The translations under genes and the position numbers were made by a program. This document shows, one piece after another, positions 1-64,000 of a stretch of DNA of 64,000 bases. Positions within the stretch are counted from its first letter, which is position 1, and the number at the start of each line of letters is the position of its first letter. The stretch lies in IMG/VR virus record IMGVR_UViG_3300037258_000352, positions 32,001 through 96,000 of that record. One strand, written 5' to 3'. Source of the DNA: a virus. The notes beneath the pieces were generated by a model. That model was not told the origin of the DNA, did no database searches, and saw only the letters and a program-made list of their open reading frames with translations.

Positions 1-135
1 GGTCCAAGACCGGATCGGCGCGACTAAGGGTTACCTTGACCAGCTCCAACAGTCCGACCAAACCGCGTTGAAGAGCCAGCAAACGATCCTCGCCGCGAAG
101 AAGACGAGAGCGGATAACCCCCTACCGACGGGGAA

Positions 136-1158
136 GTGCACATGATTTTCGGTGTGGATGTTCACCCCCAGTTCCAAGCCGGCCTGAACATTGAGCAGGT
201 CCGGAGTGAGGGGTTCGATTTCCTGGCCGCGAAAGTGTCCCAGGGGACCACCGTCTACGACTCCCAGGACTGGCTGCGGCGAGCGAAAGCGTGCGGGCTG
301 CTGGCCATGGGCTACCACTACCTAGAACCGGGGAACGAGGTCGCGCAAGCCAGGACGTTCGCTGCGCAGCTCCGCGCGGGCGGGGTCCCGGGGATGCTCG
401 ACGCGGAATACCCCCTCGCGAACGGGGACACCCTGTCCGTCCCCGGGATCCAGTCGTTCCTCACCGCGGCCCGGTCGTTCGGTGCGCAGGTGCCGCTGGT
501 GTACCTACCCCACTGGTACTGGCAGCGGATGGGGTCCCCTGATTTGAGTGGCCTCCCGGGGTTGTGGGCGTCGTCGTACGTCACCGGGTCAGGGTTCGCG
601 GCCGCGCTGATCGGTGCAGTCCCCCCGTTGTACTGGGCGGACTACGGGCACCGCCCGGTGCAAGTGCTGCAGTTCACCGACAAGGGTGCCGTCGCCGGGA
701 TGAGTATCGACGTCGACGCCTACCCCGGTACCCGCAGCGAGCTCGTCGCGCTGCTGTCCGGTCTCAACGGATCCACCAGAAGACGGAAGGAATCGACCAT
801 GACCTACCGGCTCGACCCCACCACCACACCCACCGGTGCAGCGGATGACGCGTCCCCGGACGGCACGTGGCCGGCCGTGGAGGACACCATCACGTCCCCC
901 GGCCCGGCGGGTGGATGGCCAGGGCGGGTCCTGCAGCACCTGACGTTCGGGTTCCGTGGCGGGTTCATTCAGGAGGCCTGGTCGGCACCGTCGGGGCATC
1001 ACTACGTGACCCGGTACGACCCGACCGCGAAAACGGGTGGTCAGTTCGTCGACGGGTTCGTCACCCAGAACTGGGAGCTCCCCACCGGGGACATCGCGTT
1101 GATCGTTCGCTACGCGACCCGCGCTCGTGGTTCGGTCACACCCGAGGTAGAGCACTAG
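136..1158 (+). CDS. Endolysin, GH25 muramidase N-terminal domain plus C-terminal accessory domain (likely start ATG 142)
   Basis: IFGVDV..., AKVSQG, GYHY, MLDAE, LWASSY, QFTDKG..DVD motifs typical of GH25 lysozymes; lysis-cassette context. Confidence 0.9.
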   Translation: MHMIFGVDVHPQFQAGLNIEQVRSEGFDFLAAKVSQGTTVYDSQDWLRRAKACGLLAMGYHYLEPGNEVAQARTFAAQLRAGGVPGMLDAEYPLANGDTLSVPGIQSFLTAARSFGAQVPLVYLPHWYWQRMGSPDLSGLPGLWASSYVTGSGFAAALIGAVPPLYWADYGHRPVQVLQFTDKGAVAGMSIDVDAYPGTRSELVALLSGLNGSTRRRKESTMTYRLDPTTTPTGAADDASPDGTWPAVEDTITSPGPAGGWPGRVLQHLTFGFRGGFIQEAWSAPSGHHYVTRYDPTAKTGGQFVDGFVTQNWELPTGDIALIVRYATRARGSVTPEVEH

Positions 1159-1193
1159 GAGCGTCGATCATTGAGGGTAAGATCGAACTAAGG

Positions 1194-1253
1194 ACCCCGG
1201 CGGGTGTGCAACCACCCCCGGGGCATGGCAAGTACCTATGTCTGGGAGGTGCT
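1194..1253 (+). promoter_or_regulatory. Structured leader of HNH gene: large hairpin plus SD-sequestering hairpin
   Basis: ccccgg...ccgggg stem, then agtacct/aggtgct pairing that covers the GGAGGT RBS before ATG 1257. Confidence 0.5.
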
Positions 1254-1256
1254 CGC

Positions 1257-1927
1257 ATGAGCGAGTCTACGTGCAGCGTTGACGGTTGCGACCGGGAGCA
1301 CGCCGCCCGGGGCTGGTGCCTGATGCACTACAGACGGGCTAGTAAACGTGGGTGGTCGCTGAGTCCGCGTGCCTGTTCGGTGTGTGGAACTGACATTTCA
1401 GATCGGAAGTCAGACGCCCTGGTCTGCAGCAAACAGTGTGGTTTCAAGGCGTCCTACGCCGGTCGACGGGTCGACCTGATCGCGTACCAGCGAGCTAACT
1501 ACCGAGATAACCGGGCTACGATTCTCGCGCGGCAGCGGATATATGTGAAAGGACACGCAGATGAGGCGAGGCGACGGGGAACGGAGTGGGCCCGTCGGAA
1601 CCACGTCCGGGTAGCTCTTAGTGGGCATCGTCACCGAGCCTTACGGCGCAACGCCACTAGCGGGGGTTTTACATCTCTGAACGGGACTGGGTCCGGCTTG
1701 TCCGCAGACAGGCCGGACGGTGCCCGTACTGTCACATGCCGATGCCCCGGCCAACGATCGAACACGTTGTCCCTATCTGTCGAGGAGGTCGTCATTACAT
1801 AGGCAACGTCCTACCCGTGTGCTCGCCCTGCAATCTCAGCAAGAACCGACGGCTGCTCAGCGAGTGGAACCACTGGAAGCGAACCAACCCGAAATTAGAA
1901 GGAGCATCAAGTGGATCGGCATATTGA
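1257..1927 (+). CDS. HNH endonuclease split by a -1 frameshift at about 1664-1670 (programmed shift or pseudogene)
   Basis: 0-frame MSESTCSVDGCDREHAARGWCLMHY zinc finger; -1 frame continues RDW..GRCPYC..TIEHVVPICRGGRH..GNVLPVCSPCNLSK. Confidence 0.8.
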
Positions 1928-2915
1928 AAGGGAAATCCACCCGACGCGGAGACTTGGATGGAAGCCGAAAGCGGCGAACCGGGATGTACTCAAGCTCGGG
2001 GATTATCTGACCGGAGTCATGCCGTCCCATCCCGGTTCGGTCGACTATTTCCAAAAAATAACTGCCTCCGGTGGTTGGTTGCTCGGATCCAATGATAAAT
2101 ACGGTACGTGCGGGCCGACAAGCCTTTCAAATCTACTTCTCCTGGTGTCGTCGTGGCTTGCTGATTCTCCCATTCGAGTGACTGATAATGACATTTTTGA
2201 CCTCTACCGTCGGTCAGGTAACCCCGACTTCAACCCCGTCACCGGAGCCGGTGACAACGGTGTCGACATGACCGTGATGCTGTCCGCGGCGATCAAGGGC
2301 GGTATCGGGGGGAACTTCCCCCTCGCGTTCGCGTCAGTCGACTCCACCGACCCCACCGAGGTATGGGCCGCTGGCGCACTGTTCGGGGGCACCCTGTGGG
2401 GTGCTGACCTCGACGTCGCGCAGCAACACCAAACCGATATCGGCTTGTGGGACTACGTCCCCGGATCCGGGCAGTGGGGCGGTCACGCGATCATGGCAGC
2501 TGGGCGGTACACCGACGCCCCCGGGACCACCACAGACCGGACCGGGCTCGTCACCTGGCAGATGCCCATCAACTCCACCGACCTTTTCATGTCCCGGCAG
2601 GTCCAAGAACGCTACGTGGTGATCTTCCCGTGGCATTTGGGGTCACGGCAGTTCCAGGCTGGTGTGAACATGCAAGCCCTCGCTGCGGCCTACACCGCGC
2701 TGACGGGGAAACCGTTCCCGCAGGCACCTACCCCACCGCCACCAGCGCCCACACCCACACCACCCGGACCCACACCAGCGCCCACCCCGACCCCTGACCC
2801 GGTCGATGTGCAACTCGTGAAGGACCTCGGGTCGTGGCCCACCGACACCCACGTCGGAGCCAACGCGAAAGCCGCCGTAGCGATTAACCGGTGGAGGACC
2901 GCTAAGCACCTGTAA
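1911..2915 (+). CDS. Papain-like (C1-type) cysteine peptidase, probable second lysis enzyme, with Pro/Thr linker
   Basis: GSNDKYGTCG (Cys), GGHAI (His), VTW, PTPPPPAPTP linker; located between lysin and holin. Confidence 0.65.
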   Translation: MDRHIEREIHPTRRLGWKPKAANRDVLKLGDYLTGVMPSHPGSVDYFQKITASGGWLLGSNDKYGTCGPTSLSNLLLLVSSWLADSPIRVTDNDIFDLYRRSGNPDFNPVTGAGDNGVDMTVMLSAAIKGGIGGNFPLAFASVDSTDPTEVWAAGALFGGTLWGADLDVAQQHQTDIGLWDYVPGSGQWGGHAIMAAGRYTDAPGTTTDRTGLVTWQMPINSTDLFMSRQVQERYVVIFPWHLGSRQFQAGVNMQALAAAYTALTGKPFPQAPTPPPPAPTPTPPGPTPAPTPTPDPVDVQLVKDLGSWPTDTHVGANAKAAVAINRWRTAKHL

Positions 2916-2936
2916 CCAGTCCGCTACCGTCAGTAG

Positions 2937-2997
2937 CCCCCCGACCGGTTCCGGTGCCTTCCCCCTGACGGGGTAGGTCACGGGACACGGTCGGGGG
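2937..2997 (+). terminator. Long stem-loop after peptidase gene
   Basis: cccccgaccg ... cggtcggggg inverted repeat. Confidence 0.45.
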
Positions 2998-3022
2998 CCT
3001 ACTCCCACACCAAGGGGACCTG

Positions 3023-3463
3023 ATGGCGCGTCGACGCCGTACCCGCCTCACGGTCCTCGCTGTCCACGTCGCCACCTCCGGGGTGTGGCTCGGGTTGCTC
3101 ACCGCGACCGCCCTCACTCCCACCATCGGTCCACGGATCGTGGTGGTGATGGCCCCGGCCGCCGGCGTCGCGGTCATCACCGGCCTGGTGATCACCCCGG
3201 GGCTACTGCGGTTCGGGTGGGTCCGCGCGAAGCTCGCGCTCACCGCACTGATTGTGGCCCTAGCCGGCGGCACCTGGGAACTCCACCTCACGGGCCGGGC
3301 CGTGGCGGGTGCTCGTTATACCGCTGTCACGGTCCTGCTGGCCGCGACCGTCGTTGCTGTCGTCAAACCGCACCGCACCAGGAGGACCGCCCATGAAACT
3401 GATCAAGTGGTTCCTAGAACTGAAACTGATCAAAGCGATCTTCGGTCGCAAGGAAGGGGAATG
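3023..3463 (+). CDS. Multi-pass membrane protein, open in frame with the downstream holin
   Basis: About four hydrophobic segments; no stop before the holin start. Confidence 0.5.
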
Positions 3464-3464
3464 A
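3393..3464 (+). CDS. Small cationic amphipathic peptide MKLIKWFLELKLIKAIFGRKEGE
   Basis: AGGAGG RBS at about 3380, ATG 3393, TGA overlapping holin ATG (TGATG). Confidence 0.45.
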   Translation: MKLIKWFLELKLIKAIFGRKEGE

Positions 3465-3823
3465 TGGACCCCAGACGGGAACCGGCACTGATCCTCGGGC
3501 TGTTCGCTGCGGCGGTGCAGATGGTGTCCGCGTTCGTGTTCCACCTCACCATCACCCAGCAGGGCACCCTCAACGCGGTCGCGATCGCTGTCGCGGGACT
3601 CGTCACCGCGATCTCCGTGAAGTCCGACCAGCTAGCCCCCCTGATCCTCGGGCTAGCGCAGGCGCTCCTCGCGGTGGGTCTCGCGTTCGGTCTGTACTTG
3701 TCCCCCGACAACCAGTCGGTGATCATGTCTTTCGTCGCGGCGGTGGTGGCCATGTTCATCAGAACTCAAGTCACCGCGCCCGCCGGCGCTAAGCTGGTCC
3801 CGGCAGGTTCGGTCGTGGCCTGA
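3464..3823 (+). CDS. Holin-like membrane protein
   Basis: REPALILGL start, four TM segments, RTQVTAP end typical of actinophage holins; last gene of lysis cassette. Confidence 0.7.
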   Translation: MDPRREPALILGLFAAAVQMVSAFVFHLTITQQGTLNAVAIAVAGLVTAISVKSDQLAPLILGLAQALLAVGLAFGLYLSPDNQSVIMSFVAAVVAMFIRTQVTAPAGAKLVPAGSVVA

Positions 3824-3847
3824 CCCCCCGGATCCCCCCTAAAGAAA

Positions 3848-3885
3848 GGGGCCCGGTCACCGTATCCAACGGTTGACCGGGCCCC
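3848..3885. terminator. Intrinsic terminator between convergent operons
   Basis: ggggcccggtca / tgaccgggcccc perfect stem with an A-rich left flank. Confidence 0.75.
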
Positions 3886-4070
3886 GCCACTTATTCGATT
3901 AGGGGCCCGGCCACCGGAGCAGCTCGGGCACCACCACTCTATCTTGACTCCTCCGTCCCGGTCACCACACCACCACCAGCGACGACAACACCACCAGGTA
4001 CAACCCCGCCGTGGACACCGCGAGTAGCACGGTGACCGCGTCTAACACTCGATCCACAATCCCCCCTCTC

Positions 4071-4718
4071 TCATTTCAGGAGCCGCAGGTTCTGCGCCCC
4101 CATCTCGTACGCCATCACCGTGAGCAGGCCCGCGATCAGGACCGCCGCGATCCCGTTCCACACCGCGCTACCGGTCAGGATCTGCAAACCGATCCCCACG
4201 ATCGCCAACGCCAGACCGGCGACGTCCATCGCGTCCTCCGCGGCCTGCGTTTTCATGGCCGTGTCGGTGGTGGTCCGCAGGAACCGAACCCACGGGATCC
4301 CGGCCCGTTCCCGGTTCAGGGTCCCGACCGCCCGCAGGAGCGACGTTCCCTCCAACATCGCCGAGCCGGTGAGGACCGCGAGCGCGACCAGCATCGACAT
4401 CCCCGCGACCTGCGGGTCGAGGATCGACTTCACACCCTCGTACGCGGCGAATAACCCACCGGTGACGAAAATGTTGATCGCCGCGACCAGGCCCCAGAAG
4501 AACCTGGCCTTCGTCCACCACTTCGAGTGCCACACCCCAGCGAGCAGGATCGGTGCGGTCAAGGAATCGACGAGGGAGTGGGTTGCTTCGGCGAGCATCG
4601 CCGCGCTACCGGTGATGACCCCGAGGACTGTTTTCGCGACCAGGATCGCGAGGTTCACACCGAGGGAGTAGAAGAGGTTCCCGGTGGTTTCGCTGGCCTC
4701 GACGGTCGTGGTGCTCAC
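4071..4718 (-). CDS. Cation diffusion facilitator (CDF) transporter, TM domain only
   Basis: NLAILVAK..TGSAAMLAEATHSLVD, EDAMD..G; six TM segments, no cytosolic CTD. Confidence 0.85.
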   Translation of the reverse strand: MSTTTVEASETTGNLFYSLGVNLAILVAKTVLGVITGSAAMLAEATHSLVDSLTAPILLAGVWHSKWWTKARFFWGLVAAINIFVTGGLFAAYEGVKSILDPQVAGMSMLVALAVLTGSAMLEGTSLLRAVGTLNRERAGIPWVRFLRTTTDTAMKTQAAEDAMDVAGLALAIVGIGLQILTGSAVWNGIAAVLIAGLLTVMAYEMGAQNLRLLK

Positions 4719-4765
4719 TGTGCTGTCCTCCGTGTCTGGTAGGTCTCCGCTGACCTACACCCGGT

Positions 4766-4793
4766 GTATCGCCGGTCGGGTCCGGTCCGTTAC
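4766..4793 (-). promoter_or_regulatory. ECF (SigD-type) promoter GTAAC-N17-CGATAC
   Basis: Exact motif; -35 contains the TAA stop of the methyltransferase gene. Confidence 0.75.
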
Positions 4794-5977
4794 AGCGAAC
4801 CGTTCAGGAGAAGCGCGACCGCTTCAGCGGCTTGGTGGGGTACGACCCCGTTCCCTGCGAGGCGGATCATGTCGTTCCTGGACAGCCCGGGGACGGTGGT
4901 GACCCACCCGTCGGGCCAGCCCTGCATCCATTCCGTGAAGTAGGGGCTTAACTGCTGGCCACCTCGCTGGCCGGTGACGGTTGGGTTGGGTGCTCGGCGC
5001 CCGAGGATGGTCTCCCACCTATAGATGGCTGGCCCGTAGTCGGTTCCATCGACACTGACCCAGGATCGTGGGGAATGAGCATCCTCACGGCCATCACCAG
5101 TGGTGTTCCGATCCCGTTGCCGTTGCGGCCCTTCTCTTTCTCCCGTTCTCTCCTGGCTTGCCAGGACTCCACCGATTCCCCGTCGTTGAAGTTCCCCGCG
5201 GTCGGAGTCGGGAGCAGCGCAATCGCATCGTCCAGGTTCCGTTTGCCTTGCGAGTACCGCAACCTCGCCGTCCTGACCGACATCGACCGACTCGAACCGT
5301 CGCCGTCCCGTGCTTGCGGTGTTGGGAGTAGCTGCATCACCGCACTGGGCAGCATCAAATCCCCACTGCTGCCCCGCTGGTTCGGTCCGCCCTTCTCCCC
5401 ATCCGACGCCCACACCGTCGACAGCAGGGCGGGCGACGATGAAGACCCTGAACCGGCCATGGGGGGCGCCAACGTCGGACGCTCGTAAACTGACCCATTC
5501 CGCATCGAACCCGAGGCTGGCCAGATCTCCGCAAACGGCGCCGCATGCCCGCAAAGCGCTATCCTCGTCGTCTCCCACACACCACGGGCAGGGTTCCAAG
5601 TCGCAAGCGGCTGCGGTGCTGAGTAGGCCGCGCACATTTTCGATCACCACCAGCTTCGGTCGTAGTTTGTTGATCGCGTAAGCCATGTGGGACCACAACC
5701 CCGACCGGGTCCCCGGCCGCAGCCCAGCGCGTTTCCCGGCGGAGCTGACATCAACGCAAGGGAACCCACCGGTTAGCACGTCGATCGGCTCGACCGTGTC
5801 CCAATCAACGGTCGTGATGTCCCCGGAGTTGGGCACTCCGGGCCAGTGGTGCGCGAGGACCTTCGACGCGGCGGGGTCGTTCTCCACGAACCACACCGGT
5901 TCCACGTCGAGGACCGAACCGACGGCGAGTTCCAACGCGCCCGCGCCGGCGAAGAGGCACCCGCTGCTCATGGTCAC
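4790..5977 (-). CDS. DNA (cytosine-5) methyltransferase
   Basis: LFAGAG, GGFPC, ENV, GAPHGRFRVF, EWMQGWP, GNGVVP motifs. Confidence 0.93.
   Translation of the reverse strand: MTMSSGCLFAGAGALELAVGSVLDVEPVWFVENDPAASKVLAHHWPGVPNSGDITTVDWDTVEPIDVLTGGFPCVDVSSAGKRAGLRPGTRSGLWSHMAYAINKLRPKLVVIENVRGLLSTAAACDLEPCPWCVGDDEDSALRACGAVCGDLASLGFDAEWVSLRASDVGAPHGRFRVFIVARPAVDGVGVGWGEGRTEPAGQQWGFDAAQCGDAATPNTASTGRRRFESVDVGQDGEVAVLARQTEPGRCDCAAPDSDRGELQRRGIGGVLASQERTGEREGPQRQRDRNTTGDGREDAHSPRSWVSVDGTDYGPAIYRWETILGRRAPNPTVTGQRGGQQLSPYFTEWMQGWPDGWVTTVPGLSRNDMIRLAGNGVVPHQAAEAVALLLNGSL
4948..5637 (-). CDS. Out-of-frame nested ORF within C5-MTase (LLPTP-repeat polypeptide)
   Basis: WPASGSMRNG and repeated LLPTP units as seen in alternative-frame partners of phage C5 MTases. 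Confidence 0.6.
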   Translation of the reverse strand: MCAAYSAPQPLATWNPARGVWETTRIALCGHAAPFAEIWPASGSMRNGSVYERPTLAPPMAGSGSSSSPALLSTVWASDGEKGGPNQRGSSGDLMLPSAVMQLLPTPQARDGDGSSRSMSVRTARLRYSQGKRNLDDAIALLPTPTAGNFNDGESVESWQARREREKEKGRNGNGIGTPLVMAVRMLIPHDPGSVSMEPTTGQPSIGGRPSSGAEHPTQPSPASEVASS

Positions 5978-6169
5978 TGCTGTCTCCGTGTCTCAGGTCC
6001 CGTTGACCTGTGGGGGTTATCGGCCGGTCCGGTCCATCCACTTCGCTAAGGAGATCGCCCCACAGGTGATGCCCATGATCGGGATGGTGGCGATCGCCGC
6101 GAACTCCACAAACAGGGTGAGCATCAGGTTCTCCTTGGGTGGGCTCCGGTGCGGTGCCCTACATTCCCT

Positions 6170-6197
6170 GTATCGCTGGCCGGGTCGGGTTCGTTAC
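6170..6197 (-). promoter_or_regulatory. ECF (SigD-type) promoter GTAAC-N17-CGATAC
   Basis: Exact motif upstream of the MTase unit. Confidence 0.75.
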
Positions 6198-6524
6198 AGC
6201 CCGTTGGGTGGTGGGGTCCGGGGTCAGGCATGGAAGTCCGCAGCCGATCAGCCCGCTGCGCTCACCCCGGCTCTTAGGATCGGCCGCTCCATATCCTGGC
6301 TGCCTGGCCCACCACCCGAACACAGTCAACTAGCTGGGATTTCGATCAGGATCGTCTCATCTTCGTCCATGTCCAAACCATCAGGATCAGTCACTGTTCC
6401 TCCTCTCGTGACGTTCATTCGCTAGCCGGTGAACCCGACCAGCGGTGCGGAGTACGGCAGGTGGGCAGACGCCAGCCTTTGACCCGGCTGAGTTGGATCC
6501 GCTGCGGAGTCACCAGCTCGGTCA

Positions 6525-6998
6525 TTAACTCAACCACCCGGACTGCGTCAGCATCTCCACCCACACCGGCTCCAACCCCGGCCGGTGCTGCCACTCCTCC
6601 GGACCGGATCTCATCGCGAGGTGATTACGAGTGACGGCCACCAACTCATCCAGCTCACCGGGGGTTACCCATCGCATCGCCCGGGTTTCGTCTTCGCTGC
6701 GGACCGGCTCACCAGTGGTGTCGGCGGTGAACACTTCCCAGGCGTGGTGATCCCCCCTGGGTCGCCGGCACCGGTTTCCGTACCGGGCGCGGTGGATCAC
6801 CGTCAAGCACGACGCGGTCAATCCGACTTCTTCGCGAAGCTCCCGCAGCGCAGCTTGCGCGTAGGTCTCCCCGTCGTCTACATGTCCCGCTGGTGGAGCC
6901 CACCCGTAGGGAGGTCGCCGACGTTCGATCAGCAGCAGTCGACCGTCCCGGTGGACGAGGATCCCGGCGCTGGTGTTGGTGCAAGACTCGATCGTCAC
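6525..6998 (-). CDS. NUDIX hydrolase
   Basis: GHVDDGETYAQAALRELREEVGL Nudix box. Confidence 0.92.
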   Translation of the reverse strand: MTIESCTNTSAGILVHRDGRLLLIERRRPPYGWAPPAGHVDDGETYAQAALRELREEVGLTASCLTVIHRARYGNRCRRPRGDHHAWEVFTADTTGEPVRSEDETRAMRWVTPGELDELVAVTRNHLAMRSGPEEWQHRPGLEPVWVEMLTQSGWLS

Positions 6999-7273
6999 GT
7001 CGACTCCTCCCCGAGCTTGGTCCGGGTCGCGTCAATGAACGCGTCTAACCATGGGGGATGCCCATCCATGTTCGCTTCGAACACGTGCCCGATGTAGGAG
7101 TCCGTCAGCGGGGCAACGTCGATCCCGACGTCGGGGAGCGCAACCCACTGACCTGATTGGTCGCGGACGTAGGTGACGGTGACCGAGGTGATCCACACGA
7201 TCCGGTCACCGAGGTCCACCGGATCCTCCCCGGTCACCGTCCCCGTCACTTCCACCTGACTAGCCCGGATCAT
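6995..7273 (-). CDS. Hypothetical protein, paralog of 7270-7557
   Basis: Shared VTY.RDQ.G.WV and P.W...FIDA.R motifs; overlapping start/stop. Confidence 0.7.
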   Translation of the reverse strand: MIRASQVEVTGTVTGEDPVDLGDRIVWITSVTVTYVRDQSGQWVALPDVGIDVAPLTDSYIGHVFEANMDGHPPWLDAFIDATRTKLGEEST

Positions 7274-7557
7274 GACGAATCTCCCTGCTCGATGGTTGGG
7301 CGGGCAGCGTCGATGAACTCAGTCACCCACACCGGAAACTCCGGACCCAACTCGTCCACCGGGCCGGTGTAATCCGAGTCGAGGTACATGCCGTTGACCG
7401 GGACCCCGTACTGGTGGTGGACCCACGCCCCGGTTTGGTCCCGCTCGTAGGTCACTCCGATCGTGTCCACGTCGACCACACCGCAGGCGTACCGAACCGG
7501 TGTCTTCCCGGACACTTTCCCGGTCACCGTGATCCCCGTGATCTCAACCATCGTCAA
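7270..7557 (-). CDS. Hypothetical protein, paralog of 6995-7273
   Basis: Same shared motifs as 6995-7273. Confidence 0.7.
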   Translation of the reverse strand: MTMVEITGITVTGKVSGKTPVRYACGVVDVDTIGVTYERDQTGAWVHHQYGVPVNGMYLDSDYTGPVDELGPEFPVWVTEFIDAARPTIEQGDSS

Positions 7558-7599
7558 CCTCCAACCAGAAGCGGGCGACCTCGGAGTCGGTCCGCGTGA

Positions 7600-7830
7600 T
7601 CACGCTGGTACCCGCTTCATAGCTCGTCGCTCATCGGGAGTGGTGCCCCCGGAGATCCCCGCGTCCTGCCCTGTCGTCAGAGCCCAGTCCAAGCACTCCG
7701 AGTTGACCGGGCAACGCCGGCACACGGCCTTAGCCTCGGTGATCTGCAGCAACGCAGGACCCGACGTCCCGATCGGAAAGAACAATTCGGGATCTTCCTC
7801 CCTGCACGCTGCACGGTGCCGCCAGTCCAT
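7600..7830 (-). CDS. whiB: WhiB1/WblE-like Fe-S transcription factor
   Basis: MDWRHRAACREEDPELFFPIG..C..C.....C..GISGG; GGAGGTG RBS. Confidence 0.93.
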   Translation of the reverse strand: MDWRHRAACREEDPELFFPIGTSGPALLQITEAKAVCRRCPVNSECLDWALTTGQDAGISGGTTPDERRAMKRVPA

Positions 7831-8298
7831 CCCACTCACCTCCATCGCTTCGGTTGGTGCCAGCGGCACCGGTTAGTTACAGCTCAATGTCCGGTGCTGA
7901 CCCCGAGGGTCAACCGCGGGGTGGGGGCTGGTGGTGCGTTGTTCGCGGTGTCCCGCCACGGCCCGCACTGCTCATGATCGTGCGCGGTCCCACCCCGACC
8001 GGCCTCGTTCGCGGCCACCCCCGAGCACTGCTCGACCTTGCTGTGTGTTCTACTCCCGAACATTCCGTGTCCCTCCGTGTCTGGTGGTGTCCGCACACCA
8101 CCCGTTGTCACCCGGCCCGGTCGAGCCGGCGGGTCCCTCGTCCCTGCGGGTAGGTCCGCAGCCACATCCCCGCGCATTTCACTGCGGTCTCGTACACCGC
8201 TGGGACCGTGTCCCTCGAGAACGCCATCAGCTCAACCATCGTCAGGGGGAGCCGTTCGAGGCAGTCCCCACAGGTCCCGCAGTCCCCACCGCAGTCAC

Positions 8299-8520
8299 TC
8301 ACTGGGGAAACGAGAGTGTTTCGCTGATAACGGTCATCGTGCCCCGCGCCCACCGGGGTAGCCGGTCGTCGGCCGCGATGTATCCGGTTGCGCGTGCGGC
8401 GATCTCACCGTCGTCAGTGGGATCCACTTCCCCGGGTGCGATCCATTCGGCTTCGAGTGCGGCTGCGTGCCAAGCTTCGGGGTCGACGTCGATCTCGATG
8501 ACGATTCGCGCTCTGATCAC
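8299..8520 (-). CDS. Hypothetical protein
   Basis: Preceded by leader variant and SigA-like promoter. Confidence 0.6.
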   Translation of the reverse strand: MIRARIVIEIDVDPEAWHAAALEAEWIAPGEVDPTDDGEIAARATGYIAADDRLPRWARGTMTVISETLSFPQ

Positions 8521-8574
8521 TGTGGTGTCCCTCCGCGTCTACCGGCGTCCGCCACGCCAGTCTGTAATGTCACA

Positions 8575-8603
8575 AGACTACATCCGTGGGTGGTGACCGT
8601 CAA
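8575..8603 (-). promoter_or_regulatory. SigA-type promoter TTGACG-N17-TAGTCT
   Basis: Consensus hexamers with 17-bp spacer. Confidence 0.6.
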
Positions 8604-8750
8604 CGGTTACCGGGGAGGGTCCGAAGTCGATCGGACCGATCCGGATCCCCGACGGGTCCACCCCGTCCATCGCGGCGAGCTTGTCCCGCATCGAGGTCAA
8701 CACCTCAGCCAGGACCCGCTCCACACCCAACGAGACCTCACACCGGCACA

Positions 8751-9026
8751 TCAGAGCAGCGCCAGCACGATCACCAAACAACCCACCACCATCAACGACA
8801 CCGCGAACGTCGCCAGCATCGCCCGGTACTCCGCGCGCTTCACCGCGATCATCAGGTCCTCATCCGCTAACACCGTCGCCAACGCTGCGGGGCCCTGCTC
8901 CACGACACCAACCGATCCACCCATGGTCAGGAACTTGGCCATCAACTCCGCTGCCTCCCGAGCAGTCCCACACCCCACAGTGAGGGAGTCGGCCCCGTTT
9001 TTCGTTTCGACTGTGTAGCTCTTCAT
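8751..9026 (-). CDS. Hypothetical membrane-anchored protein
   Basis: GACACGGAGG leader; C-terminal TM. Confidence 0.55.
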   Translation of the reverse strand: MKSYTVETKNGADSLTVGCGTAREAAELMAKFLTMGGSVGVVEQGPAALATVLADEDLMIAVKRAEYRAMLATFAVSLMVVGCLVIVLALL

Positions 9027-9075
9027 GCTGATCAATCCCTCCGTGTCCTCGTTCCGCTGTGCCTTACATCCCGTA

Positions 9076-9103
9076 TAATCGCGAGGGCCGGCCCGGGTGT
9101 TAC
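9076..9103 (-). promoter_or_regulatory. ECF promoter variant GTAAC-N17-CGATTA
   Basis: Motif variant with conserved spacing. Confidence 0.55.
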
Positions 9104-9131
9104 ACCCTGACCGGCCCTGGATTCCCGACGC

Positions 9132-9638
9132 TCACACCGCTTCGGAGGGTAACCCCGGGCCAGCGTGTTCGGTGAGGTATTCCCGCCACGTCCAATCCAG
9201 TCGCCCGTTCCACAGACCGTCCTCGACGGTGGCGGTGGAGAACAACGCCGCCCGGCTCGCTGCGACCCGCCCGACCCGGAAGTAGGCGCCCTGCGGGTCG
9301 AACCCTTCCACTCGCAACGCCCGCCCCGCCGCTTCGAGCGCTAGCCACGCGTCCCGCAGCTCCGGGTACGCGATGGCGACCACCTCCCGCCGGCGGTCGA
9401 GCTCGACACTGCGGCGCGCGGACCGGAGGGCCTGCTCGGCTTGGGCGTAGGTCAGGGTCCATCCGGTAGCGGCTTTGACGTGGGACCGCCCGAGGGTCAT
9501 CACCCGACCGTCGGGGTTGACGACGTCGTAGAGGTGTTTCAGTGGCCGGCCGCAGTGGTCACACGACCCCTCGGTGTGCCGGATCCCCGTCAAATACCAA
9601 GCGCTGGACCCGATCTGCGCTGCTGCGGTGGGGCTCAT
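9132..9638 (-). CDS. Hypothetical protein with CxxC motif
   Basis: Leader motif and promoter upstream; CDHCGRPLK. Confidence 0.65.
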   Translation of the reverse strand: MSPTAAAQIGSSAWYLTGIRHTEGSCDHCGRPLKHLYDVVNPDGRVMTLGRSHVKAATGWTLTYAQAEQALRSARRSVELDRRREVVAIAYPELRDAWLALEAAGRALRVEGFDPQGAYFRVGRVAASRAALFSTATVEDGLWNGRLDWTWREYLTEHAGPGLPSEAV

Positions 9639-9686
9639 GTCGTCCTCCGTGTCTCCGGGCCGGTCCGCTCCGGCCCTCTGACCTGT

Positions 9687-9714
9687 CTATCGCCGCCCGG
9701 GCGCGGTTCGTTAC
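9687..9714 (-). promoter_or_regulatory. ECF promoter GTAAC-N17-CGATAG
   Basis: Motif; -35 overlaps TAA stop at 9711. Confidence 0.7.
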
Positions 9715-10061
9715 CGGTGCCTAAACCCCCGCTTCACCAGCGCGCTGGTAATCACCTGGTCCGTCTGGACGGCTTTCCGGGCCGCCGCCAGCGTCGGGTA
9801 AGGGCCCTGCTCAGGGTCGGTGGACCAGCAGATCCCCACCCACCACTGACCCTTACCTCCGGTCGCTACTCCGTCGGCGTCGCGTTTGGTGACGTACCCG
9901 CCGGTAGTGGACTCCGTCCCGGCCTGTAGCAACACCACCTCGTACAAGGGGTAGTCGGCCCGGGACACGCTGAACTCCCTCACCCGCAACCGCAGCGCGA
10001 CAGTGCGCGCCTTGCGGGTTTTCGTGGTGGACATGGCCTCTCCCTGGTCGTTGGTGGTCAC
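9711..10061 (-). CDS. Hypothetical protein
   Basis: ORF coupled to upstream gene, RBS present. Confidence 0.55.
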   Translation of the reverse strand: MTTNDQGEAMSTTKTRKARTVALRLRVREFSVSRADYPLYEVVLLQAGTESTTGGYVTKRDADGVATGGKGQWWVGICWSTDPEQGPYPTLAAARKAVQTDQVITSALVKRGFRHR

Positions 10062-10252
10062 GAGTTGCCGACGATGGTCACAGCGCCGGTGATGATCAGG
10101 GCCGCGACCACGACGAGTACCGCACCGGTCACACCGACGAAAGCGGCACCACCGACAGCAACCGTGACCGTGAGCCCAAGCAGGATCAAAATCACGGCCA
10201 TCGCGTGCCTCCTCCGTGTCTGGAGCGGGTCCGCACCCGCCCTACACACCTT

Positions 10253-10280
10253 GTATCGCTACCCGCCCCGCCGGTGTTAC
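10253..10280 (-). promoter_or_regulatory. ECF promoter GTAAC-N17-CGATAC
   Basis: Exact motif; -35 overlaps TAA stop at 10277. Confidence 0.75.
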
Positions 10281-11716
10281 AGCGCGCACTCCGCGACGAT
10301 GGTCCGCATCGCCACCGTGACCGCGAGCCTGAACGCGTCGAGCTCGAACCTCGATCCCTCGATGACAACGTCGCATCCACCGGGACCGATGAGGACCAGA
10401 CCCCACCCATCGTTGGCGATCCGCGACCCGTCGGGCAGCACCTCCCCCGGGTAAGCGACCCGCACCGGCGCCGTCGCCGGCAGCGACTCCACACGCTCAG
10501 CCATCACCAATCACTCCGATCCGGTTAGGGGCAGCACACCAGGCACGGTGGGTGCGAGGTCGCGCCGCAGTAGCACTCCGTTGGTGCGTCGTACTCGGGG
10601 GCGGGCCCGTGGTCGGGTGCCACTGGGCCGTGGCCCTTGCGGATCACGTTGCCCCGCCCGGGGTCCTCCCCGTCGCACAACTCCCGGTCACCACCGACGC
10701 CAGCGACGACCGCCCGCCATGGGGCCTGGGTCGCGATCCGTTCCACCCCGACCCGGCACCGTTGGCAAGACCCGAGCAGCGCGTCCCCCGCTGGGTCCGG
10801 TGCTGGCGTCGGTCGTTGCCGTGGGCGAGGTCTGCTAGCGACAACCGCCCGGGCGAGACCGATCACGCCGGCGTAGAACTCATCGGCCGGGCCCATCACG
10901 CGGTCGGATCACTGATCAGGCAGAGCGGGCAGTAATCCACACCGACCGGCACCGGTGTACCGCACCCGACGCAGTCGGCCAGCTTCACCCACAATCGACA
11001 TAGGTATCTCACGCCCTGCTCCCTCCTTTGTTGGGTCGGATCTCGAAACCGGACATGGCTAGCGCGTGGTGCAGTGCGACGACGTCCTCATCGAACATCA
11101 CCGGCCACGGGCACCCACCGAGATTGCACACCGTCATCCCGTATCGGCAGGCTCGGTGACCCGACCGGATTTGCTCCACAACCTGTCGCAGCGCGGTCAG
11201 GCCAGCGTCCCCGGACATCAGAGCCACCCGTTCGCGAATCCGACCAGGGCCAGTTCGCGGTGCATCTTCACGATGGGCTCGGCTGCGTGGTCGGGGAGGA
11301 TCCACTCCAAACCGGTGGGATCTACGGTCCGCCAGGATTCGGGGATCGCGTCGGCGACCTGCTCGAAATTGCGTAACCACACCTCGTGAGTGGTCATTTG
11401 CTTCCGTCCTCCGTGTCCCAGCCGGGTCCGTCGCCCGGCGCTCGCTACCTGCGTCATCCCCTGGGGAGGATCCGTGTCCTCTCGCGGTACTCATTGCAAA
11501 TCCCGATGATCTGAGCGTCGCTGAGGTGTTGGACCACGCCGTGATCGGTGACCAATCGCCCCGCCGACTGCAAGATCTGTCGCATGACAGCCGGGACCAC
11601 AACCCGAGCTTTCTTCCCTTCCAGCGTGCGGTAGGTGACGAGGTGCTCAACCTCAGTGTCCGTGGACATGGGGGCCTCCCTTGTCTCGGTGGCCCGGGTG
11701 GGGCCGCTCACTATCT

Positions 11717-11744
11717 GTATCGCCGCCCGGTGTGCGGGTGTTAC
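11717..11744 (-). promoter_or_regulatory. ECF promoter GTAAC-N17-CGATAC
   Basis: Exact motif; -35 overlaps TAA stop at 11741. Confidence 0.75.
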
Positions 11745-11944
11745 GCCGCCCACGCGAGCAGTCCCGCATACACTGCTTCCTCGACCAGTTCCGGGTCCGG
11801 GATGTGGCGGATGAACTCCCGCTTCGCGCCGTCGTCGTGTTTCCCACCCGACTCGACCCGGATCGACCCGTACCCCAACAGGCGTTGCACGTAGGTCTGC
11901 TCCACCGTCAAATCGGTGTGCTCGCCCCCTGCATCTCCAGCCAA
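11741..11944 (-). CDS. Bacterial PH-domain (bPH_2-like) protein fragment
   Basis: VEQTYVQRLLGYGSIRVESGG. Confidence 0.55.
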   Translation of the reverse strand: MAGDAGGEHTDLTVEQTYVQRLLGYGSIRVESGGKHDDGAKREFIRHIPDPELVEEAVYAGLLAWAA

Positions 11945-11971
11945 CTAGTCCACGTCGTCGTGCACACAACC

Positions 11972-12424
11972 TCACCTCCACCTGTTAGCGCGGTCGATGG
12001 ACGCACCAACAGCCTCATCAACCGTGGGGTAGATATGGATCCCACGACGGGTGGCCAGTTCCCGGAGATAGGCGCGGGCACGGTTTAAGTCCTTCAACTC
12101 GCGCCCTGTGATGGTCTGGCCGTCGATCACAGTTCCGTCGGTGATGTTGTGGATGACGAGCAGGGCGTCGTACGAGTTGACGGTGGCCACGAACTCGGTC
12201 GCCTCCAGCATCGACGCGATGGCCCGGGTCTGGTGGTCGATGACGAACAGCACCTCAACGGACGCGATCTTCGCGTCGGCTTCGGCCTTCACGAGTTCTG
12301 GGGACCAGTCCTCAACTTGAGGGTTGTAGTAGGACACCCCCGCTGCCTCTAGCAGGGGGATGGCGATGTCCGCGCGCCACGTGGTCGGGTTGCAGCTTCC
12401 GCCTAGGAACAGGTGTGGCCTCAT
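11972..12424 (-). CDS. Nucleoside 2-deoxyribosyltransferase-like protein
   Basis: FLGGSCNPTTWR..YYNPQV.DW..E; leader motif upstream of ATG 12424. Confidence 0.7.
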   Translation of the reverse strand: MRPHLFLGGSCNPTTWRADIAIPLLEAAGVSYYNPQVEDWSPELVKAEADAKIASVEVLFVIDHQTRAIASMLEATEFVATVNSYDALLVIHNITDGTVIDGQTITGRELKDLNRARAYLRELATRRGIHIYPTVDEAVGASIDRANRWR

Positions 12425-12469
12425 TCGTTTACTCCTCCGTGTCTGTGCTGGCCCGCACCAGCAACCCCC

Positions 12470-12540
12470 AGGGTAAACCTGGGTGGTCCCAGCGTCAACG
12501 CTTACAACCTGTGTATCGGCCGGGACCACCACCGCGTTAC
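12470..12540 (-). promoter_or_regulatory. Tandem promoter: ECF GTAAC-N17-CGATAC (12540-12513) followed by SigA TTGACG-N17-TACCCT (12498-12470)
   Basis: Both motifs present; near-copy at 20544-20613. Confidence 0.7.
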
Positions 12541-13267
12541 ACCCGCAGGTCCTCCCCAGGACACCGAGCCCGGAGACCCACCGGGTAATACCACCGGATC
12601 GTCGCGAAATCCTCCCCGGGAGCCAACAGTCCCAGGCGGGGTGTGTGACACCGGGCGCACCGCTGCTCGTACTCGGCGTGGTCACCCAACACCCCACGCG
12701 CCCCGGGTTCCCACACATGCCCACACATGCCCACCCAGGTCCGAGACAGCGACCGGGGTCGCCGGGGCCGAGGGTGGAGCGCCCACCGGCACGATCACAT
12801 AATCCGGATCGAGGGTCACCCCGTGGGTGTCGTAGGCACCGCACCGCAACGGCCGGCGGATCACGACGCCACCCGCCGGATCCGCACCACCACCGGCACG
12901 CCACCCGCACCGACCCGCCCTGCTCGTGGTGGACCTCGAAACTGTCATCCGGGAGCCGGCTCCACGCCCGCGCGGTGCTCCACCATCAACACATCCACCA
13001 CATGCCGAGTCAACCGCGGCGCGTACGGGTGCCCGTCATGCGGCGCGTCCCACGTCATCCACGGGATCCCCTGCTGCGCCTTCCCCAGGTCCGGGCGCAG
13101 CACGTGGGGGGCACCGCAAGTTCGGCATCCTGCGAGCCATTCCCACGGCACGTCCCCACCCAGCGTGAGGATCCCCACCTGGTGGGCGCTGCTTACCCCA
13201 CTCGCGGCGGCCGGGCCCACCGCAGGTTCTGGGGTTCCGTCACCCACCGGGTGACTACCACCTGTCG

Positions 13268-13762
13268 TCACGATCCCGGCGGCGTCCCCAAGAGCCGCAA
13301 CCCATCGACGTCGACGACGACCCGGACCCCCGGCGCCAACACCCCACCATTACGCGCGGCAGTCGCCGCCCCAGACGGCTCCAACCCCGCAGACACCAAG
13401 ACGTGCATCAACTGCGCCACCTCCACCTCACCAGCCGGCCACGACCGTCGACGACCCGACCCGCAACCAGGGTTCGCGGCCTGCAGGTAACCGCTCCGCG
13501 TCCAGTAGTCCAACGTCCGGTACGTCAACCCCGGGACCGCCTCCTGAATCTCCCGGTACGACACCGGGGCCTCCGTCACGACGGAGATGCACTTCTCGCA
13601 CCGCCGGCCGCGCCCGGTGTCCCGCCACGGCACCACCCGAGCTGGTTCCCCGCACAGGGTTTTCGCGCCGTCCACCGCGTGCGCGACAACGAATTCCGGG
13701 TCAGCGTGGCGACCTACCGTCTCCCGCCACACGACTGGTGTGTCCTCCCCTGGCCCGGGCAT
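13268..13762 (-). CDS. MerR-type HTH DNA-binding protein
   Basis: GLTYRTLDYWTRSGYL..GSGRRRSW. Confidence 0.7.
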   Translation of the reverse strand: MPGPGEDTPVVWRETVGRHADPEFVVAHAVDGAKTLCGEPARVVPWRDTGRGRRCEKCISVVTEAPVSYREIQEAVPGLTYRTLDYWTRSGYLQAANPGCGSGRRRSWPAGEVEVAQLMHVLVSAGLEPSGAATAARNGGVLAPGVRVVVDVDGLRLLGTPPGS

Positions 13763-14251
13763 CAGCGGGACCCCGCGAGGAGGTCCCCCGAGTCACCGGA
13801 ATGAGCTGGCCCACGCACCGGGGCGACTGGCTCATCCTTGGGTGGGTTCGGGCAGAACCCCGGCGTCGACCCACACGCCACCACCGGGCCCTCCCGCATC
13901 ACCGCCCCCGCAGCGCCACCCACAACCCCCACCGCGAACGCCAACACCAGCGACACCACAAACACCACAACCTGCCGGTTCACCGCCACCGCGGACCTCC
14001 TAACCGACTGAGCAAATCCACGAGGGGACCCACCTCAGTCACCGGTACCGATATTTGCCTCGTCGGATCCGAGTCAAGGTAAAACGACCAAGCGTCTCGT
14101 TCCGGGCTCCGGATCACGATCAGCGTCGATGGTGCCCCATCATGCCGCCGACCGGGTATCGCCACCCGAAGCTGCTCATTCTGCGGGACCTCCGCGTGCG
14201 GGCCAGGCAGGTCAACCAACTGCACGACACCTCCCCTATCGGAACGGACTG

Positions 14252-14494
14252 TCACCATCGGTGGGTGTCCGCTGTCCACCCGAAGAACCGGGATAAACGA
14301 CGCGGGTACCAACCTCGCCCACCACATTTACGGCACGCCCCCCGCACCACCACCCGGAAGATCAACGAAACCGCTTTCCGCCACCCAGCACCGTTGCACC
14401 GCAGGCACGCCTTTTCGGGACTTCGCCACGCGTTGTAGAGCATCGCCCCGGACCCACCGACAACGGCGACACCGGCCGCCTCAATCACGATCAT
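14252..14494 (-). CDS. Small membrane-anchored zinc-finger protein
   Basis: CLRCNGAG..CRKCGGRG. Confidence 0.55.
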   Translation of the reverse strand: MIVIEAAGVAVVGGSGAMLYNAWRSPEKACLRCNGAGWRKAVSLIFRVVVRGACRKCGGRGWYPRRLSRFFGWTADTHRW

Positions 14495-14523
14495 GTCCAC
14501 CGTGGACCTCCCGGGTCCCTCGT

Positions 14524-14690
14524 GTGTCACGGGCACCTCCCGTGACACCGTCACGGCTAGTCACGGGCCGTGTCACGGCGTCGTCACGCGGGTTTGTCAC
14601 GGGCTGTCACGCGTGACAAACCCGGTGACCTCACACCCACCGCCCGCACCGTCCCCCCCGACTGTCACGGCTGTCACAGGGCCCGTGTCA
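14524..14690. repeat. GTCAC(GG) repeat cluster, putative clt (cis-acting locus of transfer)
   Basis: About 9 direct GTCAC and 3 inverted GTGAC copies in about 165 bp downstream of the TraB-like gene. Confidence 0.7.
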
Positions 14691-15137
14691 TACCTTGCTC
14701 GCGGCCATACTCCTTCGCTGGTGCAACATCCGCGCACCGCGCTCCAGCCTATGGAAATTGCGCATCAACAGCGGGGTCACTTCCCGCCGAGCGGTACGTA
14801 AATCGCCCACACCGAACAGTCGCCTAAATTCGGACAGGTCATCACACCCGGAGTCGTCTCCCCATGACTGGGAGTACCTGACGTCGTAGCCGTGGACTTT
14901 GTGGAGCCACAGGGCGATGGCTTGGACCCCAGCGACGAGGACGAGCCCGTATTCGTGGGGTTTCGCGTCGCAGTCGTTCCCGGAGAGTTCCACTTTCCCT
15001 TCCGCGCCGCCGCGGATGGGTTGGACATGCGCTTTCCGGGTTCGGATTTTCAGTTCCGTCGCGGTCAACGCATGCCCAGCTTCGTGGATAGCGACACCCA
15101 TGAGCAGATCAATCTCACGGGGTGGGGTGGGGGTCAT
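14688..15137 (-). CDS. HExxH metallopeptidase-like (M41-like) protein
   Basis: VAIHEAGHA, AG..A, DD motif. Confidence 0.6.
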   Translation of the reverse strand: MTPTPPREIDLLMGVAIHEAGHALTATELKIRTRKAHVQPIRGGAEGKVELSGNDCDAKPHEYGLVLVAGVQAIALWLHKVHGYDVRYSQSWGDDSGCDDLSEFRRLFGVGDLRTARREVTPLLMRNFHRLERGARMLHQRRSMAASKV

Positions 15138-16579
15138 GCTGCTGCCTCATTCCCCCCGACCTGCGGGTTCCGCACCGGAATCCACCCACGGTCAGACTTC
15201 TCGATCCGACCGTCCTTGGCCATGTACTTATAGAGACTGGCCCTTGACCACCCGCAATCAGCGAGGAGGTTGATAAACGAGTTCGCTTCCAACCGGTCCG
15301 TGCCGCTGGCCAGGAACTCGGTGACTACTTCGGCGAGGACCTCCGCGAACTCCTCCGGGGTCAGACCGTCTTTCGGGGGGTCCCCGATCATCCGGGCGAC
15401 TGTGGGGTGGGTGGGGGCGTCCGGGTCAGCGAGTTCCGTGTCATCGTCAAGGTCGGATGCGTCGAGCTCGAAATCAACGTCTCCGTCGTCGTTGGTGACG
15501 ATGATCCGGTCTCCGACCAGGGCCAGTTCCGACTCCTCAAGCTCGGGGTCGTCGTCGTAGAGCTCCTCGAGCGCGGCGAGGTACTCCGCGTCGTCGGGAT
15601 CGAACCCATCGATTTCGTCGTCATCAGCGTCGACGTCTATGGGGGTCGGTGCGACGGCTTGCGCCGCAGCGACCAACGCCGACCCAGTCACAGGACCGGG
15701 GACGATCATCCCGTTCTGCTTGACTAGGTCCAACGGGGTGATGTGAGTGGTCCACAAGTCCCCCAGCGAATCTGCGGTGACCTGGCACATGTCCCCGAGG
15801 TTCGCGGCGACATACGCGGCAGCCGACGCGAACGTGTGCTCACCGACCCCATCGGACCACGACCGGTGGGTCATCAACTTCTCCCGGACCGTCATCCCGG
15901 GACCGACGAGGTAGTGCATCCCGGGGTCGTCGGCGCCCCACTGCGACGGTTTCGCGCCGGCGTTGACGACTTCCTCTGGGAGGGAGTACTGGTCGTATTC
16001 GGAGTCGGTGATGCCGTACGCGCGGTAGGACCCCATCTGGTTCCGGACGGTGGTGGGGATGTTGTCCCAGGTTGGTTGCTGGATGCTGTACGTGAGTTGC
16101 CCACCAGCGGACCGCAACGCGACCGCGAGCCCGACGATCTCCTTGGACTCGGCCAGTCTCCACGCCTCTTCGATGTGGATCCGCAGGAACCGCAGGCTCG
16201 ATGACGGGGCCCACTGCTTGAGACCTTCCCTCGAGAGGTGGCTGGTCCGCTCCGGCAGGGTGCGGTTGAGGAGTTGCCGCAGGAGCCGCTTCGCGCGACC
16301 GGGGTCGATCTCGTACATCTGCAGGCACCCAGCGACGTCTTGGTAGGACTGGATGCCTTTGACGGTGTCAATCAAAATCTGGTCGATGCGCATCGCACCG
16401 CAGGTCAGCAGGACCGGGAGTTCCCCCCACGTCTTCCCGGAGCCGGTGGTCCCGGAGATCAGGCAGTGGACCCCACCCTCGGGTCGAGCGATTCTGAACA
16501 GGCCGGTTTCCCCGTCGGAGCGGCGGCTGACGGGGATCCCGGAGAACGGGTTCGCGCCCTTGAGGAGCTTGATCTTCAT
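15134..16579 (-). CDS. TraB/FtsK-SpoIIIE-like DNA translocase motor with acidic linker and probable C-terminal wHTH
   Basis: GTTGSGKT Walker A, IHIEEA Walker B, RSAG, GAKPSQWG..PGMHYL; own AGGAG RBS. Confidence 0.8.
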   Translation of the reverse strand: MKIKLLKGANPFSGIPVSRRSDGETGLFRIARPEGGVHCLISGTTGSGKTWGELPVLLTCGAMRIDQILIDTVKGIQSYQDVAGCLQMYEIDPGRAKRLLRQLLNRTLPERTSHLSREGLKQWAPSSSLRFLRIHIEEAWRLAESKEIVGLAVALRSAGGQLTYSIQQPTWDNIPTTVRNQMGSYRAYGITDSEYDQYSLPEEVVNAGAKPSQWGADDPGMHYLVGPGMTVREKLMTHRSWSDGVGEHTFASAAAYVAANLGDMCQVTADSLGDLWTTHITPLDLVKQNGMIVPGPVTGSALVAAAQAVAPTPIDVDADDDEIDGFDPDDAEYLAALEELYDDDPELEESELALVGDRIIVTNDDGDVDFELDASDLDDDTELADPDAPTHPTVARMIGDPPKDGLTPEEFAEVLAEVVTEFLASGTDRLEANSFINLLADCGWSRASLYKYMAKDGRIEKSDRGWIPVRNPQVGGNEAAA

Positions 16580-16581
16580 GA

Positions 16582-17409
16582 CTACTTCACTCCTACGAGC
16601 AGACCGGGCCACGGTTGGGCATCTTCGATGGGGTTGAGGTGCATGACGGTGACGTCACAGATTTGGGCGTTGCGGGACTTCGGGCGGGCGTAGACCTTCA
16701 TTGATCCGGGGGGGAACCCGTGCGCGGACTCCACCGAAGCGATGTCCCGCTGGAACTCCAGCATCGTGTCCCCCGGGGCGAGCCGGAGTGTGCCTTCGCT
16801 GCGGAACTCCGACACCCGCCGCAACGCGAGGGACGCCCCGTCGTGGCCGGCCATCTTCATGGGGGTGTCGGGTGGGTTCTGGGCGGCGAGGATCTCCGCG
16901 AGCTCCGCGACCCGATGCCTAGCGTTGATCCTGGTGTTCCAGATCGCGGCCAACGCGGACCCACCAGCGAAGAACGTCGCGATGGTGAACCCGTGGGTGG
17001 AGAACACCCACCCCGGGTTACCGGTGGTGAAGGTGATGAACCCGGTGATGGTGCACAGCGACAGCCACGCCCCCCCGAACGCGGTGGTGGCTACCCCGTG
17101 CCAGCGGGCGGTCCCGGTGTGGGACCGTTGGGTTTGCCACACCGAGTACGTCATCCCGATCGTCGCGACCATGATCAGCGCCACGGTCCCCGCCCGGCTC
17201 CACGCGGTTTCAACGAACGCGTGGAGCACGGTCCCCGCTAGCCAGAACAAGCCGAGGACGACCCACGGGATGAAGTGGACGGCGTGGTCGTGCAACGCGT
17301 GCCCGACCACGCCTCCGGATCCGGTGCGGGCACCCGTCCCAGCGCTGGGACCGCGCGGAGGAGCCGGCGGGCGTGTCTGCCGGGTGCTCGACCTGAATCC
17401 CTTACCCAT
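16582..17409 (-). CDS. N-terminal membrane part of TraB-like translocase
   Basis: Four TM segments, then a soluble domain ending P..QPWPG as in actinomycete TraB N-termini. Confidence 0.65.
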   Translation of the reverse strand: MGKGFRSSTRQTRPPAPPRGPSAGTGARTGSGGVVGHALHDHAVHFIPWVVLGLFWLAGTVLHAFVETAWSRAGTVALIMVATIGMTYSVWQTQRSHTGTARWHGVATTAFGGAWLSLCTITGFITFTTGNPGWVFSTHGFTIATFFAGGSALAAIWNTRINARHRVAELAEILAAQNPPDTPMKMAGHDGASLALRRVSEFRSEGTLRLAPGDTMLEFQRDIASVESAHGFPPGSMKVYARPKSRNAQICDVTVMHLNPIEDAQPWPGLLVGVK

Positions 17410-17424
17410 TTCCGTTCCCCTGTC

Positions 17425-17817
17425 TTACGCGGCGTTACGCCGACGGTTGCCGCCGTTGTTCTGATTATTGTTCTGTCCACCCTGACCGTTGTTCTGGCCC
17501 TTCCGGGAACGGCTCGGGACGAACACGGCGCTGAGGATCCCTTCCGCGTTGCCCATCATTTTCGAGCAATGCGACATCAGCAACGCGGACCGGTGAAGGT
17601 CCCGAGCGATTCGAGCTGCCGCTTGCTCCTTCTCTTTCTGCGACATCAACGCCCCCCGCGACGGGGAATGAGCGAGACGCTTTTTAGCGACCCGGGAAAT
17701 GATTTGCATCTCCATTCCAGCGTTGAGGAACAAGTTAGCCATGTCGTGGATCCATGCGCGCATCGCACCGGGGTCACGCAATACTGCTTCGTCCGCTGTG
17801 CGCCTCGTGATACCCAT
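17425..17817 (-). CDS. Hypothetical transfer-module protein
   Basis: Position upstream of traB-like gene; N/Q-rich tail. Confidence 0.55.
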   Translation of the reverse strand: MGITRRTADEAVLRDPGAMRAWIHDMANLFLNAGMEMQIISRVAKKRLAHSPSRGALMSQKEKEQAAARIARDLHRSALLMSHCSKMMGNAEGILSAVFVPSRSRKGQNNGQGGQNNNQNNGGNRRRNAA

Positions 17818-17861
17818 TGCCTTTTACCCTCTCTCGATTTCCTTGGTGTGCCTGACTTCGA

Positions 17862-18365
17862 TCAGCCGTTGCAGCCGGCGCAATGGACGGGGATCCCCGC
17901 GCAACCCTTCCCGCTGCGGGACATGGCCAGCAGCATCACCAGCGCGAGGACAATCCCTAACCCGACTGTCCCCTCAGCGACCGCGGCGCCGTGGACCCCG
18001 AACCACGTTCCGATCCCGTGGATGATCCGGTAGAGCCCGTACATTCCCAGCGACGCGCTGCCGGCGATCAGGGCGTATTTCACGATCGGGCCGGCGGCGA
18101 TGACGTAGTCGATGGCTTCGACTTGGGATCCGTCGGGGATCCCGATGGGGATGGTGGGTGCGCCTGGGGTGACGAACACCCGGTAGGTGACCTGCCCCGG
18201 GGTGACCGGGGTGAGTTGCTCCGGGGTGCGGACCGCGACACCCATCTCCTGGTACCGGCCCGCCGTGTACATCACGTCAGCGAGGTAGCCGTTCAGGACC
18301 CGTTCCTCGATCTGGGTGATCGTGGTGGTCGGGTGGGTGGTGGGGATGAGCTGGGTGGGTGACAT
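17862..18365 (-). CDS. Membrane protein with C-terminal C..HC..C motif (Spd-like)
   Basis: Two TM segments, CAGIPVHCAGC. Confidence 0.55.
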   Translation of the reverse strand: MSPTQLIPTTHPTTTITQIEERVLNGYLADVMYTAGRYQEMGVAVRTPEQLTPVTPGQVTYRVFVTPGAPTIPIGIPDGSQVEAIDYVIAAGPIVKYALIAGSASLGMYGLYRIIHGIGTWFGVHGAAVAEGTVGLGIVLALVMLLAMSRSGKGCAGIPVHCAGCNG

Positions 18366-18389
18366 GGCGGGGTCTCCGGGGTGGGTGGG

Positions 18390-19256
18390 TTACGCCGCGA
18401 GGACGCGGGCGAGTTGGCGGGCGGTGGTGTCGGTGACCCGGTACCCCACCGGGAGGCGGGTGGGGAGCTCAGTCATGAGGACCCGACGGCCGGTGGTGAG
18501 GCCCCGCTGCCCCCGCTCGTCCCGGAGTTCCCGGGCGGCGGCGTAGATGGTGGGGTCCACCCCGGGGGGTGGGGTGGTGGCGTTCGGTGTGGGGACGAGT
18601 TCCAGCTCCACCCCGGGGTGCGGAGTCCCGGGGTGGGCTGGCTCGTCCCCCGCGGGGGTGTGGGTGGGGGGCACCGTCACCCGGGGGAAGTCCCCCGCGG
18701 GGTCGAGGTCTGGGGTGGGGTCACCCGTGGTGCGGTCCGAGAGGCCCCGGAGGTCGGCCAGGAGGGATTCGAGTTCCGCGTCGACGTCGTCGAGTTCACC
18801 CGTGGGGGAGGTGTCCAGCTCGGTGCGGATCTCCGCGAAGTGTCGACGGACCCGGGGGGCGGCTTCCGCTAGGAGCAGGATCAGGCCGGGGGCTACGGAG
18901 TGCAGCAGGATCCCCGACGGGACCGCTGCGGCGGCGGACACCCAAATGTTCATCGCCCAGGTCGCGATGCCGGCGAACCACATGGTCCCGGTGAGCCAGG
19001 GTTCTTTCCGGCCGTAGTCGGCGAGGATGCTCCCGAACACGATCGCGGTCCCGAGGGTGATGGAGGCCATTGGGTCGAGGAGCCACGCGATCCACCACTC
19101 GAAGCTGTGCCAAGGGTGGCCTGCGGATGCGAATCGTTGGACGTTGACCATCGTGAACACGAGGGCCAGCACAGCGACGGCGGTCAGGGCGTAGGCACCC
19201 CAGCGGCCCATGCGGGTCAACCATTCCGCCTCGTCGCGCTGGTTGGTGGTGTCCAT
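18390..19256 (-). CDS. SpdA/SpdB-like plasmid-spread membrane protein
   Basis: FTMVNVQRFA, IAWLLDP, LHSVAP.L..LAEAAP; Pro-rich linker. Confidence 0.7.
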   Translation of the reverse strand: MDTTNQRDEAEWLTRMGRWGAYALTAVAVLALVFTMVNVQRFASAGHPWHSFEWWIAWLLDPMASITLGTAIVFGSILADYGRKEPWLTGTMWFAGIATWAMNIWVSAAAAVPSGILLHSVAPGLILLLAEAAPRVRRHFAEIRTELDTSPTGELDDVDAELESLLADLRGLSDRTTGDPTPDLDPAGDFPRVTVPPTHTPAGDEPAHPGTPHPGVELELVPTPNATTPPPGVDPTIYAAARELRDERGQRGLTTGRRVLMTELPTRLPVGYRVTDTTARQLARVLAA

Positions 19257-19423
19257 CGGTGCTGGTCCTTTCCCCGTAGGTTGTTTGGTGGTGCCGTCCG
19301 GTCGAGGTCTGTAATCGGCGCCCGACCGGACAGCACCTTGTGATGTTACATCCCTACGTGTTAGCACATGCGACACCCGGTCACGTTACATACTGAATAC
19401 CCAGTATAGGTAGACTCCGTGAC

Positions 19424-20260
19424 ATGACGGGATCAATCGGGGCCGGGCTACGCCGGCGACAACTCGCGGAGATACTCACCGAGCTCCGCAAGACCAGCGG
19501 TAAAGACCAGGTCGCCGCTGCTGCGGCGTGTGACTGCTCCCGACCTCAGATCAGCAATTTCGAGTCCGGGAGATACGTCCCGAGCCGGTTGGAGCTCCCC
19601 GCCCTGCTGGAGTGCTACGGCGCGCTGGACCGGCTCCCTGAGCTGGAGGAACTCCGGGCCGCGGCGAACGAACCAGGCTGGTACTCGACGTATGGCCTGC
19701 CGGTGTGGTTGCAGTCCTATGTGCGGCTTGAGGACGACGCGATCCAGGTTCGGTGTTTCGCGTCTGGTCTGGTCCCGGGGCTGCTGCAAACCCAGGACTA
19801 CGCCCGGACGGTTCAGCAGGAACACGGGGCCAGCACCCCGGAGGTTCAGCGGCGGCTCGCGGTCCTCGCGGGACGGCAGAAGCGGCTAGGGATAGGGATG
19901 ACCCTGTCCGTGGTGGTGTCGGAGGCGTTGCTGCACCTGACCGTGTGTATGGGTGAGGTGGGGGTGGAACAGCTCGCGAGTCTCGCGGCGACGAGGGTCG
20001 CGGAGGTCCTGGTCCTGCCGTACTCGGCGGCCCTGACGCGGGGGATCGGTCACTGGACGGTCCTCGACTTCCCGATGGGGGTGTCCCCGGTCGCGTATGA
20101 GGAACATGCGATCGGTGGGCACCTAGCGGATGATCGGGGACTGGTAGGGAAGTTGGCCTCGCTGTATCAGGAGCTGCACTCCGCGGCTCTATCAGTGGAG
20201 GACAGTGCAACGAAGATCAGGCAGGTCATGGGTCTAACCAAGGAAGGGACAAGGCGATGA
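19424..20260 (+). CDS. XRE-family HTH regulator with DUF5753 domain (Scr1/WhiJ-like)
   Basis: RRRQLAEIL..ISNFESG, VPGLLQTQDYAR, ALS..DS. Confidence 0.9.
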   Translation: MTGSIGAGLRRRQLAEILTELRKTSGKDQVAAAAACDCSRPQISNFESGRYVPSRLELPALLECYGALDRLPELEELRAAANEPGWYSTYGLPVWLQSYVRLEDDAIQVRCFASGLVPGLLQTQDYARTVQQEHGASTPEVQRRLAVLAGRQKRLGIGMTLSVVVSEALLHLTVCMGEVGVEQLASLAATRVAEVLVLPYSAALTRGIGHWTVLDFPMGVSPVAYEEHAIGGHLADDRGLVGKLASLYQELHSAALSVEDSATKIRQVMGLTKEGTRR

Positions 20261-20478
20261 AGATCGAAGGCGTCGACGTTGGGCAGGTTGGGGAGTTCGT
20301 GAAGGCGACCGCGAGCGAGTCGGTGGACAAGTGTGTGTCCGTCGCGGTGACGAGCACGGGGCATCGGGTGGTGCGGCATTCCACGCGGGTCGGTGGTGCG
20401 GAGATCCCGTTCGATCGGGATGAGTGGTCCGCGTTCCTCGTCGGGGTCCATGCGGGTGAGTTCGACATCGCCGACTGA
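20257..20478 (+). CDS. DUF397 protein (Scr2/BldB-like partner)
   Basis: KA..S...CVSVA..VRHS..F..EWSAFL.GV.AGEFD; ATGA overlap with XRE gene. Confidence 0.88.
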   Translation: MKIEGVDVGQVGEFVKATASESVDKCVSVAVTSTGHRVVRHSTRVGGAEIPFDRDEWSAFLVGVHAGEFDIAD

Positions 20479-20543
20479 CCGGTGTGGTGTGGGGCGGTCC
20501 CTTCGCGAGACGCGGGCGAGGGGACCGTCGCCGTTTCCGGGGT

Positions 20544-20613
20544 GTAACGCCGGCTGGGGTGTGGCCGATACAGGGGTGTAAGCGTTGACACCCGCACACC
20601 ACAGGTTTACTCT
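20544..20613 (+). promoter_or_regulatory. Tandem promoter: ECF GTAAC-N17-CGATAC (20544-20571) plus SigA TTGACA-N17-TACTCT (20585-20613)
   Basis: Exact motifs. Confidence 0.75.
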
Positions 20614-20657
20614 TGAGAGGTCGGTGCGGACCGACGGGACACGGAGGAATCAAGGCG

Positions 20658-21080
20658 ATGGGCAAGTACAACCTCGGCGACATCAGGGTCAGCTACCACG
20701 CCACCGCCTACGCGGTGAACGGCAAAGCCATCAACCATGGTCACTTCTACGCTGACTTCGACTCGATCGAGGCTGCCCGTGAATGGGCTGGCCGGTTGTT
20801 CCGCGACCAGCACACGCGCTACGGACAGTCTCAGGTCGGCTCGGTCCAGATCCACGGCCGGGAGATGACGCTGGGGATCGAGGGTTGGAACGAGACCAGC
20901 GATTTCAGCAAGTCGCACTACGAGACGGTCCTGACCGACCAACCCATCGTGCTGGGCGCTGCTGATCTAGCGCTGCGCTGCTACGACACGACCGTGATGG
21001 ACTACTTCGAGACGGTCCACCCCCGCCGCGTTGACGGCACCTGCCACTGCGGGGACCCAACCCGCAACGTGAGCCTCTGA
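20658..21080 (+). CDS. Hypothetical protein
   Basis: Hairpin plus GACACGGAGG leader. Confidence 0.65.
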   Translation: MGKYNLGDIRVSYHATAYAVNGKAINHGHFYADFDSIEAAREWAGRLFRDQHTRYGQSQVGSVQIHGREMTLGIEGWNETSDFSKSHYETVLTDQPIVLGAADLALRCYDTTVMDYFETVHPRRVDGTCHCGDPTRNVSL

Positions 21081-21550
21081 TCGTTTCCTCTACCCCCGGC
21101 TGGGATGACCTGCACCTGAGCGTCAGGCCGCTAATCCCCCCGGGGGACTCCCCCGACACGGAGGGCAAGCCATGTTCACCATAGGGATCGTGTTGATCCT
21201 CCTGAAACTCGTGGGGGTGCTCTCCTGCTCGTGGACGGTCCTGCTGGTCCTCGTCGCGGTGATGGAGATCGCCCGGTGGGTGTGGGCAGTGATCCAGTTC
21301 GGGACCCTCGTCACCGCTGTTCGGCGGTCGCCGGTCCGGAGGACACGGCGGTCTCGCCCCCGGTCCCGCCAGCGGTTGTTCTGAACACGGGAGAGGAGGA
21401 CGGAGGCCATGACTGACCGTCTGTTGGGTGACGAGTTCTACGCCGAGCTGGACGCGATCGACGCCCTGCTCGATGAGGCTGAGGCGGCGTTACCCATCGA
21501 AGCCGACAAGTAGCGGGATCCGAGCACCACCGACACGGAGGACAGAGCGG

Positions 21551-21618
<68 letters not shown>

Positions 21619-21622
<4 letters not shown>

Positions 21623-22008
21623 ACCGTAAACCGTTCACCACCGACACCACTTTCCTGTTCGTTGACGGCCCCCCTGACGGCCGGAGGTTCCCGATCACCC
21701 TGGCGTGGTCACCGGAAGCACCGTTGGAGGTTTGGTTCCTGTTCCCCCACCCGCACCCGTGGTGGATGGTGTCCCGGGACCTCCTCGCGGGGGGCCTGAC
21801 CACCGACGCTGGTCAGGGGGATGTGAGAGTCAGCCCGCACCGCCCGGCCGGTGTCAATATCGTGCTCCACGGTCGGCAGTTCAGTGTGGCGGTGAGGGTA
21901 TCCCGCCGGATGTTGCGGGTGTTCCTGAACAAGACGTTTCAGCGGATCCCCGCCGGGCAGGAGGTGATCCCGGAGCTAGACCGCGAGTTACAGGAGCTGA
22001 CTGGCTGA
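21619..22008 (+). CDS. SsgA-like sporulation/cell-division protein
   Basis: PLEV.F, W.VSRDLLAGGL...AGQGDVRVSP, FL..T...PAGQE. Confidence 0.85.
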
Positions 22009-22542
22009 CTAGTACGGAGTGACCACCGTAAATCAACGAACACGGAGGAGTCATCATGGCATGGCGGCGTAGGCGCAGGCACAACGAGGGCATCTTCTAC
22101 ATGGACACGAGCCGGTTCCGGCCGTCGTCGTGGGGTGTGCACATCGCGGCGTTGACGTACAACGTCACCCGGCATATCGGGAGTATCCGGTTGCCGTTTG
22201 GGTTCGGGTCGTTGACCTTCGGGTCTGGGCGGCGGGGGCGTCGGTGATGCGCACGCTCACGGATCTCGTTCCGTTCCCGTTGGTGACGTCGGGCCGGCAC
22301 GGGTACTGGGGTGCGAGTCCCATGCTCAAAGTCCTGACCTACGCCCTGCGTGGCGCGCTCGAGACCGGGGAACCGACCGGGTCGATCGTGTTGCAGATCG
22401 GTGGGGAACTCCTCAACGAGCGGGCCCCGACACCGGATGAGATGGACTTCAACGAGGACGCGTACTGGGAGCGGCAGCGTGAGCTCCAGCAGGGCGTTGT
22501 GGGAGTCCGAGGTCGAGCCGCACTCGGAGGGTGTGTTCTCCC

Positions 22543-23505
22543 ATGAGTGAGTTCCTGCCGTCGGACTACCTGACCCACGACACCCCCGCCGGACCGAGGT
22601 TCGCTTACCCGCGACCGCAGTTAGAGGACTACCCCTCTCATTGGCAAGACAAGCCAGCGGTGACGTGGGCGACCCCAGACGAGTCGTGGGTCACGATCGT
22701 TGAGGTCGGGTCGTGGCTTGTCGCGGACACCCCGGTTCGGGTGGTCACCGCGTCGTGGCTGCCGCCGACCCGACCGGGCCCATGGCGGAAGACAACGGAC
22801 CCACCGCTGGATCCGTACGCCCGGCCAGCGTGGGACGCGGCACCAGAGGTGCCTCCTGCGGAGGAGGTGGAGCATCACGACACCCACTTGGTGGAGACCT
22901 GTCTGCGGTGTGAACTCTTCCGGGTTCTGCACGACCGGCCCAGGGTTCAGTCACCACCAGAGACCCGGACCGTGGATTTCACGTCATGGGTCCCGCTGCC
23001 TGGTGCACCGGACCCCGACCCGGACAAGCAGTGGGTCCTCAACGATTCGAGCGCGGTCGCGGTCTACGGCGCGCACACCGCGCACCTGTGGCCCGGGTAC
23101 CTCCCCGGGTTCCGGGACCGGGTGTACGAGCTGCTGCAGGCCGACCCGCGGGTTCAGTACGTGTTCGACGCGAAGAACCACCGTGACCAGACACCCGGGT
23201 CGCTACAAACAACCGTGCCGATTAGGTGGGACACCCCGAAGACATCGATCCGGTCGAGGACCGGTGCCCGGGGTCAGAAGCTGCGGGGTCGGGAGGAGAT
23301 CCCGCAGCCGATCGCGCACTCCGCCCGGACAACGCTCGTGGTTCCCACCGGGGTATCCGGCGCGACCAAGGCGGAAGCGTTGGCCCGGTGGGACTCCGAG
23401 ATCGCCCGTTACGTGGGGCTGCTGGTCCCAGTCGATGTGGTCACCTGCAACCGGTGTGACGGGCACGGTCACCTGCTGGCCCGCGACGTCGAGGAGGAGA
23501 CATGA
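22543..23505 (+). CDS. Hypothetical protein
   Basis: Long ORF with RBS, overlapping neighbours, C-terminal CxxCxGxG. Confidence 0.6.
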   Translation: MSEFLPSDYLTHDTPAGPRFAYPRPQLEDYPSHWQDKPAVTWATPDESWVTIVEVGSWLVADTPVRVVTASWLPPTRPGPWRKTTDPPLDPYARPAWDAAPEVPPAEEVEHHDTHLVETCLRCELFRVLHDRPRVQSPPETRTVDFTSWVPLPGAPDPDPDKQWVLNDSSAVAVYGAHTAHLWPGYLPGFRDRVYELLQADPRVQYVFDAKNHRDQTPGSLQTTVPIRWDTPKTSIRSRTGARGQKLRGREEIPQPIAHSARTTLVVPTGVSGATKAEALARWDSEIARYVGLLVPVDVVTCNRCDGHGHLLARDVEEET

Positions 23506-24554
23506 CGGCGACCACCGTGGTCGTGTTGCCGTTGCTGTGCGGGACCGGTCTGGTCCTAGCCCTGGTCGGGCTCGCGCTCGTCGTGCAGCTACGCCGACTA
23601 CCCGAGGACGGGACGTCGTGGTTCGTGGTGGGTGTGGGGATCGTGGTGTTCCTCGCGATCCTGGGCTTGATGACCGCAGGAGGGGCGTGATGGCCGTCCC
23701 TCCCGATTGGACCTGCCTGCTCTCCGCGTTGAAACTCATCAGCCGGGGTGGCTACAACGACATCTCCCCGTTCCATTGCGAGACCGACGTGTTGACGGTC
23801 ATGGCCGACCCCGAGATGTTCACCAGCACCGAGCTAGATCAGCTCGCCGAGTGGGGTTTCGATGCCGGGCCGGATGCTGGCACGTTCACCTCTCGCCGTT
23901 TCGGGAGCGCGTGATGAGCCGGTTCGATTACAACGTCGCCCGGACCCTACGGATCGCGGACACCCCATTCGGCGGGCTGGTCATGGCCGCGATCCTCAAG
24001 TCCGACCCGCACAACCGGGCGCTGCTCCGCGCGGTGTTCCCCGACGTGTGGGACGAGCTCAACGCCCGGGAGAACGCTCCCGGTGGGCACCTGGACAGTG
24101 ATGACGTCCCGGTCCGGTTGGTCGTGACCGAGGTGGGTCCGGGCGAACCCCTGTTGCGGCCGGTGTGCCCGCGCTGCGAGCGACCGTGGACCGAGCCAGC
24201 GTGTGGGGTCATCCACCAGATCATCGGCGCGGACGGGCGCCTCCACATCTACCCGCTATGACGACGCCTTCCGGGCCGTGAAGGGTCGTCGGCTCAACGT
24301 TCATCACACGTTCGTCCTCGTCGGAGGAGAGAGGTGGTACGCCGTGATCGACGGTGAGATCGTCAGTGTCCGGCCGGTGGAGCTCGCGGAGTCCCGGGGT
24401 ACCGGTACGTGTGTGCATTGCCAGGGGGAGTGCCGGTCCTATTGCAAGTCGTGTCGTAAGCCGGTGTGCTCGGGTGACTTCGACGTTCACCGGGGGGATC
24501 ACGACCCGGAGGACCGGACCGCGACGTGGACCCGAACCGCCTCCCTAGCCAACA

Positions 24555-24583
24555 TTGACGGTATGTAGGTTGAAGTGTAGCCT
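24555..24583 (+). promoter_or_regulatory. SigA-type promoter TTGACG-N17-TAGCCT
   Basis: Consensus, followed by hairpin leader. Confidence 0.65.
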
Positions 24584-24631
24584 TGAGGGAGTCGGTGCGG
24601 ACCGGCAGACACGGAGGGACCAAAGATCACG

Positions 24632-24772
24632 ATGGACAGGAAAGAGATCAGCCGGGCGCTGGCCAAGGCGATCGCCTACAAGAACTGCGGCAAAGAAGAC
24701 GAAGCCCGAGAGTGGGCCCGGAAGCTGATCGAACTCCTAGAGCTCGCTGAAATCCTGACCAAGGAAAGCTGA
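24632..24772 (+). CDS. Small hypothetical protein (46 aa, MDRKEISRALAKAIAYKNCGK...)
   Basis: Dedicated promoter and leader; not in ORF track. Confidence 0.6.
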   Translation: MDRKEISRALAKAIAYKNCGKEDEAREWARKLIELLELAEILTKES

Positions 24773-24813
24773 GCGCGGGTCTGACGGGGACCTGGGACAC
24801 GGAGGACACGATC

Positions 24814-25356
24814 ATGTTCCGCACCAAGAAAAGCATGCAGCAGGAGTGGGACGCATGCATCATCAGCTACGGTCGTGAATGCAACGACCAGCTCAACACT
24901 GCGCGGAGAATCGCGCGCTGGTCAGCGCGGATCCCTTGGTGGGAACTGCGGCTCCCCCTGAACCGGTGGGAGACCACCTGCCGAGCAGCAGCTGCTGACG
25001 CCACCGTTGAAGCTGACCGAATGGTCCTCGACCCAGACAACCCCCGCAACGGCGGTGACGGTGGCGATGAGTGGAAACCCGGCCCTGGGTTCTGGGAGGT
25101 GTTCACCGTTCGGGAGGTCGCGTCGACGCTGCTGTGGCTCGCGTACTCCCTGCTCGTCGGGATCGCTGTCATGGCCGGGGTCCTGATCCTCATCATCGGC
25201 CGCAACCGCGGGGTGTCCGACTCCCCCATGGACGTCCTCTACACGCTGGCCGCGATCGCGGCGGGGGTTTGGTCGGTGCTGGTGTTCCAGTGGGCCTGCC
25301 ACGCCCTTGCGGCCGGTGCTGGTCTCGCTCTGCGGTACGTGTGGGGTCCGCGATGA
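24814..25356 (+). CDS. Hypothetical membrane protein
   Basis: Leader motif; C-terminal TM segments. Confidence 0.55.
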   Translation: MFRTKKSMQQEWDACIISYGRECNDQLNTARRIARWSARIPWWELRLPLNRWETTCRAAAADATVEADRMVLDPDNPRNGGDGGDEWKPGPGFWEVFTVREVASTLLWLAYSLLVGIAVMAGVLILIIGRNRGVSDSPMDVLYTLAAIAAGVWSVLVFQWACHALAAGAGLALRYVWGPR

Positions 25357-25963
25357 AACCGACACCCGACGTTGAGATCACCGGGACCGCGACCCGGATG
25401 AACGTCGAACCCGACCCGGTGACCGGGGGGATCGTCCTGGTCACCTACGCGGAAATGGACGACGGTCGAGTCGGTCGGGTGTGGCTGAGGATCCCCGCGG
25501 ACGCGCTCGCCTACTTCACGGACCGGCTCCCGCCGGCCCCGTCGGACCCGACGGTCGACCCGCCCTCGCCGGCCCACTGCACGGGCCGGCGTGTTGTTGG
25601 GCGGTGGTGACCAGGTGAGCGACCTCCGTCGGTTCCATCTGGACCCGGGCCGCATGCCGATCTGGCTGATGCTGGCTATCGTCGCGCTGTTCACGGTGGC
25701 TTCCGCGTTCCCGGCCATCGACACCGAGTGCGCATTAGTGGCCCTCGGGCTCACGGTGGGGACGTTCACCGTCCGGGTCATCATCAGGAGACCCCGGTGA
25801 AAACGTGGCCGTGGCCAGTGTGGGTCGTCGTGCTGGTCGCGGGCCTGATCCTGACTGGGGTCGTGTTCCCCTATATCGGGGACTCGGTCACCGCCCGCGC
25901 TGCCGCGTTCCTCGGTGGGGTCTTCATCGGGTGGTCGGCGAACATCGCTGCGCGGAGGTTCTA

Positions 25964-26743
25964 ATGGCTCGCCGTCGCCGGTTCCGGTGCGGGACGGTGT
26001 ACTGCCTGCGGGTGATGCGCCGGTCCCGCTGGACTGGGCGACTGCGGTTGTCCCGTGGGTACATCGGTCAAACCAGGTACCGGGACTACCGCAAGAGAGT
26101 AGATCAACATCTTTACGGGGCTTGGTTCAATAATGAGTGGACCCCCCCGAAGTACTGGGCCCATGAGGTCGTTGACTACTACCCCCTGTGGCAGTCCGAC
26201 CGGTGGTGCGACTGGGGCCTCGACACCCGGGAGTTCCTGTGCATCCGGGTGTTGTTCCCACTGCACAACATCATTTGGAATCTTGGCAACCCGCGGCGGA
26301 TCATCCCCCCACCCATCGACCAGCGGTTGTACCCCACCCCGGATCAGATCACTGCCGTAGAGCGGTACCCCGGGAAACCTCGCCGCCCCGTGATCCCCGC
26401 ATGGCCCGCTGACATGCAACACGCATCCCGGGTCGCTGACCACTATCAGGCACCCACCACCCCGCGGGTGTTCAGTGGGTCGTTCCTGGTCAAGTGGGTT
26501 GTGTTGGCTGCGGTCCTGCTGATGTTCATCCCTGGATTGCCCGGGTGGGATGTGACCGCGGGGACCGTGGGGTGGGTAGCCAACGGAGTGGGGTGGGGTG
26601 TCACCCACGGGCGGGAGCTGGGTGGGTTACTGGCCCTCGGTGTGGTGGCGTGGCTGCTGTCCCGTCACCAACTCCGCCGGCGGGGGACCACCCGCACACG
26701 GACTCGGCGCCCGGCGCGTCGTCGTAAGACACCACTGTTCTGA
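25964..26743 (+). CDS. GIY-YIG-like domain protein with C-terminal TM segments
   Basis: GTVYCL..GYIGQT..R..QH..E..I....P.HN. Confidence 0.55.
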   Translation: MARRRRFRCGTVYCLRVMRRSRWTGRLRLSRGYIGQTRYRDYRKRVDQHLYGAWFNNEWTPPKYWAHEVVDYYPLWQSDRWCDWGLDTREFLCIRVLFPLHNIIWNLGNPRRIIPPPIDQRLYPTPDQITAVERYPGKPRRPVIPAWPADMQHASRVADHYQAPTTPRVFSGSFLVKWVVLAAVLLMFIPGLPGWDVTAGTVGWVANGVGWGVTHGRELGGLLALGVVAWLLSRHQLRRRGTTRTRTRRPARRRKTPLF

Positions 26744-27390
26744 TCACAGAGAAAAGGGAGGACACGTCATGGTTTGGCCGCTGACCCCATGGGGTGCAGG
26801 ACGATCACCGGACCGCCCTGCAGAGCCCACGCTCACCGAGTACGACGCCGCAAAGAACTCACCAGGAGTCACCTACGGTCGGGTTCGGGGCAACATTTTC
26901 ACCGGGTACTGGTTGGAGCCGTCCGGACCGACCGGCGATTGAAATCGCCAGCAAGCAGCGACTGATTCAGACACGGAGGAAGAGATGACACCGCTCGTAG
27001 TTCCCCCCGAAACCTGGGTGCGTATCCCCGGGTCCAACTTCGAGGTGTGGCACCGGCAGTACCGGAACGTGGTCATCACCGACCACTACAAAGGAGCCCA
27101 CGGTCTCGGTCTTCGGATCGTTCCCACGACAGGAGAACCAACCGATGCCTAGGAACCCGAGCCCTGACGAGGTCCACAACCAAATCCAGGAACTGGAAGG
27201 CCGGACGATGGAAGACCTCCGGGACAACTGGACACTGCAACCCGTCAACGACGAGGACTGACCCGATGCCGGGCGGGAGAAGCGACGATGACGTCCACCC
27301 CGAACGGGAAGAAGGCAACGGGAAAACCGACAGAGGACCCGACCCCGACACCCAGGACGACCGGAAAACCAGCGACAACGGGAAAGGGAA

Positions 27391-28479
27391 GTGATGAGCC
27401 GTAGACGGCATTTCGTGGGGACGGTCCCCTGCCCCCACCCGGAGGAAGGCCTACAAACCGTCCTGCGGGGCTCCGACGACATCACCAGCATGAGCGACAC
27501 CGAAAGCACCGACGGGCGCGCCGACTGGATCATCCCGATCCTCCAAGCCCGTACCCAACACGCCAACATCGTCGCGCTTAAGGGCCTGCACTACTACGAC
27601 CGGGACACGTTCCACCTGTGGAACACGTGCGTGTGTATGCGCCGGCCGCGGCGGGACCTCACCTACTCGGCTATGGCGCTGCCGTACGCGCGGCACGCTG
27701 AGGCGTGGTTCCCCACCTTCGAGCGGGTCACCGCCGCCCTCGGGCTCGGTGACGTCCTCTATCAGGTCGACGTCGCCGCACCGTTCACGATGGCCGCGTT
27801 CACGTGGGGTCCCGGGGTGTTCGCGCATTACGACGACGAGGTCGCCGCCGCGGTCAAACAGATCGAGCAGGTCCTCCGGATCACCGGTGGGCGGGTCGTG
27901 TTCCAAATCAGCGCGCCCGTCGAAACGGTCCTGACCGCGTGGGCCCCGACAGCGGTCCGGGAAATGCAAGCCGAGGTGATGGCCGACCGGATCGTGGGTC
28001 TCGCTGCCGCGTCCCCGGCGGGGACCGAGTTCATCGTCCACGAGTGCGTGGGCCGACCGAGGGGGAAACCGGTGACAGTGTTGAAGGACCTCGGTCCGGT
28101 CGCGGACCTCACCTCGGCGATCGTCCGTCGGTGGCCAGCGGGGCGGGTCCTCAACGCGATCCACCTACCCATCGGGGACGTCACCCACCCAGCGCCGCTG
28201 GACCCGAACTATTACGCCCCGCTGCGGTGGCGGAACGTCCCCGCCCGGGTGGCTCTGATCGCGGGTCTAGCGAACCTCCACGTGCAGGACTCCCAGCAGC
28301 GCAGCGCGTTGCGGATCGCGGAGCTCGCCGCCGGCCGCGAGTTGGGGGTGTCCACCCCGTGCGGGTTGGGTGGTGATGAGGACCTGCTGGCCTCGATGAT
28401 CCGCCGGACCCGGGACCTCGCCGTGATGCCGACCACGGTCGGGTCGTGGGACACGCTGATCGGTGACCGTGATGAGTGA
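27391..28479 (+). CDS. Cobalamin-independent methionine synthase-like (MetE/UROD barrel) protein
   Basis: HFVGTVP, HEC, HLP, GVSTPCGLG. Confidence 0.6.
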   Translation: MMSRRRHFVGTVPCPHPEEGLQTVLRGSDDITSMSDTESTDGRADWIIPILQARTQHANIVALKGLHYYDRDTFHLWNTCVCMRRPRRDLTYSAMALPYARHAEAWFPTFERVTAALGLGDVLYQVDVAAPFTMAAFTWGPGVFAHYDDEVAAAVKQIEQVLRITGGRVVFQISAPVETVLTAWAPTAVREMQAEVMADRIVGLAAASPAGTEFIVHECVGRPRGKPVTVLKDLGPVADLTSAIVRRWPAGRVLNAIHLPIGDVTHPAPLDPNYYAPLRWRNVPARVALIAGLANLHVQDSQQRSALRIAELAAGRELGVSTPCGLGGDEDLLASMIRRTRDLAVMPTTVGSWDTLIGDRDE

Positions 28480-29260
28480 CCGCGCGCTGCTGCACATCGT
28501 CCACATGGACGACTCCTTTACCGAAGTCGAGGTGGGCGTCGAGGGTGCGCAGCACTGGTTACACACCCCGATGGGTCTGGTCATCGACGCCGGTGACGAC
28601 ACGGGCATGTGGACCCGGTGGCCGTTCGCGACGGTCAAGAGCTACACCGTGACCCCCATCGATGGCACCAACGACGTCGCCGCCCTGGACCCGGGCACCA
28701 CCACAGCCGGGTCTGACGCCGGCGTCATAGACCCGGACGACGTGACCGAGCCCGGGACCCGATGGTCGACGCTGTGCGTCCGAGACGGCCGGCAGGACGG
28801 GGCAGTGACCGTCGGGGACTCCCGGCTCCCCGCCGCGGTGGTCCTCGACTCAATCCGGGTCCGTGGCGTAGCAGAAGCCGCGCGGATGTGGCCGGCGCTG
28901 ACTGACGACGACCTCAGGGTGTTGACGACTCTGGTGGTGGACCTCGACATGCGGGCCGCCACCACCGAACGGCCCGGGCCGTCGACGGTGACCAACCCGC
29001 ACCGGGTCCAGCTGTGCTGGGTCGACGACCAGAACCACGGGCGGGTCAGTGTGTTCCCGAACCGGGCCCCGGTCCACTCGATGGTCGCCCGGGTCCTGGC
29101 CGGGGAGGACCTCGGGGCCGTCGCCCGGGACTACGACATCCCCCGCCACGAGCTGGCGGTCGTGGTCCGGCTCGCGGAGGAACTGATCACCAACGTCGAC
29201 GGACCCGAGCACCTCGGGGCACCCGACCGGGCCACCTACGAGCAGCAGGGAGGGTTCTGA
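28463..29260 (+). CDS. DUF433-like repeat protein
   Basis: GAVTVGDSRLP and GEDLGAVARDYDI. Confidence 0.55.
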   Translation: MTVMSDRALLHIVHMDDSFTEVEVGVEGAQHWLHTPMGLVIDAGDDTGMWTRWPFATVKSYTVTPIDGTNDVAALDPGTTTAGSDAGVIDPDDVTEPGTRWSTLCVRDGRQDGAVTVGDSRLPAAVVLDSIRVRGVAEAARMWPALTDDDLRVLTTLVVDLDMRAATTERPGPSTVTNPHRVQLCWVDDQNHGRVSVFPNRAPVHSMVARVLAGEDLGAVARDYDIPRHELAVVVRLAEELITNVDGPEHLGAPDRATYEQQGGF

Positions 29261-29868
29261 TGTCCCGGGGCGCCCGGTGGGTCACCGCGGTCCTCGTCGC
29301 GGCTGGTGTCGCTGTGGCGGGGTGTCAGAGCACCACCGCGACCCGGTCCCCGATCGTGATCTCGGCGGTGGACCCGGGGACGGTCGCGCCACCGTATGAC
29401 CGGGACAAGGATTTCGGTCGGGGGTGGGCCACCGTCCACGGGCACTGCGACACCCGCGAAGCCGTCCTCGAGCGTGACGCTGCGCTCAACGCGGTCGACA
29501 CCGACGGTGACGGCTGCAAAGACGACGGCCCGATCGTCGATTTGTACACCGGGAACACGATCCTGCCGGCGCAGGCGCAGATCGACCACGTGTACTCCCT
29601 GCGGCAGGCGTGGGTGGGGGGTGCGTGGAAGTGGAGCGCGGTGCAGCGCCGGATATTCGCGTTGGACATGGGGAACCTGCGGGCGGTGACCAGCGCGGTG
29701 AACGACCGCAAGGGGGACCTCGGACCAAGCCAGTGGCGCCCGCCGGCGCGGTCCGGGTGGTGCGGTTACCAGATGATTTTCAGGGCGACAGCGGTCCGGT
29801 GGAACCTGCCGATCACCCCCGCCGACGACACCGCTCTGCGGGACATGGCCGGGACCTGCCCCAAATAG
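29260..29868 (+). CDS. Lipoprotein HNH nuclease (DUF1524-like)
   Basis: Lipobox VAGC, CDTREAVLERD, IDHVY.L..AW..GA, NL.AV....N..KGD. Confidence 0.85.
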   Translation: MSRGARWVTAVLVAAGVAVAGCQSTTATRSPIVISAVDPGTVAPPYDRDKDFGRGWATVHGHCDTREAVLERDAALNAVDTDGDGCKDDGPIVDLYTGNTILPAQAQIDHVYSLRQAWVGGAWKWSAVQRRIFALDMGNLRAVTSAVNDRKGDLGPSQWRPPARSGWCGYQMIFRATAVRWNLPITPADDTALRDMAGTCPK

Positions 29869-30714
29869 CAACCGGCCCCGGCAGGTGATCTGGGGGGCCT
29901 GCCAGGGCCGGTGGGGGTGGGACGGAGGATCCCTTGGGGCCCTCAGATTACCTCATTCAGCGGCGGTGGCCACGGTCGTCGCCGCCACGATCATTCCAAT
30001 GGCCGCGACCGTCGTTCTGCCAGTGATCCCACGACCCGTGGCCGTAGCGGTCACCGTGCCAGTACCAGCGGGTGTTCTGGTAGCAGGCCTGGTTCCACCG
30101 GTTACGCCAGTCATCACAATCGACCCACCAGTACGGCTGAGCGACGGACACAGCGGGGGCAGACGACGCGGCGGGGGTCACAGTGGCAGCGGACGCGCTA
30201 CCGGCACCGAGTACAGCGGTCGCGGCTCCAGCAACGAGCAGAGCGATGGTCCCACGTGTGGCATGTCCAACCATTCGGGATCTCCCTTGCATCGAATCGG
30301 GTAGTACCCCATTGAGGACGCTGGGTGTCGTGTAGTCGTTGCCCGACTGGGCGGTAATCTAGACTGAGGGTGTAGCCGGTGGGGTGATGTACGTCGTTAG
30401 ACGTAGTTACCGTCGCCCGGGTCGATTTCTAGTTGCTCAGGTGGGATGTCTTCCCAGCCGGCGCTGTCTGCTGCGATCGCGCGGCAGTCCACGCACAGCA
30501 GGTGCGGTTCCCCCATGTACGCCGCCGGCATGACAGCGACCCCACCGCATTCCTCGACCTTCGGCACCGCACCCGTTACGAGGGAATGCGCGGTGTAAGC
30601 CCACCGCTGCCGGCAGACCCCGTCTCCACCGGTGACCCACCCGTTGATCGGATCAACCACGGGGGGTTCATCACTGGTCATCGCGCTCATGCACCTCCAA
30701 CACCGCCGACCGGT

Positions 30715-31323
30715 CTAGTACGTCGATCGCACTTCTAGGTAGAGGGCTGACGGTGCAGGTGGAGGGTCGATGCGGCACGACTTACTCATATGGCGGGAAT
30801 CGTCGTCAGCGACCAGCCGCAACCCAGGAAGGTCCCGGCGCGGACCACGGGCGAGGGCATCGCAGCACGCTTTAAGTAAGGGCCACCGGTTGTCTTCGTC
30901 CGCTCCCCGATTGTGGCCCGGTGCCCACACGAGGACGACGTCCATATGCCGGCAGGGCTGTAAACCAGATCTGGTGGCGACGACCGTGACGGCGTCGATG
31001 ACTTCTTTCACTGCATGATGACGCTTCGTCCAGTGCGCCCGGGAGTTCGCTTGCAGCGGGTCCCAGATGGGTCGGTGGGTGACCACCTTGCGTGTTTTCT
31101 GGTTGATCTTCGGCCAGCCACCCCGACCTGTTTTGACCTCGAAAGCGGTATCCCACCTCGGTAGCGGGAGGATCACCCACCCGTCTGGCGGAGGATCATC
31201 GAGGACAATGAGGTCCGCGATTGGTCCTCGGGTAGCCCGGTCCACGGGAAGTTCGAGCCCGTCGAGGGGGATCTGCCCGAAGTTATGACGGACGGTCACT
31301 GTGGATCCCCCGGCATCCGCCAC
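30715..31323 (-). CDS. RusA-like Holliday junction resolvase
   Basis: ANSR.HW, D.DN....KA..DAL, LVADD. Confidence 0.65.
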   Translation of the reverse strand: MADAGGSTVTVRHNFGQIPLDGLELPVDRATRGPIADLIVLDDPPPDGWVILPLPRWDTAFEVKTGRGGWPKINQKTRKVVTHRPIWDPLQANSRAHWTKRHHAVKEVIDAVTVVATRSGLQPCRHMDVVLVWAPGHNRGADEDNRWPLLKACCDALARGPRRDLPGLRLVADDDSRHMSKSCRIDPPPAPSALYLEVRSTY

Positions 31324-33424
31324 TGCCCGTCCGCGGTGAGCGCGTCCTCAACCCCACCCGCTGCTGCTGTGTACCCCCCGGAGCGGGTGAAGTGGTCACC
31401 CCTGGCGCGTTGCCGCCACTCCGCGACCAGGACCCGCAGTTGCCCTCTCAGAGCGCCGTGGCGCAACGCGGCCTGTCGGGAGTACTCCGCGCACGCGCAC
31501 CGGCACGACCCGTGGTCATCCATGATCTGGTTCCGTCGGGCGGGCGCGGGTGTTCGCGGCGATGATGTGAGTCAGGAGCGTTTTCGTGTCCGTCGTTAGC
31601 GCGTCCTCAACGTCGCCGGCGGCCACGTCGTACGCCACCCCGACCGCGATGTTCCCGGTGGTGCCCCGCACGCGCAGAGTCCGTGCCAGGGCCCGCCACC
31701 CCACCGCCGCAGTGGTCAAGGTGTCCCGGAACGCGGCGTGAGCGAGCGCGATTTGGGAACACAGTTCCCCGTCGGGGTTGTCGACCGCGCGGGTCAGGTA
31801 CTCCGTATCAGTGGGCAAGTCGGGACCGTATTCGAGCCCGGACTCGACGTTGACCCACGTAGCACCTTCCCTCCTGACTAGGAGGTGACTGGTCAGGCCG
31901 TAGGGGATCACCGCGACCTCAGGGAAATTAACCACCGTTAACCACCCCTGACCTGGATGTTTGTGGGGTTCGCTGCCCACCGCAGCAGCGCGCGGCCGGT
32001 GGGTGTCAACCGGTGGCGTTCCCCGGGGTCGACTAGGCCACGGCGGGTGAGCGCGGCCAGGAGACGGGGGGTGCCGATCACGAGTTGCGCCGCGTCGGGG
32101 CCGTGGGTGGCCAGGGTGACCCGGAACGACGTCCGCATGTTCTCCGTCAATAGTCCCCAGGTGTGGTCGGCGTACCCACCGCCGGGGAGCTCCACCCGCG
32201 ACACGGGGACCGTCCTAGTCATCGCCGGACCGTCCCGTCGGGGCGGGTGACTACACCCGTCGCGTGGGCGTTCAGGGTGATCCCGTCCCCGAGGGACTCG
32301 GCCAACTCCGGGCCGGTCGCGGTCCCCGCGCTGGGCGTGTTGGCCGGCGGGGCGGTAGCGAAGTGGGTACCGAGGACGACCCACGTGATCGTGCCGGTGA
32401 TCTCCGCGCGGTCGGTGTAGTTGTCGGGGTCGCCAGCGACGGCTTGGGTGATGGTGAGGTCCCCGCTGTGCGGGCCGCGGCGTTCCTGGTGGATCAGCCA
32501 CACCTCGTCGACGAGGGTGATGCTCAGAACGGTCCCGTCGCTGAACGCGAGGAGCCCACCGACGCTGTCGTGGGAGTCGCATGGGCTTTCGCCCTCAGTG
32601 TTGAGGGCGAAGAACTCTTCGCAGATGTCGCCGTCGATTTCGATGAGGTCGTCGCTGGCGCCGGTGATGATCACACTCATGGTGTCCTCCGTGGTGGTTG
32701 GTGGTGGAGCAGTGGGAGCAGCCCCGCTGCTTCGAGTTCCGCTTTCTTCGCTGCGATGACCTCCGCGAGGTCCCGTTGCACCGGCCCGGGTGGTGGCGTG
32801 AGCACCGCGGACGGTGTGGCGTGTTTGTGGGGTCGCTGCGTCGCCCACGCGTGGATCAACGCGACGAGCCGGGCGGTTTTAGCGTCCACGGTGGTTTCCT
32901 CCTCCATAGGTGTTCGCGAGGAGATCCTCGACCTCCCGGGGGACGACGCCGGCGACGTGGTTGACGACGAACCGTGATAGCGCGACCAGGACCCGTTGGG
33001 TCCGCGCGGCTTGCCGGGTCATCCCGATCACGAGGACCAGGTTCACGCCACCTACTAGGACCGTGACACCGACCACGAACAACGCCATGTGCTGACTCAT
33101 GGCGCGGGGGTGTGGTTAGCCATCCGGTCGATGACCCGCAGGGCCTCAATGAAATCGTCCTGGGTGGGTTCCGCGTCAGCGTCGGCGTACCGGACCACCG
33201 CGGTCGCGAGGGTCTCAGCGGCGTACTGGGACCCGACGGTGAGCATCACGAGCCGTTGCTCACCGGTCGCGACGGCCGCGTCAACGAACTGTGCCGCTTT
33301 CACGTGGAGAGCCTCGTCGTCGGCGGGTCCGATGGTGGTGTTCCACCGGTGGTGCAGGAGCAGGTGCAGTGCTTTCACCGCATCCTCCCGGTGTTGATCA
33401 TCGGTTTGCATGGTGTCCTCCGTG

Positions 33425-33535
33425 TCATTCCCCGGTTTCGATGGTGATCATTCGAGGGCCGGATCCCCGCGTGATCCGGCCTTTCGTCACGAGCTCTTGG
33501 AGTTGGTAGGCGACGCTCGACGGGGAACTCCACCC
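33425..33535 (-). pseudogene. LexA-like wHTH remnant lacking its N-terminus
   Basis: WSSPSSVAYQLQELVTKGRITRGSGPRMITI* with no start codon in frame. Confidence 0.55.
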
Positions 33536-34579
33536 GCCGGGCGTCGTCGTTACGGCCGGCGACCGCTGTCGCGTGGTGACAAGCCGCGTCTCTCGGTAAG
33601 CCGATCAGGTCGGGGTGCTCGATGTACTCGGCAGGGTAGTTCTCCCGGGCGTACACCCCACCCTCACGGTTCCGTTTCCACACGTGCATCAGCGCGGCGC
33701 CCTTGTCGAGGTCGCTCATCTGGTCCCACGGTGGCAGTCTGGACGCCTCTAGCCACTGCTTGGGGTGAGTTCCCCCACCGAGGCACCGGTTCAGGCGGGG
33801 GCCGTGACCCAACAGGACCGGCATGCCGCGATTCTGCCGTTTCGCCCACGGCACGACCTGGTCGCACACGATGCACGCCCCGAACCCGAACTTGATCTCC
33901 CGATATGGCATTGCCGTCCTCCGTGTCTGCTGGTGAGCCGCTGCTACTCCTGGTCGCTTCCTCCGGTGGGGTCTGGTGAGTCGCCGAACGTTTCCTCGTA
34001 CGTCCCGCCGCATCCTTCGCAACCCATGGTCACCTCCCCTCGGTCGGTTGGTCCCGTTCTGGTGAGTTACGCGTCGGTGTGGTGGGTGTCAGTCCTGGGT
34101 GGCCTCCTGGGGGTAGGCGATCGCGTCGGGTTGGTGGCCCTCGTCGAGGGACCGCTCAATGAACTCCTCGGGGGTTTCCCCGACGTGGCGGTGACCCGCG
34201 CCGTACTGGCCGCGACCCTCCGAACTCGTGCTGCGCATCAGCGTGATCTCCGTTCTGTGATAGTGGCCGGGCCGTGGGGCAGGCCGGGCCCGGCACGTGT
34301 AACCCGTTATGCGGCCCAGTAAGCGCTGCGGCGCGCCACCAACGCCCGACCTAGCTGAGGGTGGTTCGCGGTGTGCACGACACCGTGTACCGCTGCCCTC
34401 GACAACCGACCGGACTTGCTGAGCGTCGCGATCCCGGACTGAGTGATCTCGGCTGCGAGGACTGGTTTCCCTATGCGGGTCGCGTTCACGGTGCACACCT
34501 TGCAGGTGCACTCAACGCGGGTGGTCTCATCCATGTCAGCCTCCGTGTCTCGCGGGGTCCCGTTGACCCTCACACCTAT

Positions 34580-34607
34580 GTATCGCCGGGTCGGGCCCGG
34601 GTGTTAC
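34580..34607 (-). promoter_or_regulatory. ECF promoter GTAAC-N17-CGATAC
   Basis: Exact motif; -35 overlaps TAA stop at 34604. Confidence 0.75.
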
Positions 34608-34965
34608 AGCTGACCCCCGATCATTTCCGTCATGACAGCCCGCATTACCTGACCGTCATCAACAGACCCCCGCGAGCGTCCCCGTCGTTTCGGGCAGGGC
34701 TTTCTCCGTGCGTCGATCGGTCCGTTGGATGAGCTGTACGACGGGCCCGCGACCGCAGTCGCGCCGCAACGCTGGCAGGTCCCAATTTTGTGGTAGGAGT
34801 GGCCAGCGCGGTGGGAGTTGGGTCCGACGACCCATTTCAGTTCGTGGCCGTGGCCGGCTGCGCGTCGTGTGAGGGTCCGCACGGTGTGCTCGGTCTCTTC
34901 GATTTCGAGTTGAGTGGCCACGATCGTTGCCCTCCGTGTCTGGTTGGTCCGCACCAACACCCACA

Positions 34966-34994
34966 ACACTACATGCGAGGGTACCAACCGTCAA
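34966..34994 (-). promoter_or_regulatory. SigA-type promoter TTGACG-N17-TAGTGT
   Basis: Consensus, followed by hairpin leader. Confidence 0.6.
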
Positions 34995-35495
34995 TGGTGG
35001 GTTCCTGCGACTCGTGGTCGGGAACGGGGACGCTCCGGACCGGTCTCCCCCGCGTCATCCACAACCGGCCACTCCCCCAACACCACAAGCTCAACCTCAG
35101 TCACCCCGACCCGCAGATGCCCGACCCCCGTGACCGTGTTCCACCACCACCACTCCCGATCGTTCCCGACACCAACTAGCGCGCGGACAGCTTCCCGCTC
35201 CACTACACCAGCCGATCGGATCCGGGTCGTTAGCCCAGGGTCAGACAGTGAAACGCTCGCATGCCAAACTGGCTTGCCGTCGGATAAGCGCGCTCAACGG
35301 TCAACCGCGAGAATGATCGTGATCAGGTTCCCCCCTGGGATAATCCTGCGCTGGGTCAGCGGAGGTAGATCTTCTGGGTTGTTCGCCCGGTTCAGAGGAT
35401 GCTCAAGGGCATATCTCTGCTGGTCATCCATTACACACTCACTTTCTGGTTAATCGCCGAGTCGAACTTCCGGTTACCTTGCCGGTCCGGGCGGA

Positions 35496-36017
35496 TCACA
35501 GGACCGCCGTGAGGACCGCAGCAGCACCCAACCACGCGCAGTGCCACGACTGATCCAGCGCGTACGCACCGGTACCGAGTGTTGAGTTGTCCCACTCAAC
35601 TGGATCATCCTTTCCGGCCTCGTACAAATCCACTACGACGGTGTCGTTGGAGTCCCACGCAGCAAGATGTCGTGGCTGTCCGAGCTGGTAGAACCCACTC
35701 TTCCCGAGCCTGTCGCAGAGCCGTTGCAGCGTGAATCGGCGGTCGGCCCAGTAGTGCGTCACCCCAGACACGACCTGGCCGACGGCGAACCCCCACCACG
35801 TGATGGGTAGGTCGAACCCCCACCACACCGCACCCACCGCCGCTGCAGTGGTCAGGGTGTAGGTCAGGACATGCACACCGCACGCACGGCGACCTGGCCA
35901 CCCAGGGAGCTCCTTATCCCGTTCCTGGTCCCCGGTCTGAATCCAATGGTCGGCCACCGAGTGCGCGATCAGCAGCGTCACCGCGACCACCGCGAACGTC
36001 GGACCAGATGGCGTCAC
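35496..36017 (-). CDS. DUF3307-like membrane protein
   Basis: AHSVADHWIQT, H..TY, THYWADRR, LDQSWH. Confidence 0.8.
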   Translation of the reverse strand: MTPSGPTFAVVAVTLLIAHSVADHWIQTGDQERDKELPGWPGRRACGVHVLTYTLTTAAAVGAVWWGFDLPITWWGFAVGQVVSGVTHYWADRRFTLQRLCDRLGKSGFYQLGQPRHLAAWDSNDTVVVDLYEAGKDDPVEWDNSTLGTGAYALDQSWHCAWLGAAAVLTAVL

Positions 36018-36805
36018 GCCGGGACCTCCCCATCGGTGCCGGCGCGTTCCACCGCGGTGTAGTACACCGACAACTTGACCGGGGTCAGGTTCGGGCACGG
36101 TGGGTGCTCAACACCCCACGTCAGGAAGTAGCCGTCGGGGGTGTCGTGGAGCCCGAGGTGGTAGTACCGACCGTGGTCGACCCGGACGATGACCGGCTGG
36201 ACGTCGTAGGCGTCGAGGACCGGACCCAGCTTCGGGCGTTGACTGAGCAGCTCAAGGTCCGTACGCCACTGGGCACCCTTGCGACCCCGTTTCGGGATCA
36301 ACCATTCCCGTTCCAGGTTAGCTGACAGCCCTTCCGGGGCCTCCTGGCCGTCCGCGACGACGAACCCGAGACACTCCAGCTCGTAGCCCGCGCGGCGGTG
36401 CCACGTCGAGTCGACGCCCGGGTGGGCTTGTTTCCACGGGGTCATCACCTCGTCGTGGAACTGTTTGATCCGCGCGGACAGGGCCCGCAATGCCCCCGCG
36501 AGCTCGTCGCTCGCGCGGTAGGCGTACTTACTATTCGTGGTCATCGCTTCCTCGTTTCTGCGCTGCGGGAACTCGTCCCAGGGCCGGCTACGTGAACTCA
36601 AACAGGAGGGGGTGCCGTGACTTCGGTGGATCCACGACTCACCCTGGGACCGCACGATCACCGCGTCGGTGCAGTTCCGGCACACACCGACCAGCGCGTA
36701 CCCCACCCGCTCAGCCACGCGCGGGACCACACGCGCCACTGAAACGGGGATCGGATCAGCGGTGGTCCCGGCGATGGCGTGGGCGACTAGATCGCGGGTG
36801 CTCAT
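36014..36805 (-). CDS. Hypothetical protein (possible internal start 36544)
   Basis: Overlapping starts and stops in operon. Confidence 0.5.
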   Translation of the reverse strand: MSTRDLVAHAIAGTTADPIPVSVARVVPRVAERVGYALVGVCRNCTDAVIVRSQGESWIHRSHGTPSCLSSRSRPWDEFPQRRNEEAMTTNSKYAYRASDELAGALRALSARIKQFHDEVMTPWKQAHPGVDSTWHRRAGYELECLGFVVADGQEAPEGLSANLEREWLIPKRGRKGAQWRTDLELLSQRPKLGPVLDAYDVQPVIVRVDHGRYYHLGLHDTPDGYFLTWGVEHPPCPNLTPVKLSVYYTAVERAGTDGEVPA

Positions 36806-38181
36806 CGGGGGAACTCGTCCCAGGTTCGGCCGTCGAGGTCCCGGCCGCCGGCTTTAGGGGTCCGCCCGCCCCATTGTTTGAACAGGAACGGGACCCGCGC
36901 TGTCGTGGCCTGGTCCCGTAGCGCCCGGACCCAGTCCGGGTTCATCGGGCGGGTCACGGCACCCGACTCGCCCCCGACGATGACCCAGTCGATCCGGTGG
37001 CCGTAGGTGCCGGCGTGGGAGGACTTGCACTTGCAGTCGTCGACGCGGTCCACGAACCGGTTAGCGATCGAGCACCAGCCCTTATCGAGTCGCGGCGCGA
37101 GGGTCATGAACCGGTCGAGGTCCACCGCGGTCAGCAGCGGCTCACACGACAGGAAATGCACCGCGGCGGGGGTGTCCAGCAACGCGGGGATCCGAAGCTC
37201 GGCGCGCTGCTGGTCTTCGACGCTGACCCCCAACCAGACGCAGTCAAGTACCCGACGCTCACCCGGAGACGTAGGTCGGCCATGGATCGGCGTTGACCAT
37301 TGCCGTCCAGTGAGCACGTTGCGTACCTGCGTGTCGCTAACCGGGTAGTCCTTCGCGATCGAATAAGCCGATTCGCCGGCCTCGCCGCGTGATCGAATCG
37401 TCCCGACGTCGCGTTGAGTCAGCTTGGACCACGACTGCCCCGACCCGTGTTCGATGCGGTCCCCCCAGTTTGCGACCTGCGTCCCCCACTGCAAGTTCGA
37501 CCACCGGTTGTCGGCCGCGTCGCCATTGAGGTGCCGAGCCTGCTCATCTGCTCGGGGCGCCCGCGAGAACGCGTGAAGGACGGCCCGGTGCACGAGCACA
37601 GACTCACCTCTCCGCGGCGATCCCTCGCGGTGAAGACGGACCCGCATGTGCCCTTGTTCGCCTTCCTCCAGCCGCATCCCGGATCTCGTGTCGGCCCGCT
37701 TGCCGAGGATCTGGCCGCTGGTGGTGACGACGTATCCAGGGAAGCCGGGCACGGGCGCCTCCAGGTAAGGCTCCTCGATCTCCCCTGAGTACCAGCGGCG
37801 AACCCACGAACGCATCCGGCCGTGCCGTTTAGTTAGGATCTGATACCTGTGCTGCGGGGCGGCCCCCATTGACTGCCAGACACGGGCGATGAACTCGTCA
37901 GGAACGTCCTTATGAAACAAATCCGACATCGAATTGACGAATATCAGGCGGGGTTTTTTCCACCGCAACGGTATCGACAGGGCGTCGTCGTGGATCGTGA
38001 GCCCGAACCCGGGGCCGCTGGTCCGCGGGTCCCCATCGGTTTGGTATTTCGCCTGGCCCATCCCTTTGAGCCGGCCGGCCATGGTCAGGGCGTAGCAGTT
38101 GTCGCAACCGGGGGTCACGCGGTCGCATCCGGTGGTGGGGTTCCAGACCTTGTCGGCCCACTCGATCGCGGTGTCAGCCAC
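36802..38181 (-). CDS. Phage Gp37/Gp68 (DUF5131) protein with in-frame HNH endonuclease insertion
   Basis: IEWADKVWNPTTGC..GCDNCYA, FVNSMSDLFH, WLGVSVE, SCEPLL, WVIVGGESG, FKQWGG; insert VHRAV..RHLNGD..DN..SNL.WGT..N. Confidence 0.9.
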   Translation of the reverse strand: MADTAIEWADKVWNPTTGCDRVTPGCDNCYALTMAGRLKGMGQAKYQTDGDPRTSGPGFGLTIHDDALSIPLRWKKPRLIFVNSMSDLFHKDVPDEFIARVWQSMGAAPQHRYQILTKRHGRMRSWVRRWYSGEIEEPYLEAPVPGFPGYVVTTSGQILGKRADTRSGMRLEEGEQGHMRVRLHREGSPRRGESVLVHRAVLHAFSRAPRADEQARHLNGDAADNRWSNLQWGTQVANWGDRIEHGSGQSWSKLTQRDVGTIRSRGEAGESAYSIAKDYPVSDTQVRNVLTGRQWSTPIHGRPTSPGERRVLDCVWLGVSVEDQQRAELRIPALLDTPAAVHFLSCEPLLTAVDLDRFMTLAPRLDKGWCSIANRFVDRVDDCKCKSSHAGTYGHRIDWVIVGGESGAVTRPMNPDWVRALRDQATTARVPFLFKQWGGRTPKAGGRDLDGRTWDEFPR

Positions 38182-38348
38182 CAGTGGTCTCCACTTCGGT
38201 CATGGCGTACAGCCGCCAGTCGGTGTACCCGGCTGCCTGGCACTCCGCTAGCGATTTGCGGCCAGCGTCGAGGGTGGGGTGGACCTCCGCGTCCCAGTTC
38301 TCCACCAGCCGCCCACCTTCCGGGCCGGCGACGATGTACCCGGCGACC

Positions 38349-39389
38349 TCACGCATGGTCATCGGTGCCCGTCCCCGTCATCTCCTGCAGCATTGTGGAG
38401 CTCTTCGCGAGCTTCCGGGCGTTGTCCTCGGCGGTCCGGCACATCTCGGCGGTGATCCGCGGCTTGCCGTCTCTGTAGGTGTTCGCGATCCGGTACAGAG
38501 CAGCGGATGCGTAGTCGAGAATGGGGAACAGGTCCCGGTACACCGCGCGGTCGGCGTCGTTTCCACCAGCGACCGAGAGGGCGATGTCGCTACCGGGGTA
38601 CCAGTACCGATCCCGCGTCCGGTCGCGGTGCCACGTCGACGGGTCATCCCCGGTCACGTCGTGAACGTCGCGGTCGCAATACCAGTCGTACTGGTCGTGT
38701 TTCGTTCCACACTTCGGCGGGTCGGCGAGCTCGGTGTCGTCCTCGCACGGGGGCAGCGTGTGATACCGGCCTCGCTGGTCATCGGTGCGCTGAGCCAGCG
38801 GTGAGTCACCGTCTGTCCAGCGAATCCTGTAGGTAGAAGATGCGTGTTGCAGTGTGTGACGTTCCCCGCTCAACGGATGATGCAGCGTGTCGCAGTACAC
38901 GTCCCATTCTGGGTGCCTCGCTCGGCACCACGACGATGGACGTGATTCCGGCCCGTTCCATTCGTGGCCGCAATGCGCGCAGCGCAGCCACCCACCGATC
39001 AAGCGATCGTGGTATCGGCCGTCTTGGCGGCTCCACCGACACTCGGGACACGGCACTTCCTGTGGTTCCGCTGATGCCTGTGGTTGACCGAGATGGATGG
39101 GTCCGAGGGCGTCGTGGACGGTATGGGTGGCGTCGTCGCTGACCCACCATTCGAGCCCGAGCCCTGAGTTGCGGTGGTAGAGGTGACCGGTGCCGTGGGG
39201 GAGTTGGGTGCACCGGACGGTGTCCCGGTCGGGGTGTGGTTCTCCGCATTGCAGCGCCTCTACCGCTTGGCGCGCTAAGACCTGTCGCGTCTCCTCACTC
39301 AGAAGGACACCTGCGTAGTTGGCTTCGTCTGTGCTGTCATCCCACGCGTTTAGCACGCGTTGCACCTGATCGTCGGTGCTATCCATCAC
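38349..39389 (-). CDS. Hypothetical Cys/His-repeat protein
   Basis: Repeated C...H.....C.....H units; SigA promoter 39428-39456 and leader. Confidence 0.55.
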   Translation of the reverse strand: MMDSTDDQVQRVLNAWDDSTDEANYAGVLLSEETRQVLARQAVEALQCGEPHPDRDTVRCTQLPHGTGHLYHRNSGLGLEWWVSDDATHTVHDALGPIHLGQPQASAEPQEVPCPECRWSRQDGRYHDRLIGGWLRCAHCGHEWNGPESRPSSWCRARHPEWDVYCDTLHHPLSGERHTLQHASSTYRIRWTDGDSPLAQRTDDQRGRYHTLPPCEDDTELADPPKCGTKHDQYDWYCDRDVHDVTGDDPSTWHRDRTRDRYWYPGSDIALSVAGGNDADRAVYRDLFPILDYASAALYRIANTYRDGKPRITAEMCRTAEDNARKLAKSSTMLQEMTGTGTDDHA

Positions 39390-39459
39390 TTGCCTCCGTG
39401 TCGTTTGGGTCCCGCAACCCACCCATAAACCTACACCTACAGGTACTAGTGGGCAACCG

Positions 39460-39726
39460 TCACCGGTGTCGCCACCGGATGATGTTCCGCATCCACTGCC
39501 GAAACCGGCGACGCCTACCCCGACCACCCGACCGGATCGCAGCCAGCGCCGTGTTGACGTCAACGAACTCCAGTATCGGTTCACGGTCCGCTGCTTCACG
39601 CCACCGCGCGAGGACCTCCACGACCTCCTCCGTGCCGGGATGACCACCCCGCGCGATCTCGTCGAGGAGCCGGTCGTCGGCGTGAACCGCAGTGAGGTCC
39701 ACCGGTGGCTCGTGCTCGTCATCCAT
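39460..39726 (-). CDS. RsdA-like anti-sigma-D factor sigma-binding domain, soluble and truncated
   Basis: PVDLTAVHADDRLLDEI..LARWREAADREPI.E.VD.NTALAAIR + Arg tract resembles RsdA N-terminus; no TM helix. Confidence 0.75.
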   Translation of the reverse strand: MDDEHEPPVDLTAVHADDRLLDEIARGGHPGTEEVVEVLARWREAADREPILEFVDVNTALAAIRSGGRGRRRRFRQWMRNIIRWRHR

Positions 39727-39937
39727 CGCTGCCCCGCTTGGACTGGACCACCGTGAGCTGAAACTCCGCGCCGTCGTCGCAGCGGATCACCAGGCCCGTG
39801 TTCGTCGTCATCATCAACTCGTGCTCGAAGGTGTTGACCTCTTTCAACTGGTCCAGGAACTCCTCATCGTCGTCGGTGACCCCGGTCCCGTTGGTGAGGA
39901 GCCCGATTAGGGTCCGCACCACCCCTTGCTCATTCAT
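39719..39937 (-). CDS. Hypothetical protein
   Basis: V.TFE...MT.N.GLVI..DGAEFQLTVV.S; leader motif. Confidence 0.7.
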   Translation of the reverse strand: MNEQGVVRTLIGLLTNGTGVTDDDEEFLDQLKEVNTFEHELMMTTNTGLVIRCDDGAEFQLTVVQSKRGSDG

Positions 39938-39985
39938 GTCGTCCTCCGTGTCGTCGAGGGCCCACCGCTGGGGCCGTACACCCAT

Positions 39986-40013
39986 GTATCGAGATCCTGG
40001 TCCTGAGCGTTAC
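39986..40013 (-). promoter_or_regulatory. ECF promoter GTAAC-N17-CGATAC driving the RsdA-like unit
   Basis: Exact motif. Confidence 0.75.
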
Positions 40014-40252
40014 CCGGCTCCGGTGACGGGCACGTCGACGCACACCCGCCCGTCAGGTTTCGGTGGGGGCCAGGACCCGGAGCCATTCGCTGACGCCTAC
40101 GGTTTCCTGGCATCCACCGGACACCCGGACCACCGACGCGGCGATCTGCGCGAGCTGTGCGTGAACCGCAGCCAACGGTACATAATGTTGAGTATCTGTT
40201 CTCACTGATAGGTCTAGGAGACGTTCCGCCTCGAGGAAATGTTCAGGTCCGT

Positions 40253-41047
40253 TCATTTCGTGGCCTCCACGATCAGGGTGTGGATATCGGTCCCGACCGA
40301 TCGAAACGCCCCGACCGGTGCTTGCCGGAACGTGCCCCCGACCTCCTCGATCAGCGCCCGGGTCGCGGCGATGGGGCGTTGCCGCCCGTACCCCAGTGAG
40401 GGCGGCACGATCGCCCGTAGCTGCCCACCGGGGAGGAGCCGGTCCCACGCGAGGGCCAGGTGCTGCGCCCACGCGTACCGCTGCCCCGGCAGGGTAAACG
40501 GGGGGTTCATGACGACCGCGTCGAACCGGATCCCCGCCGGGCCCGCGAACTCCGCGTAGTCCTCCAGGGTGCCGTCCCACACGTGCATCCCCACCGGCCC
40601 GTTACGCCGTAGATAGGTCCTACGGACGGGGTCCGGTTCCACCGCAGTGATGTGGACCGCGAGGTACCGGTCCCGGATGGCGCGGACCAAGGCCCCGTCA
40701 CCAGCTGACGGTTCCAGCACCCGCGCCCCGGCGGGCAGGTCCAACCCGTCGACGAGCTCCGTAGCTAGTTCGGGTGGGGTCGGCCAGTAGGACATTTCCT
40801 TATCCCGGTACGCCGACGGGGGTGGTAGGACCGTGACCCCCGTCAGCGTCTGCAGGTCCGGGCGAGGGTCCCGCTGGTACACGAACGCTCGCTCCCGGGT
40901 GTCCCAGTGACCACCGCCGGCGAGCCGGGGCAGGACCTGGTGGACCTCGATGTAGGTGGTGCGGTCGGTGATGATGGGGGTGCGGATCGTGTTGTGGTCC
41001 GCGACCGCGCCGCACAGGACATCGTGCGCGGCCTGTGACAAAGTCAT
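40253..41047 (-). CDS. SAM-dependent (probably adenine DNA) methyltransferase
   Basis: PTP, VLEPSAGDG, VMNPPF. Confidence 0.85.
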   Translation of the reverse strand: MTLSQAAHDVLCGAVADHNTIRTPIITDRTTYIEVHQVLPRLAGGGHWDTRERAFVYQRDPRPDLQTLTGVTVLPPPSAYRDKEMSYWPTPPELATELVDGLDLPAGARVLEPSAGDGALVRAIRDRYLAVHITAVEPDPVRRTYLRRNGPVGMHVWDGTLEDYAEFAGPAGIRFDAVVMNPPFTLPGQRYAWAQHLALAWDRLLPGGQLRAIVPPSLGYGRQRPIAATRALIEEVGGTFRQAPVGAFRSVGTDIHTLIVEATK

Positions 41048-42081
41048 CACGGAGTCACCTCCTGCGGGGTGTCGGTGAGCTCGTCGAGGTCGAGGGTGTC
41101 TTCGGGTGGTGTCGCCGGCTCGTGAGCGGTGATCTTGTCGACGGGGACCTTGTCGTTCCACGAGTAGTCCGTTTTGACGCTCACAGTCACTTTGTTGACC
41201 TTGACGACCTCACGCCATCCACCCCAGTACTTGATCAGGTCACCGGGTTTGATCACCGACAGGTCCACCGGGTTGAAACGCCCCGCCGCGATCTCACCGG
41301 CGAGGAACTCCTGCCAGTACCGGATCTGCTCATCCAAATACGCGACCCGGATCAGGACCTGCTCCCGGTGCGTTCCCGTCGCTGGGCCGTGCTCGAACAC
41401 GTACACCGGCTGGCGCTTACCGTCCAGTGAGCGGTTGGTGTACCCGTCGAGGGTCCGTTGGTCCCGCCGCCGGTCCGCTTCCAACGTCTTGAGCCGGCGC
41501 ATCACGGTCCCGTGGTTCTCCCGGTGCCGCATGTGGTTCGCTGCGGACTCCGCACCCTGCGCGGCGCGCGCTGCTTCCTCCCCGGCCTCGATCGACTTCC
41601 GTTGGTGACCGTCCATGCGCTTGAGGTCCCGGCGGTGACCCCGCTCGGAGTGGTGGCCCCGCAGGATCGGTTGACCCATGGGGATCCCGTCCGCGATTTC
41701 CTGCGCCGCAGCCCACCGCGAGTCGGCCTCACTCTGCTTCCGGGCGGCTTTCGCGGCGAGCGCGTCGGCCCGGTCATCCATGTGTTCGGCGCGGTCGGCT
41801 TCGGATTCCTCCATTGAACGGGGTGGGGCCTCGACCTCGATTTCCACCTCGAACCCAGCTTCGCGGAGCACGTCGGCGGTGGCCTCGAATAAACCAAGGT
41901 TCGGGGCCCGGTCGCGGGAGTGTGAGACGCCGATCATGCGGATCGACGGCATGTACCTCCATCCCCGGATCCGGAACGTGGCCTGAGCTGCTTTGATCGC
42001 TTCCCACGCCCCGTCGCCCTTACAGGTCCCGTCTAGCAGGGTGCCGTCGGCGGCGGTGTGCACGATCCGTAGCGCGCTCAC
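41047..42081 (-). CDS. DUF3560 domain protein
   Basis: IPMGQPILRGHHSERGHRRD. Confidence 0.85.
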   Translation of the reverse strand: MSALRIVHTAADGTLLDGTCKGDGAWEAIKAAQATFRIRGWRYMPSIRMIGVSHSRDRAPNLGLFEATADVLREAGFEVEIEVEAPPRSMEESEADRAEHMDDRADALAAKAARKQSEADSRWAAAQEIADGIPMGQPILRGHHSERGHRRDLKRMDGHQRKSIEAGEEAARAAQGAESAANHMRHRENHGTVMRRLKTLEADRRRDQRTLDGYTNRSLDGKRQPVYVFEHGPATGTHREQVLIRVAYLDEQIRYWQEFLAGEIAAGRFNPVDLSVIKPGDLIKYWGGWREVVKVNKVTVSVKTDYSWNDKVPVDKITAHEPATPPEDTLDLDELTDTPQEVTP

Positions 42082-42451
42082 AGTAGGACTGCCACATCGA
42101 ACCGTGCGTCCACGACGAGTTCCTTCGCGATGACGTTGACCGCGCAACCGGGGCACAGCAGCTCATAACCGGGGATCGACACGGTTCCGAGCCCGTGGGC
42201 GGTGTCGTCGGAGCACCGGACGTATGTCCGGACCTGGGTGCCGTTGGGGGCGGTGAGGGCCTCCGCGTTGACGACCCAGTCCAACCCGGACAGGGCGTTG
42301 AGGCTGTCGATGGTGTTCTGCTGGTCGTTTCCTGCGCGGGTGGCCATCCCGATCGCTGACTCGACTATGGGGTCGAGGCCGGTTGTGAATCCCGTGTCCA
42401 TTGCTAGTGTCCCTCCGTGTCGTCCGGGTCCGTCACCCGGTGTCTACCTGT

Positions 42452-42479
42452 GTATCGCTGACCACCGACGGGGTGTTAC
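42452..42479 (-). promoter_or_regulatory. ECF promoter GTAAC-N17-CGATAC
   Basis: Exact motif followed by hairpin leader. Confidence 0.75.
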
Positions 42480-42481
42480 AC

Positions 42482-42892
42482 CTAGCTTCGACGGTCCCGT
42501 AGGGCGAGGAGTTGCCCGATCTTTCGGCGCGCAGCGGGACCGGGGTTGTGGATGTCTCGTCTCCCGTGCTCCGCTGCGGCCGCGCCGCTGCCGAACAGTG
42601 CCACCGGGGACACGTAGTCCAGGACCGCGTCGAGGTCGATGGGGTCGGGGTGGACCCGGATCGCGAGGTTCTCCCGCATGTCGTGGCAGCCGACCCACCC
42701 GGCGCACAGGTGCCCGTCCTGTTGGTGGCAGAAGAACGCACCGGTCGCGCCGTCGATGGCCTGCTCCGCGATCGAGCCGTCGAAGCGGGGCAGCTTGTCG
42801 TACTCCTCCGCAGTCCACAGGCCGGAGGGGACGTCCCGCCGGTAGGGGCACGACGCGCACGGCCGTTGCCTGGGTGTGACCTGGTCAGCCAC
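42482..42892 (-). CDS. DUF6283-like Cys-rich protein
   Basis: PCASCPYRRDVPSG.W..EEY.KL, FFCHQ, CAGW..CH. Confidence 0.7.
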   Translation of the reverse strand: MADQVTPRQRPCASCPYRRDVPSGLWTAEEYDKLPRFDGSIAEQAIDGATGAFFCHQQDGHLCAGWVGCHDMRENLAIRVHPDPIDLDAVLDYVSPVALFGSGAAAAEHGRRDIHNPGPAARRKIGQLLALRDRRS

Positions 42893-43569
42893 CGTCGGTC
42901 ACCCGCGTCGCGGTCCCTCCGGACAAGCCGGTCCCGGGCCCACCGACCGAGTAGGTGGAGCCCACGGGGTGGGCGTCGTAGTCGGGTTTGGGGACGCAGG
43001 TCCGCATGAACGCCCCACCATCCATCCCCGCCGCCGGCGGCAGCGTCATCCCCAGGGACCAGCAGTCCCCGTCGGGGTGATAGGCGCCGTGGTCGGTGAC
43101 GGTCCACATCATCACCGGGGGTGCGGGGATGTCGCAGGGGTGGGACTGGCCGTCCGCGGGGACGTGGAAGCAGTCCGGGGCCGCGGTGTCCTGCGCTGGT
43201 GGGGTCGCGGGCGCGGCCGGTGTGGCGGGCGGCTGGTTGTAGGTCGCGGCCCAGAACAGGGCCGCGGCGATGATCAGGGCCTTAACCCACCAGGGGATTC
43301 GCTTGAGCATGTGGATCACGTCCCGAGGATCTGTTGGGCGGTGACCGCTGCTGCGTCGCTTCCTTCGTTGTCGAGCTGGTCAAACAACCTAGTGGCGATT
43401 TCGGGCCGGCCAGTCGCTTGGGCGTGTTCGTAAGCGATTTGGATCGTGTCTAGCTTGCTGTCGCCCCACATAGCTACCTCCGTGTCTGCGGGTTCCGCAA
43501 CCCGCCCTTGACGTTACACGTGGGAGGGGCCCGCGACAACCTTCCGGCTGCGGCGGGCCCCCCGGGTGT

Positions 43570-43597
43570 TACTTGAGTAGCGGTACTTGAGTAGCGG
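43570..43597. repeat. 14-bp tandem duplication TACTTGAGTAGCGG x2
   Basis: Direct observation. Confidence 0.8.
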
Positions 43598-44218
43598 TCA
43601 GCCGACCTTCGTCCACGGAGCGCAACCCGAAGTGGTGAATCCAGCATCGCCGGCCGCGATAGTGACCGTCGCCTGACCCTTCGTCAGATCACTCGCCTTA
43701 ATAGCCGACAGATCACCTGACAGATTCGACAGTCGGGCGTGGTAGCACATTGGGATCGCAGCCTCAGCCGGTCCCGCGGACTGCCACGTCCCCGGGGTCA
43801 TCTGGGCGGGCACGGTGTACGTGCCGTCCCCACCGATCGGGGAGCTCGGGTCGGTGCGGTCCGCGACCGGCGCGGACACACTCGGCAGAGCGGACATGCT
43901 CGGCAGGTCACCGTTGTGGATCGCGGTCGCGGTGTGCCCGGCGACGGCGATTGTCGCGGCGGTGACGACGATCCCGACCAGCGCGGCGATCGCACCGAGG
44001 ACGATCCCGGCGATGCTGTGGCCCTTGTTCGTGGCCTGGCCGGCTTCGGCGCGGCGCATACCGAGCCACCCGAACACCAACGCGAGACCAGCCAGGATGA
44101 TCCCGAACACGGGGACCCAGCAGAACACGAGACCCACGATCCCCAGGACCAGGGCAGCGGTGCCGTACCCGTTACGTGGTGCTGTTGCGGGTGCGGGTGA
44201 AGCAGTTACAGTTTCCAT
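43598..44218 (-). CDS. DUF4190-like membrane protein with extracellular domain
   Basis: NGYGTAALVLGIVG..ATNKG.SIAGIVLG; GDGTY.V..PGTW. Confidence 0.75.
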   Translation of the reverse strand: METVTASPAPATAPRNGYGTAALVLGIVGLVFCWVPVFGIILAGLALVFGWLGMRRAEAGQATNKGHSIAGIVLGAIAALVGIVVTAATIAVAGHTATAIHNGDLPSMSALPSVSAPVADRTDPSSPIGGDGTYTVPAQMTPGTWQSAGPAEAAIPMCYHARLSNLSGDLSAIKASDLTKGQATVTIAAGDAGFTTSGCAPWTKVG

Positions 44219-44297
44219 TGCAGTTCCTCCTTGGTGTGACGGGCCAGCCGGTCCGTTCTAGTGGGTTCCGGCTGGTCACCGTCCGTTGACATCCCCT

Positions 44298-44325
44298 GTA
44301 TCGGCGCTCACTCTCTGGGCGTTAC
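44298..44325 (-). promoter_or_regulatory. ECF promoter GTAAC-N17-CGATAC
   Basis: Exact motif; -35 overlaps TAA stop at 44322. Confidence 0.75.
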
Positions 44326-45122
44326 ACCGGGAGCTGGGGAGCGTCTTCTTTCTTCTTCACTGGCAGCGCGGGCTCGAACACCCGGACCTGGGTGCCATGG
44401 TGCTGACCGTTGTCCTCGTCGAGCTTCGCCGCGCCGAACGCCGCGTGCCACATTGACCCGACCTCCACGACCACCGGTCGCCGTTGGTGGTTCTGGTACA
44501 GCGCGGGGGTCATCTTCCGGCGGTTCGCGACCTTCGCGATGATCTCCAGTGACCCCGCGTCGAGCCCATACCCAGCACTGGCCGGGATCGGGTTCCGATG
44601 GTCGTCCTGGGGGACGATCGACGGGTCCGGCTCCAGCATCCGCGTAATACCGGTGGGGTAGTCGTCGAGGTCCTGCAGCGGGACGACCATCGAAATCCCC
44701 CGAGCTCGGGTGGTGCGGTCCTCGGACACCGTCAACGTGTCCCCGGTGATCTCGATCCGGGTTTGGTGGGGAACACCCTTCGGGGCGGTTTTCCCTTTCG
44801 CGGTGAACGTTTTGATCAGAGACTGCGCGTCCTGCACCGTGACCAAAACCGGTTTGTGGAGCCGACCATCGCAGGGGCAGTGCCCTTGGGAGGCTACGGT
44901 GAATCCGTTGGTGCTCGTGGCGATCAACACATCCGACGGGACCGTGTCGATCAGGGTCGCCCCGTCGTCCTCATCTTCGGACGTGAACACGACGTCGGTG
45001 TAATCAGTGCTCAGCAACACCGTCGCCAGGGTCGGGAACTCATCCGGTGTGTCACACGCGGTCAACACCGCGTCCGTGAGTAGACCCGTGAACTCCCGAG
45101 TCGATAACGATAAACCACTCAT
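44322..45122 (-). CDS. Hypothetical protein, possibly beta-clamp-like fold
   Basis: P.L..V.L, L.ATSTN, DYP pattern. Confidence 0.45.
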   Translation of the reverse strand: MSGLSLSTREFTGLLTDAVLTACDTPDEFPTLATVLLSTDYTDVVFTSEDEDDGATLIDTVPSDVLIATSTNGFTVASQGHCPCDGRLHKPVLVTVQDAQSLIKTFTAKGKTAPKGVPHQTRIEITGDTLTVSEDRTTRARGISMVVPLQDLDDYPTGITRMLEPDPSIVPQDDHRNPIPASAGYGLDAGSLEIIAKVANRRKMTPALYQNHQRRPVVVEVGSMWHAAFGAAKLDEDNGQHHGTQVRVFEPALPVKKKEDAPQLPV

Positions 45123-45613
45123 AACATGCTCCTATCTGGGTTGCCATCCGCGAATATTCGGCAGTGTCGCCCGACGACGATCCCGTCGGCGAGCCATTCC
45201 GCGTGGCCCTCATCAGCGAGCCACCGAACCTGGTCGGGGTCAAGCCACCCCGGGTCAACCAGCAGAAGATGATCGGTTTTCTGCTGGTGATGCACCCGAC
45301 AGAACGGGGTCCCGTTCTCCACGATCGACGGGCCACCCTGTCCCCGGGCGATCAGGTGGTCCATCTGCACCGGCATCGGGTGGGGGCAGTCGGGTACTCG
45401 GCACCACTCACCACGGAGCTCCACACAGTCCGCGCGCCACTGTGAGTCGTTGCGCCGCGGCGACCGGCGGGTGGGTCGCGGTTTGGGTTCCCGGGGTGTC
45501 GGCACCGTCCGGCGGGTGAACGCGGCCAGCCGGGACCGGTCCTGCCACGCCCGGTGGGTTTCCATGTTCGCGGTGAGCCCCGTCAACCGGGTCAGCGGGC
45601 CGGAGCGTTTCAC
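45119..45613 (-). CDS. HNH endonuclease
   Basis: C...C, DHLIARGQGG....N....C..HH. Confidence 0.75.
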   Translation of the reverse strand: MKRSGPLTRLTGLTANMETHRAWQDRSRLAAFTRRTVPTPREPKPRPTRRSPRRNDSQWRADCVELRGEWCRVPDCPHPMPVQMDHLIARGQGGPSIVENGTPFCRVHHQQKTDHLLLVDPGWLDPDQVRWLADEGHAEWLADGIVVGRHCRIFADGNPDRSML

Positions 45614-46644
45614 GCTGCACCGACCAGCAGCAGGAACCCGCACCCCACGATGACCCACAGGGCAACGGTCGGGGTGAACCACTCCGGGAGCTTCGCCGTC
45701 AGCCACGCATCGAACCGGCCGGTCATTCCGGAGTCACCACCCCGAATGGTGACCCCTCAGCGTGTGGTTCCAACGCCAACAGCGCCCGCCCAAGCTCGTG
45801 GGCCTCTGTGAGGGTCATCGACACCGCCGCCGCGCACCGCGGGGCCACGATCCCCACCCCCACGGTCCCGTCGCCGCGCATCACGATCCCCAACGACCGC
45901 TGATCCGAGGTGACGCAATCCTCGGTGAGGGACGCCATCGACCACCGGTAGTGCCGGCCGTCGAGGAGCCAGTACGCGTCCGCGATCCGGATCCCGGTGG
46001 GCTCGGTCATGACGAACCACCGGTGACCGGGTCCACCGTGACGGGTCTGGTCGTGAGCGTCACCGACCGGATCCGCCGGGACGGAACGAGGACCTCCACG
46101 GAGTCCCCGGTCCGGATCGACACCACCCCGTCCGGGTCCCCGACACCGGTGAGGAGGTCCCCCCGCAGACCTTCGTACGCCGACGCGGTGTACGCATCCC
46201 ACGGTGAGGTCAGGGCCCGGTCTCCCCACGTCCGTTCGATGACGATCTGGACTTCAACTGGTGGCAGCATCGGTCGCGGGGTCGTCATCCCCGCGAACAT
46301 TCTTGTGGTCATCAGTACTCCCTTCGTAGTGACGTGTTGCGGGTGTCGGCTTGATTCGCCGCGCGTGCTTGGAGATCCAGCAACACCGGCGGGACCATTA
46401 GTGGAGCAACGAGCCCCGGTGCTGGCCCGTGGTGGCACCGGAACGGGGCGTGTTCTACTCTGATCACTGAGCGGGTCGGGTGTCCGCTCACGTGGCCCCA
46501 CCGGGCCTGCCGCCTCCGCAGCGGATAGTGAACCGACACCCCCTGCTCAGGGCCTCCGGGTCGGTTTGGTGTTGGAAGATTGAGCAGCCCCCGAGGCGGC
46601 TCCTCCTCCGTGTCGCACCAAACCACCGGAGGCCCATCCCCGTT

Positions 46645-47775
46645 TCAGTCCCCCGCGGCGTCCTCCGGTGCCGAGGGTGGTTCCTGCGCCAGTTCCTCGA
46701 GCGTGACCATCAGATCACCAACCAAGCGGTGCTGACGCATCAACGACACCATGTATCCGACCTGGTCGGAGGTCAGGTCCGTGACCGCCTTGAGTGGTTC
46801 AGGTAAGTCCAGGGCCCGGGTGAGGATCCGGAGCCGCTTCTCCCGCTGCTTACCCTCGGTCCCGATCCCCGCAGCGAGGAACAGGTCGTACATCATCTGG
46901 ACCCGCTCCGTAGCGTCGTCCGGGATCGGCGCCAGATCCGCCGAGTCCACCACCTCGTTCTCCCCGGCCGGCGGCTCCACCGACGAGATCTGCACCGGGC
47001 CCACTGCCGCGACGGTGGCGGGGAACTCCTCGTCGATGGTGGACGCCCCGTCCCGGATCTGGGAGTAGGCCTCCAACAGTTCCGCGAGGTCCAACGCGTC
47101 CCATTCGTTGGTGGGTCGGCCACCGAGCCGCGCGACGAGCCGTTCCTTCCGGACCCCGAGCTCCTCCCACTTCCCGACCGCGTTACGGATCTTCTGGGGC
47201 ATCGGGACGGTGCCACCACCAGTCAACGTCTGGTGACACAACTCGACGGCGCGGTCCACGAACCACAGGGGCAGGATCGTCGCGATCGTTTCCCGCAGGT
47301 GCCGCGACGCGATACTCGTGTTGTTCGTCATGATCGACCCCATGTCGGTGAGGTCCTCCGGACCGGTATCAGACTTGTCCCGTTTGTGTTCCACGACCAC
47401 GATCCGCGACGACCGGGAGTTTTTCTGCGCGTCCCACGCGTAAGCCAGCAACTCCGACTTACCTGGGGTGCGGGACAGCTCAGCCATGCCCCATTGCGTG
47501 TTACCCCAAATCCGGGCCAACTCTTTCATGAGGTGGATCGTGGGACCGGTGATCTGCTTCCCACCCTTAGGGACTTTGTAGATCGCTTTCCGGGCCATCG
47601 CCGGCAGGCGGCACAGTTGCTCCATCTCCTCCTGCACCGCCACCAAATCCCGGGGGACTTGCTGCGCGACGAGGATCGCGGCGTACACCTCCGCGGCGAC
47701 CCGGTTCCCCTCGATCATCGTGCTCTGGCTCGCTGCCCCGTGCGCACCGTGGGGAAGAGCAACGCTCGTTGTCAT
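46645..47775 (-). CDS. Recombination/ssDNA-annealing partner (RecT-equivalent)
   Basis: A...PRD, GPTIHL..ELAR.WGN; adjacent to RecE-like gene. Confidence 0.6.
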   Translation of the reverse strand: MTTSVALPHGAHGAASQSTMIEGNRVAAEVYAAILVAQQVPRDLVAVQEEMEQLCRLPAMARKAIYKVPKGGKQITGPTIHLMKELARIWGNTQWGMAELSRTPGKSELLAYAWDAQKNSRSSRIVVVEHKRDKSDTGPEDLTDMGSIMTNNTSIASRHLRETIATILPLWFVDRAVELCHQTLTGGGTVPMPQKIRNAVGKWEELGVRKERLVARLGGRPTNEWDALDLAELLEAYSQIRDGASTIDEEFPATVAAVGPVQISSVEPPAGENEVVDSADLAPIPDDATERVQMMYDLFLAAGIGTEGKQREKRLRILTRALDLPEPLKAVTDLTSDQVGYMVSLMRQHRLVGDLMVTLEELAQEPPSAPEDAAGD

Positions 47776-47776
47776 G

Positions 47777-48691
47777 TCAGTTTCCCTCCGTGTCGTTACT
47801 GGTATCGAGTGCTCCGCTTTCCCACGCGTTCTCTAACCGCTTCTCCGTCCACCTCGGCAACGCTAGGGACACCACCCCCGCCGGGTACCCGGGCCATACT
47901 CCGGTGCGGGTGCATTCCCGGTAGGTGTCGATCGCTTTCCGGTTCAGAACTCTCCCCCACTGGATCGCTTCCGGCTCGGGTTGCGCGACCCGTACTAAAT
48001 AGGGGGGGTCCGACATTTGGAACACCAGCAGGAACACCACCCCCGCCGGTCCGACCAGACCGAGGGCCTCCGCGGCGTCGATGTACCACGCGCCCTGCTG
48101 GGCGTAGCCGTAGGTCGCCATCGTTTTTTCCATCGCGGTGACGTCGACACCTACCGTAGTTTTATAGTCGCAGATGATCATCGGGTCGGTGTCATCACCG
48201 GGGATGACCAGGTCCAACCGGGCCCGCCGCCACACCTCGAACTCGTAGTCCACCCAGAACATCGACTGCTCCACCGCACCCCGACCTGGGTGGAACAGGG
48301 CACGGGCGTCGGGGTTCGCGCGGAGCACCGACTCCATTTCCCGGGTCCGGGCGTAGTCCCGGAGCAGCATCGGGACCCGGCCTGCGGCGTGCGCGAAGGC
48401 CTTCTGCTGCTGCGCGGCTTTGGTTTTCCAGTCGTCCGCGTCGACGACGACGATGGGGGACCCGACGCCGAGCATCCGCCAGTGCGCGGCGGTCCCGAAG
48501 TCCATCGCCTTGGTCCGAGGGCCGGTGCGGTGCCGCCAGTGATGGAACAACGCGGGGCACGACGGGGGCAGCAACCGGCGCGCACCTGATGACGACAGGG
48601 ACCCACCCGGGACCAAGTCCCGGTGGTAGTCCTCATCGGTCATGTCGTACACACCGGGGGTGTCGATGATGACCTGCTCGACAGTGGTCAC
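47777..48691 (-). CDS. RecE/exonuclease VIII-like PD-(D/E)XK nuclease
   Basis: YH, LSSSG, GTAAH, RARLD, DYKTT, Y..Q.AWY. Confidence 0.88.
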   Translation of the reverse strand: MTTVEQVIIDTPGVYDMTDEDYHRDLVPGGSLSSSGARRLLPPSCPALFHHWRHRTGPRTKAMDFGTAAHWRMLGVGSPIVVVDADDWKTKAAQQQKAFAHAAGRVPMLLRDYARTREMESVLRANPDARALFHPGRGAVEQSMFWVDYEFEVWRRARLDLVIPGDDTDPMIICDYKTTVGVDVTAMEKTMATYGYAQQGAWYIDAAEALGLVGPAGVVFLLVFQMSDPPYLVRVAQPEPEAIQWGRVLNRKAIDTYRECTRTGVWPGYPAGVVSLALPRWTEKRLENAWESGALDTSNDTEGN

Positions 48692-49419
48692 CTGGGGTCC
48701 GCGTGGCTGAATGGGACCTCGATAACGGTGGGTCGCGGGGTGGGGACAGACAGGTCCATCACCGAGTCCACCGCGAGGACCGCGGCGATGCACTCCGTCA
48801 AATCCCGGCGCAACTCCGGGGACAACCGCAGCCGGTACTTCGGAGCGGGCCGGGACTCGAACTCAAATACGGTCTGGGTCTCATGCCACCGCTGCCGTAA
48901 CCGCGCGGGGAACGCCCAACTCTGGGCGTCGGCGTCACCTTCTACGTCGCGGACGCACCACACCAGCATCTGGTCCGGGCGGGCCAGCGACGGCCGGACC
49001 CCGTCGGCGCGGAGAACGGGGATCCCTTGGAACGTCCACCCACCCGGTTCCCACCGCACCAAACGGATCGGGGGAACTGTTTTATCGGATCGGGAATCGG
49101 TTGCGTACCTGGCCCGTAGTTCAGCGTCGGGGGGTAACGCTGGCATGTATCGAACGTCGAGCCCATCCGCGACTACCCACGGGTACGCGGATGCGTAACT
49201 CAACGGCACCCCAGGTCGGCGGCTGATCACACCCTTATCCCGGAGGGAGTCGATGATGTTCCCCACGTTCTGTCGGGATGTCCCCCATTCTTGGGCGATC
49301 TCTCCGGAACTTTTCCCGGCGCGCATAGCGTCGAGGAGTTGCCATTCCCGGGTGGACAGGTCTATGGGCACAGACGCCTCCTGCGTGTCAGATGGTTGGA
49401 GCGCGACAAGCCCCATCAT
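48688..49419 (-). CDS. HTH DNA-binding protein
   Basis: LSTREWQLL..GKSSGEIA..GTSRQNV..L..KG. Confidence 0.65.
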   Translation of the reverse strand: MMGLVALQPSDTQEASVPIDLSTREWQLLDAMRAGKSSGEIAQEWGTSRQNVGNIIDSLRDKGVISRRPGVPLSYASAYPWVVADGLDVRYMPALPPDAELRARYATDSRSDKTVPPIRLVRWEPGGWTFQGIPVLRADGVRPSLARPDQMLVWCVRDVEGDADAQSWAFPARLRQRWHETQTVFEFESRPAPKYRLRLSPELRRDLTECIAAVLAVDSVMDLSVPTPRPTVIEVPFSHADPR

Positions 49420-49754
49420 TTGGTCCCTCCGTGTCTGCCGGTCCGCTACCGACGCTTACCGCATGATCCTACACCTGCACCCACTACCTGACTATGTGTT
49501 GGGGGTGTCGGTGAGGTAGTAACCGACACCCGTCCCGCGCTTGCACAGGGCCTCGTACCAACCCCACCCGGCGCGCCGGGCGACCGGATGCTCGTGACGC
49601 TGCGTGCAATACGGGCACAGGACGACCCCAACCATCCACCGCCCCAACCCCGGATCCCCGGGGTCCCGGTCCTCGATCTCCGAGGAGTAGGTGTTCACCC
49701 GACGCCCGGGGTCCTCATCGAAACCGACCGTCGGGTGATCACCCATGTACCGGA

Positions 49755-50513
49755 TCACCCGACGCCACCGAACGTGAGGACACCCTGCGACAGTCGGGCT
49801 GTCACCGCCCGTTCACACTGCGCTTCCCGCTTCTCGAACCCGATCGCACGCCGGCCCGTCGCTCGAGCTGCGACCAGCGTGGAGCAGCTACCAGCGAAGC
49901 AATCAAGGATCAGACCACCCAGTGGACAGCCGTATTCAATCAGAGGCTCAAGGATCCCCCGTGGCTTCTCAGTCTCGTTAATAGCGGTGCCGTGCATGGA
50001 TCGTGAGTAGATGACCGAGCCCATCATGCGAGGACCACCGTTGTGACTCACATAGGAACCAGAGTCGATGTGCCCGGTGTGGGCCGGTTGTGCCTTGCGA
50101 CGGACCTGCTTCTTGACTGCATCCTGCGTCGTTGGGGCGAGATGGTGAACGTCCGACCACGGACCTCGGTACCAGTGCGTTGCGTGCTCATGCATTCGCC
50201 GGAATCGGTCAGCGTGGAACGTTGACCCGTTGTGCTTCTCCCACACCACGTCCTGCGAGAACTTCCAGCCCGTGAACTCATCCCGCCTATCGAGGAACAT
50301 CCGCATCGACCCGAAACACCACATCGAGTTCCCCGGGATCAGCGACGGCCACCCAGCGGGCCACCGGTCCCAATCCAGACTCGTCTCCCCGTACGGGGGA
50401 TCACACACGGTGAGGTCCGGGACGATCCCCAACTCGGGGAGGATGTCCCGGAAGTCCCCGCAGTACAACGTGACCTCGTCGTCGGCGTAGTAGGGCTCCG
50501 GGCGGGTCACCAT
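49755..50513 (-). CDS. DNA N4-cytosine/N6-adenine methyltransferase
   Basis: DPPY, TEKP, ILDCFAGS.ST. Confidence 0.9.
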   Translation of the reverse strand: MVTRPEPYYADDEVTLYCGDFRDILPELGIVPDLTVCDPPYGETSLDWDRWPAGWPSLIPGNSMWCFGSMRMFLDRRDEFTGWKFSQDVVWEKHNGSTFHADRFRRMHEHATHWYRGPWSDVHHLAPTTQDAVKKQVRRKAQPAHTGHIDSGSYVSHNGGPRMMGSVIYSRSMHGTAINETEKPRGILEPLIEYGCPLGGLILDCFAGSCSTLVAARATGRRAIGFEKREAQCERAVTARLSQGVLTFGGVG

Positions 50514-52900
50514 GGTTGCCCGATCCCTATCCGGGCGTACTTCCCCACGAACGACAGCCGCACGTCCCCCGTCGGCCCGTTCCTATGTTTGTCGACGATC
50601 ACCGTGATGTCCTGCGGTTCGTCATCACGACGCCACAGCAACAGGATCTTCGACGCGTTGTGACCCACCGCGCGGGACTCCCGCAGGTCCTCCTTCGTTG
50701 GCCGGCCACCGATCCGTTTCGTCGGCTCCGAGTTGAGCTGATGCAACACCACGATCGGGCACCCGAGCTGCTTCGCGAGCTCCTTAAGCTCCCACGACAA
50801 CCGCGACAACTGCTCCTGCCGGGACACCTTCGGATCCGCCGGCGACATCAACGACAACTGATCCACCACCACCAACCCCGGGTGCCCCAACTGCTGACAC
50901 CGCGCCCGGATCTGCGCCACAGACAACCCGGGGGTGTCATCCACCCACAAGGGCCACTCCTGAATCCGCTCCGCAGCTTTCTTCGCCCGGTACTGATCTT
51001 CCGGTCCGAGCTGGTGTTCCATCAGATCCGACAGGGGGACGGTGCCAACGTCCGCGACCCACCGGGCCATGACCTCATCCGTCGTCATTTCCAGGGTGAA
51101 CATCACCGTCCGGACCCCGTCTTGGGCCGCGGCCCGCGCGATCGACCCCCCGAACAGGGAGTTGTGCGTAGGGATCATCGTCGGCCCTGCGAGGTAGAGG
51201 TGATCACTGTTGTCGACCTCGATACACCGCACGGGGACGCTTGCCACTGGCCGGACCGCGCGAATCATCCTGCGGGATGACCGCTGTGGGGCTCTCTGCC
51301 GCTCTACTTTCCTGGTTAGTTTGAAGACTTTGTCTCCGGGCGTAAAATTGATCATGTAGCAGGTTGAGGACTTCTCCGTCCTGCCTTTGACCCGTTTGGT
51401 TCGCATGGTGGCTCGGTACCCAAGACTCAGGATCAGTTCTAGAGTTCCCTCGGCCAGCACCTTGCTGGTGACAGCGAACTGGACCTTTCCTAGTTTGCAG
51501 ACATACCCGTCGGTGTCTAGTAGCCCGGCTAGTAGCTCCCGGCGTTGTCCTACAGACGCCCGCAGGTAGGCGACCGGAATGTGTTTGTTCATCACTAAAC
51601 CGGCGCGCCTTAGATCTGTGATCAGTCCATAGACTGTCCTATGGGGACACGTCCTCACTGCTTTCCCGATGGGTGGCCCTACTTCATAACCGCAGAACGA
51701 GATGTTGTCGAACACTTCTGGATCAGCGCCGCACATCGTCCCATGCAAGGAATCACCGTCTCCGAGCCAGCAACCCAACACATAAGGATCTATCGGGAGA
51801 TCTTCCGACTCGGGTAACTCCAACGGAGCTGCCAGCTTGACCGAGTGGTTGACGTATGTCCCGAATCGGAGCGTCGCCATGATCTGCTCCGTCGTCACCA
51901 CTGAGGGATGGATCTGCTTCCACCGCTGGTCGATGGAATAAGGGGAGGTCCTGGCCAGGGTGTTATCAACGTGGGTGCATCGTGAAGATCGTGTCTCCGT
52001 CAGCCACTGGTGATCTGCGTCCGCTACGAGCACTGATCCGTCAGAGAACTCCACCTCATAGCAGGGACGACCCGTCATCACCGGGGTCGCGTTCGTGACC
52101 GTGGTCGGTTTGCCGTCCGCTCCGAACACTTGGTCGCCTACCTGAACCGTGCCCATGGTCGTCCAACCTGTCGGCGTGGCCAGGGGCGTATCCAGAGCGA
52201 GAGCCTTCCCGACGCTGGTGTTGGCTGCGACGACGATCAGCTCACCGATCCGCAACCCCCCGGAGAGTTGCTCATCGAGCGCTGGCCACGACGTTTTCAC
52301 GACCCCCACCGGAGGCCGGTCCAACGACTCAATGAACGACCACACCGCCGGCTCCGCATGCACCAGCGTCTGCGACTGGTCCCGGGACGTGGTGGCGTCG
52401 GTGAACTCCCGGCGCGCGAAGTCCAACACCTCATCCAGCGACGCGCCTTTCGACCCGTGCTCCGCGAGTTGAGTGATCCGCAAACCGGCCTCCCGGACCC
52501 GCCGCAGCACAGCTTTCGCGGCGACGATCTCCGCGTAGTAGGTGACGTTCGCGGCGGTGGGAGTGGCTTGCATCAGGGTGTGCAGGTACGGGCCGCCCCC
52601 CACCCGCAGGAGCTCACCACGCCGGTCCAACTCCTCCGACACGGTCACAGGGTCCGCGGGTTCCCCGCCCGCCCACAACGCCGTCACAGCAGCCCAGATT
52701 TGGCTGTGACCGGGCCGGTAGAAGTCTTCCGGGGTCAACACCCCGGCGACGTCGTCCAACGCCCTAAACGACACCAGAACCGACCCGAGGACCGCTTGCT
52801 CCGCGTGGAGGTCCTGCGGTGGCTGGTTGTCCAGCTCGGGTTCGCCCTCCTCGCTCGGGGCGTCGTCCCATCCGGAGGTGTCAGCGGACACCGGGAACAC
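50507..52900 (-). CDS. dnaB: Replicative helicase DnaB with intein
   Basis: PPQDLHAEQAVLG, DFYRPGH, SVGK|..|S Walker A, LEM, VVDQL, DLRES, KHRNGPTG. Confidence 0.95.
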   Translation of the reverse strand: MFPVSADTSGWDDAPSEEGEPELDNQPPQDLHAEQAVLGSVLVSFRALDDVAGVLTPEDFYRPGHSQIWAAVTALWAGGEPADPVTVSEELDRRGELLRVGGGPYLHTLMQATPTAANVTYYAEIVAAKAVLRRVREAGLRITQLAEHGSKGASLDEVLDFARREFTDATTSRDQSQTLVHAEPAVWSFIESLDRPPVGVVKTSWPALDEQLSGGLRIGELIVVAANTSVGKALALDTPLATPTGWTTMGTVQVGDQVFGADGKPTTVTNATPVMTGRPCYEVEFSDGSVLVADADHQWLTETRSSRCTHVDNTLARTSPYSIDQRWKQIHPSVVTTEQIMATLRFGTYVNHSVKLAAPLELPESEDLPIDPYVLGCWLGDGDSLHGTMCGADPEVFDNISFCGYEVGPPIGKAVRTCPHRTVYGLITDLRRAGLVMNKHIPVAYLRASVGQRRELLAGLLDTDGYVCKLGKVQFAVTSKVLAEGTLELILSLGYRATMRTKRVKGRTEKSSTCYMINFTPGDKVFKLTRKVERQRAPQRSSRRMIRAVRPVASVPVRCIEVDNSDHLYLAGPTMIPTHNSLFGGSIARAAAQDGVRTVMFTLEMTTDEVMARWVADVGTVPLSDLMEHQLGPEDQYRAKKAAERIQEWPLWVDDTPGLSVAQIRARCQQLGHPGLVVVDQLSLMSPADPKVSRQEQLSRLSWELKELAKQLGCPIVVLHQLNSEPTKRIGGRPTKEDLRESRAVGHNASKILLLWRRDDEPQDITVIVDKHRNGPTGDVRLSFVGKYARIGIGQPW
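51161..52204 (-). mobile_element. Class 3 intein (348 aa) with LAGLIDADG endonuclease
   Basis: Ala1 ALALDTP, HQW, LGCWLGDG, LAGLLDTDG, VRCIEVD, PTHN|S. Confidence 0.92.
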
Positions 52901-53534
52901 CCCGACGCAAATCCGGGCCCCTGAACGGGACCACCGTGGCCGACTCCATCAGCCGGGACGTCACCCGCTCACCGAACTTCTCACCGAACTCACTAGGCGG
53001 AACATTCGTGGTGATCAAAGTCGGGCGCATCCACTCATACCGGGCATTAATCAACCGGTCGAACACCTCATCAGTCCACGCCGAATCCTTCGTTGCGCCC
53101 ACGTCGTCGATGACCAGGACCGACGCCCCAGCGAGGCCCTCGAACACCTCTTCCGAGTCCACCCCCTGCCGCGGCCGTAACGACGCGAACAACCCCGTCG
53201 CCGTCACAAACTGCCACCGGCAATACACCCCCGACACCGACAAGGCCCGCAACGCCCCCCACGCCTGCCAAGACTTCCCACGACCGGCCTTACCCGCCAA
53301 CACCAACGACGGTCCCGACCGGATCACCGGGTACTGGTTCCGCATCCCATCGACCGCTTCCGCGATGACATCCCGGACCCACCGGTCAACCTGCGGATCG
53401 GTCACGGTCGCGTCCCGGTGCCGGGCCGGTAAGTGTTCCTGCAGCCGGGTTCGTCCTTCCTTGTCGGCTTCCTCGATGGCGTAATCCGCTGCCCCATCGT
53501 CGGTGGTGACCCGCACTATCACCGCATCACTCAT
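52881..53534 (-). CDS. DnaC/IstB-like AAA+ helicase loader
   Basis: GKAGRGKS, LVIDDVG, RYE..PTLITTN, G.R..SRL, GPDLR. Confidence 0.9.
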   Translation of the reverse strand: MSDAVIVRVTTDDGAADYAIEEADKEGRTRLQEHLPARHRDATVTDPQVDRWVRDVIAEAVDGMRNQYPVIRSGPSLVLAGKAGRGKSWQAWGALRALSVSGVYCRWQFVTATGLFASLRPRQGVDSEEVFEGLAGASVLVIDDVGATKDSAWTDEVFDRLINARYEWMRPTLITTNVPPSEFGEKFGERVTSRLMESATVVPFRGPDLRRGVPGVR

Positions 53535-53551
53535 GATCGTTGTCCTCCGTG

Positions 53552-54490
53552 TCAGTAGTTCATCGGCGCGTCATACGCGTCGTCCGCGAGGTGCTCGAAA
53601 TGCCGCGCGTAACCTCCGCTACCCCGCCTATCGCTGCCCGAGCGCCCAGCGTTACCGACCGTGGCCGGCTCGTCCTCCCACCGCTGCCCGTTGAGCCACG
53701 TCGTCGCGTGCGCCACGTAGGACCCCGTCCGGTGCAGCTCCACGACGTACCGATCCAACCCAGCCATGATCACATCCGGGTCGGCTGCCTTGATCGCTTT
53801 CGGCCACGCCTTCCACGCGTCCTTCTTGGCCGTCTTTCGGGGGTAAACCGCCCAGAACTTGGCGAAGGTTTCCTCGGCTTTGCGGTTGATCGGGACAACC
53901 GGCCTAGACGAGGTCGGTGAGGGCATCCCGTCCAGCGTTCCCTGTCCGTCCTGGCTGGGGTTGGCCTGCGCCGCGCGCGCGGGTGCGCCTACGCGTGTGT
54001 GCGCCCGCGCCCGTGGAGAGATGATCTCTTCGTTAGAAGAGATCAAGGGGTTAGTGGTCGGTTCCACTGGTCGGTTAACTTCAAAAGAGTCTTTGGCCGG
54101 CTCAGCAGGTGAGCCGGGGGGGGCCTGCAGGTGAGCCGGGGGGGGCTCAGGGATGGACCGGGGGGGGCTCACCTTTGGTGGGAGCGTCGAAATGTGGAAG
54201 TTCCACCCGGCGAGCCCCCCGTCACTTCTGGTCCGGGCGGTCTTCGCGACGACGTTGATCTCTTCCAGTTTCACCATCGCTCGTTTGTAGGAGGAGACGC
54301 TGAGGCCGGCTCGTTCAGCGACCGCTTCTCGGCTGGGGAAGCAGTCACCGCCGCTGTCGGCGAAGCTGCGGAGCGCGATGTAGACGCGGAGACTGGCGCC
54401 GTCGAGGTCGTATTGGAGTAGCCAGATCGGGATGATCGAGTACGGGCCGATGTCTGTGGTGACCCGGGAGTTCTCTTGCTGTTCGCTCAT
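53552..54490 (-). CDS. Phage replication initiator (N-terminal HTH, C-terminal FW..YPRK domain)
   Basis: CFPSRE.VAE, FWAVYPRK..K..A.KAW, H.TTWLN..RWED. Confidence 0.85.
   Translation of the reverse strand: MSEQQENSRVTTDIGPYSIIPIWLLQYDLDGASLRVYIALRSFADSGGDCFPSREAVAERAGLSVSSYKRAMVKLEEINVVAKTARTRSDGGLAGWNFHISTLPPKVSPPRSIPEPPPAHLQAPPGSPAEPAKDSFEVNRPVEPTTNPLISSNEEIISPRARAHTRVGAPARAAQANPSQDGQGTLDGMPSPTSSRPVVPINRKAEETFAKFWAVYPRKTAKKDAWKAWPKAIKAADPDVIMAGLDRYVVELHRTGSYVAHATTWLNGQRWEDEPATVGNAGRSGSDRRGSGGYARHFEHLADDAYDAPMNY
54105..54174. repeat. Iteron-like repeats inside initiator gene (putative origin)
   Basis: GCAGGTGAGCCG(7-8) twice, a third CCG(8), and an inverted GCTCACCT. Confidence 0.55.
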
Positions 54491-55170
54491 CGGGAGCCAC
54501 CGCCGACGACGTTGGTCCATTCGTGATCGAACTCGATGCGGATCCCGGACCCGTGTTGATTTCTAGGCGCGTTCACTCCGTGGTGGTATGCGCTGACGGC
54601 AGGACCGATCAGTTCGAGTGGATCTTCGGACCCGAAGTCGAACCACTCACCGTGTGCTCGATAGCGAGCCAGAGTGCAATGCAGGTGCGCCTCCAGGGCG
54701 TATCCCCCGGGTGTAGTCCACTGAACTTCTAGCGGAGCCGGCGACATGTTTCGGATCGAACGGAGCCGCGCCGACACGTTCTTGGTGCGTCCGATCTTCA
54801 CAAGGCGGCTGGTTGATGAACCGATTAGGTAGACGACCTCTCCGGCCACGGGAGAGCGGGGGGCGGTCACCTTCTGCGCCCCTCGCGTCCCGGTCAGTGC
54901 GCTAGCTAGTAGCGATGGGATCGTCCACGAGATGTGTCCCGCAGGATGCTCGTCTACTTCGAGTTCTCCCAGCGTGACGAGGTTGTTCACGGATTGTCGA
55001 GTTGTGGCGAGATCTAGCCGGGCTAGGTCAGCTACTTGCTGGTAGCTGCCTGCGACTCCGGAGTGGTCGTCGCCACCTCCGCTGCACTCGGTCAAGCAGA
55101 GGAAGACGAAAACGTCGGTGCTGGTGGCAGCAGAGTTCCGCCAGACCCATGCGGTGGTGCGGGCGCTCAT
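54487..55170 (-). CDS. T5orf172/GIY-YIG-like protein with N-terminal HTH
   Basis: VYLIG..VKIGRT..RL, LE..LH, GEWF. Confidence 0.75.
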   Translation of the reverse strand: MSARTTAWVWRNSAATSTDVFVFLCLTECSGGGDDHSGVAGSYQQVADLARLDLATTRQSVNNLVTLGELEVDEHPAGHISWTIPSLLASALTGTRGAQKVTAPRSPVAGEVVYLIGSSTSRLVKIGRTKNVSARLRSIRNMSPAPLEVQWTTPGGYALEAHLHCTLARYRAHGEWFDFGSEDPLELIGPAVSAYHHGVNAPRNQHGSGIRIEFDHEWTNVVGGGSR

Positions 55171-55262
55171 GACGCCACCGTCAGCGAGGAGGCGTTGGAT
55201 GGGATGGTCGTGGACATGTGGTACGTTTCCTTTACTCAGTTCTCATTGATTGGCATGGATGG

Positions 55263-55288
55263 AAGCGGCCCCGTGGCAGGGCCGCTTT
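55263..55288. terminator. Hairpin downstream of sigma gene
   Basis: aagcggccc / gggccgctt. Confidence 0.55.
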
Positions 55289-55303
55289 CGTCGTTTCAGG
55301 GGC

Positions 55304-55954
55304 TCACGCCACCACCCCCACGTCCTCGTGGAGCCATGACGCAGCGTCGTCGGGGAGTAGCTGAGCGAGACGCCTGATCGCCCTGTGCTGCAGCGCTTTC
55401 ACGGCACCGTCGTTGCGGTTCAATGCCGCTGCGGTCTCCGTGACGGACAGGCCAGCGTAGAACCGTAGGCCGATGCAATCCCGCTGGTCTCTGGGTAGTT
55501 TCCGGAGACACGTCGTGAGGTGCTGGGCGTAGAACTTGGTCATGATCCGGCTGATGGCTTCGCCGGCGGTGTTTTCTTCCGCGTACCGTTCGGGGACTTT
55601 GTCGACGGTCCGGTCCCAGCGGTGTCTCGCTGATCGGACGTGGTCGAGGAGGAGGTTCCGGGCGATGGTGACGACCCACGCACCGAACTCTTTCCCGTTG
55701 CCACGGTCAGCGACGGATTGGATCCTCCGCAGTGCGCGGCACCACACTTCACCGGCCATTTGCTCGACGGTGGAGCGGTCGCGGTCGTCGAGCCGGTAGA
55801 GGAGGTACCGGTAGATCATCAGGTGGTGTCGTTCGTACAGGACGCTGAAAGCGTCGCGGCCTGTGTCGCCGCCCTGCTGGGCGAGGGTGACGAGTTCCCA
55901 GTCCCCGAGTGGGGCGTTGTCCAGTACGTTTACTGTCGATGGCTGAGCGGTCAT
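55304..55954 (-). CDS. ECF sigma factor, BldN-like
   Basis: RALRRI, FGAWVVTIARNL..DH..S, QRDC..LRF..GLSV.ETA..G.VKALQHRA.R.LA.LLP. Confidence 0.9.
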   Translation of the reverse strand: MTAQPSTVNVLDNAPLGDWELVTLAQQGGDTGRDAFSVLYERHHLMIYRYLLYRLDDRDRSTVEQMAGEVWCRALRRIQSVADRGNGKEFGAWVVTIARNLLLDHVRSARHRWDRTVDKVPERYAEENTAGEAISRIMTKFYAQHLTTCLRKLPRDQRDCIGLRFYAGLSVTETAAALNRNDGAVKALQHRAIRRLAQLLPDDAASWLHEDVGVVA

Positions 55955-56008
55955 CGAACGATGCTCCTTCTGTGTCGGTTCTCCCCGCGGGCAGCGGGCC
56001 GGTATCGG

Positions 56009-56500
56009 TTAGGGGTTTCGAGGGGGACCAGTCGCGAGCTGGTCCCCCTCGCATGTGTCGGGATGGTTACCGCCCGTGGTTGGGACGGTGAGCCCGGTCA
56101 TGGAGTGGTGGGCCCGGGCGGTGTGGTGCCGGCCGTAGATGCACGTGGACCCGTCGGGGAGTTTGAAGTCGCAGTACTCCCCGCGCATGGTGGGGGTGCC
56201 GTGCCCGAGTCGGGCCAGCAGCACGGTGATCACGGTCGCGGCGCGTTCGGCGTTCCATGCGGGGGTGGTTTTGTCGTCGGGTGAGTCCCACGCGTTGTCG
56301 AGGTCGTACAGCCACGAGGAGATGTCCTCGGCGAGGTCCGCTCGGGTAGCGGGGTCGATGAACGGGCTGAACGCGGCGGTGGCCACTTCCTGCCCGGTCG
56401 GGCATTCCCACGCGTCGCCGTGGACGCGTGACTTGACGTGACCGAGCGCGCGGCACACCGCGGCGGTGGCCTGCTGGTGGATGTGCCGGGGCCTCACCAT
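56009..56500 (-). CDS. Hypothetical protein
   Basis: ORF in leftward operon. Confidence 0.45.
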   Translation of the reverse strand: MVRPRHIHQQATAAVCRALGHVKSRVHGDAWECPTGQEVATAAFSPFIDPATRADLAEDISSWLYDLDNAWDSPDDKTTPAWNAERAATVITVLLARLGHGTPTMRGEYCDFKLPDGSTCIYGRHHTARAHHSMTGLTVPTTGGNHPDTCEGDQLATGPPRNP

Positions 56501-57243
56501 GCCACCTCGTGCTCAACGGTCCACCGCTGGTAGGTGGGCAGGGTGTAGGTCACGTCGGGGCAGGAGCGGGACAGGTCCACTGTGCTCGGGAACACGGCGA
56601 CGTTGTCGGGGAAATCGGTGGCCACGGGGACAGGGTCCTCGCTGGGGTTGATCAATAGCAGCTCACCTAACGCGATGAGTTCCACCACGGCGTCGGCGAT
56701 GGGTTCAAGGTCGGCTTCGGTGTGCTGTTGGCCGCGTGCGACGTTGTCGCTGGTGTTGTTCCACAGGTACGTGTATCCGGGCCACGGCGCTGGTTCGAGG
56801 TCGGCCGCTTCGTCCCACGCGAGGTTCAACAACACTTGGCGGGCCAGGCCAGTCGCGCGGGAGTAGGCGAACACCCACTCGAACACGTTCAGCGGCAGCC
56901 CAGTGCGGGCCTCGATCTGACGGTCGGCGAGGGTTTCCGCAGTGCACAGGATCGTGCCGTGGTGTTCGTCGTGGCGGTAGCAGTCGAGGCCCGGGTCCCA
57001 CACCCAGTACCGCTGGAGGTGGTCGGTGTGTGTTTGGGGCCAGATAGCCGTAACCCCGGACTGGTCGGGGGACTGGTCCGGGGTTCGTGCTGATGCGGTG
57101 GCCCCAACGACGGGACGACAACCGTCGCTCAGCGTACCGGATGGTGGGGGGGTCGTGTGGGGCATGTGTGCCTCCTGGTTGTCGTGTTGTTCGGCCCTGC
57201 GGTCGAATTGCGTCGTTGGGTGGTTCCCCCCGGCGGGCATCAC
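56494..57243 (-). CDS. Hypothetical protein (likely start about 57165)
   Basis: AGGAGG RBS; WVFAYSRATGLARQVLLNLA segment. Confidence 0.55.
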   Translation of the reverse strand: MMPAGGNHPTTQFDRRAEQHDNQEAHMPHTTPPPSGTLSDGCRPVVGATASARTPDQSPDQSGVTAIWPQTHTDHLQRYWVWDPGLDCYRHDEHHGTILCTAETLADRQIEARTGLPLNVFEWVFAYSRATGLARQVLLNLAWDEAADLEPAPWPGYTYLWNNTSDNVARGQQHTEADLEPIADAVVELIALGELLLINPSEDPVPVATDFPDNVAVFPSTVDLSRSCPDVTYTLPTYQRWTVEHEVAW

Positions 57244-57287
57244 TCCGCAGGTTTGGTCACGTTACACCGTGAAGTCTTCCGCTGGGT

Positions 57288-57315
57288 ATATCGCCCGCGA
57301 AGTTTTGGACGTTAC
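57288..57315 (-). promoter_or_regulatory. ECF promoter GTAAC-N17-CGATAT heading the sigma/replication operon
   Basis: Motif variant in divergent intergenic region. Confidence 0.65.
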
Positions 57316-57398
57316 TCCCCGCAGTCGATCACCACGCGCCGTGACATCACGCGCGCTGCGGAACCTCAGGTCACCGGGGACCCACAGCCGCCGGATCG

Positions 57399-57426
57399 TT
57401 GACGGGTGACCCGTTGGGTGTACGGT
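57399..57426 (+). promoter_or_regulatory. SigA-type promoter TTGACG-N16-TACGGT
   Basis: Followed by hairpin plus GACACGGAGG leader. Confidence 0.55.
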
Positions 57427-57534
57427 GGTGGGGTTGGTAGCGGACCAACACCCCTGACACGGAGGACCAGCAATGCCCGATATCCGGACTCGTATCCACG
57501 GCGAGCCACCCATGGCTGAAAGCGAAGGTGGACG

Positions 57535-58500
57535 GTGAGCGCACCTGAACGGTTAACCAGCGGAAACAACCCAGTAGCGGTGCAGGTCGAGGAACCGAAA
57601 CCAATCTGGTGGAGGTCGTTCATCGCGCAGCTCACCGGCCGGACACTGGACCGCGCTGTCGAGGTCGACGAGGTCGATCAGGATGAGGCGGTCGACCCCG
57701 AGTCCACGGAACCCGACACCACAAACACCATCGCTGGTGACGATGCCCCGGTTGGTGAACCGCTAGAAGCGGAACTCGTCGACGAGATCCCCGCGCCAGC
57801 CGAGCCCGAGGTGCGGCCGGCGGACGAGACCGAACTCGAAGTCCTCGACGCGGAATTGGTTGAAGACCCACCGACCGTCGCCGCGGTCCCCGAGATAGCC
57901 GAGGTGGCCGACACACCGGTGGTGGAGATCCCCGACGTCGTTCACGTTCCCGAGGTCGAGGAGGTGGAACCGGAACCCGCTGCCGAGGTGGTTGAGGTCC
58001 CCGAGCTGGACGTTGCCCCCGCCACCGTGGTGTCGGAGCCCGAAGTTGAGGAGCCGGTCACTGTTGTTGAGGCACCGACACCCGAGTTGGAGGCCACCGA
58101 CCCGGAGGTCGCAGACCCAGAGCCCAACGCAACCGTCTACGTGGAGGTCGAGGTAATTCCGTGTGACGACACCCGGGCCCCGTCTGGGCCGGTCAAAGAT
58201 CGTGATGATCTGACGGAACGGTGGGTAGACGAACTCCGCAACGGAGGCCACCGCCAAGCACACGGGACGTGGGAAGACCGGGGCGTATTCGGCGGCAAGA
58301 GTGAGTGCACCCTGCAGGTCGCCATCAACACCTATGACATCCCACTCGGTGAGCTGCGGGACAAGTACGGGGATCGGTTCATCGGGGAGGTACTCACCCG
58401 CAACGACATCGAGAGGCAGTCATTCGATCAGATCGCCGACTACATCGAGCGGACGCAACTGTCCCGGTCACGCCGGAAAGAAATGGAGATGGAGCGATGA
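57535..58500 (+). CDS. Acidic E/P/V-rich hypothetical protein
   Basis: Low-complexity region plus globular C-terminus (ND....FDQIADYIE). Confidence 0.6.
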   Translation: MSAPERLTSGNNPVAVQVEEPKPIWWRSFIAQLTGRTLDRAVEVDEVDQDEAVDPESTEPDTTNTIAGDDAPVGEPLEAELVDEIPAPAEPEVRPADETELEVLDAELVEDPPTVAAVPEIAEVADTPVVEIPDVVHVPEVEEVEPEPAAEVVEVPELDVAPATVVSEPEVEEPVTVVEAPTPELEATDPEVADPEPNATVYVEVEVIPCDDTRAPSGPVKDRDDLTERWVDELRNGGHRQAHGTWEDRGVFGGKSECTLQVAINTYDIPLGELRDKYGDRFIGEVLTRNDIERQSFDQIADYIERTQLSRSRRKEMEMER

Positions 58501-60164
58501 CCGGCAAAACCGCAGGGTTCGCCGCTGCCGCCGTCGGTGCCGTCGCGCTCGTCGGGTGGTTCACCCACCCCGTCATCACCGTCGTTACCTGCGTCGCACT
58601 GGCGTTGCTGGTCGGGTGGGGATCGGTGTGGCGCTACCAGCACGCTGGGTCCGCGACCCTGATGAGCCGGTGGACAGAACGGTCCCAGAAGCATCACGGG
58701 GTCGCGTCCGCCTGGTCGATCCTGCGGGTCTCCTCGACCTGGGCGGCCCGCCGGAAAGCGAAGGTCCTCCTCCCCGGCGTCACCGGACGGGTCCACCACA
58801 GTCATCTCGCTACCCGATTGATCCGAGTCGGGTGGGTGTGGGTGGTGTCCACCGTTGAGCAACACACTCTGCGGTTCGGTGGGCCTCGACAGGGCAAGTC
58901 CGGGGAGTTGGGGACCCGGATCCTCGGCCCTGGGGCGGTCCTGGTCACCAGCACGGGCGGGGACCTGATCCGCAACACTGCGGCACTCCGCGCCCGGGTC
59001 GGGCCGGTGTACGTCTTCAACCCCTGCAACATCGGTGGGATCAAGTCAACGGTCAGCTTCGGTCTCCTCGACGGGTGTGAGGAGCCACCGGTCGCGGTGG
59101 CCCGCGCTACTGATCTCATTTCGGGGACACCGATGGGGCAGTCACATCGGAACGAGGAATGGGTCGAGCAGGCTAATTCGGCGCTCGCGTCGCTGATGCA
59201 TGCCGCAGCGCTCGCCGGGAAAACGATGCACCACGTCCAACGGTGGGTCGCGGACCCCGACGGGGCCACCGCCGAAGTGCTGCGGTACCTGAAAGCTTCC
59301 CCGGAACCGGCTATGGGATTTCAGGCGTTGCAGTTTTTCAATTCCGGTCGACCGCAGGCCTCGATCTGTATGACGATCATGCCGGCGTTGCGGTGGCTCG
59401 CTGATCCGGTGGCTACGAGATGCGCGGAGGCAGGGTCGTTCGACGTGGAGAAGTTCCTCAACGAGCAGGGCACGATCTATCTCCTCGCCGAGAAGGATGG
59501 GCTCGTGGCACCGTTGGTGACGGTATTCGCTGGTCACATTCTCCGCTCCGCACGCCGCATCGCTGATCGGCGCCCGCACGAACGGTTGACCCCCGGGTTC
59601 CGGGTGGTGCTCGATGAGGCCCCGTCGATCTGCCCCCTGCCGCTGCCGTCGTGGACCTCGGACATGGGTAAGCGGAACATCTCCATGCACATCGGGGCGC
59701 AGTCCCTGTCACAACTGAAAGCCAGGTGGGGGGAGAACGGTGCGGGGGCGATCCTCACCAACTGTGGGACGGTGATGGTGTTCGGTGGAACGAAAGACAC
59801 CGCCGGGCTGAGTACGTTCTCTACCCTGGCGGGGGAGCGGCATGAGGGCGGGAACCGGGCTCCTCTGTTGACGCCGGCGCAGTTCCAGCAGCTCTTGCCG
59901 TTGCATGCGGTGGTGTTCGCTAACGGGATTCTCCCGGTGATCGGGAAACCGGCGATGGTGTGGGATCGACGTGACTTCAAAATGGCGCGCCGGACCGCGG
60001 TGTGGTCCCCGAGGTTGGCTGCGGTGACCGGGCCGGTGAAGACGTGGCTGCGTCGTAAGCCAGTCCCAGTACCACCCCGGCGGATGGCTGCGCTGCCCGC
60101 TGGGTCGCCGGTGAAAGCGGAGTGGAAACCAGGCGTCACCGTTGGAGGCGACAGGAATGCCTAA
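58497..60164 (+). CDS. Type IV coupling protein-like (TraG/VirD4) ATPase
   Basis: N-terminal TM, GGPRQGKSG, VTST, VFNP, VLDEA..ICP, QS.SQL..RWG. Confidence 0.85.
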   Translation: MTGKTAGFAAAAVGAVALVGWFTHPVITVVTCVALALLVGWGSVWRYQHAGSATLMSRWTERSQKHHGVASAWSILRVSSTWAARRKAKVLLPGVTGRVHHSHLATRLIRVGWVWVVSTVEQHTLRFGGPRQGKSGELGTRILGPGAVLVTSTGGDLIRNTAALRARVGPVYVFNPCNIGGIKSTVSFGLLDGCEEPPVAVARATDLISGTPMGQSHRNEEWVEQANSALASLMHAAALAGKTMHHVQRWVADPDGATAEVLRYLKASPEPAMGFQALQFFNSGRPQASICMTIMPALRWLADPVATRCAEAGSFDVEKFLNEQGTIYLLAEKDGLVAPLVTVFAGHILRSARRIADRRPHERLTPGFRVVLDEAPSICPLPLPSWTSDMGKRNISMHIGAQSLSQLKARWGENGAGAILTNCGTVMVFGGTKDTAGLSTFSTLAGERHEGGNRAPLLTPAQFQQLLPLHAVVFANGILPVIGKPAMVWDRRDFKMARRTAVWSPRLAAVTGPVKTWLRRKPVPVPPRRMAALPAGSPVKAEWKPGVTVGGDRNA

Positions 60165-60252
60165 GGGGTCGCGCCCTACGCGCGGCCGTCAGCGCACCGA
60201 GATAAGGATCAGACGGGACGCGGTGTCACCGCGTGCGGACGGAGGAACTGGC

Positions 60253-60786
60253 ATGTCTTATAAGCGGATCCTGACCGGGGAGTTCGCGATCACCCCACCG
60301 CTGTCGTGGGGGGTTTATCACCACCTTGACCAGATGGACGAGGAAAAGGACTGCGTCCTGCAATTCGTTGAGAACATCAAGACGGTGGACCGGGAGGACG
60401 GGCAGCTCACCCAACGGTCCGCGAGTGGGATCATCCCGTCCACCGGTGAAGCGTGGCGTGACCCTTCGATCGAGCTTGCGGACATCGTGAAGCTGTGCCA
60501 GAGCTTGTGTTCCAAGCTGGTCGGTGGGATGTACTCCGTCGGCGAGGACGGACCGCTTGACACCTGGCGGTACTACACCGACAACCGTGGCCAACTGGTG
60601 AAGGACCAGGCGATCCTGGTGTGGCCGGACGGCCGGCGCGCGTACCAGGCGATCCCACGGTCGGAACTGCCCGGGCAGGAGTCCCTCAGCGGGTATGCGT
60701 TGGTCCTGGGCAGTGACGGGCCGACGGCGTGGTCCTCGCCGATCGACCCGGCGCAGATCATCACGGGGGCACCGTGGCAACGCTGA
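60253..60786 (+). CDS. Hypothetical protein
   Basis: GGAGG RBS; GEFAITPPLSW. Confidence 0.6.
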   Translation: MSYKRILTGEFAITPPLSWGVYHHLDQMDEEKDCVLQFVENIKTVDREDGQLTQRSASGIIPSTGEAWRDPSIELADIVKLCQSLCSKLVGGMYSVGEDGPLDTWRYYTDNRGQLVKDQAILVWPDGRRAYQAIPRSELPGQESLSGYALVLGSDGPTAWSSPIDPAQIITGAPWQR

Positions 60787-61232
60787 ATTGGTCAACGAAG
60801 ATCCCCGTCGCCCGGACGATGGGCGAGATCCAGCAGATGCTCGCAGAGCACGGCGCGGCCGGTGTCGCGACTCGCTACGTCGACAAAGAACCCGTCGGGG
60901 TCCAGTTCGCGCTGGACACCCCGCACGGACGGCGAACGTTCAACCTGCCCGTGGACATCGACGCGATGCACCAACTCCTGACCCGACAGTCCCAGGCCGG
61001 GGAGATCCGGGGGACCTTGTCCGTCGGGGTGGTGCGCTCGAAGGAACACGCCGGTCGGGTGGCGTGGCGAGTCGTGAAGGACTGGCTCGCCGCGCAGCTC
61101 GCGTTGGTCGCTGCGGAGATGGCGTCCCTGGAGACGGTAATGCTCCCTTACCTGGTCGTGGACCACACCGGGACGACGCTGCACCAGCGGTACCTCGAAC
61201 GTGGCCTGCCCGCATTGGAGGTCGGGTCATGA
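60774..61232 (+). CDS. Conserved phage hypothetical protein
   Basis: EIQ.ML..HGA, F.LP, RVAWR.VKDW..AQ.A. Confidence 0.7.
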   Translation: MATLNWSTKIPVARTMGEIQQMLAEHGAAGVATRYVDKEPVGVQFALDTPHGRRTFNLPVDIDAMHQLLTRQSQAGEIRGTLSVGVVRSKEHAGRVAWRVVKDWLAAQLALVAAEMASLETVMLPYLVVDHTGTTLHQRYLERGLPALEVGS

Positions 61233-61413
61233 CAGATCCGCAGATGGAGGAGCCCGTCTCGGTCTCTCCCGACCGTATCGGTGCATGTCCGCACTGTTCA
61301 TATCGTTGTGCGGTTCGGTGGATACGGACCGGGGAGGACAGTCGAGTACCGATTAACGATCCGTTATGCGGAGCCCGACCGGGGGACGGATGTAGAACAC
61401 ATCCGGTCTCGTC

Positions 61414-61911
61414 ATGACTCGGCCCATGCTCGTGATTTACCGGGGCCTGCCAGGGTCGGGGAAGACGGTCCGTGCCAAAGCTGAGGTTGTCCAACATCCC
61501 CGCGGCGCGGTCGCCCGCGTCAACCGGGACGACATCCGGCAGCGGGTGTTCGCTACCGAATACCTCCCCGGTACGGGGGCGTTCGAGGGTCTGGTCACCG
61601 TCGCGCAGCACGCCCAGATCACGGCGCTGCTCCACGAAGGGGTGACCGTGATCTGCGACGACACGAACCTCTACCCGGAACACATCGCAGCTCTCATGCG
61701 CGTCGCGGTCGCGGCTGGCTGCGGATGGGAGATCCGGGACTTCACTCACGTCCCGGTGTCGACGTGCATCGCTCGGGACCGGACCCGGCTGCTGTCACCC
61801 CACGGTGGTTACGTCGGGGAGGAAATCATCCGCCGCATGTACGACAAACACTCCGTCGACGGGTGGGCTCCGATGCCCGTCCCTGACCTGACCCTGGGGG
61901 TCACCGAATGA
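61414..61911 (+). CDS. Polynucleotide kinase-like P-loop protein (AAA_33)
   Basis: RGLPGSGKT, RDDIR, DDTN, CIARD..R. Confidence 0.85.
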   Translation: MTRPMLVIYRGLPGSGKTVRAKAEVVQHPRGAVARVNRDDIRQRVFATEYLPGTGAFEGLVTVAQHAQITALLHEGVTVICDDTNLYPEHIAALMRVAVAAGCGWEIRDFTHVPVSTCIARDRTRLLSPHGGYVGEEIIRRMYDKHSVDGWAPMPVPDLTLGVTE

Positions 61912-62669
61912 GCCCGACCCTGCTGTTCGCGGATCTCGAAACCACTGCTCTCACAGACGACGCGACCATCCTCGAAGCAGCGTGGGCGTTGACGGACGTC
62001 ACCGGCCGGCTACTCGTGCCGCTGCGGTCCCGTTTCTGCGCGATCACCTCCGACCTACCGACCATTCCGTGGAAACGCAGCGCGAACCGGGAACCGGTGT
62101 GGGTCGCGGACATCGCCCCCGGCCGCGACCCCGCCGCGCAGCAGATGGCCGTGGACTCCGGGCTGTTCGATGCGTGGCTCGCGTGCCCCGCGCACCGCCG
62201 GCTCCGGACCGGTGAGGAGCTGCAGCGGCTGATCCTCGACGACATCGACTCGGTGTGCGACCCGGACACCACAGTTCACCTCGCGGGGTCCGGGGTCGCG
62301 CAGTTCGACCATCCGCTGTTGCGGTTGCACTGCCCGGAGCTGGTGGTCCCGCGTGGGGAGTTCGGGGGCCCGGTCCATTACCGGACCGTGGATCAGTCGG
62401 TGACGCTCACAACGTTGACGGGGGTCAGTAACGAGCCGATGACCACCGCGCTGATCGGGTGGTACTTCCGGCTCGATGGGTCCACTGACCCGGACATTCC
62501 ACTCGCGATGCGCCCGCAGTACGCCTACAGCGACGACGTTGTGATGGCGTGGATGACGGGGGAACGTGGTAAGCACCGAGCCGCCCCGGACGTCGCTCGG
62601 GCGATCGTCGCGCACCGGGCCCTGTGGGCCTATGGGGCGTCGCTGCGAACCGATCTGGGGATCACATGA
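61908..62669 (+). CDS. DEDDh 3'-5' exonuclease (oligoribonuclease-like)
   Basis: DLETT, LAGSGV..FD, HYRT.D, HRA..D. Confidence 0.8.
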   Translation: MSPTLLFADLETTALTDDATILEAAWALTDVTGRLLVPLRSRFCAITSDLPTIPWKRSANREPVWVADIAPGRDPAAQQMAVDSGLFDAWLACPAHRRLRTGEELQRLILDDIDSVCDPDTTVHLAGSGVAQFDHPLLRLHCPELVVPRGEFGGPVHYRTVDQSVTLTTLTGVSNEPMTTALIGWYFRLDGSTDPDIPLAMRPQYAYSDDVVMAWMTGERGKHRAAPDVARAIVAHRALWAYGASLRTDLGIT

Positions 62670-63219
62670 ACCGGCTCTTGTGGACGGCGGGGATCCTCAC
62701 TGCGGTTCTGGCGTTCGTTTCGTTTCTGCTGTTGCTGCAGGCCGGGATCCGGCTTGGGGAGGTCACCGGTGGACGGTAACGACCCGCTCGGGGTCCGGAA
62801 GTCTAAGCCGTGGATGTGCCCGATCAAAGCGCACGAAGACCGGGCGTTGCTGCAGCATCTCCCGTTTGTTGAGGTCCGGGACGGGGTGTCGTACTGCACT
62901 TATTCGGGGTGTAAGCGGTCCAGCGTGGACGGCTTCTCCCGCAGATGATTCACGAAAGGACAGGGCTGATCATGAACGGTAATAGTGGGTTCCGGTCGGT
63001 GCTCAGTGAGTTGCTGATGCGGTTAGCGATGTGGACTGATCCGACGGGGCACCGCGCGGAGACCGCAGTCCCCCCTGGGATGGACCGGGACATGCCAAGG
63101 ATGAGGTTGGAGCCGGTCGAACCGCCGTATTCCGACGCTGACCCGCTGCGCCCCGCGGTCCCCACGCAGCAGTCCCCCACCCGACGGCCGCGACCTGCGT
63201 CGCGTGGGAACGTGAAGCG

Positions 63220-63756
63220 GTGACCGCGGACCCAGTGGTCCCGGTCAACGACGCGGGGCAACTCAGGACCCGCCTGGCCGGGTCAGTAGCGGACGTGGCT
63301 CGACTGTTCACACTGCGGGAACACCTGATCACCGCCGCGTGGGACGCGGGGATCGGGATCAAGTCGATCCGGGACACCGCGCAGATCCCGACAGCCCGGA
63401 CTGTTGACGACATCGTCAAGGAATACGCAGAGGAGCAGCGGGAGGTCATGTTCGCGGCGACTGCGGAACTGTGGAAGACCGGGCAGGTCATTCAGGACCG
63501 GTACGGGTTGCGGTGGCGCGCGGACACCAACATTTCCAGTGGGGAACGTGGATGGTTCTGCCGGTCGGTGGGGTTGAAGGTGTTCCTCACGGGGACACGG
63601 ATGGCTGAACGGGGACCGTTGACCCTGATCCGTCAGGACCGGGTGTTCGCCGGTGAGACCGGGTCAGCGGAACGCCTCGCTGCGGTCGCCGCGAGAAAAG
63701 CAGGAGAAGTGGAAGACCAAGCCGTCACCGTGACCCCAGCGGAGGACCCAGAATGA
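63220..63756 (+). CDS. Hypothetical protein
   Basis: Coupled ORF. Confidence 0.5.
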   Translation: MTADPVVPVNDAGQLRTRLAGSVADVARLFTLREHLITAAWDAGIGIKSIRDTAQIPTARTVDDIVKEYAEEQREVMFAATAELWKTGQVIQDRYGLRWRADTNISSGERGWFCRSVGLKVFLTGTRMAERGPLTLIRQDRVFAGETGSAERLAAVAARKAGEVEDQAVTVTPAEDPE

Positions 63757-64000
63757 CACCGTCCAGGTGGACGGGGAAACGATCCCGGTGCGTGAACTGC
63801 CGGCCGTTCGCTGACACCCCCTCCACCCATGTCGTGAAGCTCCCACCGGCACGGTGGTCATCGTGGGACCCCAGCTCAGCCCACGCCGAGCAGATCGTGA
63901 GGTTCCACCTCAGCGTCGGTGTCCCCGCCCGCGCGTACCGGTACCGGAGGATCCGGGGGACCCAACCCCGCCCCATCCCGAAAGTTCTGATCAGCGGTTA

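Follow-up and report, generated by a model that had tools for sequence, protein, structure and literature searches.

The leader element described here is a real, conserved, and previously undescribed variant of the start-associated sequences of mycobacteriophages. Approximately 29 non-structural genes of this uncultured actinobacterial phage (G000; 104,286 bp, with direct terminal repeats) are headed by a tag of 10 bases that is continuous with the ribosome-binding site. Two thirds of the tags are preceded by a small RNA hairpin, in most cases close to a promoter-like site. The element is restricted to one class of genes and is conserved in distant phages. In our judgment, there is an even chance that these are class-specific mRNA leaders, in which a 5′ stabilising hairpin is combined with a recognition box fused to the Shine-Dalgarno sequence (SD).

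The tag, GACACGGAGG, is found in 26 exact copies in the window (the whole stretch of 64,000 nucleotides that was analysed), compared to 0.55 expected; dinucleotide shuffles gave at most 4 copies, with 0 of 100 reaching 26. The whole genome contains 27 exact copies, a single one of them outside the window, and 25 of the 27 precede open reading frames with high third-position GC (0.70–0.90). The spacing between tag and start, for the 25 exact copies with a plausible start codon, is 5–14 nt, mostly 5–10 nt. Three tags with one mismatch, at 5983 (GACACGGAGA), 8530 (GACGCGGAGG), and 22039 (AACACGGAGG), are likewise located at starts. The exact tag at 57456 is followed by an upstream ORF of 21 codons, which overlaps the next gene at its GTG, and that at 46605 has no start codon. 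The initial annotation had reported more than 25 start-associated leaders, in agreement with this count; the sites that it listed are present and correctly placed, except that 24609 should read 24608, and the copies at 21155 and 46605 had been missed. The individual sites are as follows, with hairpins written as stem, loop, and stem:

4727–4793 (−), full leader: GTAAC-N17-CGAT promoter-like site 4768–4793; hairpin 4739–4758 (gtaggtc AGCGGA gacctac); tag 4727–4736; gene 4071–4718 (cation-efflux family).
5983–6010 (−), leader: hairpin 5994–6010 (caggtc AACGG gacctg); variant tag 5983–5992; gene 4790–5977 (C5 DNA methylase).
8072–8102 (−), leader: hairpin 8083–8102 (ggtggtgt GCGG acaccacc); tag 8072–8081, then a second GACACGGA running into the ATG; gene 7884–8063.
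8530–8603 (−), leader: TTGACG/TAGTCT promoter-like site 8575–8603; hairpin 8541–8561 (loop GGCGG); variant tag 8530–8539; gene 8299–8520.
9038–9103 (−), leader: GTAAC-N17-CGAT 9078–9103; degenerate hairpin remnant (AGCGGA retained, stem lost); tag 9038–9047; gene 8751–9035.
9644–9714 (−), leader: GTAAC-N17-CGAT 9689–9714; hairpin 9657–9676 (gggccgg AGCGGA ccggccc); tag 9644–9653; gene 9132–9638.
10211–10280 (−), leader: GTAAC-N17-CGAT 10255–10280; hairpin 10223–10242 (gggcgggt GCGG acccgctc); tag 10211–10220; gene 10058–10201.
11408–11439 (−), leader: hairpin 11421–11439 (gccggg CGACGGA cccggc); tag 11408–11417; gene 11218–11397.
12434–12540 (−), leader: tandem promoter-like sites, GTAAC-N17-CGATA 12514–12540, then TTGACG/TACCCT 12470–12498; hairpin 12446–12463 (tgctggt GCGG gccagca); tag 12434–12443; gene 11972–12424 (nucleoside 2-deoxyribosyltransferase-like).
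20544–20647 (+), leader: tandem promoter-like sites, GTAAC-N17-CGATA 20544–20570, then TTGACA/TACTCT 20585–20613; hairpin 20620–20635 (gtcggt GCGG accgac); tag 20638–20647; gene 20658–21080.
21155–21164 (+), tag without RCGG hairpin: gene 21172–21384.
21532–21541 (+), tag without hairpin: gene 21556–22008 (SsgA-like).
22039–22048 (+), variant tag: gene 22056–22247, whose orthologue in the relative G1 has the exact tag.
24555–24617 (+), leader: TTGACG/TAGCCT 24555–24583; hairpin 24591–24606 (gtcggt GCGG accggc); tag 24608–24617; gene 24632–24772.
24776–24805 (+), leader directly past the preceding stop codon, promoter pattern not found: hairpin 24776–24794 (cgggtct GACGG ggacctg); tag 24796–24805; gene 24814–25356.
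26970–26979 (+), tag without hairpin: gene 26985–27152.
33417–33426 (−), tag without hairpin: gene 33097–33411.
33918–33927 (−), tag without hairpin: gene 33375–33911.
34540–34607 (−), leader: GTAAC-N17-CGAT 34582–34607; hairpin 34555–34569 (gggtc AACGG gaccc); tag 34540–34549; gene 34307–34534.
34931–34994 (−), leader: TTGACG/TAGTGT 34966–34994; hairpin 34943–34958 (gttggt GCGG accaac); tag 34931–34940; gene 34604–34921.
39393–39456 (−), leader: TTGCCC/TAGGTT 39428–39456; hairpin 39406–39421 (tgggtt GCGG gaccca); tag 39393–39402; gene 38349–39389.
39943–40013 (−), leader: GTAAC-N17-CGAT 39988–40013; hairpin 39959–39975 (ggccc CAGCGGT gggcc); tag 39943–39952; gene 39719–39937.
42412–42479 (−), leader: GTAAC-N17-CGAT 42454–42479; hairpin 42424–42440 (ccgggt GACGG acccgg); tag 42412–42421; gene 42078–42401; the G1 orthologue of this leader is laid out identically, with a different stem.
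43477–43539 (−), leader: TTGTCG/TAACGT 43511–43539; hairpin 43488–43505 (gcgggtt GCGG aacccgc); tag 43477–43486; gene 43316–43471.
46605–46614 (−), orphan exact tag within an imperfect hairpin of ~90 nt directly past the stop codon of the recT-like gene.
47785–47794 (−), tag without hairpin: gene 46645–47775 (RecT-like).
49426–49453 (−), leader: TAGGAT 12 nt upstream of the hairpin; hairpin 49437–49453 (gtcggt AGCGG accggc); tag 49426–49435; gene 48688–49419 (MarR-type HTH).
53544–53553 (−), tag without hairpin: gene 52881–53534 (DnaC-like helicase loader).
57399–57465 (+), leader: TTGACG/TACGGT 57399–57426; hairpin 57433–57449 (gttggt AGCGG accaac); tag 57456–57465; upstream ORF 57473–57538; gene 57535–58500.

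The core of the tag, GACACGG, is separable from the SD. No graded or partial preference for GACAC was found upstream of the 53 untagged genes with GGAG, nor any intermediate forms, and the tag is therefore a discrete signal. Its earlier description as an extended SD is not supported: the five extra bases, GACAC, presumably cannot pair with the anti-SD tail at the 16S 3′ end of actinobacteria, the untagged genes show no gradation, and in relatives the GACACG(G) box lies 1–7 nt from the SD.

Hairpins with stems of 5–8 bp, ending 1–6 nt ahead of the tag, are present in 19 leaders (17 with exact and 2 with variant tags), more than the approximately 14 proposed initially, although the six examples quoted then are all present exactly as given. 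A hairpin is located upstream of 17 of the 27 exact tags (63%), whereas the frequency is 13% at random positions (p = 4e-9) and 14% at other GGAGG sites; when CG is required in the loop, 17 of 27 tags still have one, compared to a random frequency of 6.5% (p = 4e-14). The loops, initially described as (T/A)GCGG(A/G) or a close variant, are more varied, with GCGG in eight, AGCGG(A) in four, and GGCGG, GACGG, AACGG, CGACGGA, and CAGCGGT also found, but RCGG on the 3′ side is common to them. Across 40 distinct leaders, drawn from three or more lineages, pairing extends to 97.7% of the stem cells, compared to 60.3% in shuffles (none of 500 as high), with 74 double-sided changes against 21.9; slid controls pair at 21–47%, and covariation is seen at all six stem pairs. 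RNAalifold recovered the same helix from eight leaders aligned with plain MAFFT, and 5 of 6 pairs show compensatory changes. The stems contain 12 G·U pairs compared to 2 A·C pairs, which points to a fold in the sense RNA. The loop-to-tag distance varies little (8.8 ± 1.3 nt), longer stems being accompanied by shorter spacers (r = −0.57). The initial proposal of a structural RNA element, including the covariation expected of it, is thus borne out. No Rfam family matches the leader element.

Two promoter-like patterns precede the leaders, namely TTGACx-N17/18-TAnnnT, similar to host sigma-A sites, and GTAAC-N17-CGAT, similar to SigD/ECF sites. Both are enriched (6 vs. 1.1 and 17 vs. 0.5), mostly with a tag downstream. 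A scan of 33–50 kb with the E. coli consensus gave no matches, and the promoter calls are therefore based on how often the patterns recur and on the TAnnnT rule for actinobacteria. As 14 of the 19 hairpins start 5–13 nt downstream of a −10-like element (5–7 nt in seven of eight sigma-A-like cases, 9–13 nt past CGAT), they are placed at the mRNA 5′ ends predicted from these sites. Five hairpin leaders, including that at 24796, have no recognisable promoter. Hairpins follow promoter-proximal positions, with operon-internal tags mostly lacking them.

The terminase-to-lysis module (~44 kb) contains only one tag, and the portal, protease, major head, major tail, and tape-measure genes have plain SDs. 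The relative G1 has only 4.5 kb of DNA (72% identity) and 25 of 140 proteins in common with this phage. It nevertheless carries 22 exact tags, together with the hairpin and promoters of both types, and its region from 45.6 to 100.8 kb is free of tags. Uncultured phages with only ~4% alignable DNA thus carry the identical tag and both promoter types, together with hairpins that differ in their stems and slightly in their loops. In two orthologous gene pairs, promoter, hairpin, and tag are kept in this phage and G1 with wholly different stems, whereas in G3 (88% identical) the hairpin is unchanged despite divergence of the promoter spacer. In G1, the loops read GACG, GCCG, or GACGU, and some hairpins are followed by GACACGGGAGG, GACACGGCGGAGG, GACACGAUACGGAGG, or GACACGAACUAGGGAG, with the box apart from the SD. 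The loops vary between lineages and the tag does not, to which a single two-site reader is poorly suited.

We propose that the elements would serve as standard 5′ leaders of non-structural (early and middle) genes, acting in the mRNA. A complete leader would comprise, in order, a promoter, a 5–8 bp stem-loop, a spacer of 1–6 nt, GACACGG with a perfect GGAGG SD, and 5–10 nt before the start codon, the stem-loop probably beginning at, or a few nucleotides from, the transcription start. A 5′-terminal stem-loop followed by an SD strongly bound by ribosomes may shield the mRNA from 5′-end-dependent RNases and drive efficient initiation, as in the ompA and aprE 5′ stabilisers. In turn, the invariant box and the conserved RCG(G) loop, ~13 nt apart, could provide a shared handle for one putative trans-acting factor, phage- or host-coded, through which the whole gene class might be translated or shut off together, following the logic of T4 RegA/RegB on early mRNAs. 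Binding of the leader by an RNA-binding protein is plausible. The most conserved shared protein without assigned function, P0001, gave an unusable predicted model (pLDDT 48), and its more distant homologues adjoin leaders with neither hairpin nor box.

A simple, optimised expression cassette that lacks a dedicated reader, and in which the hairpin would only stabilise or insulate the 5′ end, is possible but rather unlikely. The 10-mer would then be the version of the ribosome-binding site used best by host ribosomes, made uniform by recombinational spread among phages sharing a host, and its occurrence with the hairpin layout and both promoter types in phages with few common genes does fit common-host signals. 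The promoter-proximal placement of the hairpins points the same way, as does the search for a phage-coded RNA-binding protein, which found none: CsrA, RegA, and RegB have no match in the phage, and of the 43 Pfam families hit by the 96 proteins of the window, the best 25 include no RNA-binding family. However, the tag is not used by the late genes with the highest expression (capsid, tail), intermediate forms are absent, and the loop is conserved while the stems vary freely. If GACAC is outside anti-SD complementarity, as we assume, ribosome pairing does not explain it; GACACGG is retained even apart from the SD, and the predicted SD accessibility of tagged genes is no better than that of untagged ones.

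The abundance of oriented copies within short intergenic spaces would also suit a DNA or transcription signal, either an operator, comparable to the oriented stoperators of cluster A mycobacteriophages, or a nut or pause site for antitermination. The order of hairpin and conserved linear box is reminiscent of boxB and boxA, and one G1 hairpin precedes GACACGGAAA with any SD 70 nt further on. Such a signal is nevertheless improbable, given the tight start-codon spacing of 5–10 nt with SD fusion, the covarying stems in which only the sense strand tolerates G·U, more copies than the one or two nut-like sites per operon set, and the absence of an identified N-like or repressor candidate. Quite improbable, too, is a phage antisense RNA that would pair through the tag complement, CCUCCGUGUC, with all leaders and block their ribosome-binding sites. 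The geneless tag at 46605 lies in a long structured intergenic region and reads as a perfect anti-tag on the + strand, but no promoter pattern was found on either strand in 46250–46700, the anti-tag is partly paired in the + strand fold, and a complement search allowing G·U in both genomes yielded nothing else outside coding regions and tags, with no G1 counterpart. The initial annotation noted a resemblance to CsrA/RsmA two-site operators. We regard as very improbable a reading in which a CsrA-like dimer would bridge the loop GGA and the SD GGA and repress translation. Part of the copies do resemble such operators, with CGGA in 12 of the 19 loops, a loop-to-tag spacing of ~13 nt, and ACACGGAGG fitting the RsmE/CsrA-type A(N)GGA consensus. 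Against this, seven loops end in CGGG or CGGU, those of G1 lack GGA, and no CsrA domain was found in the phage. The host is likely actinobacterial, since the phage has an SsgA-like gene and its nearest relatives in culture are phages of Rhodococcus, Gordonia, and Mycobacterium; Actinobacteria are not known to have CsrA.

Among known systems, T4 RegA (a translational repressor) and RegB (an endoribonuclease) similarly handle many early mRNAs as one group through a class-specific SD signal, although their targets are not known to share a hairpin or a 10-nt invariant tag, and G1 also lacks homologues of both proteins. The proposed class-specific leader further resembles the 5′-terminal stem-loop of E. 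coli ompA, the aprE leader of B. subtilis, and the SP82/cryIIIA polypurine Stab-SD, precedents for which appear in the reference list of PMC3997798, in having an extreme 5′ stem-loop with a strong ribosome-binding site close behind in a short leader; a mycobacterial 5′ stabiliser is also available (PMC2358910). Those are single-gene elements, not known to share a loop or box, whereas here ~19 copies per genome have a conserved loop and a 7-nt box, with a presumed stabilising effect.

The closest counterparts are the mycobacteriophage start-associated sequences and the accompanying ESAS (PMC3203893, 2011; surveyed in 188 genomes in PMC12699233). They too are short, asymmetric, conserved sequences containing an SD, located a few nucleotides ahead of the starts of 10–30 genes, almost all outside the virion structural module; at least about half have an inverted-repeat feature directly upstream, they are kept at orthologous genes across subgroups, and their role is so far putative. 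No sequence similarity of this phage to cluster K genomes was found, and the sequence there is GGGATAGGAGCCC rather than the tag described above. The arms of ESAS are 17-bp repeats conserved in sequence, and its authors saw little to support an RNA hairpin (PMC3203893), whereas here the stems are free and covarying, the loop is the conserved part, and the element lies directly downstream of two recognisable promoter classes.

The window contains 26 copies of the 10-base tag GACACGGAGG, fused to the Shine-Dalgarno (SD) sequence just before start codons, where 0.55 would be expected; the whole genome contains 27. Twenty-five of the 27 exact copies, as well as three one-mismatch variants, are separated from a start codon by 5–14 nt, so that the recurrent start-associated leaders described in the initial annotation are borne out. 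The ORFs behind these 25 copies have GC3 values of 0.70–0.90 and spacers mostly of 5–10 nt, the underlying gene calls being our own and based on GC3 and codon likelihood. All but one of the 27 copies are located at 36–90 kb of the genome, and the portal, head, tail, and tape-measure genes carry no tag. In 53 other genes that have GGAG ahead of the start codon, the five positions upstream of GGAG show no trend toward GACAC, and the tag is thus an all-or-none signal rather than a graded extension of the SD; in the relative G001, described below, the box can also be separated from the SD.

The window covers bases 32,001–96,000 of a 104,286-bp IMG/VR virus record, which has direct terminal repeats; the GC content is ~65%. 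The non-structural genes found in the window include those of DnaB with an intein, a DnaC-like loader, a RecT-like protein, and several DNA methylases, as well as an ECF-type sigma factor, an SsgA-like protein, and a TraG/VirD4-like ATPase. The main features are as follows.

Genome 98.5–100.3 kb: terminase
Genome 3–25 kb: portal, protease, major head, major tail, and tape-measure genes
Window 136–1158: endolysin
Window 9711–10034, minus strand: P0001, a 107-residue protein with an Arg/Lys-rich N terminus
Window 21556–22008, plus strand: tag-led SsgA-like gene (PF04686, E = 5e-19)
Window 36802–38181, minus strand: DUF5131 protein with an HNH_3 endonuclease insert
Window 50507–52900, minus strand: DnaB helicase gene, split by a LAGLIDADG/Hom_end (intein-type) insert
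Window 55304–55954, minus strand: ECF-type sigma factor (Sigma70_r2 and r4)
Window 58497–60164, plus strand: TraG/VirD4-type coupling-protein ATPase (TraG-D_C, T4SS-DNA_transf), encoded in the same phage genome as terminase and tail genes

Megablast and tblastn searches against cultured phages and plasmids returned no close cultured relative. The phage is an uncultured actinophage without such a relative, because its terminase and RecT-like proteins are only ~35% identical to their counterparts in Rhodococcus, Gordonia, and Mycobacterium phages. SsgA-like proteins, which act in sporulation and cell division, are typical of morphologically complex actinomycetes, and the presence of such a gene hints at a host of this kind.

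Nineteen leaders of the phage contain a hairpin, and a promoter-like site of one of two types is positioned ahead of 14 of these hairpins. In type 1 (TTGACx-N17/18-TAnnnT), the distance from the end of the -10 element to the hairpin is 5–7 nt in seven of eight cases, and in type 2 (GTAAC-N17-CGAT) the hairpin begins 9–13 nt past the end of the site. The pattern GTAAC-N17-CGAT(A) is present in 17 genome copies with invariant spacing, those in the window spanning 4768–57315 on both strands. Both types are enriched over shuffled sequences (6 vs. 1.1 for the TTGACx type and 17 vs. 0.5 for the GTAAC type), the tag follows most copies, and two leaders have tandem sites of both types. A scan of 33–50 kb with the E. 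coli promoter consensus found nothing. Actinobacterial transcription usually starts ~7 nt past TAnnnT, and because the distance from TAnnnT to the hairpin is close to this value, we infer that the transcript begins with the hairpin as its first structure, few if any unpaired nucleotides preceding it at the predicted start positions. Where a tag has no hairpin, the promoter pattern is mostly missing too, and such tags resemble starts internal to operons. GTAAC-N17-CGAT is a pattern of the ECF/SigD type, and the phage has its own ECF-type sigma gene; G001 also contains 17 such sites, and tblastn detected no homologue of this sigma factor there.

The hairpins have perfect stems of 5–8 bp located 1–6 nt ahead of the tag. 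Such a hairpin precedes 63% of the exact tags, whereas the figure is 13% for random positions and 14% for other GGAGG sites (p = 4e-9), and with CG required in the loop the proportions are 63% and 6.5% (p = 4e-14). The initial annotation had described stems that change around a loop that stays the same or nearly so. The variation of the stems stands; the loop is more varied than described, with GCGG, AGCGG(A), GGCGG, GACGG, AACGG, CGACGGA, and CAGCGGT in this phage, and the somewhat different GACG(G), GACGU, and GCCG(G) in G001.

The further suggestion of covarying stems, and thus of a structural RNA, is supported both by a covariance model and by an alignment not fitted to structure. In a plain MAFFT alignment of eight leaders with GCGG loops, RNAalifold found a 6-bp helix with compensatory changes in five of the six pairs; for all 19 leaders aligned in the same way it gave no structure, as loops of different length shift the arms out of register. 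A covariance model built from the eight leaders retrieved 42 leaders from the phage and its relatives, and although the resulting alignment is fitted to the model and hence biased toward structure, a bias from which the eight-leader RNAalifold result and the enrichment test are free, 97.7% of its cells are paired compared to 60.3% in shuffles (reached in none of 500) and 21–47% in slid controls, with 74 double-sided changes against 21.9, a covariation score of 0.78 against 0.17, and covariation at all six pairs. There are 12 G·U pairs to 2 A·C mismatches, as expected of a fold in sense RNA rather than in DNA.

The composition of the two arms is skewed (G-C 111 vs. C-G 38; U-A 46 vs. A-U 4), giving an inner consensus of GGU-loop-ACC. 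The spacing between loop and tag varies little (8.8 ± 1.3 nt), and longer stems are accompanied by shorter spacers (r = -0.57). Inspection by eye found the loop not complementary to the tag, and the GUGU motif upstream of the hairpin in no consistent pairing with ACAC of the tag. GGUGCGG and GAUCAC may resemble the 3' end of 16S rRNA, a resemblance that the loops of G001 do not have. The Rfam search proposed at the outset matched no curated family, either at the gathering score over the whole window or at E ≤ 1 over 4600–12700.

The composite pattern of promoter plus tag was found in six IMG/VR records. In 185,579 bacterial genomes it gave six single matches in unrelated phyla, which is the level of chance, with no prophage or host among them, and the looser pattern GCGG-N6-14-tag gave only single chance matches in IMG/VR. 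The relatives are the following.

G001: 115,285 bp, complete, 22 exact tags
G002: 49 kb, 10 exact tags, ~90% identical to G001
G003: 88% identical to the window's phage
G004: ~90% identical to G001
G005: a third lineage

Only 4.5 kb of G001 can be aligned with the window's phage, at 72% identity, and 25 of 140 proteins are common to both, yet G001 has the identical tag, the hairpin, and promoter-like sites of both types, and its tags are limited to non-structural parts of the genome. At two orthologous gene pairs, promoter, hairpin, and tag are all kept with unrelated stems. One stem has compensatory changes between G001 and G002, and between the window's phage and G003 an identical hairpin accompanies a diverged promoter spacer. 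In G001, GACACG(G) still follows the hairpins when 1–7 nt separate it from the SD and, in one case, when there is no SD. From this retention of the box with the SD shifted or missing, we conclude that the core signal is GACACGG, normally overlapping GGAGG. In more distant relatives, represented by short metagenome contigs (L163, L165, L168, and L169), GTAAC-N17-CGAT is followed by another shared leader (…GTCATCCCAGTGTTGAGGAGCAAGCCATG) that has neither the hairpin nor GACACGG.

The closest known kind of leader is the start-associated sequences (SAS) of cluster K mycobacteriophages and their extended form (ESAS). The tag fits the definition of an SAS, a short, asymmetric, SD-containing conserved sequence a few nucleotides before many starts in one phage, and most of its copies are found outside the virion structural module both here and in G001. 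Start association, absence from structural genes, and a paired upstream feature are thus shared with cluster K. The SAS have been catalogued since 2011 with their function untested (PMC3203893, PMC12699233). Unlike them in sequence, the tag GACACGGAGG is not within two mismatches of their consensus, GGGATAGGAGCCC (PMC12699233). The ESAS are imperfect inverted repeats of 17 bp whose sequence is conserved and whose spacer varies (PMC3203893), whereas the stems described here are 5–8 bp long, variable, and covarying, and it is the loop that is conserved.

The leader element is real and conserved; it sits in the mRNA 5' leader, is tied to the translation starts of one gene class, and very probably acts in mRNA. 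A purely DNA role can be compared with the stoperators of cluster A phages, asymmetric 13–14-bp sites at which the phage repressor binds double-stranded DNA, but the RNA-type covariation beside the tag argues otherwise. With a stem-loop at the predicted 5' terminus and a strong ribosome-binding site after it, the leader would have the layout of known 5' stabilisers, such as those cited in PMC3997798 and the mycobacterial example katG (PMC2358910); going by its distance from TAnnnT or CGAT, the hairpin may begin within a few unpaired nucleotides of the transcript end. Stabilisation alone is nevertheless not enough, as it does not account for the invariant box, the conserved loop, the fixed spacing between them, or the fact that the late genes with the highest expression carry no tag. 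Because these features are left unexplained, we favour recognition of the leaders by a common trans-acting factor, to which we give about an even chance of being correct. Such a factor would recognise the shared leader by the logic of T4 RegA/RegB, which act similarly class-wide on early mRNAs; homologues of these proteins (PF01818, PF10715) are absent from both the phage and G001. In a narrower and rather unlikely version, the hairpin and GACACGG would be the operator of a dedicated post-transcriptional regulator, protein or RNA, of phage or host, which switches the whole early and middle class on or off. If true, the leaders would form a global RNA regulon across a group of uncultured actinophages and offer a tractable model for the unexplained SAS of mycobacteriophages.

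The CsrA/RsmA two-site operator put forward in the initial annotation is not supported, as the phage has no match to the CsrA family (PF02599) at E ≤ 10 and the loop GGA is not conserved, 12 of 19 phage loops having CGGA and the G001 loops (GACG, GCCG, GACGU) lacking GGA. Neither CsrA nor Hfq is known from the actinobacterial phylum. Pairing of the leaders with an anti-tag RNA is a weak alternative. Its one candidate is the plus strand of the orphan tag at 46605, which has no promoter pattern and is not conserved in G001. This tag has no start codon and lies in an imperfect hairpin of ~90 nt (46530–46640) directly 3' of the recT-like stop, the opposite arm being the near-copy GACCCGGAGG; this may represent a 3' structure, a decoy, or possibly an anti-tag RNA.

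P0001 was considered as the trans-acting factor, being the best-conserved protein without an assigned function common to both tag-carrying lineages (77% identical in G001). It was rejected, since its AlphaFold model is unusable (pLDDT 48.5), nothing named was found in the ESM Atlas, and distant homologues on short contigs adjoin leaders without hairpin or box. Cultured phages have no counterpart of P0001, and only seven metagenomic sequences, 72–80% identical, are homologous to it. The idea of the leader as an insulator was likewise abandoned, the predicted accessibility of the SD being equal in tagged and untagged genes.

New in comparison with cluster K are the clear RNA-hairpin nature of the upstream element, seen in its compensatory changes and in a G·U bias on the sense strand, its position at the predicted 5' ends of transcripts from two promoter classes, and the exact conservation of the tag across phages with almost no common DNA and less than one-fifth of their proteins in common. 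The mechanism is therefore narrowed to the level of mRNA, and stem, loop, GACAC, and SD are defined as parts that can each be cleanly mutated. The promoter–hairpin–tag cassette shows where transcription units and true start codons lie in a phage that could not otherwise be annotated, and could double as a compact expression leader for actinomycetes.

Individual leaders with further features are the following.

8063–8081, minus strand: leader at 8072 with a tandem box, GACACGGAGG-GACACGGA-AUG
55955–55975, minus strand: leader of the sigma-factor gene with a tandem or split form of the box, GACACAGAAGGAG
57456–57540, plus strand: region in which the tag at 57456 heads a 21-codon upstream ORF

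The stop of this upstream ORF overlaps (GTGA) the start of a 321-residue gene to which no function is assigned, an arrangement that suggests translational coupling through a leader peptide.

Follow-up and report, generated by a model that had tools for sequence, protein, structure and literature searches.

A putative SigD-type promoter class in a phage that encodes a BldN-family sigma factor and a soluble RsdA domain

The phage genome described here (IMG/VR record IMGVR_UViG_3300037258_000352) combines a recurrent promoter-like motif, GTAAC-N17-CGAT, with genes for a BldN-family ECF sigma factor and for a copy of the sigma-binding domain of the anti-sigma factor RsdA. Together, the three look like a circuit that seizes one branch of host transcription, and only this phage among the genomes examined has all of them. 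The host is likely a high-GC soil actinomycete of the family Pseudonocardiaceae. Positions are those of the window (the whole stretch of 64,000 nucleotides that was analyzed, 32,001 to 96,000 of the record) unless genome positions are specified.

The motif and its placement

The window contains 14 copies of GTAAC-N17-CGAT, compared to 0.17 ± 0.40 expected from 100 dinucleotide-preserving shuffles (shuffle maximum, 2), confirming the enrichment over shuffled sequence. The whole genome (104,286 bp) has 17 copies; the three outside the window are on the plus strand, at genome positions 17609, 20150 and 22989, and the last of these lies within a gene and is probably a chance match. A first-pass annotation had listed 13 sites with a fixed 17-bp spacer and one 16-bp variant, all of which were recovered by a pattern scan of the window, and the spacing is strict: spacers of 14, 15 and 18–20 nt gave no sites, and 16 nt gave only the variant. 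(The minus-strand core coordinates used here start 2 nt later, because that annotation counted two bases beyond CGAT, and a copy at 53630–53655 was absent from its list.) CGAT is found at N17 from 17 of the 106 GTAAC pentamers in the genome, and GTAAC-N17-CGATA ranks first in a de novo dyad scan of the genome (15 observed, 0.07–0.1 expected). The extended consensus is tGTAACr-N16-gCGATACA, with A, C and A following CGAT in about 12–15 of the 17 sites as an extended −10. This is the sole GTAAC-anchored promoter class in the phage.

The −10 elements are intergenic at 15 of the 17 sites, in a genome of which only 13.7% is non-coding, and all 17 sites are co-oriented with the next gene, according to gene calls from a purpose-made codon-usage caller rather than a curated annotation; the placement at gene boundaries noted earlier thus holds. 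At 10 sites, CGAT lies 48–54 nt 5′ of the called start codon, and at the 39988 site it lies about 50 nt before an SD-preceded ATG, where the caller picked an earlier start. With GTAAC, CGAT, a spacer within the 17–18 nt range and a position upstream of and co-oriented with genes, the phage sites match SigD/ECF40-type promoters in sequence, which supports the motif as a putative genome-wide class of ECF-sigma promoters. Transcription would be predicted to start about 8–10 nt downstream of CGAT, close to a TGTAGG that is conserved. Almost every leftward operon of non-structural genes would be under the control of this class, as would one rightward block and, within the structural operon, the tail half.

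On the minus strand, P1 (GTAAC-N17-CGATACA, 4768–4793) precedes a cation-efflux-family gene (4071–4718), P2 (6172–6197) a 35-aa ORF and a DNA methyltransferase gene (4790–5977), and P3 (9078–9103), with the −10 CGATTAT, heads a run of small genes from 8751–9026 onward. P4 (9689–9714) lies before the gene at 9132–9638, P5 (10255–10280) before those at 10058–10201 and 9711–10061, P6 (11719–11744) before that at 11454–11669 and the small genes after it, and P7 (12515–12540) before a nucleoside deoxyribosyltransferase-like gene (11972–12424). A SigA-like TTGACG-N17-TACCCT site directly follows P7 (about 12470–12498). P8 (20544–20569), the sole plus-strand copy in the window, heads the rightward block 20658–29868 and is followed by a SigA-like TTGACA-N17-TACTCT site (about 20585–20613). 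The remaining sites are again on the minus strand. P9 (34582–34607) precedes the gene at 34307–34534 and an operon down to about 30397, and the variant GTAAC-N16-CGATTAA (35453–35477) has an ATG about 35 nt downstream. P11 (39988–40013) heads an operon in which the RsdA-like protein is encoded second, while P12 (42454–42479) precedes genes at 42078–42401, 41047–42063 (DUF3560) and 40253–41047 (methyltransferase-like), and P13 (44300–44325) the gene at 43598–44218 onward. A weaker copy with CGATAGG (53630–53655), inside the 3′ end of the gene at 53552–54520, is a possible internal promoter for an IstB/DnaC-like gene and an intein-bearing DnaB gene. Finally, P15 (aGTAAC-N17-CGATATA, 57290–57315) is the only recognizable promoter of the leftward operon from 57240 to 53552, which includes the sigma gene.

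The host sigD operon and its promoter

The published SigD (ECF40) consensus from M. tuberculosis and C. glutamicum is GTAAC-N17-18-CGAT, and the Streptomyces ShbA promoter is CGTAAC-N16-CGATGA (PMC12019637), in agreement with the initial identification of the motif as a SigD/ShbA consensus. The probable host family has an autoregulated sigD–rsdA operon with the same promoter type. In 33 of 35 GTDB loci, the gene for a relative of the phage RsdA-like protein is immediately preceded by one for an ECF sigma factor, and the three such sigma factors that were scored reached 277–290 bits on NF007230 (cut-off 209). All 33 of these host sigD genes have GTAAC-N17-CGATG(A/G)C upstream, most running on to (T)GTAGG. 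This comparison supports the view that the phage promoter type is a copy of the autoregulatory promoter of the host ECF40 SigD–RsdA operon.

Might the motif instead be something other than a promoter, either a bipartite site bound by a repressor or partition protein of the phage, or else a repeat riding on duplicated leader cassettes? Parts of the GC-rich spacer recur among several sites, as does a downstream hairpin that has a GACACGGAGG leader, and some cassette duplication is therefore plausible. However, two conserved blocks at a 17-nt spacing, with variable spacers and a constant distance to the start codon, constitute the typical structure of an ECF promoter, and the occurrence of the identical dyad before all 33 host sigD genes, together with the match to an experimentally established consensus, makes a non-promoter role highly improbable.

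BldN-type promoters had been described in the first-pass annotation as GTAAC with a CGTTG-type −10, and this is borne out by 33 of 42 cellular bldN loci, in which GTAAC-N16/17-CGTT (mostly N16) precedes rsbN, a direct BldN target (PMC6101532). The phage sites share the GTAAC −35 half but not the CGTTG −10 half, having CGATACA at N17. With CGAT at N17 in place of CGTTG, and no copies of GTAAC-N16-CGTT in the phage, the motif was rejected as a BldN-type promoter. Two copies of GTAAC-N17-CGTT(G/A)A are present, both intergenic and on the plus strand, at genome positions 19198 and 103248.

The motif is found 24 times in a 10.8-Mb Amycolatopsis genome and 12 times in a 5.6-Mb Prauserella genome, compared to 17 times in the 0.1 Mb of the phage. 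One phage genome therefore equals a whole host regulon, and the need for sigma factor would multiply as the phage replicates. None of 20 Amycolatopsis sites has the ACA of the extended −10, and the host sigD promoter has GAC. This phage-specific extension fits tuning to a different reader; it could also be conserved through cassette descent rather than selection.

The sigma factor and the RsdA fragment

The sigma gene (55304–55954, minus strand), which lies downstream of the 57290 copy of the motif as reported earlier, encodes a 216-aa protein consisting only of sigma2 and sigma4 domains, as in ECF (group 4) sigma factors. It matches the Pfam families Sigma70_r2 (residues 39–110), Sigma70_r4 and r4_2 (146–196) and Sigma70_ECF, all above their cut-offs, and TIGR02937 at 69 bits (cut-off 42.9). 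TIGR02952 (BldN) scores far ahead of the other families, at 129.2 bits, which is below the equivalog cut-off of 206. The best PDB match is 6dxo_A (115 bits), and identity to Pseudonocardiales BldN-like sigma factors is 45–51%. Assignment to SigD/ECF40 was rejected, the score against NF007230 (ShbA/SigD) being 82.5–82.9 bits and short of the cut-off of 209. By these profiles, the phage protein is a BldN-family ECF sigma factor, not a SigD, and the original description of it as BldN-like stands.

The phage sigma is closest to the family of Streptomyces Sigma-BldN, the partner of RsbN (PDB 6DXO; PMC6101532), with which it shares the sigma4 recognition helix (KALQHRAxRRLA, the one that goes with GTAAC) and the GTAAC −35. 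The QHRA..RL pattern of this helix is found in both BldN-like and SigD-like sigma factors. Unlike Sigma-BldN, the phage protein has no pro-sequence; its sigma2 domain begins after about 20 aa, and cellular homologues have longer N-terminal extensions. It also has 2-aa insertions in the L3 loop and the "specificity loop" of sigma2, the loops that in ShbA contact the −10 element. Cellular RsbN carries DUF5667, but no such gene was found next to the phage sigma gene, whose neighbors have either no Pfam match or matches to T5orf172 or HTH_36.

The second protein, P0121 (39460–39726, minus strand), has 88 aa and is soluble. Its own match to PF16751 (RsdA) is below the gathering threshold (21 bits, E = 4e-4; threshold 26.7), but all five members of the RsdA-like family match PF16751, with a best E-value of 4.4e-8, and a profile of the phage and cellular N-domains had a sole PDB match, 3vep_X (Rv3413c RsdA; E = 1.2e-6). 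In Pseudonocardiaceae RsdA proteins, the cytoplasmic N-domain is the part with which the phage protein is colinear (38–55% identity). Those relatives are 268–423 aa long and span the membrane once, by a helix near residues 90–119, and the phage protein, which has an Arg-rich C-terminus, ends where that helix starts. No membrane helix was detected in it (maximum 19-residue hydropathy, 0.75). What had been called an RsdA mimic is a genuine homologue of the sigma-binding N-domain of the anti-sigma-D factor RsdA, and judged by this homology it should bind SigD. Lacking the membrane helix and the extracytoplasmic C-terminal part, this copy cannot be controlled from the membrane.

A proposed hand-over from host SigD to a phage sigma factor

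The sequences themselves show the motif, where it lies, which families the proteins belong to and the host sigD–rsdA operon with its promoter. Which sigma factor, then, reads these promoters, what does the RsdA fragment bind, and in which order do these steps occur? The scheme that we infer, and favor tentatively at a little short of an even chance, is one in which host SigD ignites transcription and the phage sigma takes over. Upon infection, free host SigD holoenzyme would fire the motif promoters weakly, including P15 of the sigma operon. The BldN-derived phage sigma would then become the main reader and boost every copy, its own promoter included, while the soluble RsdA N-domain, produced from P11, would sequester host SigD.

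The phage sigma is favored as reader by the lack of any other GTAAC-anchored promoter class in the phage and by the recurrence of the motif with a BldN-like sigma in a second phage lineage. This comprises two complete 120-kb IMG/VR genomes, G001 and G002, with 7–8 copies each (reversed-pattern control, 0), and a 21-kb fragment, G003, with two. A BldN-like sigma whose sigma4 helix is likewise of the QHRA type is encoded in each of the three, and the copies in G001, whose gene content was compared and has only about 13 proteins in common with the present phage, lie upstream of genes. The G001 sigma operon also carries a SigA-like site, TGGACA-N18-TAGACT, as would fit a cascade from host sigmaA to phage sigma. 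The motif was not found in two complete phages that have a sigma with a QYRA helix. Host lineage is a possible confounder of this association. The sigma2 loop insertions also speak for the phage sigma, but the sigma2 domain of G001 is almost identical to that of cellular BldN although G001 carries CGAT sites, and the loop argument is therefore not general.

Against the hand-over, cellular relatives of the phage sigma use CGTTG, not CGAT, at rsbN. A SigA-like promoter was looked for in the sigma operon and not found. The first transcription must use some host sigma factor; this fits SigD ignition and a purely SigD-driven scheme equally well. The SigD binding expected of the RsdA fragment would serve no purpose if SigD played no part, and would work against the phage if SigD were the only reader.

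A purely SigD-driven scheme, with host SigD alone reading all copies and the phage riding the ECF40 regulon, is somewhat unlikely. The RsdA fragment, itself SigD-dependent, would accumulate, shut SigD off and time the switch from early/middle to late, and the BldN-like sigma would serve otherwise, for example at host BldN targets or unrecognized late promoters. In favor of such a scheme, the motif equals both the SigD consensus in the literature and the type of promoter that the host has at sigD itself, the anti-sigma fragment closely copies host RsdA, and the sigma operon relies on the same motif; cellular BldN promoters have CGTTG, and the two GTAAC-N17-CGTT(G/A)A sites could be true BldN-type targets. 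This would, however, leave unexplained the co-occurrence of motif and BldN-like sigma in an unrelated lineage (G001 has no CGTT-type sites, and an RsdA-like gene was found in neither G001 nor G002). Moreover, 17 strong sites per phage would compete for a sigma factor that serves some 12–24 host sites and is normally held by RsdA, and the ACA extension is not seen in host sites.

SigD would be a mere bystander if the circuit were self-contained, with no relevant reader other than the phage sigma, and with the RsdA-like protein, derived from the host and retargeted, as the cognate anti-sigma of that factor in the usual negative feedback of ECF systems. An anti-sigma gene in a motif-driven operon is the classic layout of such feedback, and the QHRA..RL helix is common to BldN-like and SigD-like sigma factors. 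A predicted complex of the phage sigma (the only partner scored) with the 88-aa protein gave an ipSAE of 0.40 compared to 0.00 for the best control, classed as "weak support" (runs agreeing in at least 46% of contacts; partner pLDDT at least 55). In calibration, 58 of 80 solved complexes passed the mark, as did 2 of 110 mismatched pairs; scores of 0.60 or below came from only seven of the 80 solved complexes and from both mismatched pairs that passed. The score here is weak and may mirror likeness to solved sigma/anti-sigma complexes. Furthermore, cellular BldN has RsbN as its cognate anti-sigma, a protein unrelated to RsdA; G001 and G002 have sigma and motif without an RsdA-like gene; and the sigma operon needs something besides the phage sigma to start. 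We consider self-containment distinctly unlikely.

Phages with sigma cascades and anti-sigma factors are known, including SPO1 (gp28 and gp33/34), T4 (gp55 and AsiA) and phiEco32 (gp36), and these combine their own sigma factor, a matching promoter set and a small sigma-directed protein, as here. In contrast to those systems, the present phage has a sigma factor of ECF type that was derived from a host recently, promoters that mimic an ECF regulon already present in the host instead of a phage-specific motif, and an anti-sigma that copies, in truncated form, the anti-sigma domain of the host itself. Compared to the cellular SigD–RsdA system itself (RsdA, PF16751; PDB 3VEP chain X), the phage has no ECF40 sigma, and its promoters have the extra conserved ACA.

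A further reading, possible but doubtful, is a swap of sigma identity. A BldN-derived sigma would have been re-tuned to the host SigD promoter class, the genome filled with a stricter version of that promoter, and the legitimate reader removed by a membrane-free, signal-blind copy of its anti-sigma factor. If so, a host ECF channel would have been turned into a private phage channel, beyond the reach of the off-switch that host RsdA provides.

A predicted GTAAC-N17-CGAT promoter class in a complete phage genome

The window spans bases 32001-96000 of a virus record (104,286 bp, 65.9% GC) with overlapping ends, which IMG/VR classes as bearing direct terminal repeats and as 100% complete. The plus strand carries the structural genes (portal, protease, major capsid, major tail and tape measure) and the minus strand the replication genes, which encode an HTH_36 protein, an IstB/DnaC-like protein and an intein-containing DnaB. 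(In this DnaB-like helicase of 797 aa, at 50507-52900 on the minus strand, Hom_end and LAGLIDADG_3 domains occupy residues 449-525, between the DnaB N- and C-terminal domains.) Megablast with 8 kb against 50,697 deposited phage records gave no match, so there is no close sequenced phage relative in that collection.

GTAAC-N17-CGAT occurs 14 times in the window, against a mean of 0.17 and a maximum of 2 in shuffled sequence, an enrichment in line with the regulon proposed in the first-pass annotation. The 17-bp spacer described there is indeed fixed, with one site at 16 nt and none at 14, 15 or 18-20 nt. Over the whole genome, CGAT follows exactly 17 nt after 17 of the 106 GTAAC pentamers, no other tetramer or spacing being prominent, and in an unbiased count of all 5-mer/spacer/4-mer combinations this dyad ranks first (15 observed, 0.07-0.1 expected). 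The positions originally assigned to the copies are all correct once two extra counted bases are allowed for; every site then listed is present, but the list was incomplete, a weaker intragenic copy at 53630 having been left out. Three further copies lie outside the window, all on the plus strand. Those at genome positions 17609 and 20150 stand on either side of a 2.5-kb island that separates the major tail gene from the tape measure gene; the third, within the tape measure gene, is probably a chance match.

The sites lie at gene boundaries and share the orientation of the downstream genes, as had been reported: the -10 element is intergenic in 15 of the 17, in a genome with a non-coding share of only 13.7% (gene calls being those of our own codon-usage caller), and all 17 point toward the next gene. 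In 10 cases the called start codon is 48-54 nt beyond the site, and at 39988 an ATG preceded by a Shine-Dalgarno sequence lies about 50 nt away. The aligned sites read tGTAACr-N16-gCGATACA, followed after 4-5 nt by TGTAGG, a short GC hairpin and then GACACGGAGG as the ribosome-binding site. The published ECF40 consensus for SigD of M. tuberculosis and C. glutamicum is 5'-GTAAC-N17-18-CGAT-3', and the Streptomyces ShbA promoter is CGTAAC-N16-CGATGA (PMC12019637); by its match to this consensus, the phage motif is in sequence a SigD-type promoter. Scanning IMG/VR with the strict consensus as an exact pattern returned single, scattered matches only.

The leader element GACACGGAGG has 27 exact copies in the genome (20 minus, 7 plus), for example at 4736, 9047, 9653, 10220, 12443, 20638, 34549, 39952, 42421 and 53553, and precedes start codons where this was checked. 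Many copies come 3' of a short GC hairpin with an (A)GCGGA loop. About 10 follow an ECF promoter and the remaining copies stand alone within operons; a signalling role in translation or RNA stability is possible. Among the genes carried by the ECF-driven operons are two DNA methyltransferase-like genes (4790-5977 and 40253-41047), an HNH endonuclease inserted in a phrog_2045 protein (36802-38181) and a nucleoside 2-deoxyribosyltransferase-like gene (11972-12424), all on the minus strand.

A strict genome-wide search for TTGAC(A/G)-N16-18-TANNNT gave eight sites, seven of them intergenic, which are candidate host-sigmaA promoters. Two lie directly 3' of ECF copies, at 12515 and 20544, and a third faces rightward out of the divergent region at 57421. 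The first two form divergent tandem pairs (12470-12540, minus; 20544-20613, plus), in which a near-consensus SigA-like promoter comes within 20 nt after an ECF promoter. The two pairs, which have about 50 nt in common (GTAAGCGTTGACnC...CAGGTTTACyCT), lie on either side of an 8-kb block (12.5-20.5 kb) that has no ECF copy inside.

The host sigD promoter and the RsdA-like protein

The 88-aa RsdA-like protein (39460-39726, minus strand) points to Pseudonocardiaceae as the host of this uncultured phage, since its GTDB relatives come nearly all from Pseudonocardiaceae/Pseudonocardiales MAGs, Amycolatopsis or Prauserella. All 33 sigD-like genes that adjoin these GTDB relatives are preceded by (C)GTAAC-N17-(G)CGATG(A/G)C and then (T)GTAGG or GTGGG. 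TGTAGG stands near the predicted start in the phage promoters too, but 1-2 nt further from CGAT than in the host. Judged from these sequences, the phage promoters are copies of the host sigD promoter type. An Amycolatopsis genome (10.8 Mb) has 24 GTAAC-N17-CGAT sites against 1 for a reversed-pattern control, and a Prauserella genome (5.6 Mb) has 12 against 5. With its 17 sites in 0.104 Mb, the phage is about 70 times denser than these genomes, its count equalling a whole host regulon. The bases A-C-A after CGAT are kept in the phage sites, whereas 20 Amycolatopsis sites have no conservation there.

The anti-SigD fragment proposed for 39460-39726 is a homologue of the RsdA N-terminal domain. 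On its own, the protein scores 21 bits on PF16751, under the gathering threshold of 26.7; together with four relatives at 71-74% identity (one, P0125, encoded on a 107-kb contig), all five members match PF16751, with a best E-value of 4.4e-8. No relatives were found in IMG/VR. In GTDB species genomes, 35 loci match its first 60-75 residues at 38-55% identity, and 33 of these have an ECF sigma gene on the same strand, ending about 60 nt 5'; three of the adjoining sigmas reach 277-290 bits with the ShbA/SigD model (cut-off 209). The cellular RsdA-like proteins are 268-423 aa long and cross the membrane once, by a helix at about residues 90-119. Their cytoplasmic part is colinear with the phage protein, which has an Arg-rich tail where the helix would start and shows no hydrophobic segment. 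A profile of the phage and cellular N-domains has one significant match among solved structures, Rv3413c (RsdA) with SigD (3vep_X, E 1.2e-6). Cellular RsbN, the cognate anti-sigma of BldN, has DUF5667 and lacks PF16751.

The phage sigma and cellular BldN

The phage sigma (216 aa, 55304-55954, minus strand) consists of sigma2 and sigma4 domains only and is BldN-like, as first annotated. Its best NCBIfam model is BldN, at 129 bits (below the 206 cut-off), with ShbA at 83 bits; its top solved relative is 6dxo_A at 115 bits, taken here as BldN of S. venezuelae in its complex with RsbN, followed by ShbA (9isn, 51 bits) and SigD sigma4 (3vep_D, 35 bits). Database relatives fall into 15 metagenomic proteins (P0002-P0016) at 55-83% identity and sigmas of Pseudonocardia, Actinokineospora and Amycolatopsis at 46-51%. 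Tblastn against the 50,697 phage records gave distant matches only, to Streptomyces phage Gilgamesh (29%) and crAss-like phages, and a metagenome scan found only cellular BldN-like loci. Directly 3' of the sigma gene, a minus-strand gene of very low coding score (54487-55170) encodes a T5orf172/MUG113-domain protein and is possibly a mobile insertion; this domain has a GIY-YIG-like nuclease fold.

Which promoters does cellular BldN use? In 44 metagenomic loci with sigmas 40-51% identical to that of the phage, the DNA 3' of the sigma gene was examined, because rsbN lies there and is a direct BldN target (PMC6101532; PMC4255298). GTAAC is followed by CGTT in 33 of the 42 loci with enough sequence (N16 in 27, N17 in 6), mostly as CGTTG, in agreement with the -10 type given for BldN in the first-pass annotation. 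The phage genome has no GTAAC-N16-CGTT site. At the phage spacing, GTAAC-N17-CGTTGA and GTAAC-N17-CGTTAA occur at genome positions 19198 and 103248 (L193 and L195; plus strand, outside the window), both intergenic; one is in the island between the tail genes and the other 5' of a small gene, in the plus-strand region preceding the portal gene on the circular map.

Nine of the 42 cellular loci (L019, L021, L026, L027, L028 and L032-L035; for example L027:10545-10583) have an antisense GTAAC-N17-CGATA directly after the bldN stop codon, pointing back into bldN, 60-90 nt before the sense GTAAC-N16-CGTTG rsbN promoter. Such a site may act as an antisense promoter and tie bldN control to SigD-type recognition or to a second BldN specificity.

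Who reads the promoters, and what follows

Phage sigma and anti-sigma factors are textbook means of taking over a host. The favoured model here is a hand-over, in which host SigD would ignite the phage promoters, the phage sigma would then take over, and the RsdA fragment would remove SigD. The sigma operon has a single ECF-type promoter in front (57290), a simple sigma-70 scan 5' of it giving nothing convincing. The operon must first be fired by a host sigma, for which SigD is the obvious choice, a point against the phage sigma as reader. A live rival is that host SigD reads all copies. The phage sigma as reader is favoured by the genome having no other candidate promoter class for it, and the number of sites and the phage-specific extended -10 fit a dedicated reader; against it stands the CGTTG used by cellular BldN. 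The sigma4 helix KALQHRAxRRLA is common to the phage sigma and cellular BldN, host SigD has the related VAQHRALxRLR, and both accompany GTAAC.

Evidence from other phages also favours the phage sigma. In the complete 120-kb IMG/VR phages G001 and G002 and the 21-kb fragment G003, the sigma is BldN-like and has the QHRA helix; G001 and G002 have 7-8 motif copies each (controls 0) and G003 has 2, those of G001 lying 5' of genes. With only about 13 proteins in common between G001 and this phage, the pairing of sigma and motif recurs in separate lineages. In G001 the sigma operon is served by a good SigA-like promoter, which fits a cascade from host sigmaA to phage sigma. Two complete phages with a QYRA-type sigma have no motif copies. 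De novo dyad scans of the complete sigma-bearing phages G004 and G005 gave no ECF-like promoter class and, as regards covariation, show only that GTAAC sites are absent.

The phage sigma has 2-aa insertions in the L3 and specificity loops, which align with the -10-contacting elements of ShbA. As a cause of CGAT specificity, these sigma2 loop insertions were downgraded: the G001 sigma lacks them, its sigma2 being nearly identical to that of cellular BldN, yet its genome has the motif, so they are no general explanation.

The first gene behind the copy at 4768 (4071-4718, minus strand) encodes a cation-efflux-family membrane protein (PF01545, 82 bits), and its homologue in the unrelated G001 (47% identity) is also 3' of a GTAAC-N17-CGAT site.

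The other live rival is a self-contained circuit, with the 88-aa protein as anti-sigma of the phage sigma. Complex prediction for this pair (alignments A1 and A2) gave an ipSAE of 0.40, against 0.00 for the best control, graded 'weak support' by the tool, and does not separate the models; at least 46% of contacts agree between runs, with partner pLDDT at least 55. In calibration, 58 of 80 solved complexes and 2 of 110 mismatched pairs attained the mark; ipSAE was at or below 0.60 in only 7 of those 80 and in both passing mismatches. Hydropathy of the genes 3' of the G001 sigma revealed no membrane anti-sigma.

The finding holds up and ties in well with known families. A limited literature search found no account of an ECF sigma regulon in a phage, of an ECF anti-sigma domain copied by a phage, or of ECF networks as a phage target. 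One genome combines a host-type ECF promoter class, a sigma from another ECF family and a host anti-sigma domain in truncated form, and since these parts are short and well defined, several questions become directly testable: how ECF -10 specificity moves from CGTT to CGAT, whether an anti-sigma domain made for one ECF family can be directed at another, and how a phage depends on, and then replaces, a stress-signalling sigma. The same parts may yield orthogonal sigma, promoter and anti-sigma modules for actinomycete engineering.

Follow-up and report, generated by a model that had tools for sequence, protein, structure and literature searches.

A split TraB, an SpdB2-like gene, and a clt-like repeat array suggest a resident DNA translocation module in a tailed actinomycete phage

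A TraB-Type Module in a Tailed-Phage Genome

A complete 104-kb tailed-phage genome (virus record with direct terminal repeats, CheckV 100%), whose host is a filamentous high-GC actinomycete, carries a plasmid-like transfer module within positions 14252–20478 of the window, i.e., the whole stretch of 64,000 nucleotides that was analyzed. The genes form a tight leftward string (intergenic gaps of 24, 44, 15, 2, and -4 nt), in which an SpdB2-like gene is followed by two small ORFs, a TraB split over two genes, an M41-like protease gene, and then 12 TGTCACGG-type repeats, and from which an XRE-DUF5753/DUF397 pair is transcribed divergently. Judged from the sequence, the module is real and probably functional, and the best explanation, which we hold with about even confidence, is that it constitutes the phage's own resident and working TraB-type dsDNA translocation module. 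Since such plasmid-type machinery is used to move dsDNA between hyphae, the phage genome may, by analogy, also spread without virions. DNA binding, pumping, direction, and biological role are assignments that we infer. The features are as follows.

14252–14554, minus strand: small protein, 100 aa as listed, possibly 80 aa (ATG at 14494), with a TM segment at 21–40 and two CXXC pairs
14526–14680: candidate clt repeat array with 12 GTCAC(G/A) cores
14688–15137, minus strand: HEAGH metalloprotease, 149 aa, a stand-alone domain, Peptidase M41/FtsH-like (motif and structure neighbors)
15134–16579, minus strand: TraB-C, FtsK-type motor plus predicted winged helix (NF041214, phrog_24831, Foldseek)
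16582–17409, minus strand: TraB-N, putative membrane anchor (NF041214)
17425–17817, minus strand: soluble protein, 130 aa, with a basic Q/N/G-rich tail; candidate Spd-type accessory (operon position)
17862–18365, minus strand: 167-aa protein with a C-terminal TM helix (124–152) and a Cys-rich tail; candidate Spd-type accessory (TM prediction)
18390–19376 (likely start 19256), minus strand: SpdB2-like integral membrane protein (TM prediction, homology)
19377–19423 (reaching 19257 if the SpdB2-like start is 19256): divergent control region with an inverted GTCACG pair
19424–20260, plus strand: XRE-family HTH plus DUF5753 regulator, Sco1979/WhiJ-like (PF19054, E 8.8e-30; PF13560, E 7e-11; NF058600, E 2.8e-30)
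20257–20478, plus strand: DUF397 (BldB-like) small protein (PF04149, E 3.7e-7), translationally coupled to the XRE gene

A sequence-only reading of this region had proposed one leftward operon, made up of an SpdA/B-like membrane protein, two small accessory genes, a TraB-like FtsK translocase, and a repeat cluster, divergent from an XRE/DUF397 pair. The short gaps agree with such an operon, and both small genes and the divergent pair are where they were said to be, but the M41-like protease gene between traB and the repeats was lacking from that gene list. The start of the protease gene overlaps the traB-C stop (ATGA); its product matches no Pfam model, whereas its structure neighbors in the ESM Atlas are M41 domains (TM 0.74–0.84 by query). 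For the 130-aa and 167-aa proteins, profile searches gave no family match, and the Atlas search was uninformative for the 167-aa protein. The product of 14252–14554, which lies just downstream of the repeat array, is zinc-ribbon-like with a weak DnaJ_CXXCXGXG match (E 4e-5, below cut-off), and it is uncertain whether this gene belongs to the module.

TraB Is Encoded by Two Genes

What had been read as one translocase gene consists of two ORFs, in that the first one ends with TAG and is followed, after 2 nt, by an ATG that is preceded by GGAG; the assignment as a TraB-like FtsK translocase itself is borne out by homology and by the structure model. TraB-C (ORF queried as 15134–16612) matches the plasmid_TraB profile NF041214 with an E-value of 1.3e-43 (149.5 bits, profile positions 249–626 of 639), and TraB-N (16582–17409) matches the same profile with an E-value of 4.6e-14 (51.8 bits, positions 5–211). 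Both scores are far below the NF041214 equivalog cut-off of 800 bits, and the two halves thus represent a distant homolog rather than an equivalog. TraB-C also matches phrog_24831 (E 5e-38) and, weakly, PF01580 (FtsK/SpoIIIE; E 0.002 and E 2.3e-5 in separate searches).

TraB proteins carry a C-terminal winged helix-turn-helix that reads 8-bp TRS repeats, and the class is characterized by TraB-dependent plasmid transfer together with pock formation. The layout of TraB-C comprises a Walker A motif (G43–T50), a Walker B motif (E137–E138), an acidic linker, and a predicted C-terminal winged helix, whereby G43, G48, K49, and E138 are invariant across 72 homologs. In the AF2 model (72-sequence run, pLDDT 86.4) the winged helix is predicted at 408–468, with helices at 408–425, 432–442, and 446–454 and two strands at 459–468 (pLDDT about 86–95). 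A PDB sequence search with the family profile yielded nothing, and Foldseek with the model found FtsK motor domains as best PDB matches (2IUS, E 6.5e-12, ~300 aligned columns). TraB-N has four hydrophobic segments and a soluble domain, ends with a conserved QPWPGLLVG tail, and is collinear with the N-terminal part of a fused 758-aa TraB ORF from an unrelated record (locus L004, see below).

Most of 432 representative homologs are fused proteins of 600–800 aa and only a few are split forms of 450–500 aa, so that the TraB of this phage departs from the usual single polypeptide of about 600–800 aa. The split itself recurs, since 14 stand-alone TraB-N homologs (243–281 aa) were found besides stand-alone C halves of about 470–500 aa, and both halves are conserved separately to about 49% identity. 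Homologs of the N and C halves occur on contigs of equal size (5183, 110561, 35619, 17033, 5169, and 12239 bp), from which we infer that the two genes are adjacent in these relatives as well. Docking of TraB-N on TraB-C was predicted with a complex score of 0.73 (best of three controls 0.00). Of 80 solved complexes 58 came up to the mark, as did 2 of 110 mismatched pairs, and two halves of one split gene would be expected to do so as well. The runs agreed in at least 96% of contacts, partner pLDDT was at least 84, and the predicted interface involves the invariant tail P266-W267-P268-G269-L270 of TraB-N.

Plasmid TraBs are only about 33% identical to TraB-C over the motor alone, tblastn of TraB-C at E 1e-5 gave no match in 50,697 deposited phage records (phiC31 and phiBT1 included), and relatives were absent from the metagenome and genome contig sets, with one relative, L004, in IMG/VR.

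An SpdB2-Like Partner in the Same Operon

The membrane protein previously described as SpdA/B-like proved to be SpdB2-like by its plasmid homology. Its gene belongs to the operon of traB-N, which it precedes by 1 kb, and probably starts at 19256, giving 288 aa like its relatives. The protein has three to four predicted TM helices (segments 59–82, 96–114, and 149–174), a Pro-rich linker, and a C-terminal HTH-like end. No Pfam model matches it, but tblastn against 23 plasmid records gave matches (E to 5e-16), and the matched genes are located directly after traB on actinomycete plasmids, and it matches a UniRef entry from S. rochei named "Putative plasmid transfer protein SpdB2" (E 8.7e-18). Similarity to gp25 of phiC31/phiBT1 is weak (E 1e-4, about 26% identity over the TM region). 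SpdB2-like homologs are also encoded on contigs that, by their equal lengths (5183, 9049, and 35619 bp), are taken to be those of the same relatives. SpdB2 of Streptomyces plasmids forms an oligomeric pore, binds dsDNA non-specifically, and interacts with TraB (PMC4447253).

It might be that the pump acts only inside the infected hypha, in an FtsK/SffA-like manner, by clearing or placing DNA at closing septa with no intercellular transfer, where it could load phage genomes into prespore compartments (spore-carrier state) or resolve or segregate replicating DNA. Such a role would fit the FtsK-like motor fold, an SsgA-like septation protein encoded 1 kb from the module (21556–22008, PF04686, E 1.2e-17), the FtsK-like genes of unassigned role in cultured lytic Streptomyces phages (PMC11536984; bioRxiv 10.1101/2024.02.16.580700), and the finding of no lysogeny genes in the phage. 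However, the best family match is plasmid TraB, including the N-terminal region and the winged helix, and not chromosomal FtsK; tblastn at E 1e-5 detected no relationship with the FtsK-like genes of deposited phages, and the partner is SpdB2-like and thereby tied to plasmid spreading (PMC4447253). Altogether, we regard a purely intrahyphal pump as rather unlikely.

The Repeat Array Downstream of traB

The clt locus of a Tra system is required in cis for transfer and is bound by the Tra protein. The repeat cluster noticed earlier is above chance, with 12 GTCAC(G/A) cores in 14526–14680 compared to 0.74 expected per 170 nt, and it is unique in the 104-kb genome, in which no window has more of these cores and the next densest contains six. 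The consensus is (T)GTCACGG, with nine direct and three inverted copies, whereby seven direct copies are spaced by 10–13 bp; the array is helically phased, and a perfect 13-bp palindrome lies inside the array (14589–14624). The 155-bp array begins 454 bp past the traB-C stop. According to PMC3583192, clt sites consist of clustered repeats located at the 3' end of tra, and in the phage short direct and inverted repeats are likewise clustered right behind the tra gene.

A second array was found in locus L004 of G001, an unrelated 153-kb IMG/VR record, which encodes the fused TraB homolog (35% identical TraB). Here, about 330 nt (12341–12656) contain 10 GTCAC/GTGAC cores compared to 0.83 expected, ~0.9 kb after traB, while the stretch directly after the traB stop (11483–11860) is free of repeats. 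Probes for Portal, TerL, Terminase_6N, and Phage_capsid found no match in G001, whose viral nature is that of its IMG/VR label only. The two loci share only TraB; the XRE, the DUF397, and the remaining module proteins have no homolog within 21 kb in L004, and the predicted recognition helices of the two TraBs are similar (GWSRASLYKY in TraB-C and GWARSNMYKY in L004). This recurrence of the TGTCAC core array behind an independent TraB links the repeats with TraB. The pattern GTCACGG-N-GTCACGG-N-GTCACG alone is not specific, since an IMG/VR scan found it at 116 loci, none of which encodes any module protein.

What counts against the clt assignment is that the hexamer is also found, in two inverted copies, where the divergent promoters are expected, i.e., in the 47-bp spdB2-XRE intergenic region (GTCACG at 19380, CGTGAC at 19418–19423), and because of this pair the array could be an XRE operator array. 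In that case it would mainly serve as operator or titration site for XRE-DUF5753 or another DNA-binding protein of the island rather than as TraB loading site, and TraB would act on another site or non-specifically. This would resemble the plasmid repressors TraR/KorA, which bind repeated boxes near tra/spd promoters (PMC4447253). However, the core array of L004 follows TraB where the XRE and DUF397 genes are missing, and the array of the phage is at the usual place of clt, so that we assign the operator function a minor chance and prefer the assignment as candidate clt site.

Genome Context of the Module

The sequence-only reading placed the module on one replicon with lysis and phage replication genes, and this holds for the complete genome. 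A GH25 lysin is encoded at window positions 136–1158; DnaB, an exonuclease, and a replication initiator are encoded ~30 kb from the module, and portal, protease, major head, major tail, adaptor, tape measure, and TerL genes are present on the same contig, which settles contiguity with capsid and tail genes.

The other point raised beforehand was that the module might be a separately integrated element with att ends of its own. The whole genome contains no match to integrases or serine recombinases (PF00589, PF00239) and none to the two ParA/ParB families probed (PF02195, PF13614), the window contains no tRNA gene, and no Rep-type family was found in any ORF from 11009 to 20478. Convincing att-like repeats do not flank the module, the only pair (21 nt, 81%) being judged a chance occurrence. 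A compositional island was considered and dropped, as GC, GC3, skews, and codon usage of the tra/spd genes deviate by |z|<2 from the phage mean. Searches with blastn revealed no match of the module in phages and a single 64-bp match in plasmids. Given that integrase, recombinase, ParA/ParB, tRNA, and att-like repeats were not found, the module is not an inserted AICE, and on these sequence features it is resident in the phage. The label "AICE/plasmid-type" therefore stands for the TraB/SpdB2/clt-like module, while "AICE" is wrong in the strict sense because int, xis, and rep are lacking.

The phage has 27 GACACGGAGG leaders and 17 GTAAC-N17-CGAT promoters, none of which is located between 12540 and 20544, the longest gap of this kind in the early region; scans for sigma-70 promoters and intrinsic terminators gave nothing above chance. 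Together with the split of TraB and the missing rep and int genes, this gap would be compatible with the module being cargo, i.e., a captured plasmid or AICE fragment that is neutral, selfish, or decaying and provides no transfer ability to the phage. We consider this very unlikely, given that relatives with as little as about 49% identity retain the SpdB2-like gene, the two TraB halves with the junction between them, and the catalytic residues, that composition and codon usage are phage-like, that att repeats and tRNA are missing, and that the nearest plasmid TraBs are so distant. The phage also encodes a VirD4/TraG-type coupling-protein homolog (58497–60164), which hints at an interplay with conjugative elements, and the module might act against competitors by excluding or ejecting superinfecting phage or conjugative-plasmid DNA or by hijacking resident plasmid transfer. 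Yet no module protein matches a PADLOC defense model beyond the P-loop, and an array that acts in cis and is private to the phage's DNA is more easily reconciled with self-transfer, which makes such an activity highly improbable in our view.

A Possible Route for Virion-Free Spread

If the preferred reading of a resident translocation module applies, TraB-N would anchor in the membrane and its conserved C-terminal WPG tail would dock the separately made TraB-C motor. TraB-C would form an FtsK-like ring, whose winged helix would recognize the phased TGTCACGG repeats 0.45 kb downstream as clt. Assisted by the small membrane proteins and by the SpdB2-like protein as pore or partner, this ring might pump the phage's dsDNA, while it replicates, through septal cross-walls or at contacts between hyphae, and the infection would spread through the mycelium without passing through virions. 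The XRE-DUF5753/DUF397 pair would serve as local regulator in place of the plasmid GntR-type TraR/KorA.

Several points count against this. The phage is uncultured and the evidence consists of sequence and models; a strictly lytic phage, if it is one, would have no obvious gain from pumping DNA slowly, and traB and spdB2 are arranged in another order than on plasmids. A more far-reaching idea, which is possible but which we would not favor, is that a phage with no detectable lysogeny genes uses the plasmid-derived, two-piece TraB pump and SpdB2 channel as a movement machine by which the whole mycelium is taken over before lysis. Equally tentative is that, once a single virion had infected one compartment, naked replicating DNA would be pumped through cross-walls, perhaps into touching hyphae, as a bacterial counterpart to the cell-to-cell movement of plant viruses. 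The SsgA-like gene and the VirD4-like ATPase may likewise serve such a strategy, in which septa and the passage of DNA are manipulated.

Provided that the module operates as it does in plasmids, phages of multicellular bacteria would have, in virion-free spread from cell to cell, a second means of transmission. This would change the view of plaque growth, host range, defense, and gene flow among soil actinomycetes, and receptor loss would be no bar to spread within the colony. The split TraB would be a useful tool, as the membrane anchor is separated from the motor and winged helix at the conserved WPG junction, and the soluble motor and the 155-bp array form a simple testable pair. The recurrence of the TGTCAC array next to a TraB that is 35% identical and comes from unrelated DNA presents a testable candidate for a protein-DNA recognition code.

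Comparison With Known Systems

In Streptomyces plasmids, TraB and clt suffice for transfer, and Spd proteins serve intramycelial spread (PMC4447253). The phage module resembles the systems of pSVH1, pIJ101, pJV1, and pWTY27 (PMC4447253, PMC3583192) in the motor, the N-terminal membrane region, the predicted winged helix, the SpdB2-like 4-TM partner, the small translationally coupled membrane proteins, the repeats after tra, and the divergent regulator. It differs from them in that TraB consists of two polypeptides with about 33% motor identity, the regulator is XRE-DUF5753/DUF397 instead of GntR, spdB2 precedes traB, the module has an additional M41-like protease gene, and the replicon is that of a tailed phage. 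AICEs such as pSAM2, SLP1, and pMEA300 (PMC2440964, PMC3218068) share TraB-type dsDNA transfer and Spd functions, but their defining features, int/xis, a rep gene, and att sites (frequently within tRNA genes), are all missing from the phage module.

The FtsK-superfamily ATPases of the Streptomyces phages Geonosis, Mandalore, and Naboo (PMC11536984; bioRxiv 10.1101/2024.02.16.580700) are alike at the superfamily level, but show no detectable relationship to TraB-C by tblastn at E 1e-5 and are not described with an SpdB2 partner or clt. Plasmid pS1D4-14.2 of Streptomyces sp. S1D4-14 (NZ_CP041606.1, 98.8 kb), a phage-plasmid-like replicon, likewise combines a phage portal with a strong TraB match (E 5e-86, profile positions 4–623), but its TraB is fused (661-aa annotated gene at 7457–9442) and, with a portal of only 28% identity, it represents a different lineage.

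The idea of virion-free spread of phage DNA is not new. The Streptomyces plasmid-phage pZL12 needs a tra gene for conjugal transfer, as PMC3583192 relates of Zhong et al. (2010, J Bacteriol 192:3747), and according to PMC4487206 it has ParA/ParB and lives as a plasmid prophage. Likened by description only, pZL12/phiZL12 and the phage have virion genes and tra on one replicon in common, while ParA, ParB (PF02195, PF13614), and integrase were not found here. SpdB2 homologues of phages have been proposed to assist the spreading of phage DNA (Thoma et al., 2015, PMC4447253), and those on phiC31 and VWB are mentioned there with reference to Smith (1999) and Van Dessel (2005). As far as the sequence tells, what is new is the split pump, the XRE/DUF397 control, and a phage in which no lysogeny genes were found. 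The SpdB2-like protein matches gp25 of phiC31/phiBT1 weakly, but those phages gave no TraB-C match at E 1e-5, whereas the SpdB2-like gene of this phage shares an operon with TraB and the repeat array.

The Module Is Part of a Complete Phage Genome

The window (positions 32001-96000) is contained in a single contig of 104,286 bp, which is classed as viral in IMG/VR, bears direct terminal repeats and has a CheckV completeness of 100%. The sequence-only reading had placed a conjugation module inside a phage genome, and contiguity of the module with capsid and tail genes is borne out by the following genes, all on this one contig and assigned by PHROG profiles.

Virion genes on the contig
genome 2951-5722: portal (E 2e-95)
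same contig: MuF/protease-like head protein
same contig: major head protein (E 3e-65)
same contig: major tail protein
same contig: head-tail adaptor
same contig: tape measure (E 2e-82)
same contig: large terminase (E 5e-68)

Within the window, a GH25 lysin gene is present together with replication genes (DnaB-type helicase, exonuclease VIII-like protein, replication initiator). The DnaB-type helicase has 797 aa (50507-52900, -), and its middle (about residues 220-600), which matches terminase/primase-type PHROGs, may represent an intein or else an inserted domain. The phage furthermore encodes a CDF-family cation-efflux transporter (window 4071-4718, -; PF01545, E 5e-23) and a Mom-family DNA-modification protein (genome 97285-97989, +; PF25680, E 2e-48). 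No deposited actinophage has a portal more than 35% identical to the present one, so the genome represents a new phage lineage.

The phage has a GC content of about 65%. An SsgA-like gene and the XRE/DUF397 pair beside the module point to a filamentous, sporulating actinomycete as host, and some relatives of the SpdB2-like protein are carried by contigs binned as Pseudonocardiaceae. The SsgA-like gene (21556-22008, +; PF04686, E 1.2e-17) gives the phage its own copy of a sporulation-septation factor; it lies 1 kb to the right of the module, is preceded by a GACACGGAGG leader and contains a perfect (GACGCA)x7.7 repeat at its 5' end (21561-21606).

Organization and Residence of the Module

Module features from right to left (divergent region near 19.4 kb)
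right of the divergent region: XRE-DUF5753 regulator and coupled DUF397 gene
18390-19376: SpdB2-like membrane protein; likely true start 19256, giving 288 aa as in relatives
left of the SpdB2-like gene: 167-aa protein with a C-terminal TM helix
between the 167-aa gene and TraB-N: 130-aa soluble protein
16582-17409: TraB-N, membrane anchor half of TraB
15134-16579: TraB-C, motor and winged helix half of TraB
14688-15137 (-): 149-aa stand-alone HEAGH protease domain of FtsH/M41 type; start overlaps the traB-C stop, translationally coupled
14526-14680: repeat array of 155 bp, left of the protease gene
left end, beyond the array: small TM/zinc-ribbon ORF

The intergenic gaps of 24, 44, 15, 2, and -4 nt are operon-like. 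The HEAGH protease calls to mind the proteases with which mobile elements cleave repressors, although its family is a different one.

The module had also been labeled AICE-type, and this part of the assignment had to be given up: neither a tyrosine integrase, a serine recombinase, a ParB nor a ParA-type ATPase was found genome-wide, no tRNA was detected in the window, and there is no Rep gene near the module. A separately integrated element with its own att ends was likewise not found, as no convincing repeats flank the module. Recent insertion is ruled out by these unconvincing flanks, the missing recombinase, and the composition and codon usage of the tra/spd genes, which are ordinary for the phage; the module thus looks like an old, well-adapted cassette. 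In the phage, the GACACGGAGG leader occurs in 27 exact copies, alongside 17 GTAAC-N17-CGAT promoter-like sites (tallied over window 4736-57456 and genome-wide); all are co-oriented with genes, and they flank the region 12540-20544 and are missing inside it, leaving a gap of 8 kb. Together with the lack of insertion signs, this gap indicates that the module is under its own control, at the point where the two early arms diverge. An ECF-type sigma factor gene is located at 55304-55954 (-), and the motif-free island is adjoined on its left by a gene for a 312-aa protein (11972-12910, -) with a nucleoside 2-deoxyribosyltransferase-like domain (PF15891, E 2e-15).

TraB Is Encoded by Two Genes

The NCBIfam profile plasmid_TraB matches the two TraB ORFs collinearly, the N ORF with its profile positions 5-211 (E 4.6e-14) and the C ORF with profile positions 249-626 of 639 (E 1.3e-43), and phrog_24831 likewise matches in two parts. 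The TraB-N ORF ends with TAG, and two bases further on, in another frame, an ATG preceded by GGAG starts TraB-C. All 12 C-type homologs, with lengths of about 470-500 aa and identities of 49-84%, share the identical start point, and all 14 N-type homologs (243-281 aa) end with the tail QPWPGLLVG. Both sets occupy contigs of equal size (5183, 110561, 35619, 17033, 5169, and 12239 bp), from which we infer that the two halves are adjacent there as well. Among 1.8 billion representative proteins 432 homologs were found, nearly all of them fused forms of 600-800 aa in which the query alignment begins at about residue 250; in L004, the one related IMG/VR locus, a single 758-aa ORF spans both halves. 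Given the conserved stand-alone homologs, their shared junction and the fused forms elsewhere, the split is a stable gene fission; a lesion is ruled out by the conserved separate halves in relatives.

The confident AlphaFold model of TraB-C (72-sequence alignment, pLDDT 86.4) has FtsK motor domains as best PDB matches, followed by EccC and TcpA, and its C-terminus forms a winged helix of three helices and a beta hairpin. Throughout the family, the Walker A motif (G43-T50) and the E137-E138 acidic pair are conserved. Complex prediction of TraB-N with residues 1-300 of TraB-C scored 0.73, compared to 0.00 for the best of three controls; the mark applied was attained by 58 of 80 solved complexes and by 2 of 110 mismatched pairs, and a pass is to be expected anyway when both partners derive from one split gene. 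In the predicted complex (contact agreement between runs at least 96%, partner pLDDT at least 84), the invariant WPG tail packs on the first motor strands. The prediction supports binding of the two halves and shows a junction compatible with reassembly, which falls short of showing actual assembly.

The Membrane Partner Resembles SpdB2

The product of 18390-19376 has three to four predicted TM helices and no match in a Pfam search. By tblastn it matched 23 actinomycete plasmid records (E to 5e-16), where the matching gene directly follows a traB homolog, e.g., in NZ_CP108371.1 (traB 38596-40743, match 40913-42382). One relative in UniRef carries the name "Putative plasmid transfer protein SpdB2" (E 8.7e-18), and gp25 of phiC31 and phiBT1 is matched weakly. 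Relatives occur on three contigs that also carry the TraB halves, suggesting that the module travels as a unit.

A Candidate clt Site Downstream of traB

The array at 14526-14680 contains 12 GTCAC(G/A) cores with the consensus (T)GTCACGG, 9 direct and 3 inverted, with seven direct copies spaced 10-13 bp apart and a perfect 13-bp palindrome. By the genome-wide expectation, 170 nt would hold 0.74 cores; the second densest window contains 6. In its position after the tra 3' end, the array agrees with the clt sites of pWTY27, pJV1, pIJ101, and pSVH1, in which repeats cluster at the end of tra or directly behind it (PMC3583192).

L004, a locus of the IMG/VR record UViG_3300049434_000014 (153 kb, 54% GC, direct terminal repeats), shares within 21 kb no module protein other than TraB. 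The record showed no similarity to four probes (portal, TerL, Terminase_6N, Phage_capsid) and may be a circular plasmid rather than a phage. The strongest 7-mer cluster of L004 has the same core, with at least 10 GTCAC/GTGAC copies (TGTCAC/GTGACA) in about 330 nt (12341-12656; 0.83 expected), about 0.9 kb downstream of traB, and the predicted recognition helices of both TraB proteins are alike. The recurrence of the core array near a traB without other shared proteins ties it to TraB and not to local regulators. An inverted GTCACG pair in the spdB2-XRE intergenic region is a caveat here, as it would fit a regulatory role of the repeats; given the array in L004, we consider it rather unlikely that the array serves mainly as an operator.

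Taken as a whole, the module most likely works as a TraB/SpdB2/clt system by which phage dsDNA passes from one hyphal compartment or cell to another, at roughly an even chance. A role inside the cell like that of FtsK, tied to septation and sporulation, is unlikely, and inert cargo or a function directed at competitors would each be distinctly improbable.

Relation to Known Systems

A second conjugation-type ATPase of the phage is a 555-aa VirD4/TraG type IV coupling protein homolog (58497-60164, +; PF12696 E 4e-20, PF02534 E 3e-16, PF10412 E 1e-5), with a DUF6205 gene after it. Compared with the coupling proteins found on small Streptomyces plasmids, the homolog is about 30-34% identical; it has no match among 50,697 deposited phages, and no relaxase was seen among its tested neighbors.

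A TraB-bearing phage is already known as a kind. pZL12 is cited as a 90-kb Streptomyces plasmid-phage (PMC3583192, PMC4487206), the deposited Streptomyces replicon pS1D4-14.2 combines a phage portal with a strong TraB match, and FtsK-like genes are recorded in cultured Streptomyces phages (PMC11536984; bioRxiv 10.1101/2024.02.16.580700); by tblastn at E 1e-5, TraB-C had no match among the 50,697 phage records deposited. The variant features of the present system are its split pump, the XRE/DUF397 control, the M41-like protease within the operon, and its location in a complete phage without detectable lysogeny genes.

Follow-up and report, generated by a model that had tools for sequence, protein, structure and literature searches.

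A candidate soluble RsdA-type anti-sigma domain protein encoded behind a SigD-type promoter motif in a phage genome

The operon at 39460-40013 and its promoter motif

The DNA analyzed here, hereafter the window, is a stretch of 64,000 nucleotides that spans positions 32001-96000 of an IMG/VR virus record 104,286 bp long, which carries a 127-bp terminal overlap and has a completeness estimate of 100%. We take it for a soil actinophage; the listed sequencing runs are all soil metagenomes, and none is of RNA. Region 39460-40013 of the window holds, on the minus strand, two short genes headed by a promoter motif and a leader (Table 1). The stop of the 72-aa gene and the start of the 88-aa gene overlap by 8 nt (ATGGATGA); therefore the 88-aa gene is indeed the second behind the motif, and its start, as the sequence reads, is translationally coupled to the 72-aa gene. 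The next gene downstream, which encodes 345 aa, starts 73 nt past the 88-aa gene with a ribosome binding site (RBS) identical to that of the operon. Neither a sigma-70-type promoter nor an intrinsic terminator was found between the motif and the 88-aa gene, and the 345-aa gene is probably in the same transcript because no terminator precedes it. Directly upstream of the operon we observed genes for a DNA methyltransferase-like protein and a DUF3560 protein (40253-41050 and 41047-41952, both on the minus strand), and at 36802-38181 (minus strand) a gene for a DUF5131 (phage Gp37/Gp68) protein interrupted by an insert of about 200 aa that matches HNH_3 weakly. Outside the studied operons, genes were called with a crude script based on GC3, and the host was assigned from best hits only.

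The motif that heads the operon, GTAAC-N17-CGATAC, can also be read as GTAACG-N16-CGATAC and is followed about 35 nt on by an RBS and a start codon on the same strand. A -35 element GTAAC(A/G), a spacer and a -10 element (C)GAT are all present, as in a putative promoter of the ECF40/SigD type. The phage motif equals the ECF40 consensus, 5'-GTAAC-N17-18-CGAT-3' (PMC12019637), and matches the SigD elements of C. glutamicum, -35 GTAAC(A/G) and -10 GAT (PMC6338062). In the window, GTAAC-N15-19-CGATA occurs 13 times versus 0.05 expected, a count that none of 100 shuffles reached. Over the 104-kb genome, CGAT stands at exactly N17 after 17 of the 106 GTAAC pentamers, and any other tetramer after four at most. 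Nearly every motif site faces a gene, with GACACGGAGG about 45 nt later. Thus the earlier note was right about the reading frame at 39460-39726, whose sequence agrees with the motifs quoted there, about its second place in the operon, and about the SigD-type promoter, since the motif is the ECF40/SigD consensus and its count is far above chance. In the leaders that follow most motif sites (e.g. 39959-39975 and 4730-4760) we also noticed a hairpin of variable stem with a conserved (A)GCGG-type loop, accompanied by the exact RBS GACACGGAGG; hairpin and RBS may constitute a shared post-transcriptional element of the regulon.

The same motif is abundant in the putative host lineage. GTAAC-N17-CGAT(A/G) was found 29 and 19 times in two Pseudonocardiaceae genomes, versus 4 and 3 in the reversed control; hence the likely host possesses a SigD-type regulon. 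A conserved copy of the motif is present at the sigD-rsdA loci of Pseudonocardiaceae: GTAACG-N17-CGATGA lies at the sigD 5' end in L011 (3398-3430) and at about 38 other such loci, with both elements and their spacing kept and the spacer diverging. Most plausibly, sigD starts at the ATG within CGATGA, which makes an odd promoter/start geometry, and since the motif overlaps this likely start, it is only an uncertain candidate for the sigD promoter. In Corynebacterium, rsdA has its own SigD-dependent promoter, PrsdA, so that SigD drives its own inhibitor (PMC6338062).

Table 1. Position of the operon, the sigma gene, the promoter motif sites and the membrane-anchored RsdA-like genes. Positions are those of the window unless a locus is named.
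Feature	Position	Strand	Basis or remark
Gene for 88-aa soluble RsdA-type anti-sigma domain protein	39460..39726	-	Homology, no TM, predicted helices, contact residues
72-aa gene, first of the operon	39719..39937	-	ATG at 39937; no family match
ECF40/SigD-type promoter motif heading the operon	39986..40013	-	GTAAC (40013-40009)-N17-CGATAC (39991-39986)
5' leader	39943..39975	-	Hairpin GGCCC-CAGCGGT-GGGCC (39975-39959), then extended RBS GACACGGAGG (39952-39943)
345-aa gene, next downstream	38349..39386	-	Zinc-ribbon matches weak only
216-aa ECF sigma of BldN-like clade, the phage's only sigma	55304..55954	-	Tree, profile, PDB match
Motif in front of the three-gene operon whose last gene encodes the sigma	57289..57315	-	
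Motif site	4767..4793	-	
Motif site	6171..6197	-	
Motif site	9077..9103	-	CGATT variant
Motif site	9688..9714	-	
Motif site	10254..10280	-	
Motif site	11718..11744	-	
Motif site	12514..12540	-	
Motif site	20544..20570	+	
Motif site	34581..34607	-	
Motif site	35452..35477	-	N16, CGATT variant
Motif site	42453..42479	-	
Motif site	44299..44325	-	
Motif site	53629..53655	-	CGATAG
Membrane-anchored RsdA-like gene, G006/G009 type	L058:1198-2424	+	
Membrane-anchored RsdA-like gene, G006/G009 type	L059:793-1863	-	

The 88-aa protein and its relatives

A search of the 88-aa protein against PF16751 (RsdA_SigD_bd) gave a match at E 4e-4 and 21 bits, below the cutoff of 26.7, that joins residues 10-50 to positions 1-46 of the 46 in the profile. 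Four relatives share 70-74% identity with it, and these together with the query all match PF16751 (5 of 5, best E 4.4e-8); the RsdA profile is thus recognized at the level of the family, with the 88-aa protein alone under the Pfam gathering score. When a profile of 28 short forms was compared with PDB, its sole match was 3vep_X, residues 1-80 of M. tuberculosis RsdA (E 2.1e-8). An exhaustive search of 1.8 billion representatives yielded 123 relatives, the nearest long ones being Pseudonocardiaceae proteins annotated as anti-sigma-D factor RsdA, with 49-57% identity over about 70 aa. No match to the 88-aa protein was found in PHROGs and NCBIfam, and a PDB search with its single sequence returned repeat-protein noise only.

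Five residues of RsdA, namely L24, L43, L46, L47 and W50, contact region 4 of sigma-D, and the W50A substitution lowers the binding affinity 10-fold (Jaiswal et al., PMC3597663). These align with L21, V35, V38, L39 and W42 of the phage protein; within the short family W42 never varies, and L21 and L39 hardly ever do. Over residues 8-66 the profiles of 121 cellular transmembrane (TM) forms differ very little from those of 61 short forms (Jensen-Shannon divergence mostly <0.2), and no columns that discriminate between the two were found within the contact helices. The AF2 monomer shows four helices (12-25, 32-48, 57-66 and 72-87) with moderate confidence (pLDDT 67, pTM 0.28), as is expected when a domain acquires its fold on its partner; a Foldseek comparison of this model with PDB gave no match. 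Its sequence makes the 88-aa protein a homologue of the sigma-binding domain at the RsdA N-terminus.

What follows this domain in RsdA, the parts through which a cell frees SigD under envelope stress, is missing from the phage protein. In long relatives a strong TM segment lies some 100-130 residues from the N-terminus, and their maximal Kyte-Doolittle 19-mer value exceeds 2, versus 0.75 in the 88-aa protein. In the alignment, the Arg-rich stretch R69-R74 falls opposite RRxxRRR, the juxtamembrane segment of long forms, and in the place of the TM segment stands FRQWMRNIIRWRHR, a basic Arg/Trp-rich tail of 14 residues (75-88). The VAA degron of RsdA, which is recognized by ClpX, lies in the TM region and is exposed by intramembrane cleavage, and RsdA truncations without VAA resist ClpXP (PMC3597663). 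The phage protein ends in ...IIRWRHR rather than VAA, and it is therefore probably not a ClpXP substrate by that route. Since both the TM segment and the sensor are absent, it would also be blind to the envelope signal. The resemblance to RsdA proposed in the earlier note is accordingly upheld by the full-length PF16751 match and the family profile match to 3vep_X, and so is the uncoupling from membrane proteolysis, for which TM helix, sensor domain and VAA degron are all lacking. The same note had the protein end where the TM helix would begin: the helix is indeed absent, but the Arg/Trp tail occupies that place. Among the short forms, the last 24 residues have a net charge of +5 to +12 and include 1-5 aromatics; the amphipathicity of the tail is significant in some members only, and its sequence is poorly conserved, the best-conserved part being the sigma-binding domain.

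The cellular forms and the short ones also differ in their neighbourhood. An ECF sigma gene lies immediately upstream of rsdA at 39 of the 41 genome loci from Pseudonocardiaceae and relatives. Similarly, among 79 metagenomic loci all long TM forms with upstream sequence present follow a sigma of the SigD clade, and these adjoining sigmas score 270-376 bits to SigD versus 50-67 to the phage sigma. The 88-aa gene has no adjacent sigD; the only sigma of the phage is encoded 15.6 kb away and belongs to another clade. About 60 distinct short TM-less forms with intact domains were recovered from soil metagenomes, and no sigma gene was found near them at any of the roughly 38 loci examined. The sequence GTAAC-N17-CGAT lies directly upstream of the short form at 7 of 38 loci (in L106 the ATG comes 9 nt past CGAT, which implies a near-leaderless transcript), and other genes are common to the phage and the short-form locus at 6 of 38. 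A DUF5131 homologue 74% identical to that of the phage accompanies the short RsdA-like gene of L124. This recurring context and promoter identify the short form as a derivative that recurs, apparently in association with phages, and keeps its promoter wiring. The close relatives (70-74% identity) keep the same length and all the key residues, and two short-form relatives sit on contigs of 107 and 103 kb. A tree of the ~70-residue domain is poorly resolved; the short forms cluster in it, which does not imply a single origin.

Megablast with the 8-kb region against 50,697 deposited phage records, as well as tblastn with the 88-aa protein and two family members against the same number of deposited phage genomes, returned no match. 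Scans of IMG/VR with the protein or the family alignments, and a first metagenome scan, revealed no relatives, and we found no paper in the searchable literature that links RsdA-type domains to phages. Of five genomes that were searched, one is unpublished, G004 (loci L003, L046 and L052); it contributes 1 of the 41 rsdA loci, 1 of the 5 BldN-like loci and rows of the tree, and no conclusion depends solely on it.

The phage sigma factor and the probable target

The sigma gene is the last of its three-gene operon, which heads a leftward replication block encoding an HTH protein, a DnaC-like loader, an intein-containing DnaB and a PD-(D/E)XK nuclease. The DnaB-type replicative helicase (50507-52483, minus strand) carries a LAGLIDADG/Hom_end insert at residues ~310-386 that looks like an intein. 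The sigma itself is 33-38% identical to rsdA-adjacent SigD and 40-50% to a different paralogue from the same genomes. In the tree it falls within the BldN-like group, parted from SigD by a long, well-supported branch, and its best solved relative is BldN (6dxo_A, E 2.6e-32). As it scores 129 bits with TIGR02952 (BldN), under the NCBIfam equivalog cutoff of 206, and takes the BldN side of the tree, we assign it to a BldN-like clade and not to the BldN equivalogs. Two insertions were noticed in it, one of 2 residues in a sigma-2 loop (residues ~80-90, DRGNGKE versus SYQGRD of cellular BldN-like sigmas), which may be the -10 specificity loop, and one of 4 residues before sigma-4 (residues ~135-140); both are absent from the sigmas of two 120-kb IMG/VR phages, which are 39-40% identical to it.

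In cellular genomes, the BldN-like gene is followed by an anti-sigma gene of the DUF5667/RsbN type, not of the RsdA type. A DUF5667/RsbN-type protein was found in none of the three phages with this sigma clade. Instead, all three complete phages of the clade, i.e. the one studied here (G000) and the two 120-kb phages (G006 and G009), carry an RsdA-type domain, together with 8-17 CGAT motif sites and 0-3 CGTT-type sites each. No second promoter class for the phage sigma was found: GTAAC-N15-18-CGTT occurs at 3 sites in the phage versus a roughly estimated 1.3, which is not significant. A sequence CGTAAC-N16/17-CGTTG is conserved just 3' of five BldN-like sigma genes (L044-L048), before the DUF5667 (RsbN-type) gene; it agrees with the BldN-dependent rsbN promoter published earlier and shows no genome-wide enrichment in the host. 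Concerning -10 specificity, a rule based on Ala60/Lys53 distinguishes GAT from GTT and assigns the A of GAT to the small Ala in SigD; the rule is weak because it stems from homology models and from a single promoter on which the effect was 1.7-fold. At this position host SigD has Ala, and the phage sigma has Arg, like BldN-like sigmas. At the positions that match the SigD pocket for W50 of RsdA, host SigD reads A, M, L, (R/I/V), V and V, and the phage sigma A, L, L, G, F and Y.

Our leading reading, which we hold at about even weight, is that the phage bears a cytoplasmic, signal-blind RsdA anti-sigma domain whose most likely target is host SigD, because the surface with which it would bind cannot be told apart from that of cellular RsdA. 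Taken singly, binding to host SigD appears reasonably probable; binding to the phage sigma, which does not exclude the former, is plausible to a lesser degree. The domain would have been captured from an actinomycete host, its closest relatives being from Pseudonocardiaceae, and would bind a SigD-type ECF sigma stoichiometrically with no apparent release mechanism. Sequestration of host SigD would silence the envelope-stress regulon and stop its competition for core RNA polymerase and, so far as SigD fires the SigD-type promoters of the phage, would exert a delayed negative feedback on them. There is negative feedback only if the target of the anti-sigma is the sigma that reads the motif promoters. 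The kept interface with no signature of retargeting, the SigD consensus of the promoters and the Ala rule speak for host SigD, and the co-inheritance of RsdA domain and sigma clade in all three complete phages speaks against it.

A sigma/anti-sigma pair of the phage's own would explain this co-inheritance no less well than a function directed at the host. The phage ECF sigma might itself read the 17 motif promoters, that of its own operon among them, and be titrated by the 88-aa protein in an autoregulated circuit split across 16 kb, which would set a threshold or end middle transcription and with which binding to host SigD is compatible. As no second promoter class is apparent, the phage sigma may read the GTAAC-N17-CGAT sites and be the real target: the sigma operon lies behind the motif, no other -10 element is over-represented after GTAAC, and a GTAAC -35 would suit the sigma-4 recognition helix. 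Moreover, the lack of matches to the three queries among the deposited phages indicates that the trait tracks the sigma-bearing group, in which the RsdA-type domain and the motif sites recur and RsbN-type proteins do not (0 of 3). Yet the sigma is distant from rsdA-adjacent SigD in identity and in the tree, its cellular orthologues pair with a different class of anti-sigma, no adaptive change is seen on the anti-sigma surface when it is compared with cellular RsdA, and the Ala/Lys rule predicts a CGTT-type -10 for it; the differences at the W50-pocket positions point the same way and are not decisive. We therefore regard the phage sigma as the principal target only tentatively, and as somewhat doubtful.

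The tail suggests another role, in which a sigma is bound but not mainly inhibited, the protein acting as a stabilising chaperone or its Arg/Trp tail tethering the sigma to membrane or nucleic acid; the tail may even be the seat of the main activity. Its character is kept in the short family in both charge and aromatics, it is predicted to be helical, and it stands at the juxtamembrane/TM position of the long forms; however, with amphipathicity significant in only some members, a poorly conserved tail sequence and a sigma-binding domain that is the best-conserved part, we find this role improbable. Truncation relative to cellular RsdA and a score under the Pfam cutoff could likewise be those of a functionless, decaying remnant of a captured rsdA, but relatives at 70-74% identity retain the length and all key residues, some 60 distinct short forms have intact domains, the start codon is coupled in translation to the preceding gene, and the dedicated promoter recurs at other loci, which leaves decay a very slight chance.

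If host SigD is the target, as we favour, a more elaborate scheme can be drawn, though we think it unlikely as a whole: a sigma cascade assembled from two ECF modules that were taken from the host, in which the stress alarm of the host serves as the ignition of the phage. Envelope stress induced by infection would free host SigD, which would fire the 17 phage promoters, including those of the BldN-type sigma operon and of the soluble anti-SigD gene. The non-releasable anti-SigD, a decapitated host anti-sigma working as an off-switch, would then end the SigD-dependent phase, and core polymerase would be handed to the phage sigma. In any case, a captured ECF anti-sigma domain, shorn of its signal-responsive parts, appears wired into a dense phage regulon of the ECF type, and no counterpart of it was found in the 50,697 deposited phage genomes (three tblastn queries) or in the literature searched, with several relatives on phage-like contigs. 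Should it bind host SigD, actinomycete phages would disarm or exploit a conserved envelope-stress pathway, one on which the make-up of the envelope and the susceptibility to drugs also depend in mycobacteria and corynebacteria, and the protein would offer research a ready-made, minimal and non-degradable SigD inhibitor. Should it bind the phage sigma, the pair would represent a split, transferable sigma/anti-sigma timer.

Comparison with known anti-sigma systems

The closest known system is RsdA of Mycobacteriales and other actinomycetes (Rv3413c, cg0697; PF16751; 3VEP), whose N-terminal sigma-binding domain is homologous to the phage protein and has the same contact residues, the Trp included. 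The wiring of the 88-aa gene mirrors that of PrsdA, the SigD-type promoter of Corynebacterium (PMC6338062). However, RsdA is a protein of about 300-400 aa with a TM segment, an extracytoplasmic domain and a VAA degron, whereas the phage protein has 88 aa and none of the three; cellular rsdA adjoins sigD, whereas the 88-aa gene is phage-encoded with no sigD adjacent. The two 120-kb phages G006 and G009 also possess an RsdA-type domain (E 1e-13 to 4e-14), a related sigma of the BldN clade and the same motif, but their RsdA-like proteins keep the TM segment and a C-terminal domain of about 200 aa, and the genes for these have no motif directly upstream. The extracytoplasmic domain of about 200 aa in L058 and L059 contains ELDH..PL.LGGSND..N.W, which is reminiscent of HNH/His-Me nucleases and has no Pfam match. 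The RsbN-BldN pair of Streptomyces (6DXO) is related through its sigma, as BldN is the nearest solved relative of the phage sigma and cellular orthologues of the latter adjoin a DUF5667/RsbN-type gene; in contrast, the phage has no RsbN-type protein and the 88-aa protein does not match that neighbour.

Among phage proteins, T4 AsiA is an anti-sigma factor directed against region 4 of sigma-70. To our knowledge, the phage anti-sigma factors described so far target the housekeeping sigma and are phage inventions. The 88-aa protein appears instead to be a captured cellular ECF anti-sigma domain, with no homology seen to factors of the AsiA type. In spite of this difference, it is, like them, a small soluble phage protein, and by analogy it would be expected to act on sigma region 4 and to time or redirect transcription.
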